Shown here: one piece after another, positions 1-64,000 of the stretch
How the letters are laid out: the number at the start of each line of letters is the position of its first letter
Numbering within the stretch: position 1 is the first letter of the stretch
Sequence record: PQ390715.1
Direction: 5' to 3' (one strand)
DNA: 64,000 nucleotides
Notes under the pieces: model-generated
Seen by the model: the letters and a program-made list of their open reading frames with translations, nothing else
Told to the model about the DNA's origin: nothing
Databases searched by the model: none
Position numbers and translations under genes: made by a program

Positions 1-83
1 TACTCCAAACTATTGACGGGAGAACTATTCCCCCGCTCGATGTAAAACATTATACATTACTGGTTAGTACTGTCAAATAGTTT

Positions 84-341
84 TTATGAAATATCTTCGA
101 TGTAGTCGGCCCATTTCATTTTTTCAGTACTGTCAACGGCGACCGGATTATTTGGATCAAACCATTCACCATTACCGCAGTACATACCGACAGCTACGGT
201 TTTATAGCCATCCTGGGCCGTACTCCACGACATTGCACGATAGATATGGCCTTTAACTGGTTGCAGTACTGGTAACGTTTTATGGTCTTCTACGTAGGCC
301 ATAGCTTGAGGATTTACCCGATATTGTGTGAACTGTTCCAT
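84..341 (-). CDS. Hypothetical early protein
   Basis: 85-aa ORF with RBS; promoter-like element at ~375-396. Confidence 0.7.
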   Translation of the reverse strand: MEQFTQYRVNPQAMAYVEDHKTLPVLQPVKGHIYRAMSWSTAQDGYKTVAVGMYCGNGEWFDPNNPVAVDSTEKMKWADYIEDIS

Positions 342-417
342 TATGTTTCCCCTTGTAGTTAGTAAAGTTATTACATCAGTACTATCAAGCTATGTCAATA
401 GTACTGAAATAAAACTT

Positions 418-642
418 TTAGATTAGATTATTGATGCCGTTGATGGTAGACTCGCTTTCTTCTTTCTCCCATTGGCGGTAGTACTTCCATGCTTCATGAT
501 ATGTGGCGATTAGTTCATCTTTTTGATCCTGAGTACATGCCAGTACTGAATCACGGTAAGAGGTGTTATAGATAGAATCGAATGATTTCTTCTCTTCTGC
601 CAGGGTAGCTACTTCCCGCATCAGTTCATCAAAGTTAGCCAT
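418..642 (-). CDS. Hypothetical early protein
   Basis: Own promoter, leader hairpin and AGGAG RBS. Confidence 0.8.
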   Translation of the reverse strand: MANFDELMREVATLAEEKKSFDSIYNTSYRDSVLACTQDQKDELIATYHEAWKYYRQWEKEESESTINGINNLI

Positions 643-709
643 TTTATTACTCCTTTTAGTGGGGGAGGATATCTCCCCCTATGCAAAACATTATACTTTG
701 TTTTAGTTA

Positions 710-973
710 TTATGCAAGTACTTTTTTCATATAAAGATTATATTCTACACCGCCGTAACCTTCTAAGATGATATGTTTTGCGTTATCACGTTTGCACATA
801 GTGAAACCGTTGTTGATGTGTTCTGCATTTTCCAGGGCTACATCACCGATTGCAGCACATACAGCACTTACAACGGTATTCCGCAAAGTACTGGTATCAT
901 TAGCGGTCATAGTAGTTTGCAGTACTACGTTGTCGTATACGTGTGCATTGATAGTGATTTCGATAGTGTTCAT
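710..973 (-). CDS. Hypothetical early protein
   Basis: Own promoter, leader hairpin and GGAG RBS. Confidence 0.8.
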   Translation of the reverse strand: MNTIEITINAHVYDNVVLQTTMTANDTSTLRNTVVSAVCAAIGDVALENAEHINNGFTMCKRDNAKHIILEGYGGVEYNLYMKKVLA

Positions 974-1059
974 GGTGTATCTCCCGGACTGGCGGGAGAA
1001 CTATTCCCCCGCTCTATGTAAAACATTATACGTTAATCTAACTACAATGCAAGTACTTT

Positions 1060-1251
1060 TTAAATTTTATTTCCGATATAGTCCGGTCTATTCTTTTCGG
1101 TCATACGCTTTGCTAATGTTTGCATATGGCTTATTGCGTTTAATGTGTCTTCCTCCAGGGATGAATCAACATAATCAGGATCATTCTTCACCTTGCAATG
1201 GTTATGATAGCGTAGTACTGCCAGTACTTTTTTAACTTCTTCAACTGTCAT
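1060..1251 (-). CDS. Hypothetical protein
   Basis: ATGA-type overlap with the upstream ORF. Confidence 0.7.
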   Translation of the reverse strand: MTVEEVKKVLAVLRYHNHCKVKNDPDYVDSSLEEDTLNAISHMQTLAKRMTEKNRPDYIGNKI

Positions 1252-1520
1252 AATAAGTATTCCACTTCGTTAGCTTTCAGGTTAGTATCAATCATCAGTG
1301 GATTTTTGTAGTTCACAAAACGATTAGTTTTCTCGATAGCGAATCCCATATAATCCAGCTTACTTACAGTACATTCATTCTTAAAAACTTCTTTCGCTGC
1401 ATTGATGGCTGATTCAATTGATAACCGACCATCTAAGTTAATGTTTCCAAATGATCCACCAGCAGAAGTAGGATTACCGTTCATATCTTTAATGATCATA
1501 GTAGCGGAGTAGCTGGACAT
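1248..1520 (-). CDS. Hypothetical early protein
   Basis: Own promoter, leader hairpin and AAGGA RBS. Confidence 0.8.
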   Translation of the reverse strand: MSSYSATMIIKDMNGNPTSAGGSFGNINLDGRLSIESAINAAKEVFKNECTVSKLDYMGFAIEKTNRFVNYKNPLMIDTNLKANEVEYLL

Positions 1521-1604
1521 AATTTTGTTTCCTTTTAGTATCGGGGAGAACTATTCTCCCCTTGATGTAAACTATTATACAGTACTAAGATACTTTGTCA
1601 ATAC

Positions 1605-1826
1605 TTAATTACGTTTAAAATGATATGTACCGTTATCATCCTGTACGCCCCATACTGATTTACCATCAACACCAGTGAAGCCGGATTGTATTTCAATATG
1701 GAAACCATTATTATCAACTACAAAAACTTTTTTATTTTCATCCCGATAACATTGATATTCTGAATCAACATTAAAGGCCGCATCATTCAGAAGATTGGAA
1801 GCGTAAATGCAAGTCATTGTAGTCAT
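1605..1826 (-). CDS. Hypothetical early protein (start moved to MTTMTC)
   Basis: The ORF-track 5' extension runs through the promoter/leader; AAGGA RBS precedes 1826. Confidence 0.75.
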   Translation of the reverse strand: MTTMTCIYASNLLNDAAFNVDSEYQCYRDENKKVFVVDNNGFHIEIQSGFTGVDGKSVWGVQDDNGTYHFKRN

Positions 1827-1946
1827 GATTTTATTCCTTATTCTTTGAGGGAGAACCGTTCCCCCCCTCTCGATATAAAACATTATACTTGATTCTAAGT
1901 ACAATGCAAGTACTTTTTAAAAATAGTTTTCAGTACTGAATACTTA

Positions 1947-2031
1947 TATAATAGATACATTTATGCACCCTGTGGGTCAGTGAGCTATCTCTCAATGAAT
2001 ATATAATAGCAAAGGGACTGACCGAAATCAA
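1947..2031 (-). ncRNA. Family A small structured RNA/element, copy 1
   Basis: TTGATT-17-TATTAT promoter, hairpin TGAG-AGATAG-CTCA, then CCCACAGGGTGCATAAATGTATCTAT; no ORF. Confidence 0.55.
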
Positions 2032-2049
2032 TCCCTTTTTTAATCTTTT

Positions 2050-2634
2050 TTATCGTGTTACTTTACTTGCTGCCACATCACGCTTTTTATAGTACTGATT
2101 CCAGATATTGCGGGTTAAACCGTAATCAAGTACTTTAATAAGTCCATTACGATCCTGGCCGATATTCTGTTTTCTGATATCTCTTATCGTTAGTGTTGAT
2201 AATGTATCATCGACGTGTTGTAGTGCATCAGCAAAGCGGTGCTGGCGTTCAATGGCATTACGTTTAATATTGTACTTTAATTCGTTGCACGCGTTAACGT
2301 GCTTCACACTGCCTTTACTTGCAGTACTCAACCGATCCATAACGATAAACATATTATCAGGATCGCATAAATGCATATGCACCTTTGCAAAGTACTGTTT
2401 CAATTGAGGGCGGTCATAGTCTAAAAAATTCCATACCTTACATTCAGTTTCATTTTGTTCTACACCCGCATCACAATTGGCGACCTTAATCACTAACCGA
2501 TCATTTAAAGCGAATACAATACGGGAAGAACCCGCACCGATGATCTCCAGACCAGCTAACCGACAAGCTGAAAGGATCTCTTTGTTGGTTTCCATTTCTG
2601 ACAGGGTACGGATGAATTTAGTATAATTACGCAT
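2050..2634 (-). CDS. Ser/Thr protein kinase-like protein
   Basis: IGAGSSRIVF Gly-loop, VIKVA lysine, NETE alphaC glutamate, RDIRKQN catalytic loop, VLDYG (DFG equivalent). Confidence 0.8.
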   Translation of the reverse strand: MRNYTKFIRTLSEMETNKEILSACRLAGLEIIGAGSSRIVFALNDRLVIKVANCDAGVEQNETECKVWNFLDYDRPQLKQYFAKVHMHLCDPDNMFIVMDRLSTASKGSVKHVNACNELKYNIKRNAIERQHRFADALQHVDDTLSTLTIRDIRKQNIGQDRNGLIKVLDYGLTRNIWNQYYKKRDVAASKVTR

Positions 2635-2665
2635 TGCATGTTCTCCTTGAGTTAATGAAACTATC

Positions 2666-2908
2666 TTACAGTACTTTACTATCAATGGCAACCACTTTTT
2701 TCACACTTACAGCGTGAATCACTTCCTTAGTGTTTTTAGTACTGAATACTTTCGCTGTTCCATGTTCTACTGCAATGCGATAACGACCGTTAACATCAAC
2801 CATATTAATAAAGTCCGGTGTACTAAACCGAGTAGTACGGCATTTCAGTACTGTTAACAGTTCCACCAGCGATGTAGTTTCTTTGATACGTTTTTCTAAA
2901 GTAATCAT
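2666..2908 (-). CDS. Hypothetical protein
   Basis: Start MITLEK after a GGGG RBS. Confidence 0.65.
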   Translation of the reverse strand: MITLEKRIKETTSLVELLTVLKCRTTRFSTPDFINMVDVNGRYRIAVEHGTAKVFSTKNTKEVIHAVSVKKVVAIDSKVL

Positions 2909-2961
2909 TTTGTTTTCCCCGTGTTGGTATGTACATATAGTACTAAAACATTTGAGTACTG

Positions 2962-3216
2962 TCAACGTGATATTAGTTTTATTTTCTTATTATATTGTTG
3001 GTGTTCATATAGGTTTATCTTTCCTGTGTTCTCAATTACTATTCTGTTGTTAGTGTCTACATCGATTACACGCAGTTTTCCGTTGCTTAACTTCCTTGGT
3101 AATAGGTTACCATTAATAAACTCATTAGCAAGCTGTACGGCCTTTGTGATGATTCTCTGTGGTGCTTTATAGTGTACCCGCAAGATATTATCTTTAGATA
3201 GTTGTACCTTAATCAT
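2962..3216 (-). CDS. Hypothetical protein, possibly ParE/RelE-like fold
   Basis: Pattern P..I..KA..L.....G...RKL.....DV...RI.....L.EH..YNK recalls ParE-like toxin proteins (by eye only). Confidence 0.4.
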   Translation of the reverse strand: MIKVQLSKDNILRVHYKAPQRIITKAVQLANEFINGNLLPRKLSNGKLRVIDVDTNNRIVIENTGKINLYEHQQYNKKIKLISR

Positions 3217-3278
3217 TTTAGTTTATCCTATAAAAAAGGCGGGAACTGATCCCGCCGTGTTGTTAGTACTGCAAGTTA

Positions 3279-3683
3279 TTAGATAACCTGGCGGCGTTTA
3301 CTGTATACTGTTACACGATTACCCTTACGGTCGTGTCGGATCTCTTTCTGGTTGCGAACCAGTTCACTTGGACGCTTAAGGTTTGCCAGGTGATCCGCGT
3401 GAGTCCAAGCGGTATGGTTTGTCTGTACTTTGATATCAGAATCAGCGATAAATTCATCTTGTGCGTTAAGTACTGCCGCCAGTAAATCCGCTCGTTTTAG
3501 TTCTGATGCTGTTAGTACTGGCTCCGGTGAATTCACAATATCAGAGATTTCTTTGAACTGTACGGCCCAGCGTTGGCCTTTCGGTGCATCTTTGCCCATG
3601 TCTTTAAATGCTGCTCCTTCCTCGCGTGCAACAATACGGGCAGCTTCACGGGTAGCGTAGAATTTAGTAATCATGGTATACAT
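3279..3683 (-). CDS. Hypothetical early protein, paralogue of 15333..15599
   Basis: Shared YATRE.AR..AR..GA.FKDMG...G.RWA and HDRKGNRVTVYS. Confidence 0.85.
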   Translation of the reverse strand: MYTMITKFYATREAARIVAREEGAAFKDMGKDAPKGQRWAVQFKEISDIVNSPEPVLTASELKRADLLAAVLNAQDEFIADSDIKVQTNHTAWTHADHLANLKRPSELVRNQKEIRHDRKGNRVTVYSKRRQVI

Positions 3684-3769
3684 CCTATTAGTTGAGATAG
3701 TACTACAAGTTAGAGTCTATTATAAAGTACTATCTGGGCAATGTCAAATAGTACTTTAAATGGATTCTA

Positions 3770-4093
3770 TTACATGTCTTTCTTACGTTTTACATCGTAG
3801 TATCGAACTGTAATTTCTTTGTTGATCTCTTCCTCGATGCGGTGAATAACTTTTTCTTTCGGGTTGAAACCTATAACGGTTTCTTTAATGATCTCCAAGC
3901 CCGTGTATTCGCCTTGTGTACCGTAACCGTATGTAAAGGTTTCGTGTCCCAGGTCTTCCCAGCGGTCGCCAATTAACGCTGACACGTAGCAAGAGTGGTA
4001 AGTATTGCCGTTCCGATCAGTCCAGCGATTAACTTTAATGTCAAAGGAGGTTACAATTTTCAGTTCTACTTTCTGGGTAAGGATCATAGCCAT
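3770..4093 (-). CDS. Hypothetical early protein, paralogue of 9999..10343
   Basis: Shared RW....GNTY.S, YGY and VKRKKD C-terminus. Confidence 0.85.
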   Translation of the reverse strand: MAMILTQKVELKIVTSFDIKVNRWTDRNGNTYHSCYVSALIGDRWEDLGHETFTYGYGTQGEYTGLEIIKETVIGFNPKEKVIHRIEEEINKEITVRYYDVKRKKDM

Positions 4094-4178
4094 TTTTATT
4101 TCTCTCTCTTTGTTAGGAGGGGAACCATTCCCCCCTTGATGTAAACTATTATACAGTACTAAGATACTTTGTCAATAC

Positions 4179-4454
4179 TTAATTATTATAAATGTCGTGA
4201 ATAGTGATAAAGTTTTTACGACCGTAAACCTGCAAATCAATATCAATGTAGTGCTTATCAAGTACATCCTCGACGCTTAACGCGGTGTCGTGAATATCTT
4301 CGTAGAATTGAGGATCTACAATCTTGCTTAAGTCATCCGGCGTTAACTTATCGTTAAGCAGTTGAACCGCCTGGATATCTGCTTCACGTTTCCAGTCTTC
4401 CAGGTTAGTAGTCAGTACTTGTTCGATTTCGTTAGCTGTCAGTAGAATCCGCAT
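4179..4454 (-). CDS. Hypothetical early protein
   Basis: Own promoter and RBS. Confidence 0.75.
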   Translation of the reverse strand: MRILLTANEIEQVLTTNLEDWKREADIQAVQLLNDKLTPDDLSKIVDPQFYEDIHDTALSVEDVLDKHYIDIDLQVYGRKNFITIHDIYNN

Positions 4455-4523
4455 TTTAATGTTTCCTTATCAGGGGTTGATGTAAGTATTATACTCGTTT
4501 ACTTTCTATTGTCAAACTATTTT

Positions 4524-4631
4524 ATCAGGGGAGTTTTTCGTATGTCTTACTCCTGGACTACTTAACGGGGTTACTTGTTTCGTTCCCCGTCCTGATGTAA
4601 AACATTATACTTGATTCTAAGTACAATGCAA
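4524..4631 (-). ncRNA. Family B structured RNA, copy 1 (three-way junction, ~75 nt, with promoter)
   Basis: TTGCAT-16-TATAAT promoter; P1 ATCAGG/CCTGAT, P2 ACGGGG/CCCCGT, P3 GGAGT/ACTCC; no ORF; next promoter follows immediately. Confidence 0.65.
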
Positions 4632-4671
4632 GTACTTTTTTAAAAATAGTTTTCAGTACTATCCACCAGCA

Positions 4672-4751
4672 TATAATAGATACATTTATGCACCCTGTGG
4701 GCTGATTTGTTTCTATGCGTATATAATAGCAAAGGGACTGACCGGAGTCAA
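4672..4751 (-). ncRNA. Family A element, copy 2
   Basis: Promoter followed by CCCACAGGGTGCATAAATGTATCTAT. Confidence 0.55.
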
Positions 4752-5195
4752 TCCCTTTTTCAAATATTTTTAAACTTGTTTTGGGTTGCGATAGGTGATA
4801 GCGTTCGGGTACATTTGTTTAATGTTATTCCATGCCTGGTTAACATTGTAACCACTTGAGCGAATCAGTTGGTTACTACCGACACCTTGAAACACTACTT
4901 CGAATAAGAATTCTTTCATGCTTTCACCTCGCGATCTGCTTTACCTTTACGCCACGACATTACTAATTGTTCGCGTTGCCATAAGTCGAGTGATACAAAA
5001 AGTTTTGCGGTATCACTTTTAGGATACTCGCCATTAGTACCTAACCGATAAAACAGATCTTTCAGTACTGATAATTCTACTTGAATCATTTTATTACTCC
5101 TGATTGCGTTAATACTTCTACTATTGCATGAATGATCATAAGTACAGCTAAAACAATAATCATCGGATTCATTTGCATAAGCTGTACTCCTTATA

Positions 5196-5408
5196 TTAAT
5201 CTTTCAGCCAATGATCCTGAATGAATTTTTCGCCGGAACCTTGCTGCATTGATTGTAACAGACGTTCACGATGAGCGGCGGCGAATTGCTCAGTACTATG
5301 CGTTACGCCAGGCTGATAACGTGATACCCCATCCGGTCCGATGTATTGTACATCCCACGGTTTTTCGTTAGTATCAGACCATTTACGAACGATTAGTTGA
5401 CCTTGCAT
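5196..5408 (-). CDS. Hypothetical early protein
   Basis: Own promoter, leader hairpin and GAGGA RBS. Confidence 0.75.
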   Translation of the reverse strand: MQGQLIVRKWSDTNEKPWDVQYIGPDGVSRYQPGVTHSTEQFAAAHRERLLQSMQQGSGEKFIQDHWLKD

Positions 5409-5492
5409 TTTTCTTTCCTCTTAGTGGGGAGAATCATTTCTCCCCTTCATGTAACTTATTATACAGTACTATAATCTATTGTCAAATACTTT

Positions 5493-5681
5493 TTAAAGTT
5501 TATGAATCAATTCTTTATCTAAGCGATAGCGTACATTATTAATGGTAACAGCATTATTTTTAATGCTACGCTGTACAGGTCCACCAGCAATAACAAACGT
5601 TGCTTTATTACCCCGAACAATGATAGCACTTCCAGGATTACCGAAATCATCTTGTACTAAAATACTTGATAAGTTTTCCAT
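5493..5681 (-). CDS. Hypothetical early protein
   Basis: Leader hairpin and GAGGA RBS. Confidence 0.7.
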   Translation of the reverse strand: MENLSSILVQDDFGNPGSAIIVRGNKATFVIAGGPVQRSIKNNAVTINNVRYRLDKELIHKL

Positions 5682-5759
5682 TTTTATTTCCTCTTAGTAG
5701 GGGAAGATGTTTCCCCTTGATGTAAGTACTATAACAGTACTGAAAACTAAATGCAAGTA

Positions 5760-6116
5760 CTATGATAAAATCATGATAGGATATTCACTATCGATCAGTA
5801 CCTCGAATCCGAAACCTTCGTACCATTCTTTAAGATTAAAGGCGTTATCTTCTCCCGTATCGCATTCTAAAATGATACAATCTGAATCATCGGCGGCATC
5901 AATAAAGGCATTCATTAATTCGTTACCTTCACCATTGCCCCGACTATCAGGATCAACATAAAGAGAATCAATAAACGCTACACGGTCATAATCAAGATCC
6001 GGTGCAATGATTCCACGTTTAACAAACCAGTACTGCAATTGTGCTACTTTGCCCTGTACTTGATAGCCAGTGATCTCGCCATTGTCAGTAGTACGCGTGA
6101 TATGTTGTATTCCCAT
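5760..6116 (-). CDS. GNAT-family acetyltransferase
   Basis: IDSLYVDPDSRGNGEGNELM (motif A R/Q-x-x-G-x-G) and WYEGFGF (motif B). Confidence 0.85.
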   Translation of the reverse strand: MGIQHITRTTDNGEITGYQVQGKVAQLQYWFVKRGIIAPDLDYDRVAFIDSLYVDPDSRGNGEGNELMNAFIDAADDSDCIILECDTGEDNAFNLKEWYEGFGFEVLIDSEYPIMILS

Positions 6117-6179
6117 GATTTCAATCCTCAGTTAAGATATAAAATATTATAAACTATCTTTCAGTACTGTCAATACTTT

Positions 6180-6437
6180 TTATCTCATAGATCTATGCCA
6201 ACAATTACGCGGGGGACGTTTAAAAGTACTATCATGATCCTCCTGGCAAGTTATGCAGTACTTACATCCCTTAACGGCCTGGCGTCGATTCTCAGGGATT
6301 ATATCGCCGCAGTCGAGGCAATGTATCAGTGATTCTATTTGTGCGTTAATTTGCTTTCTAGCGTGGTTAACGGCGGCCTGAATCACTGCGTTAATCTCGT
6401 CTTGTTCGGCCCCATCTTTCGCGAATCCTACAGCCAT
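6180..6437 (-). CDS. TraR/DksA C4 zinc-finger protein (YbiI/TraR-like)
   Basis: GFAKDGAEQDEI N-terminus; CLDCGDIIPENRRQAVKGCKYCITCQ finger. Confidence 0.9.
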   Translation of the reverse strand: MAVGFAKDGAEQDEINAVIQAAVNHARKQINAQIESLIHCLDCGDIIPENRRQAVKGCKYCITCQEDHDSTFKRPPRNCWHRSMR

Positions 6438-6677
6438 TATTTTAACCTCATTATAAAAATACTATAGTACTGTAATGCGACAATAATATTACTTGTTCTT
6501 ACTTTTTCCAATCCACATGATACCACATATTCATCCCCATATGTGCGAAACGATACACCATGAAAATTTTTATACACTTGCACTACTAATCATAACCTTT
6601 CGTCTAACCAACTGCATAGAATTATACTACTTTACGCAAATTGATCAAGTATTGATCAGATCATTTTTTGATCAATA

Positions 6678-6764
6678 TTATACAGTTACATTTGTGCACC
6701 CTATGGGTTAGTGACGTTCTCGTCTTGATGTAAGTATTATGCCAGTACTTGATGATATTGTCAA
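6678..6764 (-). ncRNA. Family A element, copy 3
   Basis: TTGACA-17-CATAAT; hairpin GACG-AGAA-CGTC; CCCATAGGGTGCACAAATGTAACT. Confidence 0.55.
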
Positions 6765-6768
6765 TAGT

Positions 6769-6966
6769 TTATTTTAATTTTTTTCTGTCATTGATTAATG
6801 CTTTCAGTACTATACTAATGATTTGCAATGATTCATCAATGACTATAAAATTATTCTCTTTCATTAGATGATAGTTACCATTGATTGTATATTCTAAGGA
6901 GTACTGTTTACGTTTAATTTTTGATAATGTTTCTATTTGTTTTTGTACTGATTTCATGCTAATCAT
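6769..6966 (-). CDS. Hypothetical protein
   Basis: 65-aa ORF with RBS. Confidence 0.6.
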   Translation of the reverse strand: MISMKSVQKQIETLSKIKRKQYSLEYTINGNYHLMKENNFIVIDESLQIISIVLKALINDRKKLK

Positions 6967-7577
6967 TGTTAAACGTCCTGTAACGCATTCTAACGAGATA
7001 AACGGTTTAGTACTGGCATTGTATAGGGTAATGAATTAAAGCCCACCAGCGTTAACCAGTGGGCTATAATCTTACATCTTGCGGATAATCTTAACAGTAT
7101 CTTTCACCGATTTACCGTCTTGCTGGCATTGCTCGATCATTGCGTATTGTTCTGCTGTAAGATCCTCGCCAGTTTTTGCCAGTACTGCGTCGATGAATGA
7201 ATCCAGTGCGATCATTTTGTTTCTCTCTTAGGTTAAGTTAACTACTGTTTATAAAACTTATTATACAGTACTATCAAACGTTGTCAATATCTTTAATAGT
7301 ACTGGTAATATATTTTAGCGGTAATCGTCGTATGCTTTATTCACCTGGCGAATGTAACTTTCAAAGGCTTCGTCTACCGTTTCATACTCCCGAACATAAT
7401 CACCATAGGAAACTACATACATACCTTTTTGATCTTCAAACGTCATGATGATAGAATCCAGACCAACGATTTCAGTTTTTGCGATGATAGCCATTTTTTA
7501 ATTCCTTAGTAGTGTAGTTGATAAAACTTATTATGCCAGTACTATCAATCATTGTCAATAGTACTGTGATAATATTT

Positions 7578-7790
7578 TTAGTTAATGATAGTCAGTGTAA
7601 AATTGTAATCCCCTGCCTGGTATAGTACTTTGTCGCCGAACGTACCAACACGTTTCATATTGCAATAGATACCCATAACACTTTTTACATCTTTGATATT
7701 CCGAACGCCTGTGATATCCTTGTTGAAATTTTCATGATCAGAAAATAAAACTTGTTTTGCATTTTTCAGTACAGTGCAGATATTAGCCAT
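7578..7790 (-). CDS. Hypothetical early protein
   Basis: Own promoter and leader hairpin. Confidence 0.75.
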   Translation of the reverse strand: MANICTVLKNAKQVLFSDHENFNKDITGVRNIKDVKSVMGIYCNMKRVGTFGDKVLYQAGDYNFTLTIIN

Positions 7791-7884
7791 TTTGTTTTCT
7801 CTTTGTTAGTGGGGAGAACTATTCTCCCCTTGATGTAACTTATTATACAGTACTATAATCTATTGTCAAACTATTTTTTTTATA

Positions 7885-8226
7885 TTATTCGAAATCTTCT
7901 GGACCGGACTGATAATCATCTTCACCGTATGCACTTTCTAACCGCTCGCCAGTGTGATCATCAGTTAGTGAGTCATCCTCATAGTTCACGTCTACGCCCG
8001 TGATGTAAAACTGGCTATCGTCTGGATCATTGAAATTAATTTTCTGAATGTTTACAATAACGGTATTGATGCCCAGGACACCGCCATCAGCAGTTACAAA
8101 GTACTGATAGTTTTCACAACCGCCTGAATTGAAACCGTAATTAATTTCGGCCCGACCATCATTTAAACGCAGTGCCTGGGCGATGATTTCGTTTTCAAAG
8201 TTAGATTGAGCAATTGAGATAGTCAT
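7885..8226 (-). CDS. Hypothetical acidic early protein (start MTISIA)
   Basis: Own promoter, leader hairpin and AAGGA RBS. Confidence 0.75.
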   Translation of the reverse strand: MTISIAQSNFENEIIAQALRLNDGRAEINYGFNSGGCENYQYFVTADGGVLGINTVIVNIQKINFNDPDDSQFYITGVDVNYEDDSLTDDHTGERLESAYGEDDYQSGPEDFE

Positions 8227-8342
8227 GATTCGTTTCCTTATTACCAGGGGAAACCGTTTCCCCTCTCGATGTAAAACATTATACGCCAATTGAGATAGTT
8301 TGCAAGTACTTTTTAAAAATAGTTTTCAGTACTCAATACTTA

Positions 8343-8427
8343 TATAATAGATACACTTATGCACCCGGTGGGCTAGTGATCTATCTCTCAATGAATATAT
8401 AATAGCAAAATGGCTGACCGAAGTCAA
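8343..8427 (-). ncRNA. Family A element, copy 4
   Basis: Promoter within a UUCG terminator; CCCACCGGGTGCATAAGTGTATCTAT. Confidence 0.55.
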
Positions 8428-8440
8428 CCACTTTTTTCAT

Positions 8441-8575
8441 TTATTTTTTAGCTTTCAGTACTGCCGCCTTTCGCGTCATGCCTTGCTTAATGTACTCCTT
8501 TACTTTCGCTTTACGTGCTTTCGCTTTATCTGCTTTCGTTTTAGGAGTACTGTAAATTAAACCGTTAGGATTCAT
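8441..8575 (-). CDS. Small highly basic protein (44 aa, MNPNGLIYSTPKTKADKAKARKAKVK...)
   Basis: Manual translation; below the ORF-track cutoff; ends just before a terminator. Confidence 0.55.
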   Translation of the reverse strand: MNPNGLIYSTPKTKADKAKARKAKVKEYIKQGMTRKAAVLKAKK

Positions 8576-9112
8576 TTAAATCACCATAAAGAATAGATAG
8601 GTTACTAACAATGCCGCGATCAATGCACCGATCACCGCTGAACTGTAATAAGCTAATGATTTCATTTTTTAGCCTGGAAGTAATGTTTAATTTGTGCGGC
8701 GGTCAGTGCACAATTTCGCAGGAAGTTTTCTGTATAACTGCGGCGAGTACTGAAAGAGAATTGACCTTTGCCGTTGCCGATAGTAACATCAAACCGAGCG
8801 TTGTATTGTTTCATTTTGATTCTCCTTGTATCAGGGGAGAACCATTTCCCCCCTCTATGAAAACCATTATACAGTACTGAAAACTAATTGCAAGTACTAT
8901 TTTTTAGATTTACGCAAACTTTCTACCATCTCAGGAGTAAGGCCCGGCGGGTAGGAAACCACTTCATCAACGAAACGTAAAGGGAATACCCCAGCGAAAG
9001 GTGAACATGCTTTCTTGGTATTACTCTTTTTTGATGCTTTCATTTCATATTCCTTAATTAGTGGGGAGAATCATTTCTCCCCTTCATGTAAAACATTATA
9101 CGCGTTTAAAAA

Positions 9113-9322
9113 CTAATTGCAAGTATTATTTTCTAAAAAATGATTGTATGCTGCATCAACCACTCTTTCGATAACATACGCCAACGGCACGTATCCAACT
9201 ACATGACTACAATAGAAAGGACTGCGATTAGAATCATCGTATGCAAATACTTTACCAGGTACGGCATCAATCACATACATATTAACCTTTAAGATGTCGA
9301 TCTTATCCTGTACAGTAAGCAT
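9113..9322 (-). CDS. Hypothetical protein
   Basis: Co-oriented, tightly packed ORF. Confidence 0.65.
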   Translation of the reverse strand: MLTVQDKIDILKVNMYVIDAVPGKVFAYDDSNRSPFYCSHVVGYVPLAYVIERVVDAAYNHFLENNTCN

Positions 9323-9327
9323 ATTAA

Positions 9328-9597
9328 TTAACCTTTTAAGTACTGACTCAAATAGTCTTTTTGTTCTTCGGTGATTGGCGGCATCTTCCCTAGTACTGGA
9401 TTAATGATATAATCCCCCGTCACGTCCTGTGATGCGTTCTCAGTACTAGCAACCGGACGGATACGGGCCATCGCCTGGGCTTGTTCTACACTGTAACGCT
9501 CATAAAGGCGGCATTCTTCCGGTGTAGGAATTGCATCAATTCGTTTCATTGGTTTAATGATGCTTTCAACTTCATTCAGTACTTGATTAACGTTCAT
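9328..9597 (-). CDS. Hypothetical protein
   Basis: GAGGA RBS. Confidence 0.7.
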   Translation of the reverse strand: MNVNQVLNEVESIIKPMKRIDAIPTPEECRLYERYSVEQAQAMARIRPVASTENASQDVTGDYIINPVLGKMPPITEEQKDYLSQYLKG

Positions 9598-9648
9598 GGT
9601 ATAATCCTCAATATAAGCGGCCTAAATCAACCGCTAACGATGTTTTGA

Positions 9649-9918
9649 TTAATAGGTGTATGGTTGACGCTCAAACAATGATTGCACGTTGTACGCCCCG
9701 CTAATGGGCTTCGCTGGCAAATCAATTTTATATTGTTCACGCTTAAAGATAATAAAACGACAATTGTTCTTAACATCAAAATTGATTGAACGTTCCAGGA
9801 GTTTACCATTGTGCACAAATACAAGATAACCGCTCGCTACTTGTTTTGTAGTACTGGTTGCAACCATTGACCGCCGAACATGTGTACCTGCATCGATTAA
9901 AGTACTGATATTTTTCAT
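9649..9918 (-). CDS. Hypothetical early protein
   Basis: GAGGA RBS and upstream promoter-like element. Confidence 0.7.
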   Translation of the reverse strand: MKNISTLIDAGTHVRRSMVATSTTKQVASGYLVFVHNGKLLERSINFDVKNNCRFIIFKREQYKIDLPAKPISGAYNVQSLFERQPYTY

Positions 9919-9998
9919 TATACTATCCTCTTAATTTGATTTAATTTCTTTCCCCTATGCAGACACTATATCAAAGTATCTGCATAAAGTAAAGCTAA

Positions 9999-10343
9999 TT
10001 AAAGATCTTTTTTGCGTTTAACATCAGTTACCGAACTGTAAACAGTGATATTATTGTCACGACAAAAACGGGAAAGATAAGAACCGTGTAAAAACTCTTT
10101 ATCTTCCATATTAATAACCTTGCTAAATTCTTCCATTGCTACAGTGTCAAAGTGATCCTCGTATCCATATTTGAACGGCACGTTTACTACTTCAATAAAT
10201 TCGCCATTGATTTCTACGTCTACCGTTAAAGAGAAATAAGTGTTACCATATGAAGCCTGGAACCAACGCCGAGCGGCAATATGTACAACTTCAACAGAAG
10301 ACAGGTTGATGTTTTGTGCTGCGATAGTGTTGATGTTAGCCAT
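9999..10343 (-). CDS. Hypothetical early protein, paralogue of 3770..4093
   Basis: Shared motifs; own promoter. Confidence 0.85.
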   Translation of the reverse strand: MANINTIAAQNINLSSVEVVHIAARRWFQASYGNTYFSLTVDVEINGEFIEVVNVPFKYGYEDHFDTVAMEEFSKVINMEDKEFLHGSYLSRFCRDNNITVYSSVTDVKRKKDL

Positions 10344-10655
10344 TTTTTGTTTCCTCTTAGTTGTCTTGATAAAATCTATTATGCCAGTACTATCAATCTA
10401 TGTCAATAGTACTGTGATAATAATTTTACTTACTTTTTGCTTTCTTTACAGCTTCCACCTGGTCGGCCCACTCTTTACCCCATACTTGAGCATTATAGTG
10501 ATACTGACAAAGAGCAACGCCCCGTTTCAAACCAGTAATAGATTTTTTACCACATTGACAAGTTTTCATATTAGTTTCCTCATTATCAGGGAGAACCATT
10601 TCTCCCCTTGATGTAATGTATTATACTTTATCTGATTTACTTTGCAAGTACTTTT

Positions 10656-10883
10656 TTAATTTAATTCATCCAGGCAAAGGATACGATCTACACCCAAATC
10701 AGTTAAGCTAATAGACGGCACTTGATAGGTTTCAATGTATGCTACATCGGCCCACTGACCGAACTCACCTGCCGCCCAGTTATACATTGCAAAATGTAAT
10801 TCCGCACCTTTCTTATTAGTAATTACAGCAACAGTAGAAGAATTGCCAGTAGTACCAGATACGCGAGTGATTACGATAGCCAT
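10656..10883 (-). CDS. Hypothetical early protein (start MAIVIT)
   Basis: Own promoter and leader hairpin. Confidence 0.75.
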   Translation of the reverse strand: MAIVITRVSGTTGNSSTVAVITNKKGAELHFAMYNWAAGEFGQWADVAYIETYQVPSISLTDLGVDRILCLDELN

Positions 10884-11168
10884 TGTTTTGATTCCTTTGA
10901 TTTGGAAGGAGAACCGTTTCCCCCTCTCGATGTAAAACATTATACGCTAATCTCTTAATCGTGCAAGTACTTTTTATTACTTTTTGCAAAATACTTTAAA
11001 CGCACTCAATCGCATTCTAACGACTTTAACGCCACCAGCTAGGGCAATACATCAGATAAACAGTTTAATACGTTAGAATCGATTCTAGGCGGTGCTAGTG
11101 GACTGGAATACTATAGACACAAAAAAGCCCACTGTTTAAGGTGGGCTAGTGATTCAGTACTTTAATTG

Positions 11169-11651
11169 TTATGCTTCAACTTTGCGATGAGCTTCGATCC
11201 ATTCCTCGCGAGTCATACCACTGGAGTTAATCGCATCCAGTACTACCGCAATGCAGTTACCACGCACCGGAATCAGATATTCTTCCCCGTTATCAAGTAC
11301 TACCGCTACACGCTCTTGAATCCATTTTTTAGGCTTAGATTCCGGCTTATCTTCACCGTACTTTTTCGCCAGGGCTTTTTGTGCCATCTCTGTAACTACT
11401 TCCAGATCCAATCCAACTACTGCCGCTTGGATACTTTCAATTGTTGCTTGTAGTTCTGCTTCACGGGCCGCCTTCGCTGCTTCAATCTCTGCCGCTTTAT
11501 TTGCTTGTAGTTCTTTCGCAGTACTGTAAGCGATGTTAAAATTATTGCGTACCGCTTTCATGGTATCGTTATCCAGTTCAGCCAGGATCTCTGCCGCGAC
11601 GTTAGTTTCATTTGCTACCAGTGCTTTGATGAATGATTTTACATTAGCCAT
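11169..11651 (-). CDS. H-NS-like protein with a divergent DNA-binding motif
   Basis: N-terminal Ala/Glu coiled coil; C-terminal VLDNGEEYLIPVRGNCIAVVLDAINSSGMTREEWI aligns by eye with H-NS [35 protein letters not shown]. Confidence 0.6.
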   Translation of the reverse strand: MANVKSFIKALVANETNVAAEILAELDNDTMKAVRNNFNIAYSTAKELQANKAAEIEAAKAAREAELQATIESIQAAVVGLDLEVVTEMAQKALAKKYGEDKPESKPKKWIQERVAVVLDNGEEYLIPVRGNCIAVVLDAINSSGMTREEWIEAHRKVEA

Positions 11652-11713
11652 TTTATAAATCCTCAATTAAAGTTTAGTTTACGTTTATTAGTGTATCAAA
11701 GTTTTCTCGACGT

Positions 11714-11802
11714 GTCCAGTTTTTCGTTCGACTTACTGGCGGTCTACTTAGTGTTCCCCGTCTTGATGTAATACATTCTACGCCTTTTTGCGGTAATGTC
11801 AA
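11714..11802 (-). ncRNA. Family B RNA variant, in the leader of the H-NS-like gene
   Basis: TTGACA-16-TAGAAT; ACGGGGAAC..TAAGTAG..CCAGT-AAGTCGAACGAAAA-ACTGG (compensatory change versus GGAGT/ACTCC). Confidence 0.6.
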
Positions 11803-11884
11803 CTACTTTTTTAAAACTATTTTCAAAGTATCTCAGTACTACTGTACTACAAAAACAAAAAAGCCCACCAGGTGGGCTATGTAC

Positions 11885-12115
11885 TTAATCAGTAATTAAA
11901 ACATTAAACACTTTATCATTTAACGTTATGGGTGTACTGCTACCAGGCTTGAGATCAGTTAGTACACCTGCAATAGCTTTTTCATTGGCGACCTTTCCAG
12001 TGTCCAACAGTACTACAGTACTGATAAGATTAACGCTCGTTTCAATATCATAATGCACGGCGTTAAGTAGTTGTGTAGTACTGCTTTCGTTAAGTAAAAC
12101 AATTCGCTTAGTCAT
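11885..12115 (-). CDS. Hypothetical protein
   Basis: Followed by a terminator (CCCACCAGGTGGG). Confidence 0.7.
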   Translation of the reverse strand: MTKRIVLLNESSTTQLLNAVHYDIETSVNLISTVVLLDTGKVANEKAIAGVLTDLKPGSSTPITLNDKVFNVLITD

Positions 12116-12136
12116 GATGTTACCCCGTAGTATCTA

Positions 12137-12436
12137 TCAACGGCAATTAATAACGCCGGTATGAGTTACTTTCTCAGTATCCATAACAGTGACCGAACCG
12201 CGTTTAGTACTGGCATCATAATAAATTGTTGTGCTACCGTTTTCGTCTTCTTCATGGAACGGGCCGTTTTTAAATGCTTCCGGCTGGATCTCTAAATCCT
12301 TTAATACAATCTCGCCAGTTCTTTCATCGGTCATTGCAACAGTGCACTGAATGAATTTATCACCAGGTACATCTAACGACGCATTAACAGCGAAAGAGGA
12401 AACAGATAAAGCCAGGGCGATGATTGCAATTTTCAT
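12137..12436 (-). CDS. Putative secreted/periplasmic protein
   Basis: Signal-peptide-like MKIAIIALALSVSSFAVNA. Confidence 0.7.
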   Translation of the reverse strand: MKIAIIALALSVSSFAVNASLDVPGDKFIQCTVAMTDERTGEIVLKDLEIQPEAFKNGPFHEEDENGSTTIYYDASTKRGSVTVMDTEKVTHTGVINCR

Positions 12437-12520
12437 TTGATTATCCTTAGTTACCAGGGGGAACCGCTCCCCCTTGCGATGTAAAATATTATACAGTACT
12501 AAAAACTAATTGCAAGTACT

Positions 12521-12757
12521 TTATGATTTTTTATAAAACATTTCAGCAGTGATATTTTTACCCGTTGGTTGTACTTTATCCAGAATTTTTTGATGTCCAG
12601 GCCGTCCAAATGAATAAGATCCGTAAACAGTAAACCAGTAGTTACCCTCAGTGTTTACATGTACAGCACAATAGGGAACGCCCCGCGATTCATCACTAGT
12701 AAAGTGTGATACCGTACCCGTTACATTCGCAGACGTTGATTTGATTTGTTCGACCAT
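12521..12757 (-). CDS. Hypothetical early protein
   Basis: Own promoter and leader hairpin. Confidence 0.75.
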   Translation of the reverse strand: MVEQIKSTSANVTGTVSHFTSDESRGVPYCAVHVNTEGNYWFTVYGSYSFGRPGHQKILDKVQPTGKNITAEMFYKKS

Positions 12758-12865
12758 TTTCTTATTCCTTAGTTACCAGGGGAACCGCTCCCCCTATGCA
12801 AAACATTATACGCGTTTAAAAACTAATAGCAAGTATTTTAATAAAAAGTATTTGGAAAATAATTG

Positions 12866-12950
12866 TTGACAAGTGCATCCAGTACTGGCATAATTACTAC
12901 ATCAAGACGAAACAGTCACTAACCCACCGGGTGCCGAGATCCGTCTATTA
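12866..12950 (+). ncRNA. Family A element, copy 5 (opposite orientation)
   Basis: TTGACA-17-CATAAT; GAC-GAAACA-GTC; CCCACCGGGTGCC. Confidence 0.55.
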
Positions 12951-12999
12951 AATGATTCAGTACTAAAAAAAGAAAGGGGATCAATTGATCCCCTCGTTG

Positions 13000-13221
13000 T
13001 TATTTTGTAAGGTATAAACAGAAGTCACCTTTATTTGCTACGCCGCCAGTGTAACGCGAGGAATAGTTAGAAACGTCCTGGACTTCTGCTATTACCAGGG
13101 TATCATCATTCAATTCGTCGCAGAAGCAAACGGCTGGATCTTGTACGCCGATATTGTCGGCATGTTCCCGCATAGATTTAACCAGTGCTTCAAGTTGGGA
13201 AAGAGTAGTGATATTAGCCAT
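13000..13221 (-). CDS. Hypothetical early protein
   Basis: Own promoter, leader hairpin, terminator at 12975-12994. Confidence 0.75.
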   Translation of the reverse strand: MANITTLSQLEALVKSMREHADNIGVQDPAVCFCDELNDDTLVIAEVQDVSNYSSRYTGGVANKGDFCLYLTK

Positions 13222-13304
13222 TTTATTTTCCTCATTACCAGGGAGAACCATTTCTCCCCTTGATGTAAACTATTATACAGTACTAAAAACTAATTGCAAG
13301 TACT

Positions 13305-13586
13305 TTAACTGTAAGATCCGCAACGGTCGCAGTAGTGCCCCTCGTCATCGTCAACGAATTGACCAACGAAATTATCTACTTTCGCTTTCAGGTTATTATA
13401 ATCGTTTTCTACTTCATTTAAACGCTTCTGGTAGTATTCCAGTGCTTTAAGATATGCCGCATCAGCAGTTTTCTCCTGCATAGCTAAATTCATGCCACGC
13501 GTTTCATCGTACAGCCAAAAACCATCGGTGCACTGGCTAATAGATAATGACTTGCTTAGTACTGTATAGTTAATTACTTTACTCAT
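13305..13586 (-). CDS. Hypothetical early protein (start MSKVIN)
   Basis: Leader hairpin and GAGGG RBS; C-terminal CDRC. Confidence 0.75.
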   Translation of the reverse strand: MSKVINYTVLSKSLSISQCTDGFWLYDETRGMNLAMQEKTADAAYLKALEYYQKRLNEVENDYNNLKAKVDNFVGQFVDDDEGHYCDRCGSYS

Positions 13587-13644
13587 TAGATAAACCCTCA
13601 ATAAAGGCGGGAACCATTCCCCGCCATTGTTACAGTACTGAATA

Positions 13645-13884
13645 TTACATTCCAACCATTGCAGCACGGATCGCAGTAGTGCTATACTTAAAGCCGTCCG
13701 GCGTTGTAGTAGTACCGTTGGCTTTTAATCTGCGGTACATGCATTCCGCTGCAATATCTTTAGTTCTACTTTGTGCGATACAACTTTGTGCAAGCCGATA
13801 CAATGACTCACCGTTATTAATCCATAAGGAAACATTCCAATGAGTTTTGTTTTTGTGCCCGTTGTAAGTTTTAGTACTAGCCAT
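13645..13884 (-). CDS. Conserved phage protein (YNG...W.VSLWINN type), paralogue of 15686..15925
   Basis: Near-identical HKNKTHWNVSLWINN and TPDGFKYSTTAIRAAMVGM. Confidence 0.85.
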   Translation of the reverse strand: MASTKTYNGHKNKTHWNVSLWINNGESLYRLAQSCIAQSRTKDIAAECMYRRLKANGTTTTPDGFKYSTTAIRAAMVGM

Positions 13885-13976
13885 TTTTTTTAATCCTCGT
13901 TTGAGCGGGGAACCACTCCCCGCCTCGATATAAAGTATTATACGCCTTTAAACTTAGTTTGCAAGTACTTTTTAAA

Positions 13977-14588
13977 TTAATATTCGATTGATTCTACTAC
14001 GCCATCAATAACATTGAATTGATATTCGTTACCCTCAATCAGTGCTGTAATGTTTTCAGTAGTGAATTGATCCTCATATGCATTCTCTAAATCACGGTAC
14101 AACTTGCGGGATAATTCACGAATAGTTTCAGTGAGTAGTTCCTCAAGCTCATTAACTAACGTTTCTTGTTTTGCGGTTAAATCAGTGTAAGCCGATTCAA
14201 TGTACCCGCTTACAGTGTTTTCATGCGAGTAGTGGGAGTGAGAACGCTTTACACTCATCGCCAAATCATCTTCATTCAGCAGGTGACGGATTGAGCGATA
14301 CTTAGTTAATGCTCTTACCTTGCGTAAAAACTTCACTGCGTCAACGTGGTCAGTACTGATTGATGCACCGTCACCCTGGGACCAAAAACCACTGAATTGT
14401 ATTTCAGCGTCATTAATGCCATATTCCGGCAATACTGTTTCTTTATAGTGTTCAATTTCACTTTCAGAAAAATAATCGTCGTTTGAGTTTTTTTCACGTT
14501 CCCGAACCAGTTCGATAGCTGACGTTTTTTGTTCTGCGTTCAATTCAGAAAAATCCATAACGAAAGTAGTAGTAGTGATAGTTTTCAT
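13977..14588 (-). CDS. FSGFWSQGDGA-motif protein (family often annotated as TA antitoxin-like)
   Basis: TTT.V..F.EL..EQK..A N-terminus and IQFSGFWSQGDGAS motif; annotation from recall. Confidence 0.55.
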   Translation of the reverse strand: MKTITTTTFVMDFSELNAEQKTSAIELVREREKNSNDDYFSESEIEHYKETVLPEYGINDAEIQFSGFWSQGDGASISTDHVDAVKFLRKVRALTKYRSIRHLLNEDDLAMSVKRSHSHYSHENTVSGYIESAYTDLTAKQETLVNELEELLTETIRELSRKLYRDLENAYEDQFTTENITALIEGNEYQFNVIDGVVESIEY

Positions 14589-14656
14589 TTTGTAACTCTC
14601 ATTCAGTAGTTGATGTAAGTATTATACGCTTTTAAAAACATTTGTCAAACTATTTT

Positions 14657-14766
14657 ATCAGGGGAGTTTTTCGTGTGCCTTACTCCTGGGCTACTTAACG
14701 GGGAGTTACTTATTTCGTTCCCCGTCCTGATGTAAAACATTATACGCCTTTAAACATAGTTTGCAA
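14657..14766 (-). ncRNA. Family B structured RNA, copy 3
   Basis: Near-identical to 4524-4631, with changes confined to loops and linkers. Confidence 0.65.
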
Positions 14767-14811
14767 GTACTTTTTAAAAATAGTTTTCAGTACTGAATAT
14801 TAAAAAAAGTA

Positions 14812-14890
14812 TTGACAGCATTATCAAGTACTGGCATAATATACCCCATGACAACAGCTAACCCACCGGGTGCACAATTGTAACTATACT
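14812..14890 (+). ncRNA. Family A element, copy 6
   Basis: TTGACA-17-CATAAT; CCCACCGGGTGCACAATTGTAACTAT; converges on copy 7. Confidence 0.55.
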
Positions 14891-14899
14891 AAACTACTT

Positions 14900-14984
14900 T
14901 TTCTATAGATACACTCCCGCACCCTATGGGCTACGGCTTATCTGCCAATGAATACATTATGCCAGTACTGACAAAATAAGTCAA
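14900..14984 (-). ncRNA. Family A element, copy 7
   Basis: TTGACT-17-CATAAT; GGC-AGATAA-GCC; CCCATAGGGTGCGGGAGTGTATCTAT. Confidence 0.55.
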
Positions 14985-15014
14985 TACCGGCAATTGTAAA
15001 GATTTGTAAACTGC

Positions 15015-15245
15015 TTATACTGCAATCGCGTCCAGGCTATAATAATAATAAGTGCCGTATTGGTGTACTTTATTACCTTTTATTTCAGTACTGAATGAAT
15101 CCGAACGGTTTGCATATGATGTTAATTTAAAGTACTTTGATTTGCTGATACGTTGCCATACACCGCAGATCCGCTGTAAGTAAGTAGTTTTATTAGTGGT
15201 AGTATCTTTTACGGTTTTAACTTCAGTCATATACATATTAGTCAT
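15015..15245 (-). CDS. Hypothetical early protein
   Basis: Own promoter and GGAG RBS. Confidence 0.75.
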   Translation of the reverse strand: MTNMYMTEVKTVKDTTTNKTTYLQRICGVWQRISKSKYFKLTSYANRSDSFSTEIKGNKVHQYGTYYYYSLDAIAV

Positions 15246-15332
15246 TTTTATTACTCCAGGTTATAGGCGGGAAGTGTTCCCGCTCTCGATGTAAAACATT
15301 ATACTCCATTAAACATAGTTTGCAAGTACTTT

Positions 15333-15599
15333 TTATTCAAGTACTGCAATCTTTTTAGTACTGTACACAGTAACGCGGTTGCCCTTGCGGTCGTGCTTTA
15401 TTTCTACCACTCGACGCGATACACTATCGGGACTTTTTAACGCCGCTAACCAGTACTGTAATGATCTGGCTGTACTACGCTTTACAATGGCCCAACGTTT
15501 ACCACGTTCCGATTGTACGCCCATATCTTTAAACGTTGCCCCGTCCTGGCGTGCGGCGATCCGAGCTTGTTCACGCGTCGCAAAATACTTAATATTCAT
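15333..15599 (-). CDS. Paralogue of 3279..3683 (start MNIKYF)
   Basis: Shared motifs. Confidence 0.8.
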   Translation of the reverse strand: MNIKYFATREQARIAARQDGATFKDMGVQSERGKRWAIVKRSTARSLQYWLAALKSPDSVSRRVVEIKHDRKGNRVTVYSTKKIAVLE

Positions 15600-15685
15600 G
15601 CTGTTGCCCTTATCGTTGGTGTATGAATAAAACACTATTATAAAGTACTATCGCAAAAAAATGATAGTACTTTAAATAAATTCTA

Positions 15686-15925
15686 TTACATTCCAACCAT
15701 TGCCGCACGGATCGCAGTAGTGCTATATTTGAATCCGTCCGGTGTTTTATCTTGTCCAGTCTGTTCTAAAAATAACATCATATGACGGGCCGCATCATTG
15801 CGATTAGTGCTATCGTTAATAAAGTCCTGGGCCAACCGGTATAATGATTCATCGTTATTAATCCAAAGGCTTACATTCCAATGAGTTTTGTTTTTGTGAC
15901 CTAAGAACATTTTTGATTTAGCCAT
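15686..15925 (-). CDS. Paralogue of 13645..13884
   Basis: Shared motifs; own promoter and leader. Confidence 0.85.
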   Translation of the reverse strand: MAKSKMFLGHKNKTHWNVSLWINNDESLYRLAQDFINDSTNRNDAARHMMLFLEQTGQDKTPDGFKYSTTAIRAAMVGM

Positions 15926-16017
15926 TTTTTAATCCTCTTATATAGTGGGGAACTATTCCCCACCTGATAGAAAGTATTATACTTGTTTTAACTTAGTATG
16001 CAAGTACTTTATTAAAC

Positions 16018-16380
16018 TTATTCGTAAATTTTGCCACTGTCAGCCCATACCAGGAAACGAGGCATATTATCCCATGCATCTTGTTTTAAATTTAAACCGT
16101 GTAATACTTCTGTACTTTCCATTCCTGGTACTGGTTTACTATACACCGCGAACAATTCGCCCATGTACTGATAAGCCATCGTTAAATCACTGGCGATCAT
16201 CTTATGGATCATCGCATCAAGCATCACGGTTGCGGCGTATTGTTCACGCTTAAGCGGTAACATTGCAATAAGTTCCCGATAAGCTGAAATGTGAATCTTT
16301 ACCGTTTCAGCCGGAAGACCTTTCATCTCTTCACGGAAGTTAACCAGGTTAGCAATAATTTTAGTGATTTGAGTCGCCAT
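16018..16380 (-). CDS. Hypothetical early protein (start MATQIT)
   Basis: Own promoter and leader. Confidence 0.75.
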   Translation of the reverse strand: MATQITKIIANLVNFREEMKGLPAETVKIHISAYRELIAMLPLKREQYAATVMLDAMIHKMIASDLTMAYQYMGELFAVYSKPVPGMESTEVLHGLNLKQDAWDNMPRFLVWADSGKIYE

Positions 16381-16509
16381 CGTTTTAATCTCTCGTAATG
16401 TGTAGCAGGAAGTGTTCCCGCTCTCGATGTAAAACATTATACGCTTTTTTCAGTACGGTGCAAGTACTTTCTACAAATACTTTTTAAAATAGTTTTCTTT
16501 CTATATAGG

Positions 16510-16601
16510 AGTACTATTATTCAGTACTATTATTCAGTACTATCATTCAGTACTGCAACCATCCAGGGGAACTATCTTTCTATATAGGGGAACTATCTTT
16601 C
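16510..16601. repeat. 4 x 13-bp AGTACTATYATTC tandem repeat plus 2 x GGGGAACTATCTTTC
   Basis: AGTACT at 16510, 16523, 16536, 16549; direct repeats at 16566 and 16587. Confidence 0.9.
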
Positions 16602-16766
16602 AGTACTGAATCAACCAAATCACTACTACACCCCATAAAACGGCCTCAGACGCATTCTAACGCATTAATACACCTAAGCTATACATTTGCACCATTCCAA
16701 TCATTCCAGGGCTTTACGGGCCGTTTAAACGCGTTAAATTATTTTCAATTATTTTGTTTTTAGGTA

Positions 16767-17066
16767 TTGACTTGATCCTGAAAAAGCGTATAATTACTAC
16801 ATAGACGCGAGAAAGCGGAAACCCCAGAGGGTGCGGAATTACGCCCAAAATTCAAGATATAAAAAAAGGATACACTCCCGCACCCTAGCAGGTAAACGCA
16901 CTTTCTCAGTACTGAAATATAGTACCATAGTCCGGCCCAGGATGGCAAGCAAATTAATTAAAACTTTTTTCATCCAGGGTATTGCTTTATTTTTCCAGTA
17001 CTGTATAATAGTTCCATCAAGTCGAGAAAGACTCAAGCCCACCGGGTGCATAGTTACGCCCAAAAT
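16767..17066. ncRNA. Family A elements, copies 8-10 (16767+, ~16869-16948-, 16982+)
   Basis: Promoters with CGC-GAGAAA-GCG and AGTC-GAGAAA-GACT hairpins and a GGGTGC core; the two + copies share TTACGCCCAAAATTCA. Confidence 0.5.
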
Positions 17067-17599
17067 TCAGTACTGAAAAAATTTTTAAAAATATCCGGCC
17101 AGGTCGTTGACATTGCCCCCAGTTTATAAGATAATGATTCCAGATTCAGAAAAATCTAACTACAGATACTGCGGGGAAACTATCCCCACGCGGTAGGGGA
17201 ACTATTGGAAAAACAAAATAAAATTTTGATTTAGCCGTCTATACTTCCAGCCATCCAGAAATCTAGCCGTTTAGCCGTCTAGATGGATAGCCATCTTTAC
17301 TTCCAGACTTCTGGAGGGCTAGACATATCTACGTCCAAAATCCATCCAGGGTAACTACACCCAAAATCCGTCAGTACTATACCATAGATCTATCTTTTGA
17401 AAGGGAGTATTCAGTACTGCCATCATAGCCCTCACTATGTTACCCTAGGAGGATGAAGACTATCATGTAGTACTGAATACTGTTAGAGGGAATCCACCAG
17501 CTTGTGCTGGTGGCATAATGCTTTAGATTAAAATCAGTACTGACACCATTCTGTTAATATCAGTACTGTTATTACAATTTTCATATGAGGTTCAAAAAG

Positions 17600-17725
17600 A
17601 TGTACCACCACAGGAGGAACTATCTTTTCTGTACTGTCTCACGACAGGAGGTAGAGTAAATGAATTGTTCGCAGCAACTCATCTCTCTATGTAGAACATT
17701 ATACAGTACTGAATCATAATGTCAA
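17600..17725 (-). ncRNA. Candidate ORF-less structured RNA with its own promoter
   Basis: TTGACA-16-TATAAT; ATGAGTTG/CAATTCAT stem; CTGTC-GTGA-GACAG GNRA hairpin. Confidence 0.45.
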
Positions 17726-18002
17726 TAACTTTCTTTCACCATTCAGTACTGATATTCTTGAGAACTACCCGTCTACAAACATCATTATATCCCACAAATC
17801 ATAAACGTCCCAACGTAAATTTCAACTTTCGAAGATCCAACTTTTATTTCATAGGTACTCCAAAATTTTTAGGATCGAGATTTAGGATGGAGTACTAACC
17901 AACTTTTTGCTGGAGCCTCAAGGGGTAATTGAATTTTACCCCGAAGGGTAAAAGGGTAATTGTAATTAAGGTGAAAGTAATAATTCAGTACTAATCATTG
18001 CG

Positions 18003-18270
18003 TGATTACTTTTGATTACATTTGATGTAATTTGCAAAATGGAAAAGGAGCTTGGAAACTACAAAGTACGGCAGACTTCCTCTGCCTACTTAGTGGCATA
18101 TCGACACCTTCAGTACTGAATACTTTTGGGGCAGTACTGAATCCTTCCCTAGCATTCTTGAGTAATCTTGTCTATAATAATCAGTACTGAATCATATATA
18201 ATCATTCTGTGATTCTACGGTGCTCATATAAATGTTTATATATGATTACTTATGACTACCTATGATTACG
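18003..18270. repeat. 10-bp-phased TGA(T/C)TAC repeats, two clusters
   Basis: At 18003 and 18013 (18023 degenerate), and at 18243, 18253, 18263. Confidence 0.7.
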
Positions 18271-18281
18271 GGGTTTAGCCT

Positions 18282-18366
18282 GGGGAGAATCCTAGTGATC
18301 GCATTTGTCCAGGCTGAATTTTAACAATTCGCCTGTACATAAAGGTTGTTCACTAGGAGCTTCCCC
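18282..18366. other. 85-nt imperfect rod-like inverted repeat
   Basis: GGGGA/TCCCC, TCCTAGTGA/TCACTAGGA, CAGGC/GCCTG and GAATT/AATTC arms around a central bubble. Confidence 0.7.
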
Positions 18367-18383
18367 TGTCTCTATGTGTTTAA

Positions 18384-20502
18384 TTACTTTCTATATATAA
18401 GCATTAAGATATAGTAGTACTGATTATACTGTACATTCTCTTTAATATTATAAGGGTCTATAGCAATCTCGGTACATCTGTTAAATGCATATCTATTAAA
18501 TGCCAGTGGAATTATAGATCTAATCCATACTTGTTCATTTTCTTTTAGTTTACTTATATAGAAGTTTTTATACATAGTATTCTCTATTAATTAATATGAT
18601 AGTACTAGTGTTAGTACTGAGCACAATTGTTCTTTATAGTTCTTATGGTATATAGAATCTTTTATGCACTCATTGAAGTGCCATAGGTATAATCTTGGGT
18701 CGCATTCTTTATATATTCTTACGGGGACGAATGTTAGTTTTCGTATATAGAATTCTTTATGTTCTTTATTCATATTAGTACCTGAATATAAGTAGGATTA
18801 TGTTATAGTACTGGTTAGTACTGCAATGATTCTCTATACATCGATTAACAGTTATGGAATAGCTATATCTGGCGTAAGCATTATCCAGGGGGATTTTACA
18901 TTGAGCACTTAGAGAAAGTACAGTAGGTAGTGTATTCAAATAGAAGTCTTTGTAATTATTCATACAGGAATAGTATACCTATGATGCCGGAGTACAGGTT
19001 AGTACTGTTACCATCTTCATTTGCGTTTAAAGTCATTTGAATACAATTATTGTAGCATACTCTGCCGAAAAATGTATTAGTACTTAAAGGTGGAGTAGTC
19101 CTTAGAAACATTTGTTCTGAGGGGCTTATGTATTTGGAGTAGAATTCTTTATGTTCTTTATTCATATTAGTTAGTGTCTGTATATAAGTAATAGTAAGAA
19201 TACGTACTGCACATCTTCATCTTTAGTATTGAGTACTGTACGTATTGCGTCATTAAACAAGAATATAGTACTTGGGTCATGAGAATTTAAAGGGGTTCTG
19301 GGTACGGCACATTTGTAGTTCCCTTTAACAAATTGTGTGTAGTATTCTCTATGCATATTAGTACCTATATATTAGGGCGATAATGTAGTACAATTCATAT
19401 GGAATGTAATTTGGGGTGATCGCACACTGTGTATGGTAAATGAATTGTTCGGTATTTTTCTTATCCTTGATATCTATTGGGATTAGTGGTATAAGCATTT
19501 GGGAGTTTAGATCGAGATGGCTTAAGTAGAATTCTTTATGCATATTGTTCTCTTAGAATACGAAAGCTAGGTACAGGGTATGATACAGTACTCGATGGTA
19601 GCTGTCATGATCTAGTATACATGCTTTAGTGCACATAGTAAAGTACACTTTATCGTTTTGTGCATTGATACCGCGAGGTTTATCTAATAGATTAGTACTG
19701 AGGTACATTGGGAAATATTTTGTGTAGTATTCTTTATGCATATTAGTACCTGAATATAAGTAGGATAGTGTTATATAGCTGGTCATAACTACTACTATTT
19801 TCTATACTTCGTTCTATGCAGTTATTGAATCCCAGTACTGCCAAATCGTTATCCATAGGGACTTTATATCTGGCGTAGTGTTCAAAAATGCTGGGGAGAA
19901 ATTGTGTGTAGTATTCTTTGTGCATATTAGTACCTATATATTAGTAAAAGGATGTGATACAGTACTCGATTATAGTCTTCAATATATATCGAGGATTTAG
20001 TGCACTGAATGAAGTAGTCTTTTTCGTAGTTTTTTTCTATACCCAATGGTACTGTTGGTACAAGGTGTTGGAGATACATTGGGAGTTTCTCTATGTAGTA
20101 TTCTATGTAGTATTCTTTGTGGTTATTCATATTATGTGTTATTTCGTGAAAACAAGGGTTAGTACTGCATAGTACAAGTCATACGTATCTTTAGGGTTAA
20201 TAGCACCTTTAATACATTCTTTCATTAATTCATTATAGATAATTTTAGTACTGAATGTATTGGATGTTACTATATCGGAATTAAGGTACGAGAGGTAGAA
20301 TTCTTTATAAGTATTCATATTAGTACCTGAATGTTAGCATTACTACGTAGTACAGCATATATGGATTATCATCGTATATGAGCGTGTACTTAGTACATTG
20401 TTGGAACATTATCTTTGCGTGATCTTTGATACCCAATGCAACGTTTGGTATATGGTGTTGTAGATGCATTGGGATTTTATCTTTGTAGTATTCTTTATAC
20501 AT
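18384..20502 (-). CDS. Eleven tandem ~60-aa paralogues: 18384-18575, 18591-18773, 18775-18963, 18956-19165, 19171-19356, 19358-19543, 19553-19741, 19743-19925, 19927-20130, 20139-20318 (manual), 20320-20502
   Basis: Shared M..(H/Y)K(E/D)(F/Y)Y start, central F..C, and Y...(L/I)L(L/I)(I/F)(Y/F)RY end; 1-2 nt gaps; repeated junction TATTAGTACCT. Confidence 0.85.
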
Positions 20503-21154
20503 AGTTTGAAATATACGTAATGAGGTGATGAAATTTCTTATCAGTACTGATAAGTTCCTGTACATGTTTTGTTAGATTGTACGCGTTTTTATAGAGTTCT
20601 GGATTATCGATTACAGTACTGTACATGAATTCTTCTTCTGGTGTTAATTCTTTGTTTTGTAGTTCTTTTAGGAATTGCAGTACTGTATCAGTTTCGTTAG
20701 TACGTTGCTTTTGGAAGAAGTGCATGTTATCGTGTATTTTTTCTGAACCCATGCAGTACATATCGCCGATTTGGAATTGTGCAGTACTGATATCATGGGT
20801 GCTATTACAATTCCCGAAGAAGTATACATTCCCGAAAGATAGAATTATAGTGCACGGGATATTATCCATGTGTATATAGATAGATGCATTCTTTAGTGCT
20901 TTTGTGCTGGTATTAGTACTCAATACTTTTAAATCAGTATTATAGATATTAATAAAAGCAAGAGCTATATTATTTTTCTTCAAGTACGATTTGAGGTTCT
21001 TAGATACGAGAACATTTCTGGATTTTTTCTTTTTATTTCGTTTCTTTAGTACATTTGGGTGATACGTATATGCTGGTGTAAAAGATTCTGCTTGAATACT
21101 GTTGAGGTATTTAAAGTGCTTAAGGTATTGTTTGCTGTGTGGATTAAGTTTCAT
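20495..21154 (-). CDS. Hypothetical 219-aa protein embedded in the small-paralogue array
   Basis: AAGGA RBS; no recognisable motif. Confidence 0.7.
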   Translation of the reverse strand: MKLNPHSKQYLKHFKYLNSIQAESFTPAYTYHPNVLKKRNKKKKSRNVLVSKNLKSYLKKNNIALAFINIYNTDLKVLSTNTSTKALKNASIYIHMDNIPCTIILSFGNVYFFGNCNSTHDISTAQFQIGDMYCMGSEKIHDNMHFFQKQRTNETDTVLQFLKELQNKELTPEEEFMYSTVIDNPELYKNAYNLTKHVQELISTDKKFHHLITYISNYV

Positions 21155-21164
21155 TTGGTTTCCT

Positions 21165-22309
21165 TTATATAGATGCCAGGGCAATGATTTCCCTGTAGGG
21201 ATTATCTTGTGTTAGTACAGCATAAATGCAGCTATTGAGATTAATATTTTTAGTACTTTTTGTTCCTAGTTTGTAGTACTTCACGAAGGTGTCGTACATG
21301 AAACGGTCTTTAATGCTTATGTGTTCTCTATAGAATTGTTGCATAGTATTCCTTACATAGAGATGAGTTTCAGTACATCAATATACATATAACGTTCAGA
21401 TGACTGTACACGGGTAGTGATAATCTCAATCGATATGTTTTTAATTAGAGGTGAAGATGATTGATGGTTCTGAATAAATGTGTGGTGCATACTTTGTTCT
21501 ATGTGGTTTAGTTTATTGAAGTAGTACTCAAAAGTGTTCATGTCTACCTTAGATTGAGATTAGTTTAAGTACTTCTCTGTACGTGTACTTTTCGTTTTGT
21601 GCTTCTACTGTACACGAGAGTAGATAACGTTTTTTATCTCTTTTGTTCCCGACTGTGTAGTACCTTTGGAATTTATTATAGTTGTATCTATCTTTGTGCT
21701 GGAGGTTATAGATATAGAATTCTTGCATAGAGTACCTTATATTGCTATCAGTTTGAGTACTTCAATATATGTGCGGTACTCTGCTTTAATTAAATTTGTA
21801 CACACTGTAAGGGAATTTCTTTGTATAAGTTTATTGCCGCTTTTATACGCATTTCTCCACACATAGAGATGAGATCTTTCAGGCATAGATAGTTTATTGG
21901 TATAGTACTCAAATGTATTCATATATTACCTCAAATAGAGATTAGTTTAAGTACTTCTCTGTATGTGTACTTTTCGTTTTGTGCATCTCTTGTGCTTGTA
22001 TATAGGTATCCTCGACGATATTTGTTGCTCCCGTTCTTGTAGTTGAATTCGAACTTATTGTAGATGAATCTATCGCCAGGCTGTAATTTACTTAAGTACA
22101 ATTCAATGCTCATAGTATTCTCTTTACATATCAATAAGTTTCAGTACTGCTCGGTACGTGTACTTAGTTGTCAGTGCTTCTTTAATAGAAATACAGAAGT
22201 AATGTTGTTTGTCTCTTATACTGCCGCGTTTGTAGTACCACACATGGGAGTTGTGACTGTACTTGTCTCTGTCGGATAGTTGTTGGTAGTAGTAGCTTAT
22301 ATGATTCAT
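21165..22309 (-). CDS. Six tandem ~60-aa paralogues, subfamily 2: 21165-21344 (manual), 21353-21541, 21549-21728 (manual), 21737-21922, 21931-22113, 22124-22309
   Basis: Shared C-terminal Y(T)YREVLKLISI; M..F.YY..KL start. Confidence 0.85.
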
Positions 22310-22361
22310 TATAATGTAATTAGCCTTACTATATTAAAGTACTCGGTCCCTGGTGTACCTT

Positions 22362-23187
22362 TTAGAACTTAAAGATGAGGTTCAGGATAGAGCGGTACTT
22401 AGTTTCAGGGAACTGATGTTCTATTGCATAACGTGTCACCATCCTGAAATCGTAATTATAATACAGATTATCCTTTCTCATAGGTGGTGCTAAAGAGAAT
22501 GATAGCTGTTCTTGTTTGGGTAGTTTACTACAATAGAAATCTTTATGATTATTCATAGAAATATATTAGTCCTATTAAACCTGAGTACATAATATTTTTG
22601 TTATTGCATTCGATTGCTTCTAGAGTACTACGTATACAATTATTAAAGCAATCTCTACCGAATTGAGTATTGGTACTTACAGGTGATACACTCCTTAGAA
22701 ACAATTGTTCTTCGTTGCTAAGGTATTTGGTGTAGAATTCTTTATGTTCAGTATTCATATTAGTACTCGATTAATAGGGTAAGGATGTAATAGTATTGCA
22801 TACATTCTACCCCTTGTAAAGCATTTCTTATGTTATTATTCCTGTACGAGTTCAGGAGTTTAGGGCTACGTTTGAGGTGTTTGAAATTAGTTTGTGTATG
22901 CAGTAGGCTTTCACGTAGACCTTTTGTTGGTAGTGCATCGATGTAGTACTGTTCGATATTCATATAGATAGCAGTACTAAGATTTTTGATAATTGTTTAT
23001 TGCTATCCCCGCAGATGTTGCTGTGTAAAATACTCACAATGAGGGTATCAATTGCATTGTTCATCATAAGGGTGCATCCTGGACTATTATAATTTTTTAG
23101 CTCAATTAGCCACGAACTATCCGCGAGAAATTCCCCGTACTCTAGTTCATTTAGAGTATTGAGGTAGTACTTAAGAGTATTTGTCAT
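22362..23187 (-). CDS. Four further small paralogues: 22362-22556, 22549-22758, 22760-22963, 22960-23187
   Basis: 22549 is a close paralogue of 18956 (EHKEFY.KY.S..EQ.FLR...P.STNT.FGR.C.NNCI). Confidence 0.8.
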
Positions 23188-23212
23188 GTGTAGTTCTCCT
23201 TATATTCCTTCT

Positions 23213-23241
23213 ATAGTACACCAGTACTGAAAGAATGTCAA
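23213..23241 (-). promoter_or_regulatory. Sigma70-type promoter of the small-paralogue operon
   Basis: TTGACA-17-TACTAT with AGTACT in the spacer. Confidence 0.75.
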
Positions 23242-23290
23242 GGGTTTTCGTTAGGAGGTAAATATGATATAATGAATAAAGGAGAAAATA

Positions 23291-24400
23291 ATGTTACCTT
23301 TTGGAAGAATGTTAAAGTATGGGAATGTAGCACCTGTACCCAAAAAAATAAAGAAAGTTATTGCAGGATATGATAATTTATATGTACTATATGGTGATGG
23401 ATCGCTATATGGTTGTGGAATCAATAACTATCAACAGTTAAATATTACTGGAACTACTACACAAAATAAATGGGTACTGATTACAAATGGCGTTAATAAT
23501 GCATGGGCTGGTGGATATAATATTTTATATTTTAAAGAAGATAAATTTATAATGCACGGAACTAATGTCTCATTAGGTTTAGGAAATAATACAATTCCAC
23601 TAGGTGGAGTAGATGTAACTTCTTCATTTCCAGATATATCTGATATTAAAATGATATCCATTGGTTTTGATTCAATGCACTATGTTAGTGCTGATGGTAA
23701 AATTGTATATGGAAGAGGTATGAACACAAATGGTTCTGTTGGTTCAGGTAGTACTTACTCACAGAGTACTTTTACTTCAGTACTGAATAATGGCACTAAT
23801 CAGGTTATTGATATATTTGGTAACGTTAATAATACAGTGCTTCTAACGTCAAATGGCGAGCTTCGTGCGTGTGGTACAAGTGCTTATGGTTCCATAGGAA
23901 ATGAAACTGGTAAGTGGACATCGTTTGGTTTAAAATTATCTGGCACTAAAATAATGGGTGGTAATGCGTATAGTACGCTTGCATATACAAATGCGGGAAT
24001 GTACCACACAGGGTGGCAGTTAAATGGGGAACTGGGAAATGGTTTAGATACTAACGTACAGGTATATCCATTTCAATTTAACTCTAAAACAATAGATAGC
24101 AAGATAGATAAAATTGCTAAATCATCATCTGGGTCATATGTTAATATGTACTCAACAACAGAAGGAAAGATATATACTACAGGTGCATATGGTAAAAACG
24201 GCTCAACTACTGCATTGAATTTGTTCACCAATACACTAACACTTGAAAATTACAATCCAGATGCCGCAGCGTTGTATACGTGCACAAACTTCAGTGTTGT
24301 ATATGATGGTAATGAAACTATTGCTGTAAGTGGTAGTCCTACATATGTACCAGGTGACGTTGCCGCAAATAGATGGACCACAATTCCATTACCCAAGTAA
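23291..24400 (+). CDS. RCC1/BLIP-II-like beta-propeller, copy 1
   Basis: G.N..GQLG.G-type repeats; MLPFGRM N-terminus. Confidence 0.85.
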   Translation: MLPFGRMLKYGNVAPVPKKIKKVIAGYDNLYVLYGDGSLYGCGINNYQQLNITGTTTQNKWVLITNGVNNAWAGGYNILYFKEDKFIMHGTNVSLGLGNNTIPLGGVDVTSSFPDISDIKMISIGFDSMHYVSADGKIVYGRGMNTNGSVGSGSTYSQSTFTSVLNNGTNQVIDIFGNVNNTVLLTSNGELRACGTSAYGSIGNETGKWTSFGLKLSGTKIMGGNAYSTLAYTNAGMYHTGWQLNGELGNGLDTNVQVYPFQFNSKTIDSKIDKIAKSSSGSYVNMYSTTEGKIYTTGAYGKNGSTTALNLFTNTLTLENYNPDAAALYTCTNFSVVYDGNETIAVSGSPTYVPGDVAANRWTTIPLPK

Positions 24401-24469
24401 TACGATGCCAGTACTTGATACTGGCTTTCTTATTTGTATTAAATATAGTATAATGATAAAGGAGGAACT

Positions 24470-25648
24470 ATGTTACCTTTTGGAAGAATGTTGAATTATG
24501 GAAATGAAGCACCGGGCGTACCAACACCAAAAGATTTCTTTTTGGATGTATCATCCGGCAAACCTACTATGTTGATGCTTTTGGATAACGGCGAAGTATG
24601 GGGTTGTAGTAATGATGGACAACTATTAGGTTTAAACACTACCGCGTCAGCATACGGTAAGCCATACTTTGTTATGGAAAATGTTAAGTTAATGTTCGCG
24701 TCAGTGTGGGGGACATTACTTATCACTAACGATAATAAAGTGAAGTACACTGGTAGACAAACCATGTTTAATGGTTCATCTAATTATTGGAGTACTTTTC
24801 AAGATTTTACAACGAAGTACACGACTGTTGGTATTGACATAAGTACTATAGAAAAAGTTGGATTCAATACTGGTACATTATTCCTACGCACAACTAATGG
24901 TGATTTATGGGGTCATGGAAATAACGCTAATGGTTATTTCGGAAAAGGAAATACCGTGGCGAATTACACACCAACCAAGATCAAGACTAATACATTAGAT
25001 TTTTGGTTAACTAATGGGAATGCAATTGTACAAACTGGCCCTAAAGAATTCTATGCTACTGGTGATAATTATTATTATCAAATGGGTGTTACGACTACTG
25101 GTAATATAACAACATGGACACAGATTTTTAAGGACGCTACTGATGATCCTGAGTTTGAATATAATGCAATGCGAACAAGTCAAGCAACATTAATACTTTA
25201 CGGTAAAGGAACTACATTCTACGCAAGTGGGAGAAACTATATGAGTTCATGGGGTGTATCTGGAGCACCAGTGGATGTTAATACTACACTATATAAAGGT
25301 ACGTTACCATTTGTACCCGGGGATTTAACATATTTTTATGCTGGTCGAGAACAAGCATATTGGACTAACTTAATCATTGATACTAATGGAGTTCTGTACA
25401 TATCTGGAACAAAAGATGGGGGTGGTGGTTCAAATGCACCTATATTTGAAGTATTACCAACCCCAAGTAGTGCAGTTGGATTCAAATGTGGTACAGCAAC
25501 ACGTTCTTATGCTATAATGGATTGTACTGGCAATCAATTTATGTACGCACGTGGTACAGCTTTGTCAGACCCTGCTGGCTTTACACCAATGAGTACACCA
25601 TTAAATCATACATGGACACACATAACAGATTTTAAATTTAACCGATAA
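24470..25648 (+). CDS. RCC1-like beta-propeller, copy 2
   Basis: As copy 1. Confidence 0.85.
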   Translation: MLPFGRMLNYGNEAPGVPTPKDFFLDVSSGKPTMLMLLDNGEVWGCSNDGQLLGLNTTASAYGKPYFVMENVKLMFASVWGTLLITNDNKVKYTGRQTMFNGSSNYWSTFQDFTTKYTTVGIDISTIEKVGFNTGTLFLRTTNGDLWGHGNNANGYFGKGNTVANYTPTKIKTNTLDFWLTNGNAIVQTGPKEFYATGDNYYYQMGVTTTGNITTWTQIFKDATDDPEFEYNAMRTSQATLILYGKGTTFYASGRNYMSSWGVSGAPVDVNTTLYKGTLPFVPGDLTYFYAGREQAYWTNLIIDTNGVLYISGTKDGGGGSNAPIFEVLPTPSSAVGFKCGTATRSYAIMDCTGNQFMYARGTALSDPAGFTPMSTPLNHTWTHITDFKFNR

Positions 25649-25719
25649 TATTATGCCAGTACTTGATACTGGCATTTCTTTTTGTATTAAATATAGTATA
25701 ATGAATAAAGGAGGGAAAT

Positions 25720-26922
25720 ATGTTACCTTTTGGAAGAATGGTTAAGTACGCAAATATTGCACCAGGTCCAGAACCTGTAGAGTTCTCAGATGTTTTACAA
25801 CAACATTATACAAACTGTATGTATCTCCATAACCCAACTAATACTTTATATGGTTATGGTAGTAATAACTTTTATCAATTTGGTCTTGGGAATTCAGCAG
25901 CAGTTTCGTCATTTACAGTACTTGCAAGGAACTGTGCAGCCTTTTGGCTTGGTGTTCAAGGTTCGTTGATGATTGATTTGGATAATAAAATATACTACAC
26001 TGGGTCGGTTGGTGCATTTTCTGATTATGGAGATGCAACACCTGTTAATGGTTATTTGACAACATGGACTGATGTTACTGTTGCATTTAATAAAATAGGT
26101 GTTATGGCTAATATGATCAAGAGTGTATATATAGGTGAAAGTACTAGAATATTATTAACCGATGGTAGAGTAATTGCGTGTGGAAGAAATACCAATGGTG
26201 AATGTGGCTCTGGTAATAAAAATTCCATCCCTACACTCACAGTTATGACTAATATGGGTGAAGTTACACATATGGCATGTTCATTACAAGGAACGCACTA
26301 TATCAAATCAAATAAAGATGCATGGTTTTGTGGTAAGGATAACTTTGGTGAAAGTGGATGTGGTGGTAGTTCTGTTGTATATTTGAACAAATTCGTGATT
26401 AGTAATGTAGAACATATTAGTACTACATACGATGTTACTTGGTGGTTTACTACTGGTGGGTCTGTATATTATAGCGGGGTTAACAGTACTGGACAAGCTG
26501 GTAATGGTACGACTACATCGGTAAATCAGCTAACACCAATTAGGAACACATCGGTCACGGTTGATGTAAGTAAGTACAGTACTTTTATTTGTCCAAGTAA
26601 TATGGGAAATGCATCAATTGGTGCACCTATGGCACAATACGCACCATATGTTAGAAGTAGTGGTGCTAACTCATATGGTCAAGAAGGTAATGGAACTAAT
26701 ACATTAGTTAGAACTTGGAATATTTTTAATCTTAGTGCAATAAGTGGTGGTTATGACAATGTTCTTATGGCATCTAAAGATTGGAGCAGAACCATAATAA
26801 TTACTAAAGATTATAAATTATATGCATGTGGTGGCTGGAATGGAAATGGTGGTAGATTACCTAATGGTACTTATAGTATTACTACACTAACATTAATGCC
26901 AACGCAGTTATGGCAACAATAG
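25720..26922 (+). CDS. RCC1-like beta-propeller, copy 3
   Basis: GRNTNGECGSG and GANSYGQEGNG repeats. Confidence 0.85.
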   Translation: MLPFGRMVKYANIAPGPEPVEFSDVLQQHYTNCMYLHNPTNTLYGYGSNNFYQFGLGNSAAVSSFTVLARNCAAFWLGVQGSLMIDLDNKIYYTGSVGAFSDYGDATPVNGYLTTWTDVTVAFNKIGVMANMIKSVYIGESTRILLTDGRVIACGRNTNGECGSGNKNSIPTLTVMTNMGEVTHMACSLQGTHYIKSNKDAWFCGKDNFGESGCGGSSVVYLNKFVISNVEHISTTYDVTWWFTTGGSVYYSGVNSTGQAGNGTTTSVNQLTPIRNTSVTVDVSKYSTFICPSNMGNASIGAPMAQYAPYVRSSGANSYGQEGNGTNTLVRTWNIFNLSAISGGYDNVLMASKDWSRTIIITKDYKLYACGGWNGNGGRLPNGTYSITTLTLMPTQLWQQ

Positions 26923-26930
26923 GAGGGAAT

Positions 26931-28040
26931 ATGTTACCTTTTGGAAGAATGATTAGGTATGGAAATATTGTCCCTGGTCCTAAAAAAATAATTAAAGTTG
27001 GTGCTTCTACCCAAGGCCAATTCTTATTGACTGATTCACATGATTTATATTACATAGGTAGAAATCAAGGTGGTGAATCTGGAAATGGTAATACCAACAC
27101 GGTGTCTTCGTGGACATTAGTAAGTGCAGATGTTTCTAATTTTTTCGTGGGTGATCGTACACTTGTTATTATTAAAAATGATAATACGATATGGACATCA
27201 GGTCAAACGTACTGGTTCTCATCTTCTACAACTACTTCTTACAGTACTGTATTAGTTGAAAGGACTAGTTGGTTTACCAATGCTATACCAGTCAGTGAAA
27301 TTGCTAATATTGTATGCACAAATGGTTTAATATTTGTACTTAGCACTAATTCAGTACTCTATGGTGCAGGAGATAATGGATATCGTGGTTCTTTGGGTAT
27401 TGGTTCCTCATCAATTTACACATTAACTCAATGTGCTACGAACGTTCGTAAAGTAATGACCAATGCGAATGATAGTATGTATCTTACATTAGATAATAAG
27501 CTATATAGTTCTGGATGGAATAGTAGTGGGCAGCATGGTACGGGGAACCAAACACAAATTAACACTTGGGGATTGCGTAGTTCTGGTGTAATCGATGCAG
27601 CCATTGGTGGTAATGCATTAAATTACTATAATGGTACATCATATTTCGTATGTGGTCAAACTCCAAACTTTCTTAGTTCAGGTACGACTACATTCCGTGC
27701 AGTTCCTGTAAGTACTTTGCCTAATAGTTCTCCGTTGTTTATGACGAATTCACCTGCATTAAATACTGCTACACAAATGGTAATTACTAGTACATATCAA
27801 AAGGGTGTTGGGGCGAACCGTGGTTTGGGATTAAACAATTCTCAAACTGGTGCTATATATAGTGCTACCAATTTACAATTACCCGTTGAAGTTAGTGAGA
27901 TTAGGGATGTTCTTTTTAGTGATGGTTTGACATCGATATTAACCAAAAATGGAGATGTGTATAGTACTGGATCGTATTACGCCATTCCAGGTGCAATCGA
28001 GGATGTTGCAGTCTTTACTAAAATTGATTTACCAAAATAA
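26931..28040 (+). CDS. RCC1-like beta-propeller, copy 4
   Basis: GWNSSGQHGTG repeat; start at MLPFGRM. Confidence 0.85.
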   Translation: MLPFGRMIRYGNIVPGPKKIIKVGASTQGQFLLTDSHDLYYIGRNQGGESGNGNTNTVSSWTLVSADVSNFFVGDRTLVIIKNDNTIWTSGQTYWFSSSTTTSYSTVLVERTSWFTNAIPVSEIANIVCTNGLIFVLSTNSVLYGAGDNGYRGSLGIGSSSIYTLTQCATNVRKVMTNANDSMYLTLDNKLYSSGWNSSGQHGTGNQTQINTWGLRSSGVIDAAIGGNALNYYNGTSYFVCGQTPNFLSSGTTTFRAVPVSTLPNSSPLFMTNSPALNTATQMVITSTYQKGVGANRGLGLNNSQTGAIYSATNLQLPVEVSEIRDVLFSDGLTSILTKNGDVYSTGSYYAIPGAIEDVAVFTKIDLPK

Positions 28041-28110
28041 CATAATGCCAGTACACTGTACTGGCTTTCTTATTTGTATTAAATATAGTATAACAAATAA
28101 AGGAGGGAAT

Positions 28111-29250
28111 ATGTTACCTTTTGCAAGAATGGTTAAGTACGGGAATATCGCACCTGAACTGATTCTACCTAAAAACAGGTTACAATGTTCTGCTGATGCC
28201 AAATTTTATTTACACACAAATGGCAATCTATATTGGTTTGGTTCTTCAGCATATGGACAAAGTGGTAATGGTTCATTGGACTCTTCAACTGAATGGACTC
28301 TTGTCAACTCAAATGTTACACGATATTGGGGTGGGGTACAAGGAACAATTGCTATAAAGAAAGATGGTACTATTTGGTACACTGGTAGACGTACTGTTAT
28401 TCCAATACTATCTTCAAACACTAACGGCGTTTGGGTTGATATAACACAGAACTTTACTGATTTCGGTGTCAGTGCAGATGATATTGATAGTGTTGTGATA
28501 TCTTCGTGTATGCGTGTATTTTTAAAAAATGGAAAGTGGTTCTACTGTGGTGCTGGTACTGGTGGTGTTTTTGGGAATGGATCAACTTCAAGCGTTTCAC
28601 GATTCACCTATAGTACAATAGAAAATGTTATCAGTGCTGGTTGTGCAATATATAGTACTGGATTAGTACTAAATGATGGTTCATATTGGTATGCAGGTAG
28701 AACGTTTGTATCAGGAACGACGACACAAAACTTGCTCACATTTACACAAGATACTTCGATTAGTAATGCAATTAAAGCAGTCAATACAAATGAAACTTCT
28801 TATATATTTCTTAATGATGGTAATGTTAAAGTTGCATCTATTAACGACTATGGACAAGCAGGTACAGGAAATAGGTCAGTAGCCCCAATGAGTACATTAA
28901 TTCCAAATTTATCATTCCAAGGAGAAGTGGAGTTGGTGGGTGAGCTTGGGACAAACCTTACCGGACCATCCTGTATAATTAATAATAATAATAAGTTATT
29001 TTCATGTGGCCTTAATTCAAATGGTCAATGTGGTATTGGTACAACTGATATGTATATAACATCATTCGCTGAAATGGATCTTACTGCATTAGAAGGTAGT
29101 AATCTTAGTAGTTTTTGTAAGAGCTATTCTTATACGATGTTAGTTGACGAATATAATAATTTATACACATGTGGTGTACCCAATCTTACTGGAATGTCTT
29201 CAACTACTGTACCAACAAGGGTTCCTGATTCACTTCTACCGTGGAAATAA
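28111..29250 (+). CDS. RCC1-like beta-propeller, copy 5
   Basis: GLNSNGQCGIG repeat; start at MLPFARM. Confidence 0.85.
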   Translation: MLPFARMVKYGNIAPELILPKNRLQCSADAKFYLHTNGNLYWFGSSAYGQSGNGSLDSSTEWTLVNSNVTRYWGGVQGTIAIKKDGTIWYTGRRTVIPILSSNTNGVWVDITQNFTDFGVSADDIDSVVISSCMRVFLKNGKWFYCGAGTGGVFGNGSTSSVSRFTYSTIENVISAGCAIYSTGLVLNDGSYWYAGRTFVSGTTTQNLLTFTQDTSISNAIKAVNTNETSYIFLNDGNVKVASINDYGQAGTGNRSVAPMSTLIPNLSFQGEVELVGELGTNLTGPSCIINNNNKLFSCGLNSNGQCGIGTTDMYITSFAEMDLTALEGSNLSSFCKSYSYTMLVDEYNNLYTCGVPNLTGMSSTTVPTRVPDSLLPWK

Positions 29251-29321
29251 TATAATGCCAGTACACTGTACTGGCTTTCTTATTTGTATTAAATATAGTA
29301 TAATGAATAAAGGAGGGAAAT

Positions 29322-30470
29322 ATGTTACCTTTTGTAAGAATGATGAATTATGGGAATATTGCCCCTGGTAAGGATAGGCGTTTTAAAATATATTCAAGTG
29401 ATTCTATGTATCTTCATGATACTTATACTAATAAGTTGTATGCATCTTCTGCGACGAATTGGGGTACTGGTACAGGTGTAGCATCGAGTAAATTTATTCT
29501 TTGTGCAGAGAATGTTAAACGAGTTCTATTGGAAGATAACAGTAGTAGTTGTCAATTGTATGAAGAGAAAGGTACTGGAAAAGTTTTTATCACTGGTAAC
29601 ACGAAGGCATTCACTGGTGTAACTGATACAAAAACTTTGTGGACGGACTGTACTACGTGGATAACATCAGGTGGTATTAATGTTTCTGATATAAAATACA
29701 TGAGTAGTTTTAATGATATGAAGGTGAATTTGATAACAAACGATGGTACGTTGTATTGTTGTGGAGTTAACAATAACTCGAACCTATCATCATTTGGTGA
29801 TGGTACAAACATTAATTCTTTTAACACATTCAAAAGGGTAGATACTATAACTTCGGTTAAAAAGGCAGTTGGTAACATATACCTAAAAGAAGATAATACT
29901 TTATGGGGTTGTGGTTTTAACTATTACTATCAGTTAGGTACAGGTAATCAAACTTCTATTACTGGGGTGACGATGATTGCTTCGGATGTTATAGATTTTG
30001 ATGTAAGTTATCAAAGTACATTTTTTATTAAATCGGATAATAATTTGTACGCTTGTGGTAAACAGTTCGGTGCACAATACGGGAACGAATTTGGCACAGG
30101 TGGTACTTCTTCATCTACCGATATACAATACAAAACTCCGACATTATTGAGTTCGGGAGTTTATACTCTATATACGTGTGTTAGTAACATGGCATCACAT
30201 ATAGCTAAAGGTGATGAAGTTCTATACGCATCTGGGTCGAATAGATTTGGTCAATTAGGTGTTGGTAATAATATTAATCAGTACTCATATACTCCTTCGT
30301 ATACTTCGTTTAATAGTTCGTGTAATTTGGTACGCACTCCATCTGGTTCACTTATACTTACGGACACTGAGCAATTATATTATTGTGGGTATGCTATGGT
30401 AGTAATGGGGGGAATTGCTGGACAAAACATTCTTAGTTATACAGAAGTTGATATGTCATTTATACAATGA
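29322..30470 (+). CDS. RCC1-like beta-propeller, copy 6
   Basis: GFNYYYQLGTG and GSNRFGQLGVG repeats. Confidence 0.85.
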   Translation: MLPFVRMMNYGNIAPGKDRRFKIYSSDSMYLHDTYTNKLYASSATNWGTGTGVASSKFILCAENVKRVLLEDNSSSCQLYEEKGTGKVFITGNTKAFTGVTDTKTLWTDCTTWITSGGINVSDIKYMSSFNDMKVNLITNDGTLYCCGVNNNSNLSSFGDGTNINSFNTFKRVDTITSVKKAVGNIYLKEDNTLWGCGFNYYYQLGTGNQTSITGVTMIASDVIDFDVSYQSTFFIKSDNNLYACGKQFGAQYGNEFGTGGTSSSTDIQYKTPTLLSSGVYTLYTCVSNMASHIAKGDEVLYASGSNRFGQLGVGNNINQYSYTPSYTSFNSSCNLVRTPSGSLILTDTEQLYYCGYAMVVMGGIAGQNILSYTEVDMSFIQ

Positions 30471-30541
30471 TTTAATGCCAGTACAGAGTACTGGCTTTCT
30501 TATTTGTATTAAATATAGTATAATGAATAAAGGAGGAATTT

Positions 30542-31732
30542 ATGTTACCTTTTGTAAGAATGATGAATTATGGGAATATTGTCCCAGTACCACTTCAAAT
30601 TAAGAAAATAATCCCAACTGATTTAGATGTTGTTGTTCTGTATACGGATGGTCAACTATATGCACGTGGGAATAATAGTTTTGGGAAATTTGGTAGGGGA
30701 AACAACACTGCATTAAAATCATGGACATTAATTAGAGAAAACGTTAACGATTGCTGGGTTACACAAGGAACTTTATTAGTAAAAGATAATGACTCAAATT
30801 ATTTTTATTGTGGATATGGTGATCATGTTGGTTTACCAACTAGTACTACTACGTTTTTAAGTTATAACCAATATATTGAAAATTTGTACACGCAAAGTTC
30901 AAGTACTTCAATTAAACAGATGTATGGAGGTACTACGTGGTTTACGGTATTAATGGATAATAATACAATATGGAGTACTGGTTGGAGTGGGGCTAGACAA
31001 TTCGCTGATGGTACTGGTAGTACTCAACAAATAACAGATGGATCATTTGTAAAAGCTGTCACGCCTAATGTTGATATTGCACAAATACAGTCAACAAATA
31101 ACTGTGTAATGTTTTTTGATACACAAAATAATTTATATATTGGTGGTGGTACGTCAGGTATAAGTACCAGTACCACATGGACACCATTTAATGAATATAC
31201 TTTATATAAACCAAGTACAACATACACAAAAACGTTACAATACACTGGATGCTCAAGTGGTGCAGTCAGTGCTTTGGTTGAGAATCCAAGTTCTGGTGCA
31301 CGTCAGTTTCTAGTTGGTGGTTTAGCGAGTAATGGTGCATGGGGTAACAATACCACAACCAGTTCGGCACTTGCTGTATTAGGGAGCAATAGTACGACAT
31401 TACCAACTGGAACTTTGTATTCAATTCATACAGGATACCCAACACAATCTAGTATACTAGTTACGAGTACTGGTGTATATGCAACTGGTTTAAATGCCAG
31501 TAGTTATGCTGGTTCATTGGGTATTGGTACTAGTGCAACTGTTGGTAAGTTTACTGCATGTCCAATGCCTACACAAATAACATATTCTATGTATGATAAA
31601 ATAAAAATATATCGCGGTTCGTATCGTACTTTTCTAACTGCTGATATGAAAAATATATATTCAACCGGAACTTATGATGATGGTGGTCCTAGTACAACTA
31701 GATATGTACTAGATACACCCCGACAATTATAA
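30542..31732 (+). CDS. RCC1-like beta-propeller, copy 7
   Basis: GNNSFGKFGRG repeat. Confidence 0.85.
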   Translation: MLPFVRMMNYGNIVPVPLQIKKIIPTDLDVVVLYTDGQLYARGNNSFGKFGRGNNTALKSWTLIRENVNDCWVTQGTLLVKDNDSNYFYCGYGDHVGLPTSTTTFLSYNQYIENLYTQSSSTSIKQMYGGTTWFTVLMDNNTIWSTGWSGARQFADGTGSTQQITDGSFVKAVTPNVDIAQIQSTNNCVMFFDTQNNLYIGGGTSGISTSTTWTPFNEYTLYKPSTTYTKTLQYTGCSSGAVSALVENPSSGARQFLVGGLASNGAWGNNTTTSSALAVLGSNSTTLPTGTLYSIHTGYPTQSSILVTSTGVYATGLNASSYAGSLGIGTSATVGKFTACPMPTQITYSMYDKIKIYRGSYRTFLTADMKNIYSTGTYDDGGPSTTRYVLDTPRQL

Positions 31733-31804
31733 TATAATAGCCAGTACTCAGTACTGGCTTTTCTTTTTGTATTAAATATAGTATAACAAATAAAGGAGGG
31801 AATT

Positions 31805-32984
31805 ATGTTACCTTTTGGAAGAATGATGAATTATGGGAATATTGCCCCTGGCAAAGATACTGTTGTTAAAATTAATAGTGATGAAAATTCAATAAGCGTA
31901 TTATACAGTGATGGGTCATTATATATGCGTGGACGGAAACCAATTATCAAAAATGGGAGTTACTGGTTCATCTTTTTTAGATAGATGGGTTTTATGTCCT
32001 TATAGTGTTGATGATTTCTGGAGTTCTTTATATTGTACTATAATTAGAACAAAACAAGGGGAATTGTACTATAGTGGAACTAACTCAGTTTTTGGTATAT
32101 CATCTTCTGTTTCAACATGGACTCGTTGTGAATCATATTTTGGATCTATTTCTCCGAGTTCAATAAAAGATATAAAAATAACATCATCAACCAGTACTAA
32201 CAATTCCATGTTAATACTAACAAGTGACGGTCAGTTATATGGTATAGGCATGAATGGTGCAAGTGAATTGGGTACAGCAACTACACCAATTACATCTCCA
32301 CTCTTAATAGACACTAGTGTATCTGCAATTGCATCTAGTGAAATGAGCAGAAACTTTCACTATATAAAAGATGGTATATATTATCGTTGTGGTGAGAATA
32401 CTTTTTATCAATTAGGAACCGGTGATAATAATCCTATTACTACTTTTACTGCATTGAATCTTGGTAGTTCTCATGTAATTGCAGTACAAGCTACACGATG
32501 GGTAACACGTTTGATTGTTCAAAGTAGTACATCTGCTTTGTCTTTAATGGCGGCTGGTTGGAACACACAGTTGACTATAGGTGGTTCTGAAAATACTGCT
32601 ATAATAAGGTCATCATTTACTACAAATCCCTATACCGATATAACAGCAAATTCATTCGATAAACTTTCACCAGTATCCTATGTTAATGCAATAAAATCCA
32701 GTACTAACATTATTAATACGAATGGTAAGGGATATAATTCTAATGGTGCTGGATTAGGCCGCAACGCATTCTCTGGGAATTATGGTTCAATATTACCAAT
32801 AGAATTCTTTGATGATAGTGTTGACTTATCACATGTTGAGTGGTTTGGTACGATTGGTAATGGTTCAGTATCGGTAGTTAGTATAGGTGAGGATTTATAC
32901 TGGACTGGAAACCCTGGGTATTTTACTGAACAAGGTGAGACTGGATATATATATAAATTCAAAAAGTGCATTCCTTTTAGATAA
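31805..32984 (+). pseudogene. RCC1-like copy 8, +1 frameshift near 31937-31939
   Basis: MLPFGRM frame stops at 31984; the propeller continues in the next frame; removing one A from CGGAAAC restores it. Confidence 0.8.
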
Positions 32985-33055
32985 ACACAATGCCAGTACT
33001 TGATACTGGCTTTCTTATTTGTATTAAATATAGTATAATGAATAAGGAGGGAATT

Positions 33056-34198
33056 ATGTTACCTTTTGGAAGAATGGTTAAGTACGGGAATATTGCACCA
33101 GTTCCGGTAGTTCCTACAATAAAAGATTTTAAGATTGGCTTTTCACATGAAGTGTTATTGGACAGTGCAGGTGATGCATGGGGTATTGGATACAATACAG
33201 ATGGGCAGTTAGGCTTTTTGGATGCAAATACCAATTCACTAGGTGCGTGGTCGAAGATATATACTGATGTTCGATTAATTGGTGTTACTGCCAGATATAC
33301 AGTTGTAGTTACTAATAATAATAGAATACTATACGCAGGAAATAACTTAATTTCTAGTACTACCACGCTTGGGTGGACCGATATAACTGCCAGTATGGGT
33401 CCAGTTGCAGTGGATAGCATCGATGCATTATATTGCACAGATGGCATGATGCATATTAAAACTGCTGATGGTTCTTTATACGCATATGGACGTAATATGA
33501 ACGCAAACAGTGGTGTTACTGGTGGTGTTATTAGTGTTGCAACTAAGGTTAATTTGCCTTCTGCTGTAAATGACATGCGATATACGTTTAGTTATGGTTC
33601 AGTACTATGTCGATTGGATACGACTTCTATATACGCATGGGGACGAAACACAAATGGTGAATTAGGCCAGGGTAATACAACAGCTATCGTTACACCAAAA
33701 CTATTGTCTGGTGCTTCTATTGCAATGGGTACTTCGTATAATGCTACTGCAATTGTTTCTGGTTCTGCATCGTTAGTTACGTGTGGTGGTCAGAACAGTG
33801 GTCAGTTGGGTAATGGTATTACTACTGATGGTAATGTTTACGTATATGCTGCTAGAACATACCCTGGCGATCTTAATACTATAAGAAGTCCAGTGGATTG
33901 TAGTACAACGTACACCTCTGCATTTATGAGTCCAGATGGTATATATTACACTGGTGCTAACCGAAGCATGTTTGGTGGTATTAGTGGTGCTGCTACCGTT
34001 GGTGTATATACTAAATGTAGTGATTTACCAATAACATATTCTAATATAATTCAGTGGGGTAGTGGTACTATTGGTGGTGCTATATGTAGTAGTACAGAGT
34101 TATACCAATGTGGCATCGGTCGATACATTGCTGGCGATGGTGCGAGCACAACCAGGTATGGATTTAGGAAGACACCATTACCTTGGGATGTTTATTGA
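33056..34198 (+). CDS. RCC1-like beta-propeller, copy 9
   Basis: GRNTNGELGQG repeat. Confidence 0.85.
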   Translation: MLPFGRMVKYGNIAPVPVVPTIKDFKIGFSHEVLLDSAGDAWGIGYNTDGQLGFLDANTNSLGAWSKIYTDVRLIGVTARYTVVVTNNNRILYAGNNLISSTTTLGWTDITASMGPVAVDSIDALYCTDGMMHIKTADGSLYAYGRNMNANSGVTGGVISVATKVNLPSAVNDMRYTFSYGSVLCRLDTTSIYAWGRNTNGELGQGNTTAIVTPKLLSGASIAMGTSYNATAIVSGSASLVTCGGQNSGQLGNGITTDGNVYVYAARTYPGDLNTIRSPVDCSTTYTSAFMSPDGIYYTGANRSMFGGISGAATVGVYTKCSDLPITYSNIIQWGSGTIGGAICSSTELYQCGIGRYIAGDGASTTRYGFRKTPLPWDVY

Positions 34199-34268
34199 AA
34201 TTATGCCAGTACAAAGTACTGGCTTTCTTATTTGTATTAAATATAGTATAATGAATAAGGAGGGAATT

Positions 34269-35448
34269 ATGTTACCTTTTGGAAGAATGGTTAAGTACGG
34301 GAATATTGCACCTATATATGAATCTAGTGTAATTAAAATGCAAGCACCATCGGCTTTTACCAACAACACATTGATGATTCTGTATAAGAACGGTGATTTG
34401 TGGGGTATTGGCGGTAACAATGCTGGTATATTCGGTCTTGGAAATACAACGACACAGACCAAATGGGTTCGCTTAATGCAAAATGTGAAAAATTTTTGGT
34501 GCACAAGGAATGCTTCATATAGCTTAGTTCAGACCAATGATAATAAATTTTATTATGCAGGTTGGAACCTTTGGACTGGTACATCTAGTGCAGTTCAAAG
34601 TACTACATTTGTTGATTGTACGTCTTATTTTTCAGGTTTTAATGTGGATAATATCAAGGAGATATATCCAAATGTTCGTAATATGTTTTTACTAACAAAT
34701 GATAGTGTTCTTTACGCAATAGGTGATAATTCAACCTATGAGTTGGGTAGTAGTTCATCTACACTTACATCATTTACACAGGTTAATATTAATGTTAAAA
34801 AGGTTAGTTCATTTTTCAATAGTCCAACTTGGATAATTAAAAATGATAATTCAGCATGGAGATGTGGTAAAACTAGTACTGGTACATTGTTAACTGGTTC
34901 TGCTACTGATACTTTGACGAGTTGGACAAAGTATAGTTTTCCTACAGGCCAGTACCCCGTTGATATAATTTCATATAACAATATGTTGGGTATAGTTCTT
35001 AATGTAGATAATACTTATCCGCTATATGGTGTAGGGTCACAAAATTCACGGACAATTAGGAAATGGTGTTCTATCTAATACTAATAAGATATCTTTAACT
35101 CCACAAAGTACTTATTTACAATTAACTAATGTTTCCGATTTTGAATTTATACAAACATATTCACAAAATCCTAGGGGATTATTATATAGAAATGGAAGTC
35201 GTATTTTTGGAACAGGGTATAATAATTATGGACAGCTTGGTAACAATTCATCTAATAATGCTTCAATTTTCGTCCAAGCACAATTTCCAAATTCTGTAGT
35301 TTATGATCCGTCAACATCGTTGGTTGCTGCGAATGACAATGCATTATTTGCATATGTGAATGGGAAATTATACTACACTGGTATGTCTCCAGTAGGGACA
35401 GTTGTTGGTACATGGACTTTAACTGAATACCAATTGCCACAAATTTAA
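34269..35448 (+). pseudogene. RCC1-like copy 10, +1 frameshift near 35041-35049
   Basis: GQLGNG...GYNNYGQLGN continues in the shifted frame to TAA at 35446-35448. Confidence 0.8.
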
Positions 35449-35458
35449 GGAGAAAATT

Positions 35459-36628
35459 ATGTTACCTTTTGGAAGAATGTTAAAGTACGGAAATATTAAA
35501 CCAACTCTTCCTGAAATAAAGAAATTGGATGGTAGTCAATTACATGTCGGATTACTTTATAGTACAGGGAATATGTACATGCGTGGTTCTGGTTCGAACT
35601 ATAAATTAGGTACAGGGGATGCTAGTGATGTATTAGGTGGTTGGGTACATGTACCCTATGAAGTTGATGATTTTTGGGCGTGTGTATCCGGTACATTAAT
35701 AAAGACTGTTGATAATAAGTTATATTGTGCCGGACTATACATGGGTGGATATTTTGGGGCTAGTGGTTCATATGTTAACTGGACTGAAGTAACTTCATTA
35801 TTTGTAGGTATTGACGTGTCGCAAATAAAGAATATAGAATTTACGTCAGCGGGTACTTCCGGTAGTACACTAATATTGATGTTAGATGGTCGTTTATATG
35901 GGTTCGGTATGAACAGTAGATCTGAGTTAGGTGTTAATAACAAAGTTGTATCTCCCATTCTTATAGATACTGGGGTAAGTGCAATAGGAGCACATAAGTT
36001 AGGCGGTTCATCGTTCCATTATATAAAAGGCGGTAAGTACTACAGATGTGGAACATCGGTTGGTAGTAATATTGGAAGTTCTTCTTTAACTACTTTTACG
36101 GTATTGAGTATTCCTGATAACGTTATATCTATGCAAATATTATATGACAACGTACAGTTATTATGTTTAGGAAGTTCTGGATATAGTATCTATATGGCTG
36201 GTTCTAATGATTATGGTGGAAGAGGTGTTGGTGGTTCTACTGTTTACACTACATTCAGGAAAATAGATCTTACAGGATTTGGTGTTGTTCCCAGTGAAAT
36301 ACTATTTGAAAATGCCGGAAATGGTTATGTTAATATATCAACTGATAGTACTGGAGTATATACATGTGGTGGTGGGGCTGGTGTTAATGGTTTAGGTAGA
36401 CCAACTGATGTGATACCAAGTTCACAGTTGGGTTCGGTTCAGTTCAGTACTGGAGTAGTACCATCAAATATAAGTCGCGTGTATTCACAGAGTTCGAGTT
36501 CTGTTATATATTGTATAGTCAATAATGAATTGTACTGGGCTGGGAGTAATTCATATTTTACTGATCAAACCACAAATACTGGTACACAATTTTCATTTAT
36601 TAAAATGAAGGATATGCCTTCTGCTTAG
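35459..36628 (+). CDS. RCC1-like beta-propeller, copy 11
   Basis: LYGFGMNSRSELG; close paralogue of copy 8. Confidence 0.85.
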   Translation: MLPFGRMLKYGNIKPTLPEIKKLDGSQLHVGLLYSTGNMYMRGSGSNYKLGTGDASDVLGGWVHVPYEVDDFWACVSGTLIKTVDNKLYCAGLYMGGYFGASGSYVNWTEVTSLFVGIDVSQIKNIEFTSAGTSGSTLILMLDGRLYGFGMNSRSELGVNNKVVSPILIDTGVSAIGAHKLGGSSFHYIKGGKYYRCGTSVGSNIGSSSLTTFTVLSIPDNVISMQILYDNVQLLCLGSSGYSIYMAGSNDYGGRGVGGSTVYTTFRKIDLTGFGVVPSEILFENAGNGYVNISTDSTGVYTCGGGAGVNGLGRPTDVIPSSQLGSVQFSTGVVPSNISRVYSQSSSSVIYCIVNNELYWAGSNSYFTDQTTNTGTQFSFIKMKDMPSA

Positions 36629-36700
36629 ATTTTATGCCAGTGCCTTGTACTGGCATTTTTTTGTCCTAAATATAATAACGATTTACATTTGGAGGATACA

Positions 36701-37853
36701 ATGCTACCCTTTGGAAGAATTATCACATCATCAAAAAAGAACATACAACCTTCTGTTACAAAAATAGCTTCATCTGATACAACAGTTTTTGCCCTTATGT
36801 CAGATGGTACGTTGTACAGTAGAGGCTCTCAAGAGTTTGGGCAAATGGGTATAGGTAATATTATAACACAAACCAAATGGGTTTTGTGCAATACAAACGT
36901 AGAAGATCTATGGGTTCGGGTATGAGTCAACATTAATTAAAAAGAAAGATAATACGATGTGGTATGCTGGAAATGGTGCATCATTCGGTTTATCAACTGA
37001 TAAGTCAACAACGTGGGCTTCTGCAAAGATAGTGTTTGATAGAATAACAGCACTTGGAAAAACAATAAAACAAATTGCAGTTAGTGCAGGTGCATTAAGC
37101 GTATTATGTACAGACAACACGATATGGAATACGGGTTATGGTAGTTATGGACAACTGGGAAATGGTAGAAGTACCGATTCACTTTCATCATTTGTACAAG
37201 GAACATTACCTACTGGAGTAACACCATCCAAAATACTGGCAAATTTTCTTATGCAAGGATTTATTGGAACCGATGGGAGATTGTATTATACTGGTGCAAT
37301 ATCAGGCGTAGGTACAACCGACATGACGTTATATTCAAAGTACACGTTATGTTCTCAAATAACTAATACCTATACAGTAAAAGATTATACAACAAACTCA
37401 AGTTACTTTGCTTTTGCTATAGCAAATAATAATAGTACTAATAAATTATTTGCATATCATGGTGGTGGTCAATACTTTGGTCAGTTAGCAAATGGTTCTA
37501 CATCACAAACATATATTTCGTTAAGACAAACAACACAAGCACCAGGTGATATAATAAGAAGCAGTGTAGGTTATTCATATTTTTCTAATCATATTATAAC
37601 TTCATTGGGTGTTTACGCAACTGGTAATAACACAGGCGATAACGCAGGTCAATTGGGTATAGGTACACAAACAGATGTGTCGGCCTATACCAAATGTGTA
37701 CTACCAATAGAGATGAATATGAATAACGTATATGTTACAGCAACTTTATACAGAACTTACTTAACCGATGGTATACAAATTTACAGTACTGGACAATATA
37801 TTACAGACGGTGGAGTTGCCAGTACTGTATTTGTCAAAGATTCACCATTTTAG
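36701..37853 (+). pseudogene. RCC1-like copy 12, +1 frameshift near 36912-36919
   Basis: ...DLWV(G)YESTLIKKKDNTMWY is restored by deleting one base in GGGTTCGGG. Confidence 0.8.
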
Positions 37854-38496
37854 GAATATTGTACAAAGTGTATGCGGTTATTTTAGAACTCTTTTTAAAT
37901 TCATCGTAAAGATAATTCAAAATTTTGGAACATTCAATATACTTTTCAATATCTTTATGGATTAATGAGTACTGAAACATTAAATCAGATGATATATTGT
38001 AGGTACTACCTTTTAAACTGTTTAAAATATCACAGATTTCAGGGTTTACGGGTACTTCGTCAAAATTATCATCTAAAACATTTATTTCAAAATCAAAGCC
38101 ATCTTTGTTTTTGATTAATTTGATAATAGAATCACCATAAACATTATATTGTTTTAATGGATTTACTACAATGTTAAAAAGATTGGATGTATTACAATCA
38201 ATATCCATAAAGTATGTATTATCATTGTACTTAATATTGAAACATCCGTACTCAATAAAATCACCAGGAGTTATTGATGAGTTTCTTCTCGTTTCAACAT
38301 AAGAAGCTTTAATTTTGTTTTTATTTAAAAGAGTAATAAATTTCTTAGACTGTTTAGCACCAGCTAAGTAAGTATTATAACTTGGTCTTTTAAAAATTAT
38401 AGGACTAGACTTCTCACCAGAGAAATATTTTTTTATAAATTTACGCTGTTTAACGAAATAATTTTTATAAAACAAACCTAATTTTGTTTTCATCAT
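37834..38496 (-). CDS. Hypothetical protein
   Basis: 220-aa ORF with AGGAG RBS. Confidence 0.75.
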   Translation of the reverse strand: MMKTKLGLFYKNYFVKQRKFIKKYFSGEKSSPIIFKRPSYNTYLAGAKQSKKFITLLNKNKIKASYVETRRNSSITPGDFIEYGCFNIKYNDNTYFMDIDCNTSNLFNIVVNPLKQYNVYGDSIIKLIKNKDGFDFEINVLDDNFDEVPVNPEICDILNSLKGSTYNISSDLMFQYSLIHKDIEKYIECSKILNYLYDEFKKSSKITAYTLYNIPKMVNL

Positions 38497-38537
38497 AACT
38501 CCTTATTAATCCAGTACTATCAAGTACTGGAATTTTA

Positions 38538-41318
38538 TTATGACATACGCTTATTATGAATGGAATTATGAATGGATTTTAAATAATTATATAATTTTAT
38601 CAATCCACTACCAGTAGCTACAAACAATAGTGCTGTTGGTATCATACATCCAAACATGGTTATTAATTCATGTATTTCCATACCATCACTATTTGGTCCC
38701 ACATCAAATATAACAACCAAAACAACACCTAAAATGCTTAGACAATAATATCCCATAAAGACCATAAAAGTGATATATCCGGCACTTGATTTAATATTAC
38801 ATAACATATTATACACTGGATTAATACAGAAGAAGTATAATAACCATACCAGTGTTCCAGTACTGAACATAATAATTGAAATAATGGAAAATATCTCACG
38901 GTAACTCATATTATTTCCTCATACCCAAACGTTGGTGGATTTCAGAGATCTTTATATATAATAGTACCACAAGGTGCAGTACTAAACAACATATAATTAC
39001 GGCTAATACCAATGAACATATCATAAGACCGAAGGTTATTGTATTCAAAGAGGATGTGAACAGTCCAATTATTAATACAATAAAACCAAAATTGAATACT
39101 GTACCCAACACAGTATATGCTGGACTATATCTCTTTTGGATTACATCATATATATTTGATAATGGTCGCTTATGGAAGTACTTCCCAATGCACACGAATG
39201 CATTCAGTGAGAAGATAAATGTATACGCCATTACTAGTAATTGACCAACGAAAGATAATTCTATCCCATTCATACTAACCTCGTTTACGTTTTTTAATTG
39301 TACTGTGCATCTTTTCGAAATAGGGAACCAAAACATATTGAACAGTTTGCCAGATAACCATTAGATTATGCACTGCACCACCAAGGATACCAAACACTAG
39401 AACAATAATTGCCATAATAGGATCACCGTCTACCATACCCCATTTAAAGATATGTAAAATCCAAGCAATGACTAGACAAAATAAACTAAGCCAATACGTA
39501 ATGAAAAATCCGGCTTGTAGTTCATAATCATCAGCAATTTCATCGTATACCGTTTCTAAAAATGATACACAAAAGAATTTACCAATTATAACCACAGTAC
39601 TAATAAACAACATAGCAGTTAAGATAATAAGAGCAATTTCCATTACATCCCTCGTTTACGCTTTTGATTGCGTCTAAATTCTGTTAGTCCACGGCTAATC
39701 GGCGGCATCAGACTACATAAAAAAGTAACAGTTGTTGGTAGTAACATCAAGTCAATCATTGCAGTGTTATCTGGTGGATCAAAAACCAAAAAATACACAC
39801 AAGAAACACTAATAATGGTTGAACCGATAAAAGGAATACAAAATTCTTTTATCTGTTTTTCAACATAATCAAACATCTTGAGTACAAATAAAAATCCAAC
39901 CCAACACATAATGAAATAGAATGAATACAACGTGTAAATCAATGTTACTATATCCATTAGTACCTCGCATCAGGAACTTTAGCACGTAACTTATGAACGA
40001 CTGGGAACAACAACAAACTTACATATGCAATAGTTGAACCCCAATAGAATACTAATACAATTGGTTCACCATTAGAACGGAAACCTCTACTAATCATTGA
40101 GTAGTGAATAATAGGCATAATCATCGCCAGACCAAACCATGCGTGTAATTTTAATTGCAGCATGTTATCAGCGATGAATACTGAAATTGGTCGTTTAAAG
40201 AACCACATCAGAAAGTAGAATCCAGCACTAATAATATAGTACATGGTACTAACTTTCATATACCACGGCAGTAAGTGTAAAAAATATTCCATCATTCCTC
40301 CGGTATCTTGTTTCGAAGGTCAATCATAACACAACAAAGTTTAATGATCAAGTGAAAAACTACACATATCATACCAATTGTTCCATAAACGACTGAAAAA
40401 GCAGGTAGTGCTTTTCCGGCTAGAACAGCCACAATACATGCAATCAATGTTGATGCAAACAACGATTGATTAATGAAAGAATTCATAAAATCTTCACCAT
40501 TACGCTTATAGAATTGTCGTTTAAAATACCATCCTAGAAACATAACTACCCAAAATGTTACATAACCTGTTAGAATAATCCCTGCAATTGAATGTGCAAC
40601 TGGACTACTCCTTAAAAACTCAAGATAAGCTTCAAACATTAGAAGTCTCCGCGAATTTTATCTCTACCATGAATAATGAGATGGATTAAGTATACAACTA
40701 ACCAAATGAACAACCCAAAGAATACAATATATTGTGAGATTGAGTTCAAGTGAGGATTAGCACAATAAATTAAGTGTGCCATAAGACCAACAATTGCAAA
40801 CAAACCTTGAACAAGTGTGTAAAGAACTAGTGATGAATTCCTCACTGGATACAGTTTAAAAACAATTTTCTTTTTAAAATACCATAGTACTACAACTAGT
40901 GCATGATAAAAGAAAAAACCAAACAGATAAATCAAAGTAATACTAAGCATTGTATCTGACTTAAAGAATGTTAACATTAGAAATCCCCTTTAATTCTATC
41001 ACGAGCTTTAATAATAAAGTACATGCTACACACCAACAACCACACGATTAGACCTGAAAACACAAGATATTGTGTAATGTGTGGTGTATTATCAATTTGT
41101 AACATGTAAATCGCATATGTCATCACACCAAATAAAATAAACCCACCTTGGATAATACTATATAAAACTAAGACTACATTATCATCCGAATACAATTTAA
41201 AAACAATTTTCCTTTTAAAATACCACAGACTAATTACAATTGAATGATAACACAAAAATACAAACATGTAAATTAGCGTGATACCAAGCATTGTATCTGA
41301 ATTAAAAAACTCAAGCAT
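38538..41318 (-). CDS. Eight tandem ~105-125-aa multi-pass membrane proteins: 38538-38909, 38911-39273, 39275-39643, 39643-39957, 39957-40295, 40292-40639, 40639-40977, 40977-41318
   Basis: About three hydrophobic segments each, basic C-tail, overlapping stop/start codons; the last two are clear paralogues. Confidence 0.8.
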
Positions 41319-41385
41319 ATCGTATCTCCGGTGGTGAATATTAAGTTATAGTACTACACGATGGTAGTACTGTCAACATATGTAA

Positions 41386-42156
41386 TTAGATTTTCTCAAG
41401 GAACAAGTTTTCACATTGTTCTTCCCAATCATACGGATTGTTGTTATATACTGCTGAAATCAACAAAGGCATACGCAGGGATGGTGCACGAAGATTATCT
41501 TCATGTTTTAACATCCAGTTCAGAATTGCTTTACTGCCGTTACTGTTAACACCTTTAGATGCAAGAATATTAGTCTTAGTCATTACATTTTCAATATGAA
41601 TCATGATATCACTTTTAGTCTGAATCTGTAAATCCACGTACACAGAACGAGACATAAGAGCAGCATAATGAGCAGACATTTTAGTTTTAGCTTTAGCATC
41701 TAACGCTAAATCTTTGTTAGTAATGAATACGATGCGACCATTAAAATCAAAGCTATTAGGAATGCCGTTAGTGCTCAAGTACTTAGAGCTAGTCATATAA
41801 GATACAGTACGCTTACCACTATCCAAAACAGCTTTAAGTAGGTTCATACCATCTTCTGATTCAAAGATGCTATCCATATCATCAAGTACTAATACATTAG
41901 TGCTGTGACGATTCTTGTACAGAACTTCATACAGAGCAAGAGTAGTCATCTTACCACTGATAGTGGCTACGTTCCATTCTGCTGCGTCATGAGCTTTCTG
42001 GAGGCGTTGTGACAGGGTGTAAGTCTTACCAACACCAGGTGCACCGCTGACAACCATACTTTTTACAGTACTGCTATCGTCGAGCAAACACTCAAGAGCA
42101 ACCATCATGGAGTTGAAGTTTTTCTGGATTTGAATGCTACGTGCTTCTCTGGTCAT
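41386..42156 (-). CDS. AAA+/P-loop ATPase
   Basis: Walker A SGAPGVGKT, Walker B VLVLDDMD, sensor-1 IVFITN, ALMSR arginine finger. Confidence 0.85.
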   Translation of the reverse strand: MTREARSIQIQKNFNSMMVALECLLDDSSTVKSMVVSGAPGVGKTYTLSQRLQKAHDAAEWNVATISGKMTTLALYEVLYKNRHSTNVLVLDDMDSIFESEDGMNLLKAVLDSGKRTVSYMTSSKYLSTNGIPNSFDFNGRIVFITNKDLALDAKAKTKMSAHYAALMSRSVYVDLQIQTKSDIMIHIENVMTKTNILASKGVNSNGSKAILNWMLKHEDNLRAPSLRMPLLISAVYNNNPYDWEEQCENLFLEKI

Positions 42157-42224
42157 TTCGTTATCCTCATCAGTTGATGAAATAATTATAGCAAAAAGGG
42201 CCGACCGAAGTCAACCCTTTTGTT

Positions 42225-43649
42225 TTAGATAATTTGTACTTCACCATAGATCTGCACAATTTGCTTTCCTGGATTCTCTTCAATGAGTTTAAGGAAAGAT
42301 TTCAATATTTTTTCATGATCTTCATAATCTGCTATTCGCATGAAATTATAACCATTTGATATGGCATATTTGTTTTTAAATTCATCTCTCTCTCTCAATT
42401 TCAAATATGATTCATATGTTTTATTAAAATATGCTGTTGGATTGTAATGTTGCACTCCATCTTTTTCTAATAATAAATTAAATTCTGGAACATACAAATC
42501 ATATGGCAACAAGTATCCAGTTTCAGGATTTCTACAATTTTCAAAACGTTTTTGTGTGATATAATTGTCGAACAAAGGATAAATTATTTCTGTTAAAATC
42601 TTACCATCAGTGGATGTATTAAAGTCAGAACCTCCTTTTAATTGTATAAATTTTGGATATATAAACATACCATTTTCAAGTTCTAATTCAATGATAGTAT
42701 TAATTCCTTTAACATTACCAATTATTTTATTAAATTGAAATTTTTTACCCTTGCAATATTTTTTCGACAATTTTATTATTCTTTCTTTTGTATATCTTGG
42801 ATTACCTTTCCAAGTTGGATGCATAATCTTATCGTAACTAGTTGTATATGAAATATCATCAACTGTATATTCAACCATGCTCCTAGTACTGTTATATTCT
42901 ACAATTTCATATTCATTGATATTTAGTTTTTTCATTTTTTCTGAAATTCGATTATTCACCTCTTCATTAGTTATATTCGGTAGATTACCTTTCCATTCAT
43001 TATAGATTAATATATTAAAATCAACATATTTTTTTCCTTTCTGAGTTGGTTGTTCATATTCAATACAACTAAACACACCATTAAATTTACTAATTGAGAT
43101 AAATCTCAAATTATGTTCATTTAATTTTTTTATAGATATATTTTCTACTTCTTCATATGAATAACATGGGCTTCCCCCTTTAAAATCTTTTATTAATGAA
43201 TTGAATGATATAGAAAATATTCTTTCACGTCCTTCAATTGTATAATTGATTATAGTTCGTGCTCCATTAAATGATGCAATGCTATGAAAATTAAATTTAT
43301 CATATTTTTTAAATATATAAATGGACTCATTTATAATTTGTTCCAAGGTTCTACATATTCTACCTGGTTTATATCTATGATCAGCGAATTTTGTTTTGAT
43401 ATTTGATATTGAATGTTCATATACCATATTATCATATTCAAAATACACATGCGTATGTGAACTTTTCCATGTTGGATCTTTAAAACCAATAAATTTAATA
43501 GAATTTACATTTTTAGAGAATAGTTCCATTAAATCTTCATAATGCAAATAAGGTGACATTTGGTTATGATTTTTTTGTATATATGAATTATAATGTGTAT
43601 AATCATAATATTCATAAGTCGTTCCAAATTTATCAATATAAATTTTCAT
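42225..43649 (-). CDS. Free-standing putative homing endonuclease (C-terminal PD-(D/E)xK/Vsr-like domain)
   Basis: QKRFENCRNPETGYLLPYDLYVPEFNLLLEKDGVQHY...D..KN.YA...G...MRI; repetitive N-terminus; very AT-rich. Confidence 0.7.
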   Translation of the reverse strand: MKIYIDKFGTTYEYYDYTHYNSYIQKNHNQMSPYLHYEDLMELFSKNVNSIKFIGFKDPTWKSSHTHVYFEYDNMVYEHSISNIKTKFADHRYKPGRICRTLEQIINESIYIFKKYDKFNFHSIASFNGARTIINYTIEGRERIFSISFNSLIKDFKGGSPCYSYEEVENISIKKLNEHNLRFISISKFNGVFSCIEYEQPTQKGKKYVDFNILIYNEWKGNLPNITNEEVNNRISEKMKKLNINEYEIVEYNSTRSMVEYTVDDISYTTSYDKIMHPTWKGNPRYTKERIIKLSKKYCKGKKFQFNKIIGNVKGINTIIELELENGMFIYPKFIQLKGGSDFNTSTDGKILTEIIYPLFDNYITQKRFENCRNPETGYLLPYDLYVPEFNLLLEKDGVQHYNPTAYFNKTYESYLKLRERDEFKNKYAISNGYNFMRIADYEDHEKILKSFLKLIEENPGKQIVQIYGEVQII

Positions 43650-43879
43650 TTACTTAAAACTCCTTTCCAGTACTGAACCCGTCCAGCACCATTAATCTTA
43701 GCTTGAATCTTATCTTTTTCGACAAGACCTTCTTTGTAATCGATGGAAGTATTATCACACTTAATTACATCCAAGTCAAGTACTTCTTGTGTACTTAATG
43801 AAGTATTGTCTGCAATTTGTTGTAATGTAATTATATCAGTACCGAAGAATTCTGCTAAACGTATAAAAGATAGTTTCAT
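43646..43879 (-). CDS. Hypothetical protein
   Basis: Promoter within terminator; GAGG RBS. Confidence 0.7.
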   Translation of the reverse strand: MKLSFIRLAEFFGTDIITLQQIADNTSLSTQEVLDLDVIKCDNTSIDYKEGLVEKDKIQAKINGAGRVQYWKGVLSK

Positions 43880-43944
43880 GTATTACCTCTCGTTTCGATA
43901 AAATAATTATAGCAAAAAGGGCTGACCGAAGTCAACCCTTTATG

Positions 43945-44304
43945 TTATTCTAACTCACTCATTGTGGTGATAGTTAATCCAATTTCTTCTGCAATGTTGC
44001 ATAGCAAACCAACTGCATTACGAAGAATATCAGTGTTGTCCACCGAGAATGATGAGTTTTCATTTACAGTTGAAGACTCAATGTAGTACTCAAAATAACG
44101 AGAAGTTGAACGCACAACTTTAACACCTTCATACTTCTGTAGTTCAGAGTTGATACGCTCGATGAGCGAATCTTCCAGTACTCGATAGTCACCATTCATT
44201 CCACGTTTCCATCCATCAGCAGGACGGAAATAAAAAGTTTTTGTACGTTGAATTGTTGAGATTGTTAGTGGGTTGTATTCTGCGATTTCACTTAAAGATG
44301 CCAT
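43945..44304 (-). CDS. Hypothetical protein
   Basis: Own promoter and GAGGA RBS. Confidence 0.75.
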   Translation of the reverse strand: MASLSEIAEYNPLTISTIQRTKTFYFRPADGWKRGMNGDYRVLEDSLIERINSELQKYEGVKVVRSTSRYFEYYIESSTVNENSSFSVDNTDILRNAVGLLCNIAEEIGLTITTMSELE

Positions 44305-44367
44305 GTTGTATTCCTCATTTTCTTTGTTACATGATACTGAAAGATAAAACTGGTGTCAATGTTTTTT

Positions 44368-44802
44368 TTAGATCATAGAACGATAATACTCAGGTAACTC
44401 AACATCAGTAAACTTATACCACGTAGGCTTCATCTGGAGCTTCTCAATCAAACGTTCACGAGACATTTTAATCTCTGACTCCGTTGGTACGTAGTCATTA
44501 CAAAACTCAGCAGGGAAGCCGCTAATGTCGTTTACTTCAGTGTTTTGAATCTTCATACCACGACGCAGACATTCGTTGACAATATCAATATGACGCTTCT
44601 GTAAGTACAGTAACTTGTCGTAGAAAAATGTTACATGACCTGAACCTAACAGATAAGTACTGTTAATTTTGAAATCACGTACACGCTTACGTGCTTGAAC
44701 GTGTTTTTGTACAGCACCAAATACACGTGGGAGTTCACGATATTCAGCCATCAGATGTTGGTCAGCAAGTTCTTTAACGTGTACTAAGTTAATGCGTGTC
44801 AT
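44368..44802 (-). CDS. denV: Pyrimidine-dimer DNA glycosylase / endonuclease V
   Basis: [25 protein letters not shown] and [16 protein letters not shown] match T4 DenV. Confidence 0.95.
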
Positions 44803-44957
44803 GTATTCATCCTCTCGTTTCGATGAAATGATTATAGCAAAAAGGGCCGACTGAAGTCAACCCTTTTTTTTCTTTCAATCAAACATAGTCTACCAGAATG
44901 TACCATGCGATGGTGATTAGAACAAAGAATCATACACTTCTTCATTGTTTAATCCAT

Positions 44958-45227
44958 TTATTCAACAATCCCCAACTTCACAATCTCATACCCGTCCAGA
45001 TAGCCGTAGGAACACTCAGGTGTTTCATAAGATGAACCATCATGGATGCCCTGGCATTGACTTTTGGAATTCTCAAGCAATCGTTGTAGTACTGATACGT
45101 CATCAAGAACGTAATACAAGTTAGCATATAGGTCAGTTACAATACAGTACTCCAACATATCAAATGTATCAATCGAAATTTCAACCTTAGCAAATCGTTT
45201 CTTTTCTTTATTATACAGTGCGTACAT
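44958..45227 (-). CDS. Hypothetical protein, paralogue of 47100..47354
   Basis: M(Y/F)AL.NK..K...YEI..L shared. Confidence 0.7.
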   Translation of the reverse strand: MYALYNKEKKRFAKVEISIDTFDMLEYCIVTDLYANLYYVLDDVSVLQRLLENSKSQCQGIHDGSSYETPECSYGYLDGYEIVKLGIVE

Positions 45228-45228
45228 A

Positions 45229-45600
45229 TTAATCTCCATAATCAAGTTTAACTAACTTACCATTCAGATAACCAAAGTTTTCTGGCTTCGCATCTGAATA
45301 AAAGAAGTCAGTACTTAACTCTGAATTCAATGCTAAAGCACACAACTCCACCCAAAATAAACCCCTATGTTGAACTGGCTTACAACGTTTCTGTACAGTT
45401 ACTAGTCCAGTACATGATGACCACAAAGTAGGACAGATACCAGTATCACTACGATTGGAGTACTGCATCCACGAACGTTCATTGAGGTTAGCTATCATCC
45501 CTGTTAAGAATAGCTTCCAACTTTTAAAGGTTGGAATCTTGATAGCATATTCCCCAATGAGGATAACAGTTCGTGTTGCACCTTTAAAATCTATATTCAT
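45229..45600 (-). CDS. Minimal protein-kinase-like protein (123 aa)
   Basis: KGATRTV, YAIKIP, NER, DAKPENFG, LVKLDYG. Confidence 0.7.
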   Translation of the reverse strand: MNIDFKGATRTVILIGEYAIKIPTFKSWKLFLTGMIANLNERSWMQYSNRSDTGICPTLWSSCTGLVTVQKRCKPVQHRGLFWVELCALALNSELSTDFFYSDAKPENFGYLNGKLVKLDYGD

Positions 45601-45608
45601 ATTTTTAA

Positions 45609-45860
45609 TTAGAAGAACACAAACCAAGTCCAGAACAAATTCCACATTACAAATAAAGACATAGTGGTTTTATGTACGATATCAGCAGTACTGGTCCATC
45701 CTCCACCGTGTCCTATTCCATTTATGAATAGAACTAAGAACAAGATACCATTTACTACAATAGTACATACTAAGTACACAAATACATTCCATGCAAGTCC
45801 AGGGGATACTAAAGTAAATGGTAAAACTATTAGTAGTATTAGAACTAATAATATTTTCAT
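45609..45860 (-). CDS. Small membrane protein
   Basis: Hydrophobic segments. Confidence 0.65.
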   Translation of the reverse strand: MKILLVLILLIVLPFTLVSPGLAWNVFVYLVCTIVVNGILFLVLFINGIGHGGGWTSTADIVHKTTMSLFVMWNLFWTWFVFF

Positions 45861-46087
45861 TTATCGCCTCACTTAATTAACGTGACATATCACGTAATAT
45901 TAGTACGAATCAGATTCCCAGTACTCGATTGCTTCTTTCAGCAATTCTTTAGCACGTTGTTTTGCAATGCGAGCGGGAAACTGATATGTGTACATTAACT
46001 GACGCTTCACTTCATTCAGTGAAAGCTGTTCATGGTACAGTGCATCCATCAGTCGATTACGAGTACGTAGTTTCATATAAGTTATCC

Positions 46088-46642
46088 TTATTTCAAAGAA
46101 TCATAGTAAGCAGTGTCAAAGATTGGAGTCATAATAACATAGTCAATACGGTCAATGTAAGTTGAACTCCACATTTCTGGTTTGTCATATAACTGACGCT
46201 CGCGTTCATTCATACGAGTCAGTACTTCTTCCAATTTACTACGTGAATCCATCAATGTATTACTCGAACCATAAGTGAAGTACTCAGTCCAATGATATTC
46301 ATATTCAGTACTGATAGATTGAATAGTACCATCTTTGAAATGAGCTAAGGCATAACCTTTCTCTACAAAGTTATCAGGTGGAAGAACACCATCTGGATTA
46401 GTTTTCAAGGCTTGTGCTAACTTTTCTTTAATTTCAGTTAACGTGCATACTGAACGAATGTTCTTCAGGTTTGATACTTGAAAATCACTGTACTTTCCAA
46501 AGAAAAAGACACGCCAATCTTTAGGTTCATTATCAGATACGGTAGCATTAGGATGATGGGCGAGTAAACGAAGAAGGCCAGCTTTATGACCGTTAATGTA
46601 GATTTCATGGATGTGGTTAGCAGTTTTCTTAAAAGTAATCAT
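46088..46642 (-). CDS. Hypothetical protein
   Basis: Early-type promoter with leader hairpin at 46663-46717. Confidence 0.75.
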   Translation of the reverse strand: MITFKKTANHIHEIYINGHKAGLLRLLAHHPNATVSDNEPKDWRVFFFGKYSDFQVSNLKNIRSVCTLTEIKEKLAQALKTNPDGVLPPDNFVEKGYALAHFKDGTIQSISTEYEYHWTEYFTYGSSNTLMDSRSKLEEVLTRMNERERQLYDKPEMWSSTYIDRIDYVIMTPIFDTAYYDSLK

Positions 46643-46719
46643 GGTAGTTCCTCGATTGTAGGGATGAGAAGTTCATCCCCCTTGATAAGCATTATACAGT
46701 ACTGAATGTGTTTGTCAAC

Positions 46720-47100
46720 TCAAAATAAATTCATTTCATGTGCGTATTGTGGTTCAAGATAAGATAAGTTTTTGAAACTGTCTTTCAATTCCGCAGCATC
46801 TACGTACACAGTACCAGGTACATTCCCCATAGTGAAGCCAACCCAAACAGTCATGTTTCCAGTTCCTAAGCGGGGCATTGATAGCGTCCCATCAGGTGAA
46901 ACATCAAACGCTACACTAAAGTCATCCGTTACAACTTCCGAACCATTTTCCAGAATAATACAACCACGTTCTTTAAGCTTCTGAATGTGGATAGCAGCCT
47001 CTACTGCACGTTTAAAGTTATAATAAGACTCTTTATCCTCGAACATTGATTGTTTAACCAGACGCTTGTTTAGCTCGGTTACTTTGTGCATTTGACGCAT
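46720..47100 (-). CDS. Hypothetical protein
   Basis: GGAG RBS before MRQMHK. Confidence 0.7.
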   Translation of the reverse strand: MRQMHKVTELNKRLVKQSMFEDKESYYNFKRAVEAAIHIQKLKERGCIILENGSEVVTDDFSVAFDVSPDGTLSMPRLGTGNMTVWVGFTMGNVPGTVYVDAAELKDSFKNLSYLEPQYAHEMNLF

Positions 47101-47354
47101 TACTTCAACTCCCACAGTTGTAGAATTTCATAAGAGCCTGGTGGTGCTGGATTGATAATCTCAGGGTATTCAGTACTGTTAGGATTACCACCAGCATTGA
47201 ACTCAGCAAGTAATAATTCGAGTTCATTCCTATCATGTACAACAAACACGCAATATCCAGTTCCTTCTTCAAGAACTGTAGTTGATCCCGCACAATCCCA
47301 TACGGTATCAATACATAATAATTCTTTAGTGTTTTTATTACGCAACGCAAACAT
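47100..47354 (-). CDS. Hypothetical protein
   Basis: Paralogue of 44958..45227. Confidence 0.7.
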   Translation of the reverse strand: MFALRNKNTKELLCIDTVWDCAGSTTVLEEGTGYCVFVVHDRNELELLLAEFNAGGNPNSTEYPEIINPAPPGSYEILQLWELK

Positions 47355-47363
47355 ATATGTCTC

Positions 47364-48399
47364 CTATCGATTCGGCATATTCTTTCGTAGTCGCAAGAGA
47401 AATTCAACCACTGACCATGTTGTAATGAAGGCTATATAAGTTGCAAGGAATCCAGTAAGAATAAATGCAACCAGCGTACTACCATTTGGGGAATCAGTTT
47501 TAATGCCGATGACACCATCGGCTACAGTGAAACATGTAGCCATTAATGTGTAACCTACGTACAACACAAAGAAAAACTCATTCTCCATTGAAGGATAGAA
47601 ACGGTTAAACACTTTATAAAATTTAAAGTACAGTAGGATTATACCAACAAAGGCATAGAATGTAAACAGTGTTGTTATAATATATGAGATTAGGTTCAAA
47701 TTATACATATCAACGCTCCGGTAGATTATCACGTAATGTTTTAATTCGATGATACATTTTCATACCAATATTACCAAAGATACCATATCCAAGTACTAAA
47801 ATGTATGCAATAAGCATAGTAATAATTACTATAGTACCAAAACTATAATGTACACTACTGATACCCATTGTAGTTTCAACGATTATTTGAGAAACTGAAA
47901 GAATCAAAAGTACAACTACAATTGGATGATTTGGGTACATTCGGTTGAACAACGTTTTGTACTTAAAGAAGCACAGTACTCCACCGAATAAGAAGTAAAC
48001 AATGTAAATGCAAGCAACAGCATAGGCAAACATGTTAGTGTAATAAATCATTACAAATCCTTACTTTTCAGGGATATTAGAACGCCATATATCAATGCGA
48101 TGAACTAGTCCAAAGAACAACCATACTGGAACGGCAGCTATCATAACAACAAATGAAAACCCAGTCAAGACCGATACCAGATTTAATTCATCAGTACTAT
48201 ACCCACATATCAGTACTTCTAATATTCCCCACGTACATGCACAAAACATCAAGAATGAAATTGGGGCATCATAGTAGATACGTTCATATAAAGTAGTGTA
48301 TCGGAAGAATGCAATAATGTAGCAAAACATATAATACACCCAAACCAAAGATACTACATAAAATGATACTTTGTTTATTAATTCAAAATATTGTTCCAT
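47364..48399 (-). CDS. Three more ~113-aa membrane paralogues: 47364-47708, 47710-48051, 48061-48399
   Basis: Y..LF.R.YP motif, three TM segments, R.N(M/L/I)PE(R/K) C-terminus. Confidence 0.8.
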
Positions 48400-48401
48400 T
48401 T

Positions 48402-48683
48402 TTACCCCAATATATATTCAGAGAGTAATGTATTAGCTTCATCTTTGTTCTTAAGGTAATACATGTAATATAGATTCGGTTCACCATCTTTAGCACTCAA
48501 ATCGAAGTACTTTAAACTATGTACTTTCATAGTAAAAACAAATAATGACTTAAAACCAATCTCACCGTACTTAACAAATAGTTCATCCAAATGAATGTAA
48601 CTTTTTGATTTGGATAATTCTTTAACGTCTGCATCAATTTCAGATAAAAGATGCTTACCTATTAAGTTTTCAAATGAACGCAT
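48402..48683 (-). CDS. Hypothetical protein
   Basis: Co-oriented ORF. Confidence 0.65.
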   Translation of the reverse strand: MRSFENLIGKHLLSEIDADVKELSKSKSYIHLDELFVKYGEIGFKSLFVFTMKVHSLKYFDLSAKDGEPNLYYMYYLKNKDEANTLLSEYILG

Positions 48684-48687
48684 GATT

Positions 48688-49101
48688 TTATCCTTTTACA
48701 CAATTTGACATAATGTAAACACGTTTAATAAAAGAACTTTCATACACGTACTTCAACTTACCATTCTCACGTAAGCGGTGGAAAACATCACCTTTGTTAG
48801 TACTCCATGTGGAACCAGTACTGACATCTACATTAGCCATTGACCCACTGGTTACATTAATACCATACTTAAAACTAAAAGTTTCTCCGTCTTCAACTAA
48901 TGTCACAGGCGTGCTACGTTCATATTCAAATACAAGTTTAGAACCAATCATCTCATATGATTTCAATTTACACTTCATTACACCCATTTCATCTTGAGTG
49001 GGTAGATTTCTTTCAAATATATCAGAAACTTCGTTTGCAGAAGCAAATGAACTCATGGTCATTAATACAATACCAGTTACAATTAAAATAATATTTTTCA
49101 T
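48688..49101 (-). CDS. Secreted protein, paralogue of 49870..50289
   Basis: Signal peptide; shared PT..E.GV..C, FSF.Y and G.LKYVYES. Confidence 0.8.
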   Translation of the reverse strand: MKNIILIVTGIVLMTMSSFASANEVSDIFERNLPTQDEMGVMKCKLKSYEMIGSKLVFEYERSTPVTLVEDGETFSFKYGINVTSGSMANVDVSTGSTWSTNKGDVFHRLRENGKLKYVYESSFIKRVYIMSNCVKG

Positions 49102-49158
49102 GATAGGTTTATCTCTTTGTTTACGGTTTATTAAGAATACACCAGAACATCAGTTCTG

Positions 49159-49800
49159 TCAATAAAAAACTGGGTCTTCTTCAGTAATTGGTATTTCTCT
49201 ACGCACATCACACGAAAGAGGATCAGTAATGAATACATTCCCATCTTTATCCATCATCACATTACTTGAATGAATGTCTGGTACAAAACGCCCGTGAAAC
49301 TCTTTCATGATGTTAGCAGCGACCGTCGCAATAGCAATCTCTTCAGAATTTCCACGCATATCATTCACTGAAGTAGCGTACTGACCAGCATGTGCATAAG
49401 AATATAAATCTCCAATTTTAGTACTAACAAAGTCATCATAATTATTTTTTTGTTTAATTATAGGATAGTACTTGTCCATCTCATACCATCCAAAGTTTCC
49501 TTGTTCGTTGGCACTGTAGATCACTGGAAGAAACTTGGTTCCTGCGTTTTCAATGCAGTACTTTGCATAAGCACGAAAACCATCCCAGCGTGAAGTGGTT
49601 ACTTTAAATGCACGCCCAGGATAGTTTTTATGTTCAACTACTACAGAGTACATCCCCATACCAAGCAAAGTAAGTCCAGCAGCTTTAACTTGTGGAAAGA
49701 TTACGCGTTCAGCATAAGGAATATCAAACTCCATCGCACAACGAGTTTTTGATGGACGCAAAATGTCAATTAAAGTTTTGAATATTTCTTGCTTAGTCAT
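49159..49800 (-). CDS. T7 gp0.7-like Ser/Thr protein kinase
   Basis: GLTLLGMGMYS...H...PGRAFKV...DG..AY..YC and PDIHSSNVM...ITDP match the T7 0.7 kinase pattern. Confidence 0.85.
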   Translation of the reverse strand: MTKQEIFKTLIDILRPSKTRCAMEFDIPYAERVIFPQVKAAGLTLLGMGMYSVVVEHKNYPGRAFKVTTSRWDGFRAYAKYCIENAGTKFLPVIYSANEQGNFGWYEMDKYYPIIKQKNNYDDFVSTKIGDLYSYAHAGQYATSVNDMRGNSEEIAIATVAANIMKEFHGRFVPDIHSSNVMMDKDGNVFITDPLSCDVRREIPITEEDPVFY

Positions 49801-49869
49801 TACTTTATCCTCTGTAGTTAATACCAACATCATAACAAAAAAGGCTGACCGAAGTCAACCCTTTTATTA

Positions 49870-50289
49870 TCATTTACAGTTTTCTATAACTATTGCACGT
49901 TTTAGTATTTTACTTTCATAAACATACTTAAGATGACCTTCTTCACGAATACGATTGAACACATATCCTAGTTTATCTTTTAGTACTGAAGCGGTATCAA
50001 TGTCAAGATTAACTTCAACCCCTCCTGTTAATTTAACTTTATATGTAAAGCTAAAAGCATCACCAGATTCAACCAATGGGACTACTTGTTCATACGTATT
50101 CAACATAACTCGTTCATCATTAACTAAATTATATATTACTATATCACAAGTTTTTACCCCAATTTCCTCTAATGTAGGAGCATTATCTACTATAACATCT
50201 TTTACTGTATTTGCAACCTGTTTAGCATCTGCTGCATATACATTAAAACTAAAAAGTACTAAAATAATACTTAAAAAAATCTTTTTCAT
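49870..50289 (-). CDS. Secreted protein, paralogue of 48688..49101
   Basis: Signal peptide MKKIFLSIILVLFSFNVYA. Confidence 0.8.
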   Translation of the reverse strand: MKKIFLSIILVLFSFNVYAADAKQVANTVKDVIVDNAPTLEEIGVKTCDIVIYNLVNDERVMLNTYEQVVPLVESGDAFSFTYKVKLTGGVEVNLDIDTASVLKDKLGYVFNRIREEGHLKYVYESKILKRAIVIENCK

Positions 50290-50298
50290 TATATATCC

Positions 50299-50884
50299 TT
50301 ATTTTATTTTACACGTCATATCGGGTTGTGCTTGTTTATTATTTTTAAACGGATTAGGTTTTTTATCTTTCTTTTTATCTTTTAAAGGTTTTTTGTCTTC
50401 TTTTTTATCTTTATCTTTGTCTTTTTTATTTTTATCAGGTTCAGAGGGAGTATTACATTGTGCTGGGGGTTGATTAGTTGGAGTACAGCTATTGTCTGAT
50501 GGGAGTATTACTTCTTTACAATTGTAAAATAGTAAACTTTTATTTGTGGTTAAATTATGAAAACGATAGTTACGTTCATTATTATAATAAATTGTTTTAG
50601 TACTTTCAATGTCATTACACATTGCTACTGAATCACCGGAACTCTTTTTCTATTCCCATTACATCAGTCTTACGCTCAGATAGTATACCTGAAGTATATG
50701 AATCTTTGTTGTCAAACGCATTAAATCCAATAGTTCTGTCGGTGTCGTGTATTATTCCTTTTGTGTATGAGGTAGTATAGAACTCCCCATTTCTGAAATC
50801 CTGCCTTGCTACGGAGCAATGATAATCTGCACCATAAGCAGTACTGGAAAATAATACAATTCCAAATATAATATATTTTTTCAT
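50299..50884 (-). pseudogene. Secreted protein with K/D-rich tail, split by a +1 frameshift at ~50640-50650
   Basis: MKKYIIFGIVLFSSTAYG signal; removing one A from GAAAAAGAG joins the two ORFs (EKSSGDSVAMCND). Confidence 0.6.
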
Positions 50885-50955
50885 TGTAATCCCTCTTCTT
50901 AATTCCTCTTTTGTATTTACAAAAAAAGGCTGACCGAAGTCAACCTTTTGTTTTA

Positions 50956-52509
50956 TCATTTACCGTATTTGCTCATGATGTCCTTTTCCCAATGAGTTAC
51001 GTTACCGTTATCGTAATCTTTAAAGGAATTATCAAGAGTAGTTAATGCATATTCGTATGCTTCAGGTGATTCAATGTCAACATCATCAGCACCATTTACT
51101 AAATCAGTCCATGCTTTTTGTAGTTTACGAGCATTTTTACCAACATTACTTTTAATCCAACTAATGTTTTTGTTGATACTCTTATTATCAGCACCAGCTT
51201 TTTTACCAATATCGGATATCCACATCATTAGCTTTTGGAGTTCATGAATGGAGTTGTCGTTCATTTCACGATCTTTAGCCAATTCTGCTTCCATGCCATC
51301 AGTATCAGTACCATCTTTAGAACCTACATCAATTCCATGTTTAGCTAATAGTTTACCAAGTTCAAAGAATGCTGCCTCAGCAGGGAAGTCATAACCTTTG
51401 TCTTTGTAGTTGTTCCATGCACTATCAAACTCATCTACAAATCGGTTGGCATAATCTGGATTGTCCACGAGAGCTTTGTACACTGCCATTGCATGTTCAA
51501 ATCCTTCTTTGTCAGAACCAAACTCTCCCATTTCTGGACGATGAATGTAACCATCCATATCAACAGTATCAGGTAAATCATCATGAGATGTTTCAGCATC
51601 TTTCTGGTCAACTGCACCTTCTTCATCATCACGCATCAGATAACCATCTCGTGTAACCTTCTCACCATGATCAGCTTCATACTTTTTCATAGTATTGAAT
51701 GCAGCATCCATTGCAGTTACAAAACGACTCTTTTCACCTTGTACATAAGATTTAAGTGCATCGTTAACTGCATCAGATACTAATTTAATCTTATCGTCTT
51801 TGCCTTCCAGACGGTTTTCTAACTTAGCTAGTACATTCTTAACTTGTTGAGCATTAGCACGGTCTTCTTTACCAATACTATCAAATGTTTTAAGTACGCT
51901 TTCAAGACTTACTTCCTCTTGTGCAGGCACATCACCTTGTTGCGTACCTTCAAGTGCACGCATTATAGTACTGAATACTTCAGTTGGTTCAGTACTGGTA
52001 TTTCCACTCATTGCATCAAGTACAGCTTGTGCTTTGACTTTTAATTCTTCTTTAGGTACAGATTGCAATTCTTTCACAATACCTTGGATAAGTTGTGGTT
52101 TATTAGCAAAAATCTTACCTAACTTATCAGACAGTTCTTTGACAGGGTTAACCGCCTTTGGTGCTTCTTGTTTTGGTTCTTCTTTCGCAGGAGCAGACTT
52201 TTCTTTTTCTTCACGTTCCATATCAGCTAGACGTTGTTTTTGTGTAGCATTAAGAAGTCCCAATGAATTAACATAACGTAGCTTTTCTAGCTCAGTCATG
52301 TTCTCAGTACTCTTAACTTCACCTGCTTCTGCGTTTGCTTTACCAGCTAGACCAGTTCCTTGATTACGTGACCCACGTGAACCTTGACCTGCTTGATAAC
52401 TATTTGGACGGCGGTTGCGTTCACTCCATTTATCAGAGTGACCAGCCATGTTACCACCATTTTTATCAGTAAAATTACTTGGCATTTGATTTCTCTCCAT
52501 AGATTTCAT
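50956..52509 (-). CDS. Large acidic late protein, probable virion/internal protein
   Basis: TATAAATA immediately upstream; N-terminal part paralogous to 52755..53138. Confidence 0.7.
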   Translation of the reverse strand: MKSMERNQMPSNFTDKNGGNMAGHSDKWSERNRRPNSYQAGQGSRGSRNQGTGLAGKANAEAGEVKSTENMTELEKLRYVNSLGLLNATQKQRLADMEREEKEKSAPAKEEPKQEAPKAVNPVKELSDKLGKIFANKPQLIQGIVKELQSVPKEELKVKAQAVLDAMSGNTSTEPTEVFSTIMRALEGTQQGDVPAQEEVSLESVLKTFDSIGKEDRANAQQVKNVLAKLENRLEGKDDKIKLVSDAVNDALKSYVQGEKSRFVTAMDAAFNTMKKYEADHGEKVTRDGYLMRDDEEGAVDQKDAETSHDDLPDTVDMDGYIHRPEMGEFGSDKEGFEHAMAVYKALVDNPDYANRFVDEFDSAWNNYKDKGYDFPAEAAFFELGKLLAKHGIDVGSKDGTDTDGMEAELAKDREMNDNSIHELQKLMMWISDIGKKAGADNKSINKNISWIKSNVGKNARKLQKAWTDLVNGADDVDIESPEAYEYALTTLDNSFKDYDNGNVTHWEKDIMSKYGK

Positions 52510-52526
52510 TTTTTTCTCTATGTCTA

Positions 52527-52534
52527 TATTTATA
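52527..52534 (-). promoter_or_regulatory. T4-type late promoter
   Basis: Perfect TATAAATA 18 nt upstream of the start. Confidence 0.75.
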
Positions 52535-52754
52535 GTATAAAGAAAAGGCTGACCGAAGTCAACCTTATTTTGTTACTTAGATTGTTCTTGTGCAGGTGGA
52601 TTTACTTTTTGATCCACTACATAGAATACACCACCAACCAGTACTGCGGCGATGAGTGCAGCAACTACAAATTTTAAACCTTGCATATATGATACCTCAG
52701 TTATATTGAGAAGTTATGATACAACAAAGGGCTGACCTTAGTCAACCCTTTTTA

Positions 52755-53138
52755 TTACTTCTTGAACTTATGTTTTTCACTTTCGATTGCATTCACGATT
52801 TCATCATGAATTTTACGAAGATTGTGAGTTTTCTTTAGAGATTCATGTAATGCACGGAATGCAGAGTGTACAGTTGCTTTAAAGTGCTCTTTAGGAGTTA
52901 CTTTAAGTTTCTCGATAATATCACGTACATAGATTGGGTGATCCTCAAACACACGATTAAGCTCATGACCTAGTGATTCTAGGCTAAATGCTTTTTCACG
53001 GGATGGACGATCATGTGCAAGACTTTGGTCTGGTTTTAGAAGACCTAGTGAATCTAGATACTTGTGCTTATGTGCATTGTCTAGACCAGAAATATCAACA
53101 TCATGTGATGGATCTTTCTTATTCCATTTATCAACCAT
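52755..53138 (-). CDS. Late protein, short paralogue of the 517-aa protein
   Basis: DKW, (K/R)Y..SLGLL and (V/T)PKE..K motifs shared. Confidence 0.7.
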   Translation of the reverse strand: MVDKWNKKDPSHDVDISGLDNAHKHKYLDSLGLLKPDQSLAHDRPSREKAFSLESLGHELNRVFEDHPIYVRDIIEKLKVTPKEHFKATVHSAFRALHESLKKTHNLRKIHDEIVNAIESEKHKFKK

Positions 53139-53174
53139 TTTTATAACTCCTATAAGAGATAAATTTTACTATAA

Positions 53175-53182
53175 TATTTATA
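53175..53182 (-). promoter_or_regulatory. T4-type late promoter
   Basis: Perfect TATAAATA. Confidence 0.75.
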
Positions 53183-53253
53183 GTTCCGTTGTCATTTATA
53201 TCGAATGACATAAAACATTATATCATAATAAGAATGGTTGTCCCAAAGTTAAA

Positions 53254-56175
53254 TTAGTACTGATCAAGTTCAGATGTAAAAATGAATGCATCCATGTCTT
53301 CCAACGTAAGTTTTAAGTCTGGTACATACTTAAGAATAACGCACTCTGGCTTCTTAATAGCAGCTTGATAAGCAGCAATGGCAAGGGATTCCAATTGCTG
53401 TGCTGTATAATTTTTACGTTCTGCATTAAAAACTTTGTTTTTGATATCACCACCTGGGAGTTTTTCAAACTCACGCATAACTGCGGTAAGAACATCGTCA
53501 GCAGTGTTACTATATACCCATTGGGGTAATTGCATTACATTATAAATCACACCACTATCATCCATCAAAGAGATCCATTTGTACCCATCACTAGCACTGA
53601 ACAAACGCCCTTTTAGTACTGTGTTATTAGTTAAATTTACAAATGCAAAAATATCTTGTTCGTTAAGTTCAATACTATTAACATTTACCCAACTCATTAC
53701 GATTCCCCATTCATAAATCACGAACAATATTCATTAAACACAATTTAGGTTTTATAGCATTCAACACCCATATGCATTCTTTGTAAGTAGCTATTATATC
53801 ATCTAAATGCTCAGTTACAATGCTTTCTTGAAAATATTCTTCATCATTGAGCTTTGCTAATTTAGTAACATCACACGTAGGCACTATAGGTCTGGATTGT
53901 ACACCCATTCCATTATTGATATTAGTGAAATGTACAAAATGGTACTTCACAACACCTTTATCTAGATTTATTATACATGACAAATTTTCCAACTCAGTTA
54001 GTTTTTTATTACAAGTAACATTAATGAAACCAGCATTATAGGCTCTATAATCATCTACTGATATCTCAAAATCATTACGTTCAAATATAAGTGAAATGAG
54101 TTGGTCCAGTGGTTTGACATTCATATATTTTAATGAATTTACGTATGATACTTCAATCTTAGATGAAATTATCTTTTTACTAAGTGCAGTTAAATCTTTG
54201 TTAGATTTAACTGTTAAAACAATAGGTTTAAACCTAGAACTTTTGTTCTTTTTTGATACTTTAAAACGACCTTTACGATTCATAATTTCCTCAATTAATA
54301 ATTTCACATTTAACGTGTGGTTTATATAGCATAATTAACCCATTTTTAAGTACAATGATTGTTGCTCTGTTAGTAATCGAAACGTTTTTAATTATACTTT
54401 TTTTATATGTTTCAACATATTTCTCTTCATAATTTATACATTTAACATATTCTTTTTGTTTAGCACTTACAACAGTACTGAATAATATCAGTACAAGTAC
54501 TATATATTTCATTACTATACCTTATAAACAAAAAGGAATTCATTTAAGAATTCCTATTTTACAATCATTTATCTAACATACCATTGTGCAAACGTTCATA
54601 TACTTCAGTTCGACGCAAATTAACAATATCTTCTGCGTATTTTAATGTAAATGCCCATGCTTTTGGATGTACGTTAAGCTTCATACGAATTCGATTTTTC
54701 ATCAACTCTCCACTTAAACGAATAAATTCGTGTACACCACGACTACCGTATTCAGTAATTAAATCATTAATGTACATATCACGAAGAGTTTCATCTGCAC
54801 ATTCTTTAACCATTTCTACGTCAGCGACGATGCTTTCATTAACTGAAGTACTGATCATTTTTAATTTACCTTATTTAAATTCGACTGTAATTTTATCACC
54901 TTCAACTACGAACTTACAGTTGTAGCGACGTGCCATATCCATGTACATATGCTCAGAGTACCAAGGAACATCAATAATCGGATGCTCTGCATATTGTAGA
55001 ACTTCACGGTCGCCCACTGTAGTAATGATGAAAGGAATGTTCATCTCTCGTAAAAACAGTTCAGCACCAGGAGAACGATTAATAAATTCAGTATCATTAC
55101 GTAAAGTAAATCCATTATATTGTAATTTAAGCTTCATATGTTATCCTCTATTCAATACCATTCTTTAAAACCATTAAGTTCGGCTACGTGAGTGATTATA
55201 ACACATATAACATTCAGGTCAAGTATAATTTGATCATAATTTAATTTTATACGATCATCATTATATGCTCTAAAAACTACATCGTAATCAAAGAAATTTG
55301 CGTTTTCATCATTCATTGAAACGATTCGGTATCTACGTCTTCCATCTGTATTGAATATAGTTAAACACTGTTGAAACTTTCTCATTAACTGTTTAGATAG
55401 GATATTATAATATTCAATATCTTTTTGTGAATTACGTGGGTCATCAGGAAGATAGAATGAAACAAATTTCTTTAATTCTATTTGAGTTTTATCCATATAT
55501 TACCTCATGTGTTTCTCTTTTACTTTGTCGGAACTCATCCTTTGCTTCCTTAACTGACATGATACGAACTAATTTAGCACTACCGCAATAGTACTGAACC
55601 TGATTACGACCAATGTCTACATGGTGGTCTGGAACTTCATATACAGATATAGCAAACCCAGCACGATGCAATTTACCCAAGTCCATAGTGAAGAATCTGA
55701 ACAAATCTTTCAAACTTTGACAGCCAAATACCCATCCACTTTTGATTGAATAGATCCCATCCTCAGTTGGTTCAGGTTGGAATTGAGAAGGTGTAGTCAT
55801 AAGCAAACGGTCAAATCCATTTTTAGTACTGTATCTGGTTGAATACCGTGCAAACGGACCTACAGTTCGTGCAGGATCTAAGTTAGGTTCAATGTAACTA
55901 AATTTAAGTTCAAAACGATATACATACATAATTAAAATCCTCTAATTTATTAAGAGAATTATAACAAAAAAGGCTGACCGAAGTCAACCTTTGTTTTGAA
56001 GTTCTTGAACTAATTGTCGTACTTCGTTAATATTTTTACACTGCTTTACAGTGAAGTAATCATACTTACGACCATAGGTTCTTGGGTCATCACCTTCCAT
56101 ATACTGCTGCACATCAAAGATTTGTAAGTAGGGATGCTGCATAACACGAATATTATCACTTTGATAAATCAACAT
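53254..56175 (-). CDS. Run of hypothetical genes: 53254-53697, 53711-54283, 54291-54512, 54565-54858, 54871-55137, 55152-55496, 55489-55929, 55984-56175
   Basis: Co-oriented, tightly packed, RBS present; no function recognised. Confidence 0.7.
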
Positions 56176-56179
56176 AATA

Positions 56180-57986
56180 TCAATCCTTATATTTACACAA
56201 GCCACCAAAACTAGTTTCTTTAGCACCACGACGCATCATAACTAATTTAGCATATTGTGTGCCATTACTATCTTCATATACATCTACTTCAATAAACGCT
56301 AAGAAGTTAGGGTCTGTGTCGTTAGAAAACTCAGTGAAGCTAATGTCGCCTACTGTATGCTCTTTAACAAACGTATATGATTGTCCATCAATATATACAA
56401 TATCTCGATCGTCACTATCACCTTGATAGATATGTTTAATATTACCATCGGTACAAACTAAACCTTCCAATGGTTCAGCATATGACAATCCACACATTAA
56501 CATACATACAAAAAATAAAATAATTTTCATGATTATTTTCCTCCAACGTTAAGTGATTTCTTGTACTGATATTCTTTATAAGTACTATACCATATATCAC
56601 CAACGTAAATCAAGTACCACGTAGCAGGATAAAGAGCCAATCCAGTACTGATGTATACGAACTTTTGGTCAAGGACATCAAATACATACAGAAGGAAAGT
56701 TACTCCCATAATGCAAGAACAAATTAACCACAAGTTATAAGCAATCGAATCGCAAGCAAAAATAGAATCAAGCTTAGAAATTAGGACATATTTGTTTGTT
56801 AAAATGAAATGAATTACTGCAACTAAACAATATCCTGCCATAAAAATAGAAATTAAAAAAGACAGAATAATTGGAATATTCAACAACAAAAGTAAAATAG
56901 TGTTTACCATTTTTTTAAGTCCTATATTTCACAGTGTAAGTTCAATTTATCTATATCTAGGTCACGGCGTACCGATGAGTCCAAGTAAATTACTATATAG
57001 ATATCACCATTACCAGTTCTTGGGTCTACAATTAATATTACGTTTGCTAATGTACCAGAATCATCTCTATAAGTCGAGATTTTTTTATTACCGATAATAC
57101 TTTCTACTTTAAAACGATAAATCACACCATCAACAACTATATTTTTACCATTTCTAGGGTCGTTAGTCAATACATGCCACGTTCCCTTAGTACTACGACA
57201 ATATGTTTCTGCTGCTGCACCATAACTAAAACATGAAAATAATGCACACACAAGTGCTATTAATTTTATATAACTCTTCATAACAAACCTCTAACGAGAA
57301 ATACTTCTGTACTATATATATGTACAGAAGTATTTAATACTATAGAGATATTTTCACTGTTACATCTTATTCGTGAACTTGAATTTGATAATATCAATCC
57401 AAATTTTAACATTTCCTGCAAATAGTGCTTTGATTAGCCACATAATTGCAACAAAGTTCTCAACTAAATCCAAAGTTTTAACTACTGCACCGAGTGGGAA
57501 GATAAAACTCAAAACCCATACAATTACTGAAACCACAACGACTGTATAGAAAATACGCACAATCGGCGAATCAAGCATAAACAACTCAGAGAACTCTTTT
57601 TTATCATTATCATCAGTAATAAAGCATTCGTAAACCAGAAGCCAAATCAGAATTAAAGACGGAATTGAAATTAGTACTGATAGCATATTTTTTACCTCAA
57701 GTTTAAGTGTTAAGTTTCAGACTACAGGAACCATTATACAGTACTACGAACGTTTGTCAACATTTGTTTCTTCAATAAGCATAAGATAACTTAACACGAA
57801 GAGTAATACCGAAATAATATCAATAACTGTAAAGCTCACTGGAATGATAATAGACACCAGTACTAATGCCACGTTTAGCAAGAATACAGTAGTGAGATCT
57901 ACCATCGTTCGTCTAGTGGCTAATGCCACTAGTGTAGGATAGAACATAAACAATAGTGCAACAACAAAACTTAGTACTAGATACAT
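56180..57986 (-). CDS. Envelope-protein cluster: secreted 56180-56530 and 56922-57281; membrane 56533-56910, 57360-57686, 57744-57986
   Basis: Signal peptides or TM segments; the two secreted proteins share C......H......IV.(I/V)DG..Y.F. Confidence 0.7.
57299..57335. terminator. 14-bp-stem bidirectional hairpin
   Basis: AAATACTTCTGTAC-N9-GTACAGAAGTATTT. Confidence 0.75.
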
Positions 57987-60407
57987 TTCTTTTTCACCTT
58001 AATAAAATTATAACACAAAACCACATCAACATCTGGCTCATCACACAAGTACTCAAAACGTTCTTTACTTCGTTTAGTACCGATATACTCACCATTCTTA
58101 TGCCAACGCCATCCACCATCCTTTGGTTGTTCAGACTTCAGTACTGGGTGATAGCACAAGACAATTTCTTCTGGACCTTCAATTAGGTTCTTGTACTTCT
58201 TCATAATCTGTTCAAGCGTATCTGCTACACCATAAGATGAATGCATAAGATAAGACTCAGGACGTGGACGTCCACTTGGTAGAATATCATCAGTACTATT
58301 AAAGATAGCACGGAAGTCTTCAGATGTGTATAGACTTCCATCTTCATGGATCATTGGGTATTCATCCACGACATCGTAATCAGTGAAGTGTTCAATTGCA
58401 TGTGCAGGTCGATAACCTGCAAGGATACCTGCATGTTTAGTCTGGACAATAGTCATAACAGATGTATTGTTGTTTACATTTGGATCATGAATTTCAGCCC
58501 AAAACGGATGATTTGGATCAAAAGTTGCATTTACCAATGTACACTCACCAATGTAGTCAAACATAGTTTCCTTGAAGTTTAAAGAAACTCCACGTAATGC
58601 CCAGTCAGGTGAAGTGATGAAATTAAGATTAACTAACATAAGTATCCTCAGATGCAATTTTTTTGATGTGGTTATTGTATCAAAGATGTATCGATTTGTA
58701 CAACATTTATTGTAACTATTTCGTACATATAGTCAGGTGCATTGAACTCAGCATACCACTCAATGATCTCACAAGCAGCATCAACTTGGTTGTTCGCATT
58801 AACACGTCTTGCATAGGTACTAGACATTTTATATCTACCATTTACATACACGTTATATACACCATGACACCACCACATCTTAGTCATTTATACTAGGCCA
58901 TACTTTGTATTGTAAGTTCTGGTATTGAAATTTACCAATTTCATTTTTCTTACGGAATGATTCATCTACTTGAATTTCCGCATCGTACTGACCATCAGCC
59001 TGTACAACGTACTTAAATTCTTCTACGTGTGAAAAACGTAGACCTTCACCTTCTGGTTTATAGACTTGTACTAAACCTTCAACTAGATATAAATTCATTT
59101 ATCATTCCTCATCACTTTCAGTTAGTATAATGCTATGTACAGTTTCCACATAGCGGTGTGTTTTGGGTGTGTTATACTTTGTAATTTCATCAAACAATTT
59201 AAACAGTGCATCTACTTCACTAAGAGCACGAATGAATACATCCATCTTGGTGACTACTCTGGAAAACCCGCGTATGTTATTAAATTCAGAGACGTGTTCA
59301 TACACAACATAGTATCTATTCATATATTAAAAAGTTCCATGAATTCATTGAATAAAGAAGTTCTAATGCACATAACAAATTCAAAATCAACATCTATGGT
59401 GTCAAGTAGTTTGAACAACTTTGGTACTAATGGATCATTCACCTCAAAGTTATGAATCAAACTTTGTTGAAACACATTTTCTTCAGTACTATAATCAATA
59501 ACAAAATATTCAGCAATACCAGGTGGTGTGTAAACATCATATAAAATATGGCGGTGATGATTTGTTTTAGAACTAGGGGAATATATAAGTTCTATTTCAT
59601 AAGATTTATCAGCACTGCGTGCGTAACAAACAATATCAGTACTCGTTATTTCTGAACCATCACTTCTCTCTGAAAAACAAACATCAGCATAGCGTTTTCC
59701 AGAGAGATTCAAAAGGTCATGAGTTGTTTTACCATAACAGAAATCAGTTTCAATGCGTATCACATCTTGATATTCAATTGGTCTTGTATCGCGGCGTTCA
59801 CGATTAAACACTAATTTCAACAACTCATTAATATCCATTATTTCGCCTCGATAACCTTAAGGTTAACAAAATCACCTTTTACTTTCATGCATTTGAATTC
59901 AGTGCGAGTTTCATCCCCACTATCGCGAGGCCAATGAGTGGCAGAGTAGCACTGGTCTGGTGTTTTATATACACCTTCACCAATAGTACGAGTGATTTCA
60001 CCATTGGTGAGAACTACTGCGAGATATAAAGTAAACATGATATTCGCCTTAGAATAATTTATTAATAATAATAGCACCCAACGCAAGAACTGCAATAATT
60101 ACAGATACCCACATTACTGCATTCACTGTACCAGTAAGTTCTTTATCAAACTCCCTGCACTTCTTGCGGTAATCTTCCCACTCTTTGTTATTCACACTGC
60201 CACTCCTAATAGGTCGGTAGCTTTCTTGAGTACTACGTCAATGGTTTCCAGTACTGCACCTTTGTGTTCAATTGATACAATATTATTATAAGTATCAAGG
60301 TCCAAGTACTCCATATATTCAGTTTTGAATACACGAACATCAGTACTAGTGATTTTAATATCACAACCTTTATCCCAAATAACCTGCATCATTTCATTGG
60401 TAGTCAT
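57977..60407 (-). CDS. Run of hypothetical genes: 57977-58564, 58672-58887, 58880-59098, 59102-59323, 59320-59838, 59838-60038, 60192-60407
   Basis: Co-oriented ORFs with RBS. Confidence 0.7.
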
Positions 60408-60682
60408 TATTCAACCTTATCATAAACAAGTTTGTGTGTGCTTAGTACTTTGTTGTGATGTCCAGGGCATTCATATACATACAATCGCTCCTGTCGTTTT
60501 TCCCAACCACCACAGATACGACCTGATTGTGTACATACCTCATACTCGTTAATAAAAGACTTACCTGTGAATGTACAATCCTGACGAACTAAGTCTTTTG
60601 CACTAAACCTGCCGTCATCATTACATGCTGTAAGAAACATTGTACAGAATACAACAAACACAGTCAATAGTTTTTTAATCAT
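60407..60682 (-). CDS. Lipoprotein
   Basis: Signal with LTAC lipobox; four further Cys. Confidence 0.75.
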   Translation of the reverse strand: MIKKLLTVFVVFCTMFLTACNDDGRFSAKDLVRQDCTFTGKSFINEYEVCTQSGRICGGWEKRQERLYVYECPGHHNKVLSTHKLVYDKVE

Positions 60683-61047
60683 TTAAGATCTCCCCAACGG
60701 CAACCCTTCATATGATTCAAATTCACCTCAACTATTTCATGTGTGTCAGTGCACAATATCGACAGTTTTTTTGTAAAATCACCTGGTGAACTTTCATATT
60801 TCACACAATAGCCCTCGATACGGAGAACCGAATGGGTCCATGATTCCCACTCAATCCAAATTTCATTTGGGTGATATACAATATTTTCGTTTAGCTTGTG
60901 ATATTCATCTAGTGGAAGCTGTGTAGTGATATCAACATATTTTACATTTCGAATGAGTTTTTCAAGCTGATATTTTGCATTAGCAAGATATTCTTCATCA
61001 TTCAAACGTTCTAAGATATTTGCTGCACGAGTTGTATCAAGACTCAT
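60679..61047 (-). CDS. Hypothetical protein
   Basis: Coupled ORF. Confidence 0.65.
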   Translation of the reverse strand: MSLDTTRAANILERLNDEEYLANAKYQLEKLIRNVKYVDITTQLPLDEYHKLNENIVYHPNEIWIEWESWTHSVLRIEGYCVKYESSPGDFTKKLSILCTDTHEIVEVNLNHMKGCRWGDLK

Positions 61048-61049
61048 TG

Positions 61050-61295
61050 TTATTCTCCATGAACCACTGATGTATTCATACGAATTTTCCCACTCGTATG
61101 CGACGTAGAAGTGTTTGCATTAGGACAGTACACAGTGTATAAAGTCGCACCAGCACCATCTTGTTGCATACGATAAATCTTACACCCTGCTTCTTTTAAT
61201 TCAGCAGGTAGAACAAAATCACTTGTACGTTCTTTGGTAGAAGCATCACATGCAGTGAGTAGAAATGCGACGAGTACTGCTACAATGTATTTCAT
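61050..61295 (-). CDS. Lipoprotein
   Basis: MKYIVAVLVAFLLTAC lipobox. Confidence 0.8.
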   Translation of the reverse strand: MKYIVAVLVAFLLTACDASTKERTSDFVLPAELKEAGCKIYRMQQDGAGATLYTVYCPNANTSTSHTSGKIRMNTSVVHGE

Positions 61296-61603
61296 TAACG
61301 AACCTCCACTTCTTGAGAAAGAGCATGAGTCAGTGCATTTGAATTCGAACCATTCATTTCACGCTGACATACAAACATAATGGCATCTTGTACTGAACCT
61401 GCGATTTCATACTCACGACCTTCTGGATCAGTTACCAGATGTTCAACGATACAACCACCTCTCAGTACAGAAGCACCAGTACTTACACTAATTTTGTAAC
61501 CTAAGAAATCAAACTGCATACATGCGTCAGTAGGTTTCATCCAATGACCGCTGTTTTGATTCAAATCGATGATTACAAAACCTTGAGTGTTAGTTTGAAA
61601 CAT
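61295..61603 (-). CDS. Hypothetical protein with a long structured 5' leader
   Basis: GAGGA RBS; promoter at 61698-61726. Confidence 0.7.
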   Translation of the reverse strand: MFQTNTQGFVIIDLNQNSGHWMKPTDACMQFDFLGYKISVSTGASVLRGGCIVEHLVTDPEGREYEIAGSVQDAIMFVCQREMNGSNSNALTHALSQEVEVR

Positions 61604-61722
61604 AGTTAATTCCTCATTTAATTTAAAAGGGCGGGAACGCAGTGACGAGTACGATTATGCTGTCTTTCCTTTCACTGCATTCCCTTTTATATAAAACATA
61701 ATACTGCTATTATTCAGTACTG

Positions 61723-62564
61723 TCAATCGATATAAGTACCTTTTTTAACATCACAGACTTCTTCCATCCAATGTGGATTTTCGTTTTTATCAGTGAAGAT
61801 TTGTTCTGCTTCTTCTTTTGTTTCAGCTAGGACAATACGATCCCCTTCATCCAAATCACGGATACGATACACTTTCAGTTCTTGTTTCTTCTCAAGGATA
61901 TTACACAGTTCACGTGCTTTTTCTTCATCGCACTTCCCTTCATTAGCATAAAACCAAATTGCTTTTTTAATAAGGTCACGTTCTTCTTTAGAAAAAGACA
62001 TAATATTTCCTATCATTTGTTAAAGTGGATTTCGTTTGATATAAACATTATACAGTACTGATATCTTATGTCAAGTATTAATCACTAAAAATCATCAGAT
62101 ACCCAAACCAACCCACACAGACGACTAAGCTAACAATACCAAAGACAATCTCTAAAGTCATGTTGTATCCTTAATCAACGATTTTATATTCACGATGACC
62201 ATAGAATCCAGCCTCAAGGATGCGATTACCATCAGCATCTTCCAAATCCCACCCACGGGATGTTTCGGCAATAATAGTCATGATGTGACCTCTTGGGAAA
62301 ATTCCACTCATGGTGGATACATCTTCAAGTAATTGAACTTTCTTACCAACATTGGAATTCGGTTTAAACATTTTATGGCCCTTATTCATTGATCACATCA
62401 AGTACTTTATCCAGCTTTTTACCAATGCTTTCCTTTGGTTTCTCACCATTCTGGAATACATTAGTACTGCAATACTCAGGACGCGTATTAGGAAACTTCT
62501 CGTTCATCCAGGAGTGACCGTAAACACCCAGCATGATGCCAACGATAAGAATGATAATTTGCAT
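61723..62564 (-). CDS. Hypothetical genes 61723-62001, 62171-62371, 62382-62564
   Basis: Co-oriented ORFs. Confidence 0.65.
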
Positions 62565-62579
62565 GATAATTTCCTCTGA

Positions 62580-63368
62580 TTAAATGTTAGTAGTATAGTA
62601 CTTGATTTCGTTTTGAATTGCAAGTTCTATTTGTTTATTGAAAAGAATTCCAAACTCTTTGATTGATTCACAATCGAATTCAATAGAAAAAGTATACTCT
62701 GGTATACGTACATTGTCAATACCCAAATACTCTTTTATGTAAATTTTAATGAGTTCACATAGTGCAGTACTAAGACATTGAATTTCAAAATGTTTTGCAC
62801 CTTTGTCAAAATACTTGAATGCATCAATATCACCTACAATAAAACTATTCTTTAATGTAGTGAATAGGTTCTCAGGAAACACGGTAATAGGTGACATTGA
62901 TTTAAGAATGTATGTATCTTTGGCATTCTTAATGTACTCAATGAAGCAGTAGTTAACGTCAGGCTCGATTGAACGATCCGCGTTATGATACCAGTGTTTA
63001 AACTCACTGTATTCAGCAAACTTATGCTGGCGTAATGCGTTACAATCTTCACACAGTGCAGTCATGTTCTCTTTATCATTACCGCCCTGAAGACAGTCAA
63101 GTACATTATGGTCTAACGTCATGCGTACAAGGCGTTTCCCTTTAAGTACATAAGGTCTGAATTTATAACGTTCTTTAGTACTGTGCTTATGTAAAGTGAA
63201 TACCACATTGGATTCACCACAACAATCACATTTAAAGCCATCACGTGACATTACATGAATGAGTTTTCGAGTATTTGGACCAAACTCTGATTTGGTAATG
63301 TTACCTACAATTTCTGATGGTTGGTAATATTTTGAATTCCGTCGAATCAGTTCATCTATAGTGCTCAT
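62580..63368 (-). CDS. HNH endonuclease-domain protein
   Basis: CDCCG...MTLDHNV....GGND.ENMTALCEDCN (zinc-binding HNH). Confidence 0.8.
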   Translation of the reverse strand: MSTIDELIRRNSKYYQPSEIVGNITKSEFGPNTRKLIHVMSRDGFKCDCCGESNVVFTLHKHSTKERYKFRPYVLKGKRLVRMTLDHNVLDCLQGGNDKENMTALCEDCNALRQHKFAEYSEFKHWYHNADRSIEPDVNYCFIEYIKNAKDTYILKSMSPITVFPENLFTTLKNSFIVGDIDAFKYFDKGAKHFEIQCLSTALCELIKIYIKEYLGIDNVRIPEYTFSIEFDCESIKEFGILFNKQIELAIQNEIKYYTTNI

Positions 63369-63369
63369 T

Positions 63370-63806
63370 TTACATTAATCCTTCTATGCTACAACCAATA
63401 AGTACTTTTTTCACTTCAATAACTCGTACCAAATAGAATCCATTTGAAAAGTTAAAACTATACATTTGTACTAAGGCATCTGCTTCAGATTTCGCACGGA
63501 TACATGATAGATAAATTTCACGTATATCACCATCCAACGATACTTGTTTCTCTGCACTGATGACAATAGAACGAATCTCAAAACGAACGCCATAACTCAT
63601 TGAGTTTGTCCTACAATAAGCTTTGTGTTAGTATTACTATTGTAACACCACATTTGTTCTTTATTAACTGTAATCCAAATATCTTTGTTTACTTGTTCGT
63701 ATGTACTATCACGTACTGCTATACATTGATTCATGGAATTCATTGGGGTTATTTGTACACCGGAATTAACAGAAAAAGCTATTACTAAAAAGATTACTGA
63801 ATTCAT
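63370..63806 (-). CDS. Hypothetical genes 63370-63600 and 63597-63806
   Basis: Downstream of a TTGACA-17-TAGAAT promoter at ~63875-63903. Confidence 0.65.
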
Positions 63807-64000
63807 TGGATATTCCTTAATGGTTAATCATCCATCTCTTCGAGATGTCTGTTCGCTTCTAATACTACGTATTCTACGCGAATGATTAATAACTGTCAAG
63901 GACTTTTAATATTGACGGGATTTGAGGAAGGGATTTTTCTTCCCCCCCACAAGGAGGGAAATTTGACGCTGATGGTATCAGAGCTATTGCATTGAAGATT

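Follow-up and report, generated by a model that had tools for sequence, protein, structure and literature searches.

HIP1 (GCGATCGC) of cyanobacteria is a short palindrome massively over-represented within genes, in all frames, as well as between them, and kept up across the clade by a DNA-level pressure; it is associated with methyltransferases acting on its core. Chi (GCTGGTGG), which regulates RecBCD, is likewise a short word in excess, beneficial through its density along the genome. It marks self DNA during nuclease attack and is read on single-stranded DNA. The stoperators of cluster A mycobacteriophages are protein-binding copies of one word scattered through the phage genome, genes included; they are asymmetric 13-bp sequences that follow the direction of transcription, number in the tens and serve a prophage repressor. 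The Escherichia coli chromosome carries about 50 SlmA sites. These sites are read by a helix-turn-helix dimer for which G1, T2, A4 and G5 are essential and position 3 must be a purine (PMC3020112). Finally, for the hexamer AGTACT, which is the ScaI site, a targeting viral methyltransferase was inferred in mollivirus (PMC7253447).

The stretch of DNA analysed here, hereafter the window, comprises 64 kb (bases 62001-126000 of PQ390715.1) of the 348-kb genome of jumbo coliphage SHEFM2K (Asteriusvirus, Rak2-like). An earlier note, made from the sequence alone, had pointed to an extreme excess of AGTACT in it. This excess is confirmed and turns out to be stronger than claimed. A literature search found no paper that reports the motif. 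We present AGTACT as an apparently selected DNA-level mark of a clade of giant enterobacterial phages.

The AGTACT excess and its independence from coding

The window contains 288 copies of AGTACT, whereas dinucleotide-preserving shuffles yield 21.6 +/- 5.5 with a maximum of 36; CAGTACTG alone occurs 65 times. No hexamer is more abundant there, the next unrelated word, TATAAT, being about three times rarer. The hand count of 16 copies in the first 2 kb was exact and the GC content judged by eye at about 35% measures 35.3%. In the whole SHEFM2K genome, 902 copies against 118 expected again make AGTACT the commonest hexamer. The k-mer z-scores that the earlier note had proposed as a check are topped at k = 4, 5, 6 and 7 by GTAC, AGTAC, AGTACT and AGTACTG, respectively, under a maximal-order Markov model. 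The AGTAC half-sites and the word GTAC are mildly enriched too (about 1-3.6x) and the one-mismatch neighbours stand at 0.54-2.11x, most of them at 1.0x or above.

The core claim of the earlier note was a DNA-level selection independent of coding, and the codon- and amino-acid-controlled shuffle it had designated as the test of that claim was run: the enrichment persisted. Coding DNA of the window holds 189 sites, against 57.7 +/- 6.5 after synonymous-codon shuffling and 25.1 +/- 4.7 after codon-order shuffling; the corresponding figures for all SHEFM2K coding DNA are 741, 219 +/- 13 and 129 +/- 11. All three frames are used, with 85 sites read as AGT ACT, 63 as xAG TAC Txx and 41 as xxA GTA CTx in the window (370, 226 and 143 genome-wide). 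Non-coding DNA is denser in AGTACT than coding DNA in SHEFM2K, and the 11.5 kb of it in the window carry 99 sites where 3.9 are expected (25x). The enrichment is not a coding artefact. Protein sequence is distorted as well: 50-59% of Ser-Thr dipeptides are encoded AGT-ACT (15% expected), and Ser-Thr and Val-Leu dipeptides are themselves over-represented 1.4-1.7x.

The consensus is H-AGTACT-D, with C preferred and G avoided at position -1 (G in only 6-8%) and the mirror image on the other side; these symmetric flanks are conserved across the clade, and a weak extended palindrome, ttCAGTACTGaa, surrounds the site. The avoidance of palindromic restriction sites that is usual in phages is emphatic here, with 22 of the 64 hexamer palindromes absent from SHEFM2K and not a single GCGC, and with 16-27 other hexamer palindromes completely purged from the clade genomes. 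This purging makes the AGTACT excess more striking and, since it operates in the same genomes, a tolerated palindrome of 900 copies implies protection or benefit. The host offers a further contrast: E. coli K-12 has 400 AGTACT in 4.64 Mb, against 1147 for a control word, that is 0.086/kb compared with 2.6/kb overall in the phage, a difference of about 30-fold, and with 6.6/kb in the phage terminal repeat, present at both ends of the virion DNA. With so few copies in E. coli K-12 and so many in the phage, AGTACT is therefore well suited to the discrimination of phage from host DNA. Chi itself reaches 8-17x expectation in the clade genomes, and 10 of its 12 copies in the terminal repeat are co-oriented.

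Layout along the genome

The direct terminal repeat (DTR) of phage fEgEco12 was experimentally determined to be 20,993 bp (PMC13070987). Position 1 of the window aligns to fEgEco12 19286 and position 17295 to fEgEco12 852, which maps the physical terminus near position 18150 (Table 1). The fEgEco12 genome carries 6.57 AGTACT/kb in its terminal repeat and 2.55/kb elsewhere. In SHEFM2K, densities are 12.0/kb in non-coding DNA of the DTR, 4.6/kb in its coding DNA and 2.3/kb in other coding DNA.

Table 1. Features of the window related to AGTACT (positions in the window).
Feature	Position	Strand	Remarks
Part of the DTR of the linear virion genome	1..18150	.	Mapped onto fEgEco12; AGTACT 7.05/kb
Small early-type genes with sigma70-like promoters	within 1..18150	-	
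Unique DNA adjoining the DTR	18151..24200	.	Still AGTACT-dense, 6.45/kb
Rest of the window	24201..64000	.	Basal genome density 3.04/kb, still ~9x chance
RCC1-like paralogs and middle or structural genes	within 24201..64000		
Tandem array	16510..16554	unit on -	Four AGTACT at 13-bp spacing, unit AGTACTGAATAAT
Register A, example	1574..1586	-	TTGACA-N9-11-AGTACT-G-TATAAT; site ends 1 nt before -10 box
Register A, all (n = 14)	1574, 3719, 4148, 5458, 7260, 7842, 8866, 12488, 13272, 15637, 17698, 46691, 57733, 62047	-	
Register B, example	10643..10652	-	AAAAGTACTTGCA; last T of site is first T of TTGCA -35 box
Register B, all (n = 16)	713, 1048, 1905, 4627, 5752, 8301, 8889, 10643, 10962, 12511, 13295, 13960, 14762, 15321, 15999, 16459	-	
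Promoter with both registers	12488..12520	-	Two sites 20 bp apart, AGTACTTGCAATTAGTTTTTAGTACTGTATAAT

The sites are spaced more evenly than random: gap CV values are 0.80 and 0.87, compared with 0.99 +/- 0.08 and 1.00 +/- 0.04 when sites are placed at random, which also yields longer maximal gaps. Over-representation with genome-wide coverage, as in a Chi-like word, is observed. The commonest short spacings between sites of the window are 20-24 bp. Outside the promoter registers described below, a metagene profile is flat except for a peak within 40 nt after stop codons, beside terminator stems; the sites that the earlier note had placed in terminators do adjoin the stems but do not lie inside them. 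The 13-bp tandem repeat it had mentioned corresponds to the four-site array of Table 1, which lies within 400 bp of non-coding DNA, some 1.6 kb away from the terminus; the position of such arrays is not conserved in other genomes.

The promoter contexts that had been described are real: the minus strand of the window has 16 copies of AGTACTTGCA (-35 register) and 14 of AGTACTnTATAAT (-10 register). The site of register B lies about 21-22 nt upstream of TATAAT. Register A is conserved in 121Q, RaK2 and GAP32, and register B across the clade, these three phages included. Of the roughly 900 sites per genome, the two fixed registers together account for about 40-50, or about 5%. Among the functions listed in the earlier note (methyl mark, nucleoid organiser, packaging or ejection aid, regulator), the data set apart only the last, since a role confined to promoters or regulation would account for no more than that share.

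Clade distribution and turnover

All 12 Rak2-like genomes examined are rich in AGTACT, with 850-1313 sites each; the control word TCATGA, of the same composition, numbers 134-200 where measured. In seven clade genomes, the enrichment is 7.2-8.9x the zero-order expectation. Outgroups are depleted, the counts of AGTACT and TCATGA being 15 and 40 in PA5oct, 0 and 127 in XacN1, 25 and 82 in Atu_ph07 and 29 and 51 in T4. The trait is clade-wide in the Rak2-like phages of Enterobacterales and has a sharp boundary.

In a comparison of genomes with 85% identity, AGTACT hexamers were preserved in 76.7% of cases and same-composition words in 43.9%; the AGTACT value lies above those of all 162 control words. 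By 55% protein identity, the shared fraction has dropped to 16-28% of sites. Although 65-77% of conserved Ser-Thr dipeptides are encoded AGT-ACT in each genome, the pairs with AGTACT in both genomes (39 and 32) match the numbers expected under independence (38.0 and 32.4). Gene age classes are all equally saturated with AGTACT. The sites hence resist change in the short term, while in the long term their positions turn over freely and the density stays saturated.

A candidate methyltransferase

The earlier note had advised looking elsewhere in the genome for a methyltransferase. A Dam-family adenine methyltransferase (PF05869) was found in 11 of 11 clade genomes and none of four outgroups; the SHEFM2K enzyme has an NPPY motif, and the context of the gene is syntenic in four further genomes of the clade. 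This clade-defining enzyme is the best candidate partner of AGTACT. Its closest relatives outside the clade (38-43% identity), however, reside in three unrelated phages that are all AGTACT-depleted (4, 0 and 4 copies against 13.2, 11.0 and 15.0 expected). Moreover, its co-distribution with the motif amounts to a single evolutionary event, shared by about 110 other clade-specific core genes. Characterised members of the same Pfam family methylate GATC. The PF00145, PF01555 and PF02086 methyltransferase families are patchy or absent in the clade, and domain searches of 53 proteins, eight from the window (among them the five conserved DTR proteins) and 45 from the remainder of the genome, revealed no DNA-reader domain besides the methyltransferase. 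In published digests, ten ordinary restriction enzymes, ScaI, RsaI and TatI not being among them, cut Asteriusvirus DNA normally (PMC13070987). Global base replacement is therefore ruled out, AGTACT itself lying outside those digests. Methylation alone explains tolerance of AGTACT, not selection for more copies.

Proposed function and alternatives

In the reading we prefer, to which we assign a probability of about one half, the density of AGTACT is selected and the word is a double-stranded DNA site recognised by a clade-specific factor. AGTACT would be a positively selected signature in the form of a two-fold-symmetric site (H-AGTACT-D) whose value would lie in density and even coverage of the genome and in no particular copy. 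A symmetric, probably dimeric factor would tell phage from host DNA through it, and the mark may shield phage DNA, or bring something to it, from the moment of entry. We infer from these patterns both this purpose and a protein that reads or writes AGTACT, putatively the methyltransferase. The more specific version, in which the orphan Dam-family enzyme would write the mark as N6-methyladenine at AGTACT, is possible and proposed tentatively; alternatively, a putative protein may bind AGTACT directly. About 5% of the sites would have been co-opted beside the -35 and -10 boxes of early promoters.

Several other explanations deserve consideration. AGTACT could be a promoter part or an operator bound by a global transcription regulator controlling early genes, the intragenic copies being spill-over or roadblocks. 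The two registers conserved in 121Q, RaK2 and GAP32, the top density of the early-gene terminal repeat and the pairs of sites 20-23 bp apart argue for such a role, but it is rather unlikely as a general explanation: besides the small share of sites in registers, 82% of all sites are inside ORFs and uniform along gene bodies, intragenic sites are equally constrained, late and structural genes carry sites as well, and many promoter copies belong to paralogous cassettes. A by-product of codon usage, amino-acid content, phage tRNA supply or the purging of other palindromes is effectively refuted already because of the shuffles, which the enrichment exceeds by 20-40 standard deviations. It is true that the phages favour AGT, ACT and GTA as codons, that their tRNAs include tRNA-Thr(UGU) and an AGY-reading tRNA-Ser (its anticodon being ACU in three genomes), and that many palindromes are purged. 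Nevertheless, non-coding DNA is the most enriched, every frame contributes, PA5oct is depleted despite the same GC content and similar tRNAs, and purging of GGTACC and CGTACG could yield only a few tens of sites.

A mutational drive appears distinctly improbable. It would consist of a sequence-specific repair or gene-conversion bias, comparable to very-short-patch repair, turning near-cognate words into AGTACT without benefit from the site. The pressure is uniform and saturating irrespective of gene age, frame and locus, and sites once present are lost slowly; a conversion bias would bring about both the saturation and the slow loss. GTAC and the half-sites are mildly enriched. Yet one-mismatch neighbours are not depleted (most at 1.0-2.1x), and PF03852, the Vsr-type nuclease, is absent from five clade genomes while control genomes gave matches. 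Such a drive predicts neither the 2-4x denser terminal repeat, coding and non-coding alike, nor the even spacing, since heterogeneous constraint under drive would lead to clustering. We know of no enzyme that creates a 6-bp palindrome in this manner. We consider it very improbable that an Enterobacterales protein, such as a SlmA-like nucleoid-occlusion factor, reads AGTACT and is exploited or titrated by the phage. Every enriched phage infects Enterobacterales while the Pseudomonas relative PA5oct lacks the trait, but host range is confounded with phage phylogeny. A pre-existing host protein could act at DNA entry before phage gene expression, and the same genomes have adopted host Chi. Besides SlmA, we could name no host protein, to our knowledge, as a reader. 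The SlmA site GTGAGTACTCAC shares the central hexamer (PMC3020112), but the phage sites are devoid of the outer bases SlmA requires: C or T occupies position 3 in about 68% of them and G in 8%, 16% have G at position 1, and the 348 kb contain no GTGAGTACTCAC and two matches to GTnAGnnCTnAC.

Comparison with known systems

AGTACT shares its palindromic nature and central hexamer with the SlmA sites (GTRAGYRCTYAC) of E. coli, but disfavours the purine at position 3 and reaches about 900 sites in 348 kb. Like the stoperators, it is one word in many copies throughout a phage genome, but the phages concerned are lytic and the copies palindromic. As in a Type II restriction-modification target, an orphan adenine methyltransferase, here a candidate modifier, is present clade-wide; the logic of these systems, however, predicts avoidance or neutrality and never an 8-fold enrichment, and a cognate endonuclease was not found. 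The parallel with Chi concerns density along the genome. Unlike Chi, which is asymmetric and orientation-dependent, AGTACT shows no orientation bias of this kind, being a perfect palindrome with symmetric flanks, which therefore implies a double-stranded, two-fold-symmetric reader; nor does it have a known nuclease partner comparable to RecBCD.

The analogy with HIP1 drawn in the earlier note is apt, both being highly iterated palindromes across a clade: many-fold over-representation, occurrence in all frames and in non-coding DNA, and clade-wide upkeep with turnover of copies are all found here. There are differences nonetheless. AGTACT is a 6-bp, A/T-flanked word of a virus clade whereas HIP1 belongs to a cellular phylum; it coexists with the complete purging of other palindromes and is concentrated in a terminal repeat. 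Above all, it contrasts about 30-fold with the genome in which the virus replicates, and this contrast gives AGTACT a discriminating power that HIP1 does not need.

Abundance and form of the AGTACT excess

The window is identical to bases 62001-126000 of PQ390715.1, the 348,006-bp genome (34.1% GC) of SHEFM2K, an Asteriusvirus belonging to the Rak2-like jumbo myoviruses. The earlier note had counted by hand 16 copies of the palindrome AGTACT in the first 2 kb and claimed an extreme over-representation. Our recount gives exactly 16, and the window as a whole holds 288 copies against 21.6 ± 5.5 in dinucleotide-preserving shuffles, none of which (0/100) reached even 37. AGTACT is the commonest hexamer in both the window and the genome, where 902 copies compare with a zero-order expectation of 118. 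The Markov-corrected k-mer analysis that had been suggested reveals a nested signal, with z = 20 for GTAC, 17.6 for AGTAC, 12.5 for AGTACT and 5.6 for AGTACTG under a maximal-order model. The flanks follow the consensus H-AGTACT-D: some 45% of sites have C at position -1 and no more than 6-8% have G there, with the mirror image of this preference on the opposite side; an extended palindrome, ttCAGTACTGaa, is weak and no flank signal lies beyond it. Within the NGTACN family, AGTACT is enriched 7-9-fold and half-sites about 1-3.6-fold (mostly 1.5-3), CGTACG is always at 0 and GGTACC at 0 except in Klebsiella phage RaK2. Because these relatives are far less enriched or absent, a reader of AGTACT must see the outer A·T pair.

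AGTACT in coding sequences

The excess persisted in codon-controlled shuffles, a test put forward in the earlier note, in line with the selection at the DNA level, independent of coding, that had been proposed from the sequence. Coding regions of SHEFM2K contain 741 copies, against 219 ± 13 when synonymous codons are shuffled within each gene and 129 ± 11 when codon order is shuffled; the corresponding figures for the window are 189, 57.7 ± 6.5 and 25.1 ± 4.7. All three frames are used genome-wide (AGT-ACT 370, xAG-TAC-Txx 226, xxA-GTA-CTx 143), and the motif is denser in non-coding than in coding DNA, with 99 copies in the 11.5 kb of non-coding window sequence where 3.9 are expected. AGT-ACT encodes 50-59% of the Ser-Thr dipeptides of four genomes, where codon usage predicts 15%, and Ser-Thr and Val-Leu dipeptides are themselves 1.4-1.7-fold over-represented. 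The AGTACT excess is no coding artefact, and the motif bends the proteome.

SHEFM2K also encodes a tRNA-Ser whose anticodon, ACU, matches AGU exactly; AGY codons are normally read in bacteria by a GCU anticodon. The ACU form is shared with 121Q and Salmonella phage Munch and is replaced by GCU in fEgEco12, RaK2, Cronobacter phage GAP32 and Serratia phage BF, and tRNA-Thr(UGU) is found in all of these phages. The tRNA-Ser(ACU) agrees with the heavy AGU/ACU usage imposed by the motif, although the tRNAs of the outgroup phage PA5oct are similar.

Distribution in the clade and contrast with the host

The excess is a trait of the whole clade of Rak2-like jumbo phages and has a sharp edge. AGTACT stands at 7.2-8.9 times the zero-order expectation in the seven genomes tested and far exceeds the same-composition control word TCATGA wherever both were counted. 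The clade is so deep that one structural protein common to its members retains only 31-38% identity. In T4 and in more distant relatives the word is depleted (AGTACT/TCATGA: PA5oct 15/40, XacN1 0/127, Atu_ph07 25/82, T4 29/51). All enriched phages infect Enterobacterales.

Copies of AGTACT and of the control word TCATGA in genomes of the clade
Phage	AGTACT	TCATGA
SHEFM2K	902	138
121Q	903	134
EJP2	1312	159
K64-1	940	141
RaK2	937	142
Erwinia phage Hallingskeid	1313	200
Serratia phage BF	1072	152
Cronobacter phage GAP32	1011	169
Yersinia phage fHe-Yen9-04	1008	137
Pectobacterium phage CBB	1235	187
Salmonella phage Munch	850	149
fEgEco12	1115	

Phages are expected to shed short palindromes, and those of this clade do so to an extreme. 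GCGC is absent from the seven genomes tested (SHEFM2K, 121Q, fEgEco12, RaK2, GAP32, Munch and BF); about 289 copies would be expected in SHEFM2K. Of the 64 palindromic hexamers, 16-27 are wholly missing from these genomes, all with at least four G/C (GGATCC, CTGCAG, CCATGG, GGTACC and CGTACG among those purged). PA5oct displays neither the AGTACT excess nor the purging. Since the same genomes eliminate palindromes so thoroughly, a conserved 8-fold excess of one of them is a clear sign of a function at the DNA level. GGTACC is tolerated only in RaK2 (JQ513383.1; 49 copies, 2.0 times expectation), with 0 copies in the other six clade genomes tested; KpnI, which cuts this sequence, comes from Klebsiella pneumoniae.

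Escherichia coli K-12 carries 400 AGTACT in 4.64 Mb versus 1147 TCATGA. The host chromosome thus has fewer sites than a single phage genome, by a factor of 2.25, and phage density exceeds that of the host about 30-fold overall and about 76-fold in the direct terminal repeat (DTR). This density contrast makes AGTACT an excellent discriminator between phage and host DNA.

Terminal repeat, promoters and intergenic layout

The DTR of fEgEco12, confirmed experimentally, measures 20,993 bp (PMC13070987), and its two copies proved identical when checked here. In that genome the DTR carries 6.57 AGTACT per kb, the adjoining 10 kb 1.60 and the remainder 2.55. The window aligns with it in inverted orientation (window 1 to fEgEco12 19286, window 17295 to fEgEco12 852), a reverse mapping that identifies the AGTACT-dense first third of the window as DTR and places the terminus near 18150. 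The higher density of the SHEFM2K DTR is seen in both compartments, with 12.0 sites/kb in non-coding and 4.6 in coding DNA, compared with 2.9 and 2.3 elsewhere.

Two placements of the motif recognized in the earlier note, in promoter spacers and upstream of -35 boxes, correspond to fixed registers. In sigma70-like promoters of the DTR, the site ends 1 nt short of the -10 box (TTGACA-N9-11-AGTACT-G-TATAAT); in the second register it overlaps a TTGCA -35 box (AAAAGTACTTGCA). Both often occur together, 20-23 bp apart, and are also found in 121Q, RaK2 and GAP32, covering only about 5% of sites. The rest of the metagene profile is flat apart from mild peaks ahead of start codons and within the 40 nt that follow stop codons. 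Two long non-coding stretches adjoining the DTR boundary and terminus include the 13-bp tandem repeat containing AGTACT, likewise reported before. Such AGTACT arrays exist but are not conserved, and were rejected as conserved nucleation points. These stretches are also rich in short direct repeats (GAAAGATAGTTCCCC and units of the GGATGG/CTGGAAG/TAGACGGCTAAA type) and may contain packaging or terminus-generation signals, or an origin.

Other features of the region are listed in the table. An intergenic module laid out as ...TTGACTnCGGTCAG...TATTATAT...ATTC-AGTACT-GAAAACTATTTTTAAAA-AGTACT-TGCA...TATAAT contains stacked promoter-like elements, and its copies have the look of duplicated regulatory cassettes. 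Chi, GCTGGTGG, is enriched 8-17-fold in all seven clade genomes tested (18-48 copies versus 1.5-2.9 expected) and is not enriched in PA5oct. Each 21-kb terminal repeat of fEgEco12 carries 12 Chi, 10 of them co-oriented, which by the RecBCD orientation rule should presumably act on RecBCD entering at the right end. Two packed arrays of small genes were also noted, in one of which (PHROG 4148) AGTACT is unusually sparse.

Coordinates of features in the window and elsewhere in PQ390715.1
Feature	Coordinates	Strand	Remarks
DTR, as mapped	window 1 to ~18150		
Intergenic module	window 1884-2049, 4455-4769, 8227-8440, 14589-15014		4 copies
Non-coding stretches	window 16438-17718		two, ~400 and 670 bp
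Chi	window 1456, 2863, 4663, 5581, 7043, 11032, 17494, 47188	minus	
Chi	window 17506, 23507	plus	
ParE-like toxin domain protein	window 2962-3216	minus	84 aa; PF24732, E = 6e-11; in the DTR
DTR protein	window 3279-3683		dropped as winged-helix candidate
Paralogous gene array, PHROG 11711	window 18384-23187		~20 genes of 60-80 aa; almost no intergenic DNA
Like array, PHROG 4148	record 54224-60142		~25 genes of 60-80 aa; almost no intergenic DNA; 3-4 AGTACT per 5 kb
Tandem paralogs, PHROG 4219	window 23291-37853	plus	~13; annotated 'regulator of chromosome condensation', RCC1-like beta-propeller
Dam-family methyltransferase	record 20223-20744	minus	outside window; NPPY motif in SHEFM2K
tRNA-Ser(ACU)	record about 140,547-140,638	minus	outside window

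Conservation, turnover and spacing

SHEFM2K and fEgEco12 share 85% nucleotide identity, and 76.7% of AGTACT hexamers are unchanged between them. The mean for words of the same composition is 43.9%, and none of the 162 control words exceeds 63.6%. Turnover is balanced: one genome has 193 private sites, the other 248. This pair was analyzed by pairwise conservation alone; polarizing gains and losses with fEgEco12 as outgroup was abandoned as unreliable at 15% divergence, control-word gains coming out well above losses.

Genomes that have diverged deeply, to a median protein identity of 55-60%, have no more than 16-28% of their AGTACT positions in common. Among conserved Ser-Thr dipeptides, 65-77% are AGT-ACT in each genome, and the number written so in both matches that predicted from the marginals by independence (39 versus 38.0, p = 0.6; 32 versus 32.4, p = 1). 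Saturation is alike, at 49-62%, in all gene age classes from outgroup-shared to genus-only. Sites are evenly spread: the coefficient of variation of gaps is 0.80 in the DTR (random, 0.99 ± 0.08) and 0.87 in the unique region of 100-340 kb (random, 1.00 ± 0.04), and the longest gaps are 509 bp (versus 827 ± 176) and 1976 bp (versus 3015 ± 523), respectively. Short-term retention, deep positional turnover, saturation and even spacing together point to a pressure on density and coverage, not on particular loci.

Candidate writers and readers

Methyltransferases of the C5 (PF00145), N4/N6 (PF01555) and D12 (PF02086) classes have a patchy distribution in the clade or are missing from it, and were rejected as the cause. 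The search for a GTAC methyltransferase elsewhere in the genome, advised in the earlier note, did yield a methyltransferase gene. It encodes a minimal, phage-type Dam-family adenine methyltransferase (PF05869) of about 173-192 aa, present in 11/11 clade genomes and 0/4 outgroups. The gene belongs to a 12-gene block whose order is strictly kept in RaK2, GAP32, Munch and BF, and in SHEFM2K its stop codon and the beginning of the following gene overlap by 4 nt. On this circumstantial evidence the enzyme is the best candidate partner of AGTACT. In phyletic profiling, its co-distribution with the motif amounts to one event, common to 112 clade-specific core proteins. Its nearest homologs outside the clade are 38-43% identical (lambdoid and Stx-phage Dams, about 31%), and our search found no solved relative. 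Three unrelated phages carrying the nearest homologs are AGTACT-depleted (4 versus 13.2, 0 versus 11.0 and 4 versus 15.0 expected); the genomes hosting these homologs being AGTACT-poor, they were discarded as support. Asteriusvirus DNA is cut normally by ten enzymes with other targets (PMC13070987), and RaK2 DNA shows some methylation-type resistance at sites other than AGTACT (PMC3622015).

Of the 53 proteins put through domain searches, 45 are encoded outside the window and eight within it, among the latter the five conserved DTR proteins. Matches comprised PNK, RNA ligase, IF3, lysozymes, TelA, a helicase, an HNH nuclease (probably an EndoVII-like resolvase), a ParE-like domain and the Dam methyltransferase, which was the only DNA-reader domain among these 53. 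The ParE-like protein is conserved in all clade genomes tested and absent from PA5oct and XacN1. A second DTR protein was dropped as a winged-helix candidate: it has only weak language-model look-alikes and a mediocre AlphaFold model (pLDDT 71, pTM 0.35) with no fold match. SlmA is excluded as reader: its binding site has the same core hexamer, but the flanking bases that it requires are not those of the phage motif.

Interpretation

Our best explanation, to which we give a probability of about one half, is that selection favors a high density of a site with two-fold symmetry in double-stranded DNA, which a clade-specific factor would write or read. AGTACT would then mark phage DNA, most strongly on the terminal repeat. 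Candidate uses of such a mark are protection against a nuclease, drawing in the machinery of replication, transcription or packaging, and a timer based on the state of methylation. A mutational or repair drive creating the motif is disfavored by the additional excess in the DTR, the under-dispersed spacing, the undepleted one-mismatch neighbors and the lack of a Vsr nuclease in the clade genomes searched; a Vsr-like version was rejected on the last two grounds. The promoter registers notwithstanding, a purely regulatory role is disfavored as well, 95% of copies lying outside promoters. That a host factor reads AGTACT is possible, but no candidate survives.

On a fuller reading, which we hold only tentatively and consider rather unlikely as a whole, AGTACT would be a genome-wide, density-coded self mark, with the Dam-family enzyme methylating it and a symmetric protein of the phage or virion as its reader. 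Such a mark could let the phage distinguish its own DNA, which is unmodified and purged of palindromes, from the chromosome of the host, for instance sparing it from a phage-directed nuclease or directing packaging, replication or transcription there.

Comparison with known systems

Full-text literature searches, which took in the reference papers of the clade, turned up no account of the motif in these phages. The excess is so strong that it alters both codon choice and dipeptide content; it would offer a simple experimental handle, could serve as a metagenome signature for the clade and is a design constraint in engineering these therapeutic-candidate phages. If AGTACT is a self mark, it would answer how large T4-related phages without modified bases tell their own DNA from that of the host, and would provide a tractable E. 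coli system for testing the function of iterated palindromes. On the self-mark reading it would be a virus-encoded counterpart of Chi or HIP1, strongest on the DTR at each end of the virion DNA. The likeness to cyanobacterial HIP1 drawn in the earlier note holds, HIP1 being the closest known phenomenon. In contrast to HIP1, the motif described here is viral, 6 bp long, at odds with its host and located in a genome that otherwise eliminates palindromes; as a self mark it would be, to our knowledge, the first viral counterpart of HIP1.

Follow-up and report, generated by a model that had tools for sequence, protein, structure and literature searches.

The analysed window is a 64,000-nt stretch of record PQ390715.1 that comes from Escherichia phage SHEFM2K (Asteriusvirus, a 121Q/RaK2-like jumbo phage), and its positions 1 to ~18150 make up most of the ~20-kb direct terminal repeat (DTR) of this phage. 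In SHEFM2K a small unit devoid of genes (Family A) occurs about eleven times; it is composed of a strong host-type promoter, a short hairpin and an invariant 30-base motif. Ten copies lie in the window, all at the positions given by a sequence-only reading of this DNA, as a covariance model and, for nine of them, the core count confirm, and the eleventh is located 258–311 nt upstream of the window start. The core CCCAYMGGGTGC, with at most one mismatch, has 9 matches in the window vs. 0.14 expected from shuffles, and the covariance model, trained on the ten copies, finds just these in the 64 kb, with no further hit at E ≤ 1. The order from 5′ to 3′ is: sigma70 promoter, 5′ hairpin (H1), YUAR-CCCAYM, GGGUGC, its downstream partner (with which GGGUGC would form a candidate second hairpin, H2) and an A/U-rich tail. 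The features are as follows (bits are covariance model scores, starts are predicted, H2 is a candidate throughout):

1945–2031, minus strand: copy 1, 53.8 bits; −35 TTGATT 2031–2026, −10 TATTAT 2008–2003, start ~1996, H1 1993–1982 (GAG-AGATAG-CTC), core CCCACAGGGTGC 1976–1965, H2 1970–1953 (GGGTGC-ATAAAT-GTATCT); in the same sense as the early genes and ahead of the promoter that serves the 1605–1904 gene
2011–2038, minus strand: 12-bp hairpin resembling a terminator, belonging to the upstream gene; its stem includes the −35 hexamer of copy 1
4670–4751, minus strand: copy 2, 49.5 bits; −35 4751–4746, −10 4728–4723, start ~4716, no H1 stem (AUAGAAACAAAUCAG), core 4701–4690, H2 4695–4678
4663–4670, minus strand: Chi octamer GCTGGTGG, right after copy 2 and on the same strand
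6676–6764, minus strand: copy 3, 59.3 bits; −35 TTGACA 6764–6759, −10 CATAAT 6741–6736 with TG, start ~6729, H1 6724–6713 (GACG-AGAA-CGTC), core CCCATAGGGTGC 6707–6696, H2 6701–6684
8341–8427, minus strand: copy 4, 55 bits; −35 8427–8422, −10 8404–8399, start ~8392, H1 8390–8377 (weak, TGA/TCA), core CCCACCGGGTGC 8372–8361, H2 8366–8349
12866–12994, plus strand: copy 5, stand-alone cassette antisense to the early genes, 53.8 bits; −35 12866–12871, −10 12889–12894, start ~12901, H1 12906–12917 (GAC-GAAACA-GTC), core 12923–12934, H2 12929–12946, two-way terminator hairpin 12975–12994
14812–14893, plus strand: copy 6, left half of convergent pair 1, 40.7 bits; −35 14812–14817, −10 14835–14840, start ~14848, no H1 stem, core 14862–14873, H2 14868–14885
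14886–14906: centre of pair 1, 21 nt, A/T-rich, with GGGTGC boxes 56 nt apart
14899–14984, minus strand: copy 7, right half of pair 1, 46.5 bits; −35 14984–14979, −10 14961–14956, start ~14949, H1 14946–14935 (GGC-AGATAA-GCC), core 14930–14919, H2 14924–14907
16767–16854, plus strand: copy 8, left half of convergent pair 2, 47.7 bits; −35 16767–16772, −10 TATAAT 16789–16794, start ~16801, H1 16806–16817 (CGC-GAGAAA-GCG), core CCCAGAGGGTGC 16823–16834, H2 16829–16846 (GGGTGC-GGAATT-ACGCCC)
16860–16948, minus strand: copy 9 (degenerate), right half of pair 2, 40.6 bits; −35 TTGCCA 16948–16943, −10 TACTAT 16924–16919, H1 16910–16900 (ACT-GAGAA-AGT), tenth core, reading CTGCTAGGGTGC, 16891–16880, H2 16885–16868 (GGGTGC-GGGAGT-GTATCC), then U7, terminator-like
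16982–17069, plus strand: copy 10, 52.2 bits; −35 TTGCTT 16982–16987, −10 TATAAT 17004–17009, start ~17016, H1 17020–17033 (AGTC-GAGAAA-GACT), core 17038–17049, H2 17044–17061; directed at the physical genome end, ~1.1 kb off

A sigma70-type promoter in the same orientation is present at every copy in every genus, and GGGTGC lies 27–34 nt downstream of the −10 element. In the window seven promoters match TTGACA-N16-18-TATAAT with a score of 10–11 of 12, and in five of these TG precedes the −10; three are weaker, those of copy 1 (17-nt spacer), copy 10 (16 nt) and copy 9 (18 nt), so that the earlier count of nine consensus promoters was slightly generous. Neither a Shine-Dalgarno (SD) sequence nor ATG follows any copy, as had been noticed from the letters, and the reading as a multicopy, ORF-less family tied to sigma70 promoters is supported.

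The hairpin H1 is found in 8/10 window copies and is missing in copy 2 (4690, minus) and copy 6 (14862, plus). The 83 distinct copies taken from relatives show 30 different compensating stems, which bears out the covariation proposed earlier; a stem of at least 3 bp is formed in 74 copies vs. 51.7 ± 3.6 in shuffles, and of at least 4 bp in 49 copies vs. 23.9 ± 3.7, an enrichment of ~6 sd. All four Watson-Crick pair types occur at each of three stem positions, together with G-U pairs, which would be mismatches if read on the other strand. H1 ends 3–6 nt before the core and occupies the same position as the 5′ hairpin of nearly every early mRNA of SHEFM2K.

The candidate H2 is formed by GGGUGC and RYRYCY located 6 nt downstream. 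In the comparative set of 165 distinct copies the register of the 30-nt motif is kept without any indel and its 12-nt box is invariant, and each position facing the invariant G, G, G, U, G takes only one of the two bases able to pair there; two positions are pairable in 165/165 copies (UA 112, UG 52, CG 1; GU 128, GC 37). Rare changes of GGGUGC are mostly matched by the partner (GGGCGG with CCGTCC), copies with G at position 6 pair in 5 of 7 cases, and shifting the register lowers pairing from 90% to 34–65%. Since the 5′ arm is invariant, H2 is statistically not separable from a plain sequence motif, its pairing level being reached by 44/500 shuffles. The CCC-AYM-GGG mini-stem described earlier is there as sequence and competes with this helix; such a RCCC/GGGU mini-hairpin fits equally well (96.6% paired). 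Predicted folding energies are ordinary (z −1.8 to +0.2). The substitution pattern fits an RNA transcribed from the promoter strand.

The distribution of the elements is strictly regional. According to the covariance model, all ten window copies are inside the DTR and none in the other 46 kb, and in the related 350-kb genome of EC22.5-2 all ten copies lie in one 19-kb stretch and the remaining 330 kb has none; every copy of vB_Ec-M-J, Muenster and CBB is within the annotated DTR. The family is common to giant phages of six host genera, being also present in relatives that infect Klebsiella, Salmonella, Cronobacter, Pectobacterium and Erwinia; in other respects these phage genomes are <30% alike by ANI (PMC13070987). 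In distant genera similarity is kept in the transcribed part and not in the promoter; that of copy 7 is 80–88% conserved in RaK2, K64-1, GAP32, Munch, CBB and Hallingskeid. Neither the DTR confinement, nor the six-genus spread, nor the equivalence of H1 to the 5′ hairpin of early mRNAs, nor the fixed geometry of convergent pairs (below) was part of the sequence-only reading. Its statement that no named family is recognisable agrees with the lack of an Rfam match, both at gathering thresholds and at E ≤ 5.

Consensus host-type promoters crowd the DTR, and early transcription of many DTR genes is high in the distant relative PA5oct (PMC7318152); Family A almost certainly sits in the earliest-expressed region of SHEFM2K. 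A search of the literature returned no transcript data for the phage group of SHEFM2K. A precedent comes from the DTR of PA5oct, a Pseudomonas jumbo phage, where ncRNA001 and ncRNA002 are non-coding RNAs with high transcription, likewise ORF-less and placed in a long DTR (Lood et al., 2020, PMC7318152). However, they are of 236 and 451 nt, single-copy and without a recognisable promoter, and show no similarity to Family A (best covariance model score 12.6 bits).

The closest layout is that of the promoter-early stem-loop (PeSL) cassettes of T4-type phages (Arbiol et al., 2010, PMC2839356; Comeau et al., 2014, PMC4122927), that share with Family A a strong, sigma70-like early promoter preceded by A/T-rich DNA, an adjacent stem-loop, many repeats among small early ORFans of a plastic region, a link to indels and, in some copies, a terminator hairpin over the −35. 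One may ask, then, if Family A is a cassette of this type without an RNA function of its own, which insulates and boosts neighbouring early genes and offers ~100 bp of homology for cassette-shuffling cross-overs. The elements have the same promoter types, ACAUCAAG start and hairpin position as the generic early-gene cassette of SHEFM2K; the terminator hairpin of an upstream gene covers the −35 in three copies, the design seen at copy 1 recurring at 4731–4758 and 8407–8434, which is a PeSL subclass (PMC2839356); copy 3 lies in a 320-bp segment (6449–6768) that is missing from EC22.5-2; and homology blocks with other phages often begin or end beside copies (window 1905, 14794). Yet recombination requires similarity only, which leaves the invariant 12-nt box and the indel-free 30-nt motif unexplained, and PeSLs, which have no conserved transcribed payload, finish with SD and a gene start codon, whereas Family A is ORF-less, carries a 30-nt motif invariant across genera, occurs on both strands and only in the DTR, and forms convergent pairs with fixed spacing. 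A purely cassette-like role is quite unlikely.

Three settings of the elements can be distinguished: stand-alone with a terminator, upstream of gene promoters, and in convergent pairs. Each stand-alone copy is a full cassette in which promoter and element are closed by a two-way terminator; it lies antisense between genes, placed in the way independent small-RNA genes are. No other copies have a terminator behind them: a sense copy leads into the promoter of the next gene with no terminator between, and the members of a pair run into each other. A clean 3′ end signal is present in only a minority of copies. The proposed discrete product of 55–65 nt is not supported; the terminator of stand-alone copies would give ~95–100 nt, the size of the RNA predicted for copy 5.

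The convergent pairs are imperfect palindromes of ~110 bp with an A/T-rich 21-bp centre. In 21 distinct pairs from different genera the spacing is exactly 56 nt; longer classes, 67 and 78, follow in steps of 11. Such regularity suggests that the DNA, or the pair as a whole, is under constraint. This geometry, together with the strict limitation to the DTR, would suit a transcription-activated DNA site, either an R-loop-primed origin, as T4 oriF and oriG, or a site of DTR recombination or processing, where the promoter opens or primes the site and convergent pairs provide two-way initiation. An RNA G-run followed by A/T-rich DNA and the T4-type replication genes of these phages (PMC5259590) are consistent with it, and at oriF and oriG, too, an A/T-rich stretch lies downstream of a promoter for the host polymerase. 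But most copies are single and unpaired, the box is not a dyad, ten to fifteen origins in 20 kb would be unusual, and the T4 origins are few and lack a conserved structured RNA motif. Variation that is limited to transitions and tolerates G-U, together with the covarying hairpin, speaks for a folded RNA and not for a hybrid or duplex site, and we consider such a DNA site unlikely.

The obligatory coupling to sigma70 promoters and the narrow gap between H1 and the core may also suggest a co-transcriptional cis signal, that pauses, terminates or modifies RNA polymerase soon after the promoter, with a nascent hairpin, a box 10–12 nt behind and a −10-like TAnnnT just past H2. The latter is present at +17 or +19 from GGGTGC in ~64% of copies vs. 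~3% expected per position; H2 with a U-run is terminator-like in copy 9 and some relatives, and sense copies lie upstream of early genes. Models are hairpin-stabilised or sigma70-dependent promoter-proximal pauses and the loading sites nut, put and ops. Lambda nut and HK022 put are likewise short structured RNAs just past early promoters, and the purine-rich loops GAAACA, GAGAAA and GCGAAA recall boxB loops. Against this, nearly half of copies face against genes or each other and meet a terminator or partner within 100 nt, and have no operon to read through; the promoter-core distance varies by 8 nt, which is ill-suited to a sigma-phased DNA signal; a boxA-like sequence is absent; and ten or more copies occur vs. 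one nut or put per operon. The pause consensus is G−10/Y−1/G+1, which bases around the box do not match. A cis signal is therefore fairly unlikely.

The same TAnnnT enrichment, at a box-to-hexamer register fixed without indels, could make CCCAYMGGGTGC a box for an activator or a phage sigma, placed 11 nt before a −10 element, in the geometry of T4 MotA-dependent middle promoters, and a sigma-like factor is encoded in the early region of relatives (PMC5259590). Such a nested phage-controlled promoter is very improbable: TAnnnT is absent in about a third of copies, the second-position A of the hexamer is only 73% conserved and its final T 56%, no copy lacks the upstream sigma70 promoter, which a free-standing promoter would not need, and the middle-type motif proposed for this group, TGAAACG, differs (PMC5259590).

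We favour, with a probability of about 0.5, Family A as a new early small-RNA family built on the generic promoter-plus-stem-loop (PeSL-like) cassette of the phage. The about eleven non-coding units in the DTR, the region with the host-type early promoters of the phage, would be transcribed by host sigma70 RNA polymerase from the conserved CAT. H1 would form in the first 20 nt of RNA, probably as a generic 5′-end stabiliser, followed by single-stranded YUAR-CCCAYM, the helix H2 and the A/U-rich tail. The invariant ~30-nt motif would then be the functional payload, active as RNA, presumably in trans, and most likely a binding platform for one conserved partner, either a phage protein that is conserved or a host factor shared by Enterobacterales, so that, with ~20 strong promoters on each injected genome, the cell would be flooded with the RNA in the first minutes. 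The multicopy bacterial sRNA families Qrr1-5 and OmrA/B offer a parallel, as paralogous small units with an invariant single-stranded segment amid variable hairpins and, as in some Family A copies, their own terminator. Family A differs in being phage-borne and DTR-confined, in most copies lacking a canonical U-tail terminator, and in that no complementary target was found in the window. Across 185,579 bacterial and archaeal genomes nothing corresponds to the motif; with no target found and the motif absent from host genomes, the sponge, decoy or R-loop functions suggested earlier gained no support, and the earlier interpretation as a whole is partly supported.

In the GenBank record, small CDSs (PHANOTATE) are drawn across several copies, and these begin upstream of the likely transcription start, e.g., at the TTG of the −35 hexamer.

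The first 17.2 kb of the window match Escherichia phage SHEFM2K (PQ390715) at 99.9%, and by BLAST positions 1–18300 are identical to 62001–80300 of that record. Matches came from more than 200 phage records, and the best belong to the 121Q/PBECO4 group of jumbo phages (Asteriusvirus). In vB_Ec-M-J the counterpart lies in reverse orientation and is annotated as a direct terminal repeat (DTR) of 21,525 bp that begins at the physical left end; alignment to this phage places the physical genome end near window position 18150, and the DTR extends leftward past the window start to an inner boundary about 1.7 kb beyond it. In fEgEco12, a close relative, restriction digests bear out a DTR length of 20,993 bp (PMC13070987). 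Within the window the DTR is a row of small minus-strand genes, nearly each of which has its own near-consensus σ70 promoter, and no tRNA or tmRNA was found in the window. The generic early-gene cassette, shared by nearly all early genes, is ordered as promoter (TTGACA or TTGCAA, N16, TATAAT), transcript start ACAUCAAG with the start ACAUC(A/G)AG, G+C-rich 5′ hairpin (GGGGAGAA...UUCUCCCC, the arms being separated by N3–5), Shine-Dalgarno (SD) sequence and ATG. Its design is like that of PeSL, the promoter-early stem-loop cassette of T4-type phages, and it is the scaffold from which Family A seems to derive.

Early-gene cassettes, examples from positions 1–16500
1601–1520, minus strand, early-gene cassette
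4175–4094, minus strand, early-gene cassette
7869–7790, minus strand, early-gene cassette

Family A, the dispersed ORF-less elements composed of a promoter, a 5′ hairpin (H1) and a conserved GGGTGC-containing core, is real, strongly non-random and conserved across genera. All ten copies claimed by the sequence-only reading (numbered here 1–10 by position) were recovered, since CCCAYMGGGTGC with at most one mismatch occurs nine times against 0.14 expected and the tenth copy reads CTGCTAGGGTGC. The covariance model that had been proposed as a check, built from the ten copies, returned exactly those ten in the 64-kb window and no others at E ≤ 1; an eleventh copy lies 258–311 nt upstream of the window start. 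Each window copy has a −35/−10 pair with a spacer of 16–18 nt, and A-runs are found upstream of the −35, but the count of nine consensus promoters is slightly generous, as seven copies score 10–11 out of 12 and the other three are weaker (9–10 out of 12). A CAT is conserved 5–7 nt 3′ of the −10; its A is the probable transcription start, which places the first base of GGGTGC at +21 to +29 of the RNA. As had been stated, no SD sequence or ATG follows any window copy, and no conserved reading frame was found. The GenBank record annotates ‘hypothetical proteins’ of 30–42 codons over several copies.

Record CDSs annotated over Family A copies
about 1930–2031, M2K_0169
4640–4732, M2K_0176
8326–8427, M2K_0191
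12741–12869, M2K_0208

Those of 30–33 codons have their starts at the −35 hexamer or upstream of it; in M2K_0169, the one checked, which covers copy 1, the TTG of that hexamer serves as start codon. Since this start codon lies upstream of the predicted transcription start, the mini-CDSs are very likely spurious gene-caller artefacts. A second promoter-driven, ORF-less family of three copies was also seen, in which a consensus promoter is followed by an RNA of about 85 nt beginning ACAUCAGGACGGGGAAC, with a long-range stem compensated between copies (CCAGGAG...CUCCCCUG versus CCGCCAG...CUGGACACG).

Second ORF-less family
4500–4650, minus strand
11672–11822, minus strand
14632–14782, minus strand

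H1 begins 3–5 nt after the transcription start and has a stem of 3–6 bp around a purine-rich, A-rich loop (AGAACAA, AGAUAA, GCGAAA, GAGAAA). The covariation proposed for it holds in a much larger set: 83 distinct copies contain 30 different stems, e.g., GACG/CGUC, GAG/CUC, AGUC/GACU, GGAG/CUCC, GCCA/UGGC, CAGA/UCUG and ACAAA/UUUGU, with all four Watson-Crick types at each of the three inner positions and an occasional G-U. A stem of at least 3 bp can be formed by 74 of the 83 copies versus 51.7 ± 3.6 in shuffles, and one of at least 4 bp by 49 versus 23.9 ± 3.7. About one copy in nine is stemless and retains an A-rich tract such as AUAGAAACAAAUCAG. H1 takes the position of the generic early-mRNA hairpin, after an identical ACAU(C/U)(A/G) start, and is thus read as a general 5′-end feature of this phage's early transcripts rather than a part specific to Family A. 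Pairing of the loop sequence AGAUA with a downstream UAUCU, which MFE folding chose for several copies, was rejected, because UAUCU accompanies every loop type and the pairing therefore lacks covariation.

The specific part of the element is a motif of about 30 nt, Y-U-A-R-CCCA-Y-M-GGGUGC-R-K-A-R-N-U-N-Y-R-U-C-Y-A-U, which contains no indel in any of 165 copies. Its GGGUGC is able to pair with RYRYCY located six nucleotides 3′ (helix H2). The bases facing G, G, G, U and G alternate solely between two pairable bases, two positions are pairable in 165 of 165 copies, and the rare changes of GGGUGC are mostly matched (GGGCGG with CCGUCC in Salmonella phage Munch; GGAUGC with an A-U pair); where position 6 is G, pairing is kept in five of seven copies. 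Sliding the register lowers pairing from 90% to 34–65%. With one arm of H2 invariant, shuffling is unable to distinguish between a helix and a sequence motif. In 96.6% of copies pairing is also possible in a competing mini-hairpin, RCCC-AYM-GGGU, with one compensated case (CCU/AGG), and each of the two structures excludes the other. Most H2 pairs are G-U, which on the opposite strand would be A-C mismatches, and this is good evidence, not proof, for an RNA made from the promoter strand. Predicted folding energies of Family A are ordinary, and no additional helix emerged when every pair of columns between −14 and +40 was screened for mutual information. In 35% of copies the A/U-rich tail has a −10-like TAnnnT at +17 from GGGUGC, and in 29% at +19. 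That this hexamer would make Family A a nested middle promoter is very improbable, as its conservation is modest and no copy occurs without the upstream promoter.

The elements are confined to the terminal repeat. In vB_Ec-M-J all 11 copies lie inside 1–21525, in Klebsiella phage Muenster all of about 10 lie in the PhageTerm-predicted repeat (1–20030), and in Pectobacterium phage CBB all of about 14 lie in the 22,456-bp repeat; Munch has 10 copies in its first 20.4 kb and Cronobacter phage GAP32 about 14. In EC22.5-2, of which 350 of 352 kb were scanned, 10 of 10 significant matches fall in one 19-kb stretch, the sole further match reaching 16 bits (E = 0.32). A 91-nt copy used as query matched this phage group only (33 Escherichia, 9 Klebsiella, 6 Salmonella, 2 Cronobacter, 2 Pectobacterium and 1 Erwinia records), and in distant members the transcribed part aligns to the query and the promoter does not. 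The core is identical across phages of six host genera. One genome from each of 185,579 bacterial and archaeal species was searched with a strict 27-nt pattern; the six matches all belong to unrelated MAGs, with no match in Enterobacterales. Applied to metagenomes, this pattern located 47 loci, and a search of these with the covariance model identified 109 copies. In total, 165 distinct copies were collected; a first pattern scan of IMG/VR had returned mostly chance matches in unrelated contigs, and only its jumbo contigs were useful. The earlier statement that no named family is recognised agrees with Rfam 15, which has no match in the window at gathering thresholds; at E ≤ 5, positions 1–18300 have four weak matches, none of them on a Family A copy. 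The elements are not mentioned in the searchable papers on 121Q, PBECO4, CBB, fEgEco12, Muenster and related phages, and a literature search on Asteriusvirus, Alcyoneusvirus and Mimasvirus found no transcriptome and no description of them.

Three genomic contexts can be distinguished. Window copies 1–4 are in sense orientation; the terminator hairpin of the upstream gene often includes their −35 hexamer, and the next gene's own promoter follows about 40–60 nt downstream of the element, so their transcripts would enter an mRNA. Copy 5 and several copies in relatives are stand-alone antisense cassettes, composed of promoter, element, a spacer of about 25 nt and a two-way terminator shared with the neighbouring gene, with a predicted RNA of about 95–100 nt. 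Copies 6/7 and 8/9 form convergent pairs. These contexts bear on the possibility that Family A is a cis-acting pause, termination or antitermination signal. Promoter coupling, hairpin-to-box spacing and TAnnnT all fit such a signal, which we nevertheless consider unlikely, since many copies are antisense or convergent and the promoter-to-box distance has an 8-nt spread. A nut or put site is expected in sense orientation between a promoter and the terminators or operon that it allows polymerase to read, whereas only 4 of 10 window copies are both unpaired and sense, the other six being antisense or in convergent pairs, and the same pattern is found in relatives. No boxA-like sequence was seen on reading the elements, and they do not fit the elemental-pause consensus.

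Of 33 distinct convergent pairs, 21 have their GGGTGC boxes at a distance of exactly 56 nt; these 21 come from Escherichia phages, Mimasvirus phages and metagenomes, and the 21 nt at their centres are A/T-rich with no sequence in common. The other spacings are 67 (n = 4), 74 (n = 4), 77 or 78 (n = 3) and 53 (n = 1). Every pair spaced by at least 67 has a central palindrome with a AATGATAATCATT core that fits the E. coli Fur-box consensus; TGATAATGATAATCATTTAC of Munch, for example, agrees with it at 17 of 19 positions. The window contains no Fur box, the 56-nt pairs, including both window pairs, being without it. Judged from these palindromes, the host iron regulator Fur may gate the 67–78-nt pairs in some lineages.

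Convergent pairs of relatives with a Fur-box-like centre
1009–1083, Munch (L066)
7409–7476, Munch (L066)
4388–4466, locus L048
6066–6133, locus L042
metagenome loci L071, L076, L089, L097, L103 and L113

The fixed pair geometry with its steps of 11, together with confinement to the DTR, would also suit a transcription-activated DNA site such as an R-loop origin or a repeat-processing site. Like the R-loop origins of T4-type phages, Family A combines a promoter with an A/T-rich unwinding element, positions +18 to +40 after GGGTGC being mostly A or T. The signals of a folded RNA and the fact that most copies are single speak against a DNA site, and we rate it slightly below the cis-acting signal, as rather improbable.

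The closest described thing to Family A is the PeSL cassette of T4-type phages (PMC2839356, PMC4122927), which it resembles in promoter strength, ORFan surroundings and, in some copies, terminator-like hairpins overlapping the promoter. A strong σ70-like promoter with an A/T-rich upstream region is common to both, whereas the SD sequence and start codon that end a PeSL cassette are absent from Family A and present in the early-gene cassettes of the same region. In copies 1, 2 and 4 a terminator-like hairpin of 12 bp covers part of the promoter at the −35; in the remaining copies the sole hairpin is the 3–5 bp H1 after the start site. PeSL cassettes sit at indel boundaries between related phages, and Family A offers one clear case: positions 6449–6768 (320 bp; copy 3, another promoter and an ORF of 29–48 codons) are missing from EC22.5-2, where the flanks are adjacent, and kept in vB_Ec-M-J and TH47, which indicates that cassettes are gained or lost as units. 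In addition, some homology blocks end beside copies. The architecture and this clean indel would fit a pure PeSL-type regulatory and recombination cassette, but the invariant box is then left unexplained, and this explanation ranks slightly lower again in our estimate. Its conserved non-coding payload, its use of either strand, the geometry of its pairs and its restriction to the DTR make Family A new with respect to PeSL.

Several other known systems were compared. All copies have their own promoter, as expected of a trans-acting sRNA, but a terminator within 100 nt is found only in the stand-alone antisense copies. Complements that might serve as sRNA targets number 19 in the window versus 12.6 expected; the only strong ones are the copies' own opposite strands, and no target exceeds chance.

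Stand-alone copies with a terminator, examples
terminator at 12975–12994, window
copy 11992-, Muenster

Mimicry of a host RNA or CRISPR repeat, as in RNA anti-CRISPRs, was set aside because the 185,579-species scan found no match in Enterobacterales and the core is identical across six host genera, and mimicry of a type III antitoxin (pseudo-ToxI; tandem direct repeats of about 34–36 nt) because the copies are dispersed 0.1–4.5 kb apart on both strands. DnaA-box, Chi, CRP-type and LexA-type readings of the core were rejected by inspection; Chi octamers do occur beside some copies, separate from the core. An ECF-sigma promoter (TAACCC-N16-CGTCTA) was rejected, since its would-be spacer is the most conserved part. 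PA5oct, a distant jumbo relative, shows that ncRNAs of the DTR can rank with the most abundant phage transcripts (PMC7318152). Its two abundant DTR ncRNAs (L058/L059, record positions 8263–8498 and 21951–22401) show no similarity to Family A, and ncRNAs in terminal repeats may recur across this phage supergroup without being homologous.

The obligatory promoter in fixed orientation, the covarying hairpin, the RNA-type substitutions, the stand-alone cassettes and the cross-genus conservation of the transcribed part are explained most simply by a functional RNA. The RNA nature of Family A is well supported by these sequence features but not proven, and an early small-RNA family is its most likely identity. 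It would have arisen from a generic promoter-plus-stem-loop cassette in which the SD sequence and ORF were replaced by the invariant 30-nt payload. Strict invariance across six host genera without a host copy suggests that the motif is recognised by one conserved partner, perhaps a machine shared by hosts among the Enterobacterales or else a phage-encoded protein that is itself conserved, and we infer an action in trans. A fuller reading, to which as a whole we give a probability of about 0.2, would see in Family A a novel class of early-acting phage RNA, an effector module about 50 nt long that is conserved across jumbo phages of Enterobacterales and made from about 20 promoters per genome. 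It would capture or re-programme one universal host machine in the first minutes, the candidates being RNA polymerase, Rho/Nus, Hfq, RNase E and the ribosome. In the pairs, two modules would be joined through a 21-bp RNA duplex (two A-form turns, with steps of 11 added in longer pairs) into a symmetric dimer; in some lineages the pair would be gated by Fur, the iron sensor of the host, through the central Fur box.

Jumbo phages of the RaK2/121Q group are in development for therapy, although over 80% of their genes, and the whole of their non-coding content, still lack an explanation. Family A is a sharply defined, multicopy, highly conserved non-coding element in their host-type early promoter region, currently masked in GenBank by ‘hypothetical protein’ calls that are very likely spurious. 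As an RNA effector it would belong to the very small number of phage RNAs known to target a conserved function of the host, and a 50-nt motif is small enough for easy plasmid testing; as an origin or processing site it would explain the replication or maintenance of 20-kb terminal repeats. Either way, the covariance model marks the terminal repeat, and hence the physical ends, in assemblies deposited as circles.

Further observations concern the DTR itself. The 1.8 kb beside the physical genome end (16450–18300) are non-coding and rich in short repeats.

Features of the region beside the genome end
16510–16560, tandem ATTATTCAGTACT units
17107–17135, strong promoter directed at the genome end
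17230–17350, ‘ccatccag’ and ‘tagccgtct’ repeats
within 16450–18300, GGGGAACTATC motifs

The palindrome AGTACT (often CAGTACTG) is hugely over-represented, with 128 occurrences versus 5.9 expected in the DTR part (1–18150), and 79 versus 6.6 and 81 versus 8.7 in the remaining window. It occurs both inside and outside coding sequence, within promoter spacers and directly after many Family A copies, which suggests a genome-wide binding or modification site. The 18-kb DTR part also contains eight Chi octamers, seven on the minus strand and one on the plus strand.

Chi octamers in the DTR part
1456, 2863, 4663, 5581, 7043, 11032 and 17494, minus strand (CCACCAGC on the plus strand)
17506, plus strand (GCTGGTGG on the plus strand); the left end is about 640 bp away

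The seven minus-strand sites are in the orientation that would halt RecBCD coming from the right-end copy of the repeat, and the Chi octamers at 17494 and 17506, which face opposite ways, together make up a hairpin. In several relatives, Chi is located directly 3′ of hairpin-less Family A copies.

Follow-up and report, generated by a model that had tools for sequence, protein, structure and literature searches.

The put RNA of phage HK022 suppresses pausing and termination via the zinc-binding domain of the RNA polymerase β′ subunit. It is a cis-acting antiterminator of the phage early operon that binds RNA polymerase and needs no phage protein; putL, about 70 nt long and folded into several helices, sits immediately past PL and acts on RNA polymerase by itself, and the put architecture is one of two long stems arranged in a V shape with a triplex (PMC9378689). 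The element described here has a similar leader position, just downstream of early σ70 promoters, and occurs in a 64 kb stretch (the window) of sequence record PQ390715.1, which derives from an Asteriusvirus jumbo coliphage.

Three copies of a structured leader element

The window contains exactly three copies, each of them on the minus strand, the strand of the genes there (Table 1). A sequence-only reading had placed three copies at these loci, and this was borne out by a 30 nt pattern with 20 specified bases, which matches at 4535-4564, 11721-11750 and 14668-14697 with zero mismatches (0.01 matches expected by chance), and by a covariance model of the core, which finds only these three matches over the 64 kb, the runner-up scoring 8.6 bits. 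Copies 1 and 2 start 6-8 nt past a TATAAT box, and the likely +1 of the copy 1 transcript, as read from the sequence, is A4598 or A4596. The promoter upstream of copy 1 belongs to a 25-copy early-promoter repeat family (D1) and matches at 9/12 positions in a promoter-match scan. The next promoter follows directly after both of these copies, as had been noted, but they do not stand alone in the sense first proposed: no terminator-like site was found between either copy and the following promoter, so that, barring processing, the RNA would be a leader continuing into the promoter and gene that come next. Copy 3 forms the 5′ UTR of the gene at 11169-11651, whose description as H-NS-like found no support in Pfam, where it has no H-NS match.

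The early region of the window carries many same-strand promoters and terminator-like hairpins, with nearly every gene having its own promoter, and after approximately 25 other early promoters comes a plain 5′ hairpin that shares the AUCGAG/AUCAAG start. A coding function for the element, in the form of a small peptide, is unlikely, as the RNA strand has no ATG and a 7-codon antisense ORF is not kept in copy 2. ARAGORN found no tRNA or tmRNA in the window.

Table 1. Features of the element copies in the window (PQ390715.1) and of the T7 copy
Feature	Position	Strand	Details
Upstream promoter of copy 1	4604..4631	-	-35 TTGCAT 4631-4626, 16-nt spacer, -10 TATAAT 4609-4604
Copy 1, three-way junction	4524..4598	-	Core model 58.1 bits; full model 106.2 bits
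Copy 1 helices	P1 4596-4591/4529-4524; P2 4590-4585/4570-4565; P3 4553-4549/4534-4530	-	
Copy 1 unpaired parts	Junction 4564-4554; P3 loop 4548-4535	-	Junction UAAGUAGUCCA
Perfect consensus promoter directly 3′ of copy 1	4488..4515	-	TTGACA-16-TATAAT, 12/12
91-aa gene, driven by promoter after copy 1	4179-4454	-	ORF list
Upstream promoter of copy 2	14739..14766	-	TTGCAA-16-TATAAT, 10/12
Copy 2, three-way junction	14657..14733	-	Core model 54.5 bits; full model 107.5 bits
Copy 2 helices	P1 14731-14726/14662-14657; P2 14725-14719/14704-14698; P3 14686-14682/14667-14663	-	P2 of 7 bp
Copy 2 junction	14697-14687	-	
Perfect consensus promoter directly 3′ of copy 2	14621..14648	-	TTGACA-16-TATAAT, 12/12
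203-aa gene, driven by promoter after copy 2	13977-14588	-	ORF list
Terminator-like hairpin preceding copy 3 promoter	11878-11862	-	
Copy 3 promoter	11775..11802	-	TTGACA-16-TAGAAT
Copy 3, reduced form without P2	11696..11769	-	Core model 52.9 bits, fold, sequence
Copy 3 closing helix	11767-11763 + 11762-11759 with 11712-11709 + 11700-11696	-	AUCAA + GACG with CGUC + UUGAU
Copy 3 core	UAAGUAG 11750-11744; P3 11739-11735/11720-11716	-	P3 CCAGU/ACUGG
T7 copy of core	NC_001604, about 537-594		Between E. coli promoters A1 and A2; core model 62.4 bits

Fold and conserved core

The minimum-free-energy folds of copy 1 (-20.5 kcal/mol, z -2.78) and copy 2 (-21.8 kcal/mol, z -2.81) consist of exactly P1, P2 and P3, which confirms the fold and the promoter +1 start that the sequence-only reading had assigned to them; P1 begins no more than 2 nt from +1. 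Differences between the two had been said to fall in loops and linkers, and they are indeed confined to the P2 loop, the junction and the P3 loop. Copy 3 keeps ACGGGGAAC, UAAGUAG and the P3 loop while its P3 pairs are swapped to CCAGU/ACUGG, all as described, but the claim of a three-way junction holds for copies 1 and 2 and fails for copy 3, in which the 3′ strand of P2 is deleted. Closure is provided there by GACG/CGUC and AUCAA/UUGAU, and the element thus extends to about 11696.

We define the motif family by UAAGUAG, three or four nucleotides of any kind, and then a hairpin of 4-5 bp with the loop UAAG-N4-ACGAAA-NN, enclosed by a helix whose 3′ strand begins 0-4 nt past the hairpin; all three window copies have these features (core model 52.9-58.1 bits, together with closing helices). 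The closing helix pairs the 5′ region of the transcript with the bases right after P3, and in nine of ten representatives that were folded the minimum-free-energy structure pairs the transcript 5′ end with bases just past P3; the T7 counterpart of this helix is the pseudoknot. Together with the closing helix, hairpin P3 with its loop and the single-stranded junction UAAGUAG make up the functional core, and P2 is an optional peripheral arm.

Covariation of the helices argues that the pairing is maintained. Among 27 distinct cores, P3 covaries as GGAG/CUCC, GGUG/CACC, CCAG/CUGG, CCUG/CAGG and CUUG/CAAG, with 92.6 % of cells paired and none of 500 shuffles reaching the observed covariation score, although many relatives have U.C in place of the fifth P3 pair (U-A). 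A model-fitted alignment across lineages has double changes in 15 of the 17 pairs of P1, P2 and P3, and in the T7-like phages 10 of 14 pairs of P2, P3 and a pseudoknot show them (0/500 shuffles on all five measures). Covariation among the closest relatives alone is weak (one double change, 29/500 shuffles). These comparative data support P3 in all lineages, P1 and P2 in the jumbo ones and an H-type pseudoknot in the T7-like phages; we have little doubt that the element is a real, selected RNA structure.

Distribution and genomic setting

Judged from sequence, the family is much wider than first seen, with the core found in hundreds of phages of enteric bacteria, including T7. The homologue search in related phages that had been suggested recovered it across jumbo, Justusliebigvirus, Vequintavirinae and T7-like lineages, with representatives in other Rak2-like jumbo phages, some Justusliebigvirus, some Vequintavirinae, Pantoea phage LIMEzero and the T7 A1 leader; among T7-like phages, about 490 records contain the core. 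The usual setting is between two host-type promoters in an early region at the genome end, the element being placed in terminal repeats or genome ends, and in LIMEzero and T7 annotated promoters flank it on both sides. From the end of the -10 box to UAAGUAG the distance is 22-61 nt in nearly all instances, and from the element to the next promoter it ranges from 8 to more than 45 nt, copy 3 having no next promoter. Different genes lie downstream of the same element in phages muut, EmilieFrey, A73 and A7_1; the element moves as a cassette of its own, independently of the downstream gene. First-pass scans of metagenomes and IMG/VR with the strict pattern yielded few additional copies, while a looser pattern gave many chance matches, which were filtered by P3 pairing.

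Like the window copies, the T7 A1 leader has UAAGUAG followed by N4 and by a P3 hairpin, whose loop reads (A)UAAG-N4-ACGAAAAA; it is wedged between two promoters as copies 1 and 2 are, and its initial transcribed sequence AUCGAGAGGG resembles the standard early start of the window. It differs in that another 5′ hairpin precedes the core, which occupies about nt 40-97 of the transcript, whereas the window copies start at +1, and in that an H-type pseudoknot, built from P2 (CCGG/CCGG) and the closing helix, takes the place of the three-way junction of copies 1 and 2. In the T7-like phages the 3′ strand of the closing helix doubles as the -35 box of the next promoter, and the element RNA continues into the mRNA. 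Nothing is annotated at the T7 core in the NC_001604 record.

The proposed check against Rfam was run and returned no family: Rfam 15 gave no match at the gathering threshold in the whole window, and at E≤10 none overlapping the element in the window, T7, LIMEzero, muut or Munch loci. No paper treating the T7 core as an RNA element was found, and searches on the motif string and on T7 leader structure, which did not cover the older T7 literature, turned up only the printed template sequence. The structured RNA is thus apparently unnamed, with an earlier description in the older T7 literature possible; the cross-lineage covariation, together with these Rfam and literature searches, supports the original suggestion of a functional, unnamed structured RNA. 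The motif has no match in 5,426 E. coli genomes, and the eight matches in 185,579 species genomes comprise seven attributed to chance and one in a T3-like phage contig; an origin in, or mimicry of, a host sequence was not found in these scans.

Possible functions

The element is probably a leader RNA with a conserved host factor as its binding partner, and we lean towards such binding as its mode of action. A host rather than a phage partner is suggested by the spread of the motif over unrelated phage families, two of which have it in only some of their members, as well as by its absence from E. coli and representative bacterial genomes. The best overall explanation, which we offer tentatively, is that of a structured leader with a put-like action in cis on RNA polymerase. 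Host σ70 RNA polymerase would transcribe the structured leader from the +1 of early promoters in the terminal-repeat (early-gene) region, and we infer that the invariant unpaired bases would form a binding surface for a conserved host component, as opposed to a phage protein or a metabolite. The likeliest partner would be the elongation complex that has just made the RNA, as with HK022 put. Polymerases that set out from the outermost early promoter could, once bound, withstand pausing as well as intrinsic and Rho termination while they read inward through the promoter and terminator cassettes.

The identification of the factor as RNA polymerase, and of the outcome as processivity, is drawn by analogy and is itself tentative. 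Nearly every window gene has its own promoter and the need for read-through is therefore not obvious; moreover, a stronger promoter usually follows at once, whose polymerases would be without the element, and T7 is not known to have a terminator before TE. We also note that strongly conserved loops would equally suit any RNA-binding protein. CsrA had been considered as such a protein, but the GGA motifs sit in the P1 and P3 stems, and the idea fails because relatives have CCAG or CCUG where the P3 stem bears GGA.

The main rival to a polymerase-binding leader is a processed decoy, that is, a trans-acting small RNA in which the excised leader would act early in infection by titrating a defence sensor or an RNA-binding protein of the host. 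Such an RNA would be stable, closed-ended and accumulating, cut for example by RNase E in the A/U-rich stretch past P1 or, in T7, by RNase III at R0.3. The cassette behaviour, the strong promoters, the invariance of the unpaired motifs, the confinement of the motif to phages and the joining of 5′ and 3′ ends by P1 in the jumbo forms would all suit a decoy, yet its 3′ end is defined by neither a terminator nor a recognisable processing site, the T7-like RNA runs on through the next -35 box into mRNA and copy 3 is simply a 5′ UTR, so that we regard this reading as possible but doubtful. Shielding of early transcripts from RppH- and RNase E-dependent decay by a 5′-end stabiliser or insulator is in our view improbable. 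The element would then resemble the simple GGGGAGAA/UUCUCCCC hairpins found after most of the window's other early promoters, and such a role accords with the start of P1 next to +1 and with the shared start of the plain-hairpin transcripts; a stabiliser has no need, however, for loops and a junction whose sequence stays invariant between T7 and the jumbo phages, and the T7 core lies well inside its transcript.

A compact junction or pseudoknot with invariant unpaired bases might also be expected of a ligand-sensing or self-cleaving RNA, and the sequence-only reading had offered both options. A riboswitch is unlikely for want of an expression platform, copies 1 and 2 having neither a terminator nor a Shine-Dalgarno-sequestering structure downstream, nor indeed any Shine-Dalgarno sequence after them; at E≤10 the riboswitch and ribozyme models of Rfam give no match, and the downstream genes are mutually unrelated, which leaves this class very unlikely. 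Lastly, the near-constant location between two promoters and the overlap with the next -35 box in the T7-like phages could mean that the element serves promoter clusters as DNA, whether as a spacer, a recombination module or an UP-like element, and that its RNA pairing is incidental. This is the explanation that we disfavour most strongly, since pairing is kept by compensatory changes, paired cells on the gene strand show an asymmetry (G.U 25 versus A.C 8), and the distance to the next promoter varies, with copy 3 lacking one altogether.

If the leader reading is correct, the well-studied T7 A1 early leader holds a conserved pseudoknotted RNA that has so far gone without a name, and the same module, carried or exchanged by unrelated phages ranging from 39-kb podoviruses to 350-kb jumbo myoviruses, heads their earliest transcripts. 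This would point to a shared vulnerability or resource of enterobacterial hosts that is addressed by phage RNA and not by protein. The motif is also usable as a marker of early promoter clusters in new phage genomes.

Comparison with known leader RNAs

It is conceivable, though on balance unlikely, that in T7 and many other phages of enteric bacteria the outermost promoter used by host polymerase has a new class of nascent-RNA regulator built into it, one that makes polymerase processive. Its target might be the elongating E. coli RNA polymerase itself or else a core factor for elongation or termination, and processivity could aid expression of the leading end of the genome and, in T7, the transcription that pulls this end into the cell. 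Homology to put was rejected, as no sequence or structure match was found in HK022 24000-32000, a stretch chosen to cover the immunity and put region in which the put sites were not themselves located, and as the architecture differs, the window element being a junction with a short hairpin in place of the two long stems. The best score of the core model in that stretch is 7.6 bits (E 1.3). The lambda nut and rrn boxA/boxB sequences are likewise leader RNA signals in early operons, and T7 and LIMEzero have a boxA-like sequence after the motif region. No boxA was found near the window copies, the sole exact match being at 56359, antisense within an ORF, and, unlike lambda nut, the element has no recognisable N-type partner in the phage's cassettes. 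The ompA-type stabilisers and the plain hairpins of the window resemble the element in starting at +1 with a paired 5′ end, but the element is far more elaborate than these, with a sequence-constrained core that is conserved across phage families.

Three copies of a structured leader RNA

The three copies of an apparently unnamed three-way-junction RNA proposed by the sequence-only reading are real, since a pattern of 20 specified bases matches three sites exactly (0.01 expected by chance), and a covariance model of the core (a closing helix, junction UAAGUAG and hairpin P3) finds these three only within the 64 kb, at 58.1, 54.5 and 52.9 bits, with the next match at 8.6. The MFE fold of copies 1 and 2 is exactly the one drawn from sequence, namely closing helix P1 AUCAGG/CCUGAU, a peripheral arm P2 ACGGGG/CCCCGU and P3 GGAGU/ACUCC (z about −2.8); the fold of the plus strand is poorer and not the same. 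The genes of positions 1–18 000 are on the minus strand, and the RNA is thus that of the minus strand. Differences between these two copies are confined to the P2 loop, the junction and the P3 loop. Both begin at a promoter +1 as suggested, with a TATAAT box 6–8 nt upstream, and behind each lies a perfect TTGACA-16-TATAAT promoter, with no terminator-like site in between.

Copy 3 fits the earlier description in part: UAAGUAG and the loop of P3 are retained, and the P3 stem reads CCAGU/ACUGG, but the three-way junction is absent. The 3′ strand of P2 is lost and closure is through GACG/CGUC and AUCAA/UUGAU, making this a two-helix form that extends to about 11696. It is the 5′ UTR of a gene labelled H-NS-like in the earlier reading, a label that finds no H-NS match in Pfam; only weak sub-threshold matches are seen (Tox-PL-2, Sf6 terminase small subunit-like and an HTH domain). 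There is no boxA near the three copies. The single exact match to the 12 nt boxA consensus, GCTCTTTAACAA, is probably coincidental, since it lies antisense inside an ORF.

Coordinates of the leader RNA and associated features (window positions unless a phage is named)
Feature	Position	Strand
Copy 1	4524–4598	minus
Copy 2	14657–14733	minus
Copy 3	11696–11769	minus
Matches to the pattern with 20 specified bases	4535–4564, 11721–11750, 14668–14697	minus
Gene after copy 1	4179–4454	minus
Gene after copy 3	11169–11651	minus
Early-promoter repeat family, examples (within 1–18000)	8243–8288, 10585–10630, 12453–12498, 13237–13282, 15263–15308	minus
AAGGGCUGACCGAAGUCAACCCUUU-type hairpin	2011–2038, 4731–4758, 8407–8434 and 42181–55996 (about nine copies)	
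Tandem paralogous units	~23200–35600	plus
boxA consensus match	56359–56370	plus
ORF containing boxA match	56180–56530	minus
Counterpart of gene after copy 1, phage muut (L002)	2652–2927	
Additional copies, phage EJP2 (L022)	5278–5348, 8994–9070	
Second UAAGUAG and boxA-like sequence, phage LIMEzero (L027)	900–934, ~921–935	
boxA-like sequence, T7 A3 leader (L029)	~430–445	

Setting in the early region

The surroundings of copy 1 match Escherichia phage SHEFM2K at 100 % identity and other Asteriusvirus jumbo phages, namely PBECO4, 121Q and G17, at 91–98 %. The G17 counterpart lies inside the direct terminal repeat, among crowded small hypothetical genes on a single strand with many predicted terminators, and the copy number of the element is doubled in records that resolve this repeat. 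About 25 early promoters of the window belong to one repeat family (TTGCAA/TTGACA-16-TATAAT, with AGTACT and an A/T tract upstream), and have at +1 AUCGAG or AUCAAG and a plain GGGGAGAA-loop-UUCUCCCC hairpin (form GGGGAGAA-NNNN-UUCUCCCC), followed by a Shine–Dalgarno sequence. The element, which has the same start, takes the place of this standard hairpin leader in a more elaborate form. We note that the standard start is similar to the T7 A1 initial transcribed sequence AUCGAGAGGG.

Two other repeats were seen. A terminator-like hairpin of the AAGGGCUGACCGAAGUCAACCCUUU type recurs with a conservation of loop and stem far exceeding what a terminator requires; some copies are annotated as terminators in G17. 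In about 11 tandem paralogous units of approximately 1.2 kb each, a block of promoter and hairpin is conserved, as is the CDS start (repeat families D2, D6, D10 and D11).

Distribution among phages

When the 91 nt element was used as a BLAST query it was present in all 38 Asteriusvirus-type records and, unexpectedly, at 87–95 % identity in some Justusliebigvirus (muut, outra, EmilieFrey) and Vequintavirinae (A73, W70, A7_1, A5-4) phages. These copies also begin at the +1 of a sigma-70 promoter with another promoter behind; the gene downstream differs from phage to phage, so the element behaves as its own cassette. The gene that follows copy 1 is, together with promoter and 5′ UTR, almost identical to its muut counterpart, and comparison of the window with this unrelated phage indicates recent swapping of whole early cassettes between phage families. 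Phage EJP2 has two additional diverged copies in which the P2 arm is shortened or replaced, one with a compensatory P3 change (GGUGU/ACACC).

A diverged copy in an IMG/VR jumbo contig (L007) provided the route to further lineages, which are Salmonella phage Munch, Klebsiella phages K64-1 and RaK2, Erwinia phage Hallingskeid and the podovirus Pantoea phage LIMEzero, in which the element is flanked by two annotated host promoters, one on either side. By inspection, the T7 A1 leader has the same core, CCGG-GGUCAA-CCGG-A-UAAGUAG-ACAG-CCUG-AUAAGUCGCACGAAAAA-CAGG-UA, after which comes the A2 −35 box. BLAST with this T7 segment matched 493 phage records, mostly Autographiviridae, with Escherichia, Klebsiella, Salmonella, Yersinia, Enterobacter, Citrobacter, Shigella and Serratia as hosts, and a pattern scan of IMG/VR added about 35 true T7-like variants, mixed with chance matches. 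The element was not found in the bacterial chromosomes searched. In LIMEzero a second UAAGUAG lies directly behind the element, and shortly after it comes a boxA-like CGCUCUUUA, which is also seen in the T7 A3 leader; T7-like early leaders may thus carry both this motif and a boxA signal.

Nearly all true instances have a sigma-70-like promoter whose end is 22–61 nt upstream of UAAGUAG, and in most the −35 box of the next promoter starts 8–30 nt past the loop. Every located instance falls either in a terminal repeat or no more than a few kb from the end of a genome.

Covariation and conserved structure

Among close relatives the proposed helices are 96.5 % paired; the only double change turns a P3 A-U into U-A in an EJP2 copy, four G.U pairs occur in P2, and covariation within these relatives alone is weak (29 of 500 shuffles). 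P3 is 92.6 % paired over 27 distinct cores; of its four inner pairs, three are exchanged on both strands (C-G/G-C; C-G/G-C/U-A; U-A/A-U), and the covariation score is reached by none of 500 shuffles. A model built from the close family alone detects distant members at 14.9–37 bits; the model-fitted alignment, which leans towards structure, has double changes in 15 of the 17 pairs of P1, P2 and P3. In contig L007 and in Munch, entirely different P1 and P2 sequences give the same three-way junction, and in nine of ten representatives folded (MFE) the 5′ region of the transcript pairs with the bases directly after P3.

Nineteen T7-like sequences jointly support P2, P3 and a helix formed by the P2 loop with the five bases that follow P3 (variants GUCAA/UUGAC, GAUUAG/CUAAUC, GUCGGU/ACCGAC and GUCAUC/GAUGAC), with 97.4 % of cells paired, double changes at 10 of 14 pairs, and no shuffle in 500 equalling them on any of five measures. 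The fold predicted from these sequences is an H-type pseudoknot, which is the T7 equivalent of the closing helix and is invisible to MFE folding. The gene strand has 25 G.U pairs versus 8 A.C cells. What stays invariant is single-stranded, namely AAGUAG in the junction (UAAGUAG in most cases) and the loop bases UAAG, a C and A-C/U-GAA. UAA opposite GAA just above P3 may correspond to a UAA/GAN internal-loop motif.

Possible function and relation to known RNAs

Invariant single-stranded bases held by covarying helices, independence from the downstream gene, and spread over unrelated phages of one host order together point to an element whose partner would be a conserved host component, and away from a phage protein or gene-specific control. 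The riboswitch-like option raised earlier finds no riboswitch platform in the element's context, and a CsrA sponge, suggested by resemblance to CsrA sites, is ruled out by comparison of relatives. The element heads the first host-polymerase transcripts, near genome ends, and putL, the HK022 antiterminator RNA acting in cis on RNA polymerase, is about its size and is positioned likewise with respect to its promoter (PMC9378689). These features favour, on circumstantial grounds and tentatively, an element that in cis would contact the elongation complex, a contact that might raise processivity. Processing of the RNA into a decoy instead is about as probable, both at low confidence, and a role as 5′ stabilizer is less probable though still live.

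No Rfam family matches the element, in keeping with its description as unnamed, a tRNA search does not identify it as a tRNA, and no description of the motif was found in the literature, pre-open-access T7 work being outside the search. Its likeness to HK022 putL lies in size and promoter-relative place, but comparison with the 24000–32000 stretch of HK022 led us to reject homology to put, and the element is best filed as a new class among the known structured leader RNAs of phage early operons.

What the first reader, a model, noticed from the sequence alone, without database searches (positions are those of the whole stretch)
11169..11651. Phage H-NS-like protein with a rewritten AT-hook, preceded by the family B RNA
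Seen: N-terminal coiled coil, basic linker (KPESKPKK) and a C-terminal segment alignable to the H-NS DNA-binding domain. The conserved TWTGQGR(T/M)P is replaced by LIPVRGNCI. Established: H-NS silences AT-rich foreign DNA, and phages encode antagonists (T7 gp5.5, T4 Arn, LUZ24 Mip). Inference: a dominant-negative H-NS mimic or a re-targeted nucleoid protein, possibly reading AGTACT sites.
Basis: partly seen in the sequence, partly recalled or inferred. Interest (0 to 1): 0.65.

Follow-up and report, generated by a model that had tools for sequence, protein, structure and literature searches.

The report
Divergent H-NS-like protein of jumbo coliphage
A giant E. coli phage makes, early in infection, a small protein built like the bacterial gene-silencer H-NS, but its DNA-reading loop is a mix of the H-NS and Pseudomonas MvaT versions, so it probably binds or competes for AT-rich DNA.

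Summary
The ORF is real: window 11169-11651, minus strand, 160 aa. It has its own sigma-70-type promoter, Shine-Dalgarno site and terminator, and dN/dS is 0.18 against the 121Q-type orthologue. The window is an Asteriusvirus jumbo coliphage, 100% identical to SHEFM2K.

No Pfam, NCBIfam or PDB sequence search names the protein. Several independent lines still point to H-NS:
- BLASTP and hhalign align residues 71-154 colinearly with H-NS 58-136, scoring above all 150 shuffles.
- An AlphaFold model of residues 104-160 gives a beta-beta-alpha-alpha fold. Its best PDB matches are the H-NS C-domains (Foldseek ranks 1 and 2) and the MvaT C-domain-DNA complex (VIA-align rank 1 of 48,161).
- The Klebsiella-phage orthologue nearly reaches the Pfam H-NS N-domain cut-off. 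GenBank already notes an HHpred hit to StpA for it.

Gly-Asn is invariant across the family and matches the MvaT loop that enters the minor groove.

The C-domain is acidic and lacks the helix lysines, so DNA binding is inferred, not shown. Dominant-negative action and AGTACT reading are untested. In related phages the gene sits in the ~20-kb terminal repeat. Verdict: a new, uncharacterised variant of a known kind (phage-encoded H-NS-family protein).

The parts
11775..11802 (-). sigma-70-type early promoter (TTGACA, 16-nt spacer, TAGAAT; 11 of 12 matches)
   Evidence: It belongs to the repeated early-promoter cassette of the region (families D1, D4, D8).
11652..11768 (-). about 117-nt 5' leader; 11683-11768 is a diverged copy of the repeated 'family B' leader element
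   Evidence: Alignment with the copies at 4518-4600 and 14652-14735. Folding energy z = +0.31. No Rfam family.
11660..11664 (-). Shine-Dalgarno GAGGA, 8 nt before the ATG
   Evidence: read from the sequence
11169..11651 (-). CDS, 160 aa plus stop (P0001); PHROG 27871
   Evidence: dN/dS 0.18
11358..11651 (-). N-terminal helical domain, residues 1-98: helices 2-12, 16-23, 28-77, an invariant G80-x-D82 turn, helix 83-98. Presumed oligomerisation domain.
   Evidence: AF2 model. hhalign aligns the GLDLE turn with H-NS GIDPNE. Orthologue P0030 scores 21.5 bits on PF22470.
11313..11357 (-). flexible Lys-rich linker, residues 99-113
   Evidence: pLDDT about 52; net charge +1
11172..11312 (-). C-terminal H-NS/MvaT-fold domain, residues 114-160 (beta-beta-alpha-alpha)
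   Evidence: AF2 domain model. Foldseek ranks 1 and 2 are the H-NS C-domains 2L93 and 1HNR. VIA-align rank 1 is the MvaT C-domain-DNA complex 2MXF, Z 3.6. hhalign.
11256..11264 (-). codons of R130-G131-N132, the loop opposite Q112-G113-R114 of H-NS. G131 and N132 are invariant in the family.
   Evidence: MvaT G99/N100 role from PMC4466236
11126..11147 (-). intrinsic terminator (7-bp stem, T run) 22 nt after the stop codon

Best explanation
The gene encodes a full-length but highly divergent member of the H-NS superfamily of nucleoid-associated, xenogeneic-silencer-type proteins. The family is specific to RaK2-like jumbo phages (Asteriusvirus, Alcyoneusvirus, Munch-like and metagenomic relatives).

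Shown:
- It is a conserved, selected, monocistronic gene with a strong host-type promoter.
- It has a helical N-terminal domain, a flexible Lys-containing linker and a C-terminal domain predicted to adopt the H-NS/MvaT DNA-binding fold.
- The loop that carries Q/R-G-R in H-NS carries x-G-N here (R-G-N in this phage).

Inferred:
- The N-terminal domain makes dimers or higher oligomers.
- The protein therefore coats or bridges AT-rich DNA soon after injection. The phage genome is 31-39% G+C in this window, against a much GC-richer host.
- The likely result is either competition with host H-NS/StpA on the incoming phage DNA, or organisation and silencing of DNA for the phage's own programme.
For: 1. 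Sequence. BLASTP against E. coli H-NS gives one colinear C-terminal alignment. hhalign of the family profile against an H-NS/StpA profile aligns residues 71-154 with H-NS 58-136 over 77 columns, P 3.4e-4. In my own run the score was 26.5, against 11.6 +/- 2.1 (maximum 23.6) for 150 column shuffles and 17.0 for the reversed profile. The C-domain alone scored 20.8 against 10.0 +/- 2.1 (maximum 18.9).

2. Structure. The AF2 domain model has pLDDT 80. Foldseek over 350,542 PDB chains ranks Salmonella H-NS C-domain 2L93 first (TM 0.42/0.46, rmsd 3.0 over 38 columns), 1HNR second and Ler 2LEV thirteenth. VIA-align over 48,161 chains ranks the MvaT C-domain-DNA complex 2MXF first (Z 3.6, rmsd 2.8, 44 of 47 residues) and Ler third. 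Only 10 chains reach Z >= 2.

3. N-terminal domain. The family member P0030 aligns with P0001 over its full length (E 8.6e-10). It scores E 2.1e-4 and 21.5 bits on PF22470 Histone_HNS_N, whose cut-off is 24.5. Its 92%-identical orthologue in phage Muenster carries the GenBank note 'HHpred hit to NP_417155.1 97.2%', and NP_417155.1 is StpA. The ESM Atlas feature search puts an H-NS_N cluster second, at score 0.75, which is a lead only.

4. Conservation. G80, V117, G122, G131 and N132 are invariant across 15 members down to 29% identity. dN/dS of the linker plus C-domain (residues 99-160) is 0.13.

5. Published structure work. In MvaT only Gly99 and Asn100 of loop 2 enter the minor groove, and N100 superimposes on H-NS R114 (PMC4466236).

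6. Context. The gene has a strong sigma-70 promoter and its own terminator. In vB_Ec-M-J and Muenster it lies about 6-7 kb into the annotated ~20-kb direct terminal repeat. In fEgEco12 the match at 6069-6548 falls inside the 20,993-bp repeat reported in PMC13070987. Contigs from RNA libraries of three studies cover the gene, with gaps at the promoter and terminator spacers.
Against: - No curated model reaches significance for this protein. PF00816 and PF22470 give no hit at E <= 10, NCBIfam gives nothing, and a PDB sequence or profile search finds no H-NS, StpA, Ler or MvaT.
- The fold-search scores are weak in absolute terms (Foldseek E 0.9-1.3; Z 3.6), as expected for a 47-residue domain. 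The argument rests on rank, and on a model built from only 10-15 sequences.
- The N-terminal 1-78 shows no significant profile similarity to the H-NS N-domain: score 11.6, against shuffles of 8.7 +/- 1.6 with a maximum of 13.2. Fold searches of the whole model return only generic helices.
- The C-domain is acidic (net -4, pI 4.7) and the linker is only +1, against 0 and +4 in H-NS.
- The helix after the loop has no lysine in this clade. Leu138 stands where distant relatives have Lys and H-NS has K120.
- No DNA-binding, oligomerisation or H-NS-interaction test could be run.
Confidence: 0.6

Rival explanations
1. Anti-silencer or decoy. The protein keeps the H-NS architecture but binds DNA poorly. 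It co-assembles with host H-NS/StpA through the site-2-like helix-turn-helix and caps or poisons their filaments on the AT-rich phage DNA. This would be dominant-negative action in the manner of H-NST.
For: - The C-domain is acidic and the linker only weakly basic.
- The Q/RGR motif and the helix lysines are lost.
- The segment most similar to H-NS includes the turn of dimerisation site 2, GLDLE against GIDPNE.
- The gene is immediate-early and lies in the terminal repeat.
- The phage DNA is 31-39% G+C, an H-NS target.
Against: - The C-domain is the most constrained part. dN/dS of the linker plus C-domain is 0.13, and G122, G131 and N132 are invariant. A pure oligomerisation decoy would not need this; the known decoy H-NST shares only the N-terminal domain with H-NS (PMC7074111).
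- There is no detectable similarity to H-NS dimerisation site 1.
- No interaction test was possible.
Confidence: 0.2
2. Not an H-NS relative. A small beta-hairpin plus two helices arose independently, and the protein has another role, such as a protein adaptor or an RNA-binding protein. The sequence similarity would be chance plus compositional bias.
For: All curated sequence models fail for this protein. Structural scores are low in absolute terms. The AF2 alignment is shallow.
Against: - Two different aligners independently put H-NS-family C-domains first out of 350,542 and 48,161 chains.
- hhalign exceeds every shuffle and is colinear across the turn, linker and domain.
- An orthologue nearly reaches the PF22470 cut-off and has an external HHpred hit to StpA at 97.2%.
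Confidence: 0.12
3. Sequence-specific reader of the hyper-abundant palindrome AGTACT, marking phage DNA as self.
For: - AGTACT occurs 288 times in the window, against 21.6 +/- 5.5 expected.
- It is 13-29 times enriched in every family-bearing locus tested except the most distant one.
- AGTACT has a central TpA step, the kind of step MvaT prefers (PMC4466236).
Against: - Co-occurrence is confounded by common descent of these phages.
- Known H-NS-fold domains read minor-groove shape with low sequence specificity (PMC4466236).
- L011 carries a family member without any enrichment.
- Earlier notes report the same enrichment in an unrelated prophage family (I did not verify this). The exhaustive protein search found no homologue outside jumbo-phage-like contigs.
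Confidence: 0.06

Closest known systems
H-NS / StpA of Enterobacteriaceae (Pfam PF22470 + PF00816)
   Same: - Same order of parts: four N-terminal helices with a G-x-D turn between the long helix and helix 4, a flexible Lys-containing linker, and a C-terminal beta-beta-alpha-alpha domain of the same length.
- Ungapped alignment from beta-1 to the last helix. The acidic DNGE turn, Gly131 (H-NS G113), the Gly before the last helix and the aromatic residue of the last helix are conserved.
   Different: - No Pfam hit for this protein.
- TWTGQGRTP is replaced by LIPVRGNCI: Trp109 and Pro116 are lost and R114 becomes Asn.
- The K120/K121 equivalents are Leu and Asp.
- The C-domain has net charge -4 and the linker +1, against 0 and +4.
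- Dimerisation site 1 is not detectably similar.
- It is encoded by a lytic jumbo phage.
MvaT/MvaU of Pseudomonas (C-domain-DNA complex 2MXF; 'AT-pincer')
   Same: It is the best structural match of the C-domain: Z 3.6, rmsd 2.8, 44 of 47 residues. The invariant Gly-Asn at the loop tip matches MvaT G99-N100, the only loop residues that enter the minor groove.
   Different: - The loop has H-NS length, whereas MvaT's is two residues shorter (PMC4466236).
- Arg130 sits directly before Gly-Asn, where MvaT has Gly.
- No residue is clearly equivalent to the pincer Arg80.
- The lysine network (K81, K83, K97, K102, K105, K108) is mostly absent in this clade.
Horizontally acquired xenogeneic-silencer homologues (phage EPV1 H-NS, plasmid Sfh/Pmr/Acr2, Hfp, H-NST, Ler, prophage CgpS/Lsr2-like)
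   Same: It is an H-NS-family protein carried by a mobile element with AT-rich DNA, presumably to interact with host silencing (review PMC7074111).
   Different: - Those homologues are recognisable by ordinary sequence search, and the EPV1 copy is close to its host's hns.
- This family is far diverged and restricted to RaK2-like jumbo phages.
- In related phages it lies in the ~20-kb direct terminal repeat.
- It has an R/x-G-N loop.
Klebsiella phage Muenster CPT_Muenster_011 / K64-1 gp430 ('putative DNA-binding protein')
   Same: They are orthologues: same family, same position near the left genome end, 34-37% identity to this protein. The GenBank note records HHpred 97.2% to StpA.
   Different: - The Alcyoneusvirus branch has a five-residue Lys-rich insertion after Gly-Asn.
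- Its N-domain lies closer to PF22470.
- Neither paper read here (Muenster PMC8407769; Asteriusvirus fEgEco12 PMC13070987) mentions H-NS or StpA.

Membership tests
H-NS family (Pfam Histone_HNS PF00816 / Histone_HNS_N PF22470) | C-terminal domain matches PF00816 above the gathering score | tested here: not met
   No PF00816 hit at E <= 10 for P0001. None of the 15 family members hits it at E <= 1. There is no match in the six frames of the nearest whole phage genome.
H-NS family (Pfam Histone_HNS PF00816 / Histone_HNS_N PF22470) | C-terminal beta-beta-alpha-(3-10/alpha) DNA-binding fold | tested here: met
   Met on a predicted model only. E114-118, E124-128, H135-144, H148-155. Top PDB matches are 2L93, 1HNR, 2MXF and 2LEV.
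H-NS family (Pfam Histone_HNS PF00816 / Histone_HNS_N PF22470) | [quoted passage not shown] | tested here: not met
   The aligned segment is LIPVRGNCI. Only the central Gly is kept, and Arg stands at the Q/R position. The motif definition is from PMC4466236.
H-NS family (Pfam Histone_HNS PF00816 / Histone_HNS_N PF22470) | N-terminal oligomerisation domain (PF22470; dimerisation sites 1 and 2) | tested here: inconclusive
   - P0001 has no hit.
- Orthologue P0030 scores 21.5 bits against a cut-off of 24.5, E 2.1e-4.
- The site-2 turn is aligned by hhalign, but site 1 is not significant.
- AF2 gives a four-helix layout.
- External HHpred note: 97.2% to StpA.
H-NS family (Pfam Histone_HNS PF00816 / Histone_HNS_N PF22470) | Positively charged flexible linker | tested here: inconclusive
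   The linker is flexible (pLDDT about 52) and holds four Lys, but its net charge is +1 against +4 in H-NS.
H-NS family (Pfam Histone_HNS PF00816 / Histone_HNS_N PF22470) | Self-association and binding or silencing of AT-rich DNA | not testable with these tools
The rest needs bench assays.
MvaT-like silencers | Gly-Asn at the tip of loop 2, inserting into the minor groove | tested here: met
   Met at sequence level. G131-N132 are invariant in all 15 members. N132 aligns with H-NS R114, which superimposes on MvaT N100 (PMC4466236). Insertion into DNA was not tested.
MvaT-like silencers | Loop 2 two residues shorter than in H-NS; conserved VIETKGGNH | tested here: not met
   The alignment with H-NS from beta-2 through the helix is ungapped. 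The sequence is YLIPVRGNC.
MvaT-like silencers | Pincer Arg80 and the lysine network (K81, K83, K97, K102, K105, K108) | tested here: not met
   There is no lysine in the helix after the loop in this clade; distant relatives keep one. The nearly invariant R114 does not have the Arg80-to-Gly99 spacing. This last point is my own count from the alignments, an inference.

The most novel reading that the evidence does not exclude
This early H-NS-like protein is the unidentified reader of the AGTACT palindrome that saturates RaK2-like jumbo phage genomes. Its R-G-N loop would recognise the central TpA step, and oligomers nucleated about every 220-340 bp would coat phage DNA selectively. That would give the phage a private chromatin that excludes host H-NS or host defences.
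Probability: 0.06. Interest if true: 0.85.

Novelty: new variant of a known kind. Interest (0 to 1): 0.45.

Why it matters
H-NS silences AT-rich incoming DNA, and these 350-kb phages are about 15 percentage points lower in G+C than their hosts. A phage-encoded, immediate-early H-NS-like protein carried in the terminal repeat is a plausible answer to how such genomes escape or exploit silencing.

The protein also shows a third solution for the DNA-reading loop of this fold. It has the H-NS loop length, an Arg as in Lsr2 and Bv3F, and Gly-Asn as in MvaT. That makes the rules of minor-groove recognition in this superfamily testable by a natural variant.

It also gives a name and a hypothesis to PHROG 27871, which is annotated 'hypothetical' in nearly all of the 52 phage genomes that hold it.

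Tried and rejected
- **Sequence libraries.** Pfam, NCBIfam and PHROGs gave nothing functional. phmmer and hmmsearch against PDB sequences gave no H-NS-family hit.
- **Whole-model fold searches.** Foldseek pdb, VIA wide and pdb_via returned only generic long-helix matches and said nothing about the N-domain. The BFVD search found only unnamed phage relatives.
- **N-domain profile.** hhalign of the N-domain alone against the H-NS N-domain was not significant.
- **ESM Atlas.** The C-terminal part gave no usable hit.
- **Complex prediction.** No oligomer or H-NS heteromer test exists, and nothing can be said either way.
- **Locus searches.** With A1 it found only the 121Q-type contig.
- **Upstream RNA.** Rfam on 10400-12600 gave only sub-threshold Trp_leader hits lying on the two terminators. 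The 5' leader folds no better than shuffles, so I reject a structured RNA specific to this gene's leader.
- **Neighbouring genes.** None of the eight neighbours has a Pfam family.
- **Literature.** Searches found no paper on an H-NS- or StpA-like protein in these jumbo phages.

Full report
**Where the window comes from.** Window 10600-12200 is 100% identical to Escherichia phage SHEFM2K (348 kb). It is 92-96% identical to phAPEC6, SP27, vB_Ec-M-J and other 121Q/PBECO4-type jumbo coliphages of the genus Asteriusvirus. G+C across the window is 31-39%.

**The gene.**
- The ORF runs from 11651 to 11169 on the minus strand and encodes 160 aa.
- It forms a monocistronic unit. It has a TTGACA-16-TAGAAT promoter at 11802..11775, a roughly 117-nt leader, GAGGA 8 nt before the ATG, and a hairpin with a T run at 11147..11126.
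- The promoter is one copy of an early-promoter cassette repeated more than 20 times on this strand.
- Against the 121Q-type orthologue (84% identity), dS is 0.58, dN is 0.10 and dN/dS is 0.18. Residues 1-98 give 0.19 and residues 99-160 give 0.13. It is a selected protein-coding gene.
- Contigs from RNA libraries of three studies (wastewater, soil and whole-organism metatranscriptomes) cover the gene. Depth falls to zero over the promoter spacer in one run and over the spacer beyond the terminator in another. This fits transcription as predicted, but contigs in RNA libraries do not prove it.

**Ordinary searches are silent.**
- Pfam has nothing above noise and no H-NS model at E <= 10. NCBIfam has nothing.
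- PHROG 27871, of unknown function, matches at E 6e-79.
- No PDB chain matches by phmmer or by a family profile.
- The word search found only relatives at 71% identity or more.
- The exhaustive phmmer search of 1.84 billion representatives found 13 proteins. Nine full-length members at 29-55% identity were taken into alignment A2.
- tblastn finds the family in 52 phage records: Asteriusvirus, the Klebsiella RaK2-like Alcyoneusvirus, and Munch-like Salmonella and Klebsiella jumbo phages.
- BFVD adds a Yersinia phage fHe-Yen9-03 protein.
- There is one copy in the unique sequence of the 121Q-type genome. One metagenomic relative has two tandem paralogues.

**Test of the H-NS claim by sequence.**
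- BLASTP against E. coli H-NS returns one alignment: residues 114-152 against H-NS 96-134, 23% identity, pairwise E 0.028.
- In that register LIPVRGNCI (126-134) lies opposite TWTGQGRTP (108-116), and R130-G131-N132 lies opposite Q112-G113-R114.
- Profile-profile comparison of the family (A2) with an H-NS/StpA alignment (A4) gives P 3.4e-4 over 77 columns. Residues 71-154 align with H-NS 58-136. The aligned region includes the G-L-D-L-E turn opposite G-I-D-P-N-E of H-NS dimerisation site 2, the linker and the whole C-domain.
- In my own run the score was 26.5. The 150 column shuffles gave 11.6 +/- 2.1 with a maximum of 23.6, and the reversed profile gave 17.0.
- The C-domain alone scored 20.8, against 10.0 +/- 2.1 with a maximum of 18.9.
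- The N-terminal 78 residues alone are not significantly similar to the H-NS N-domain.

**Test by structure.**
- The whole-protein AF2 model (pLDDT 80) has helices 2-12, 16-23, 28-77 and 83-98, a low-confidence linker, then beta 114-118, beta 124-128, helix 135-144 and helix 148-155.
- Fold searches with the whole model are swamped by the long helix.
- I therefore built a C-domain alignment from DNA references and folded residues 104-160 alone, with pLDDT 80.
- Foldseek against 350,542 PDB chains ranks the Salmonella H-NS C-domain 2L93 first, 1HNR second and Ler 2LEV thirteenth. E-values are 0.9-2, and TM is 0.42/0.46 for 2L93.
- VIA-align does not depend on Foldseek. Against 48,161 representative chains it ranks the MvaT C-domain-DNA complex 2MXF first (Z 3.6, rmsd 2.8 A, 44 of 47 residues; model 8-56 against chain 79-123) and Ler third (Z 2.4). 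Only ten chains reach Z >= 2.
- The absolute scores are low, as they must be for about 45 residues. Two aligners still put H-NS-family DNA-binding domains at the top of libraries in which such domains are a handful. I take the fold assignment as likely, conditional on the model being right.

**Evidence for the N-terminal half comes through an orthologue.**
- P0030 is the Alcyoneusvirus member. It aligns with this protein over its full length at E 8.6e-10.
- It scores E 2.1e-4 and 21.5 bits on Pfam Histone_HNS_N, whose cut-off is 24.5, over residues 18-70.
- Its 92%-identical copy in Klebsiella phage Muenster is annotated 'putative DNA-binding protein; HHpred hit to NP_417155.1 97.2% probability'. 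NP_417155.1 is StpA, the H-NS paralogue.
- K64-1 RefSeq calls its copy 'DNA-binding protein'.
- The ESM Atlas feature search lists an H-NS_N cluster second, at 0.75, which is only a lead.
- The relatedness to H-NS/StpA has therefore been seen before by annotators of a sister genus. Neither the Muenster announcement nor the fEgEco12 paper mentions it, and I found no study of it.

**The 'rewritten AT-hook'.**
- Across 15 members down to 29% identity, the invariant residues are G80, V117, G122, G131 and N132. R114 and G145 are nearly invariant.
- The loop is therefore x-G-N, with R-G-N in Asteriusvirus.
- Ding et al. 2015 (PMC4466236) define the canonical H-NS motif as TW(S/T)G(Q/R)GRTP and show that MvaT replaces it with VIETKGGNH.
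- They show that only Gly99 and Asn100 of that loop enter the minor groove, that N100 superimposes on H-NS R114, and that N100A impairs binding and silencing.
- The phage loop is a hybrid. It has the H-NS length, since the alignment with H-NS is ungapped and MvaT's loop is two residues shorter. It has Arg at the Q/R position, as in the 'RGR' proteins, and Gly-Asn as in MvaT.
- This gives a concrete, testable mechanism: Gly131-Asn132, with Arg130, entering an AT-rich minor groove.

**Caveats on DNA binding.**
- The C-domain carries net charge -4 (pI 4.7) and the linker +1. H-NS has 0 and +4.
- The helix after the loop has no lysine in this clade. Leu138 stands where distant relatives have Lys and H-NS has K120.
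- MvaT's lysine network and its pincer Arg80 have no clear equivalents.
- The Asteriusvirus protein may therefore bind DNA weakly, which keeps the decoy (dominant-negative) reading alive.
- Against a pure decoy, the C-domain is the most constrained part of the protein, and the known H-NS decoy H-NST shares only the N-terminal domain with H-NS (PMC7074111).
Neither self-association nor binding to H-NS was tested.

**Genomic setting.**
- In vB_Ec-M-J the orthologue lies at 6853-7335 of a 21,525-bp direct terminal repeat.
- In Muenster it lies at 5709-6209 of a 20,030-bp repeat.
- In fEgEco12 the match lies at 6069-6548. PMC13070987 reports a 20,993-bp repeat there, confirmed by restriction digests.
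- The gene is therefore present twice per packaged genome. If the left end enters first, it is among the first genes to enter the cell. That last step is an inference.

**The upstream 'family B' element.** The leader shares blocks with two longer copies at 4518-4600 and 14652-14735. About 17 columns that carry most of the first hairpin in those copies are missing here, and it has an insertion. It does not fold better than shuffles, z = +0.31, and matches no Rfam family. In the other two copies a second promoter follows the element. Whatever family B is, I see no sign that it is tied to this protein.

**AGTACT.**
- The word occurs 288 times in the window, against 21.6 +/- 5.5 expected.
- It is 13-29 times enriched in every locus that carries a family member, except the most distant one, L011.
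- Earlier notes of this scan describe the same enrichment across the clade and call its reader unknown.
- Co-occurrence with this protein is confounded by common descent, and H-NS-fold domains are shape readers. I rate the 'AGTACT reader' idea at about 6%.

**Verdict.** I file it as a new, uncharacterised variant of a known kind: a phage-encoded H-NS-superfamily protein with an R/x-G-N loop. It is not a member of Pfam PF00816 by that family's own criteria.

Noticed in passing
whole window; also loci L005, L008-L010, L012, L095-L098, L100: The palindrome AGTACT occurs 288 times in 64 kb, against 21.6 +/- 5.5 expected. It is 13-29 times enriched in every contig that carries a relative of this protein, but not in L011 (ratio 1.0). 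Three copies lie inside this CDS (11239, 11296, 11520), one just after its stop (11156) and one upstream of its -35 hexamer (11835).
   Followed up: partly
window 14-17736, minus strand: More than 20 copies of one cassette: AGTACT, a TTGCAA/TTGACA -35 hexamer, a TATAAT -10 hexamer, ACATC, a short G-rich hairpin and a Shine-Dalgarno site. Each copy drives a small gene, so this is a dense field of monocistronic early units (repeat families D1, D3, D8, D16).
   Followed up: partly
window 4518-4600 and 14652-14735, minus strand: The two full 'family B' elements are each transcribed from an early promoter and are followed by a second TTGACA-N17-TATAAT promoter before the next gene. They may therefore be short separate transcripts rather than leaders.
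   Followed up: no
L098 (vB_Ec-M-J), L096 (Muenster); fEgEco12 via and PMC13070987: The whole early region that holds this gene lies inside the ~20-kb direct terminal repeat of related phages, so these genes are present twice per packaged genome. The SHEFM2K record is written as circular, without the repeat.
   Followed up: partly
L005 698-1291 and 2047-2640; L005, L006, L009, L100: One metagenomic relative carries two tandem paralogues of the H-NS-like gene (61% identity). In the Munch-like branch an 86-aa DksA/TraR-type zinc-finger gene lies one to two genes downstream of the H-NS-like gene.
   Followed up: no
window 13977-14588, minus strand: A 203-aa ORF lies upstream of this gene. In phage Muenster the CDS at 3055-3666, which is 612 nt (about 203 aa), is annotated 'YeeU-like antitoxin'. 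Pfam gives no hit at E <= 0.001 for the window's protein. Orthology was not checked.
   Followed up: no
window 8380-8436 and 42167-55998: About nine copies of a conserved hairpin, GGCTGACCGAAGTCAACC with a T run, follow TATAAT-like boxes (repeat families D14, D15, D17). It looks like a second shared terminator or regulatory cassette, in a different part of the window.
   Followed up: no
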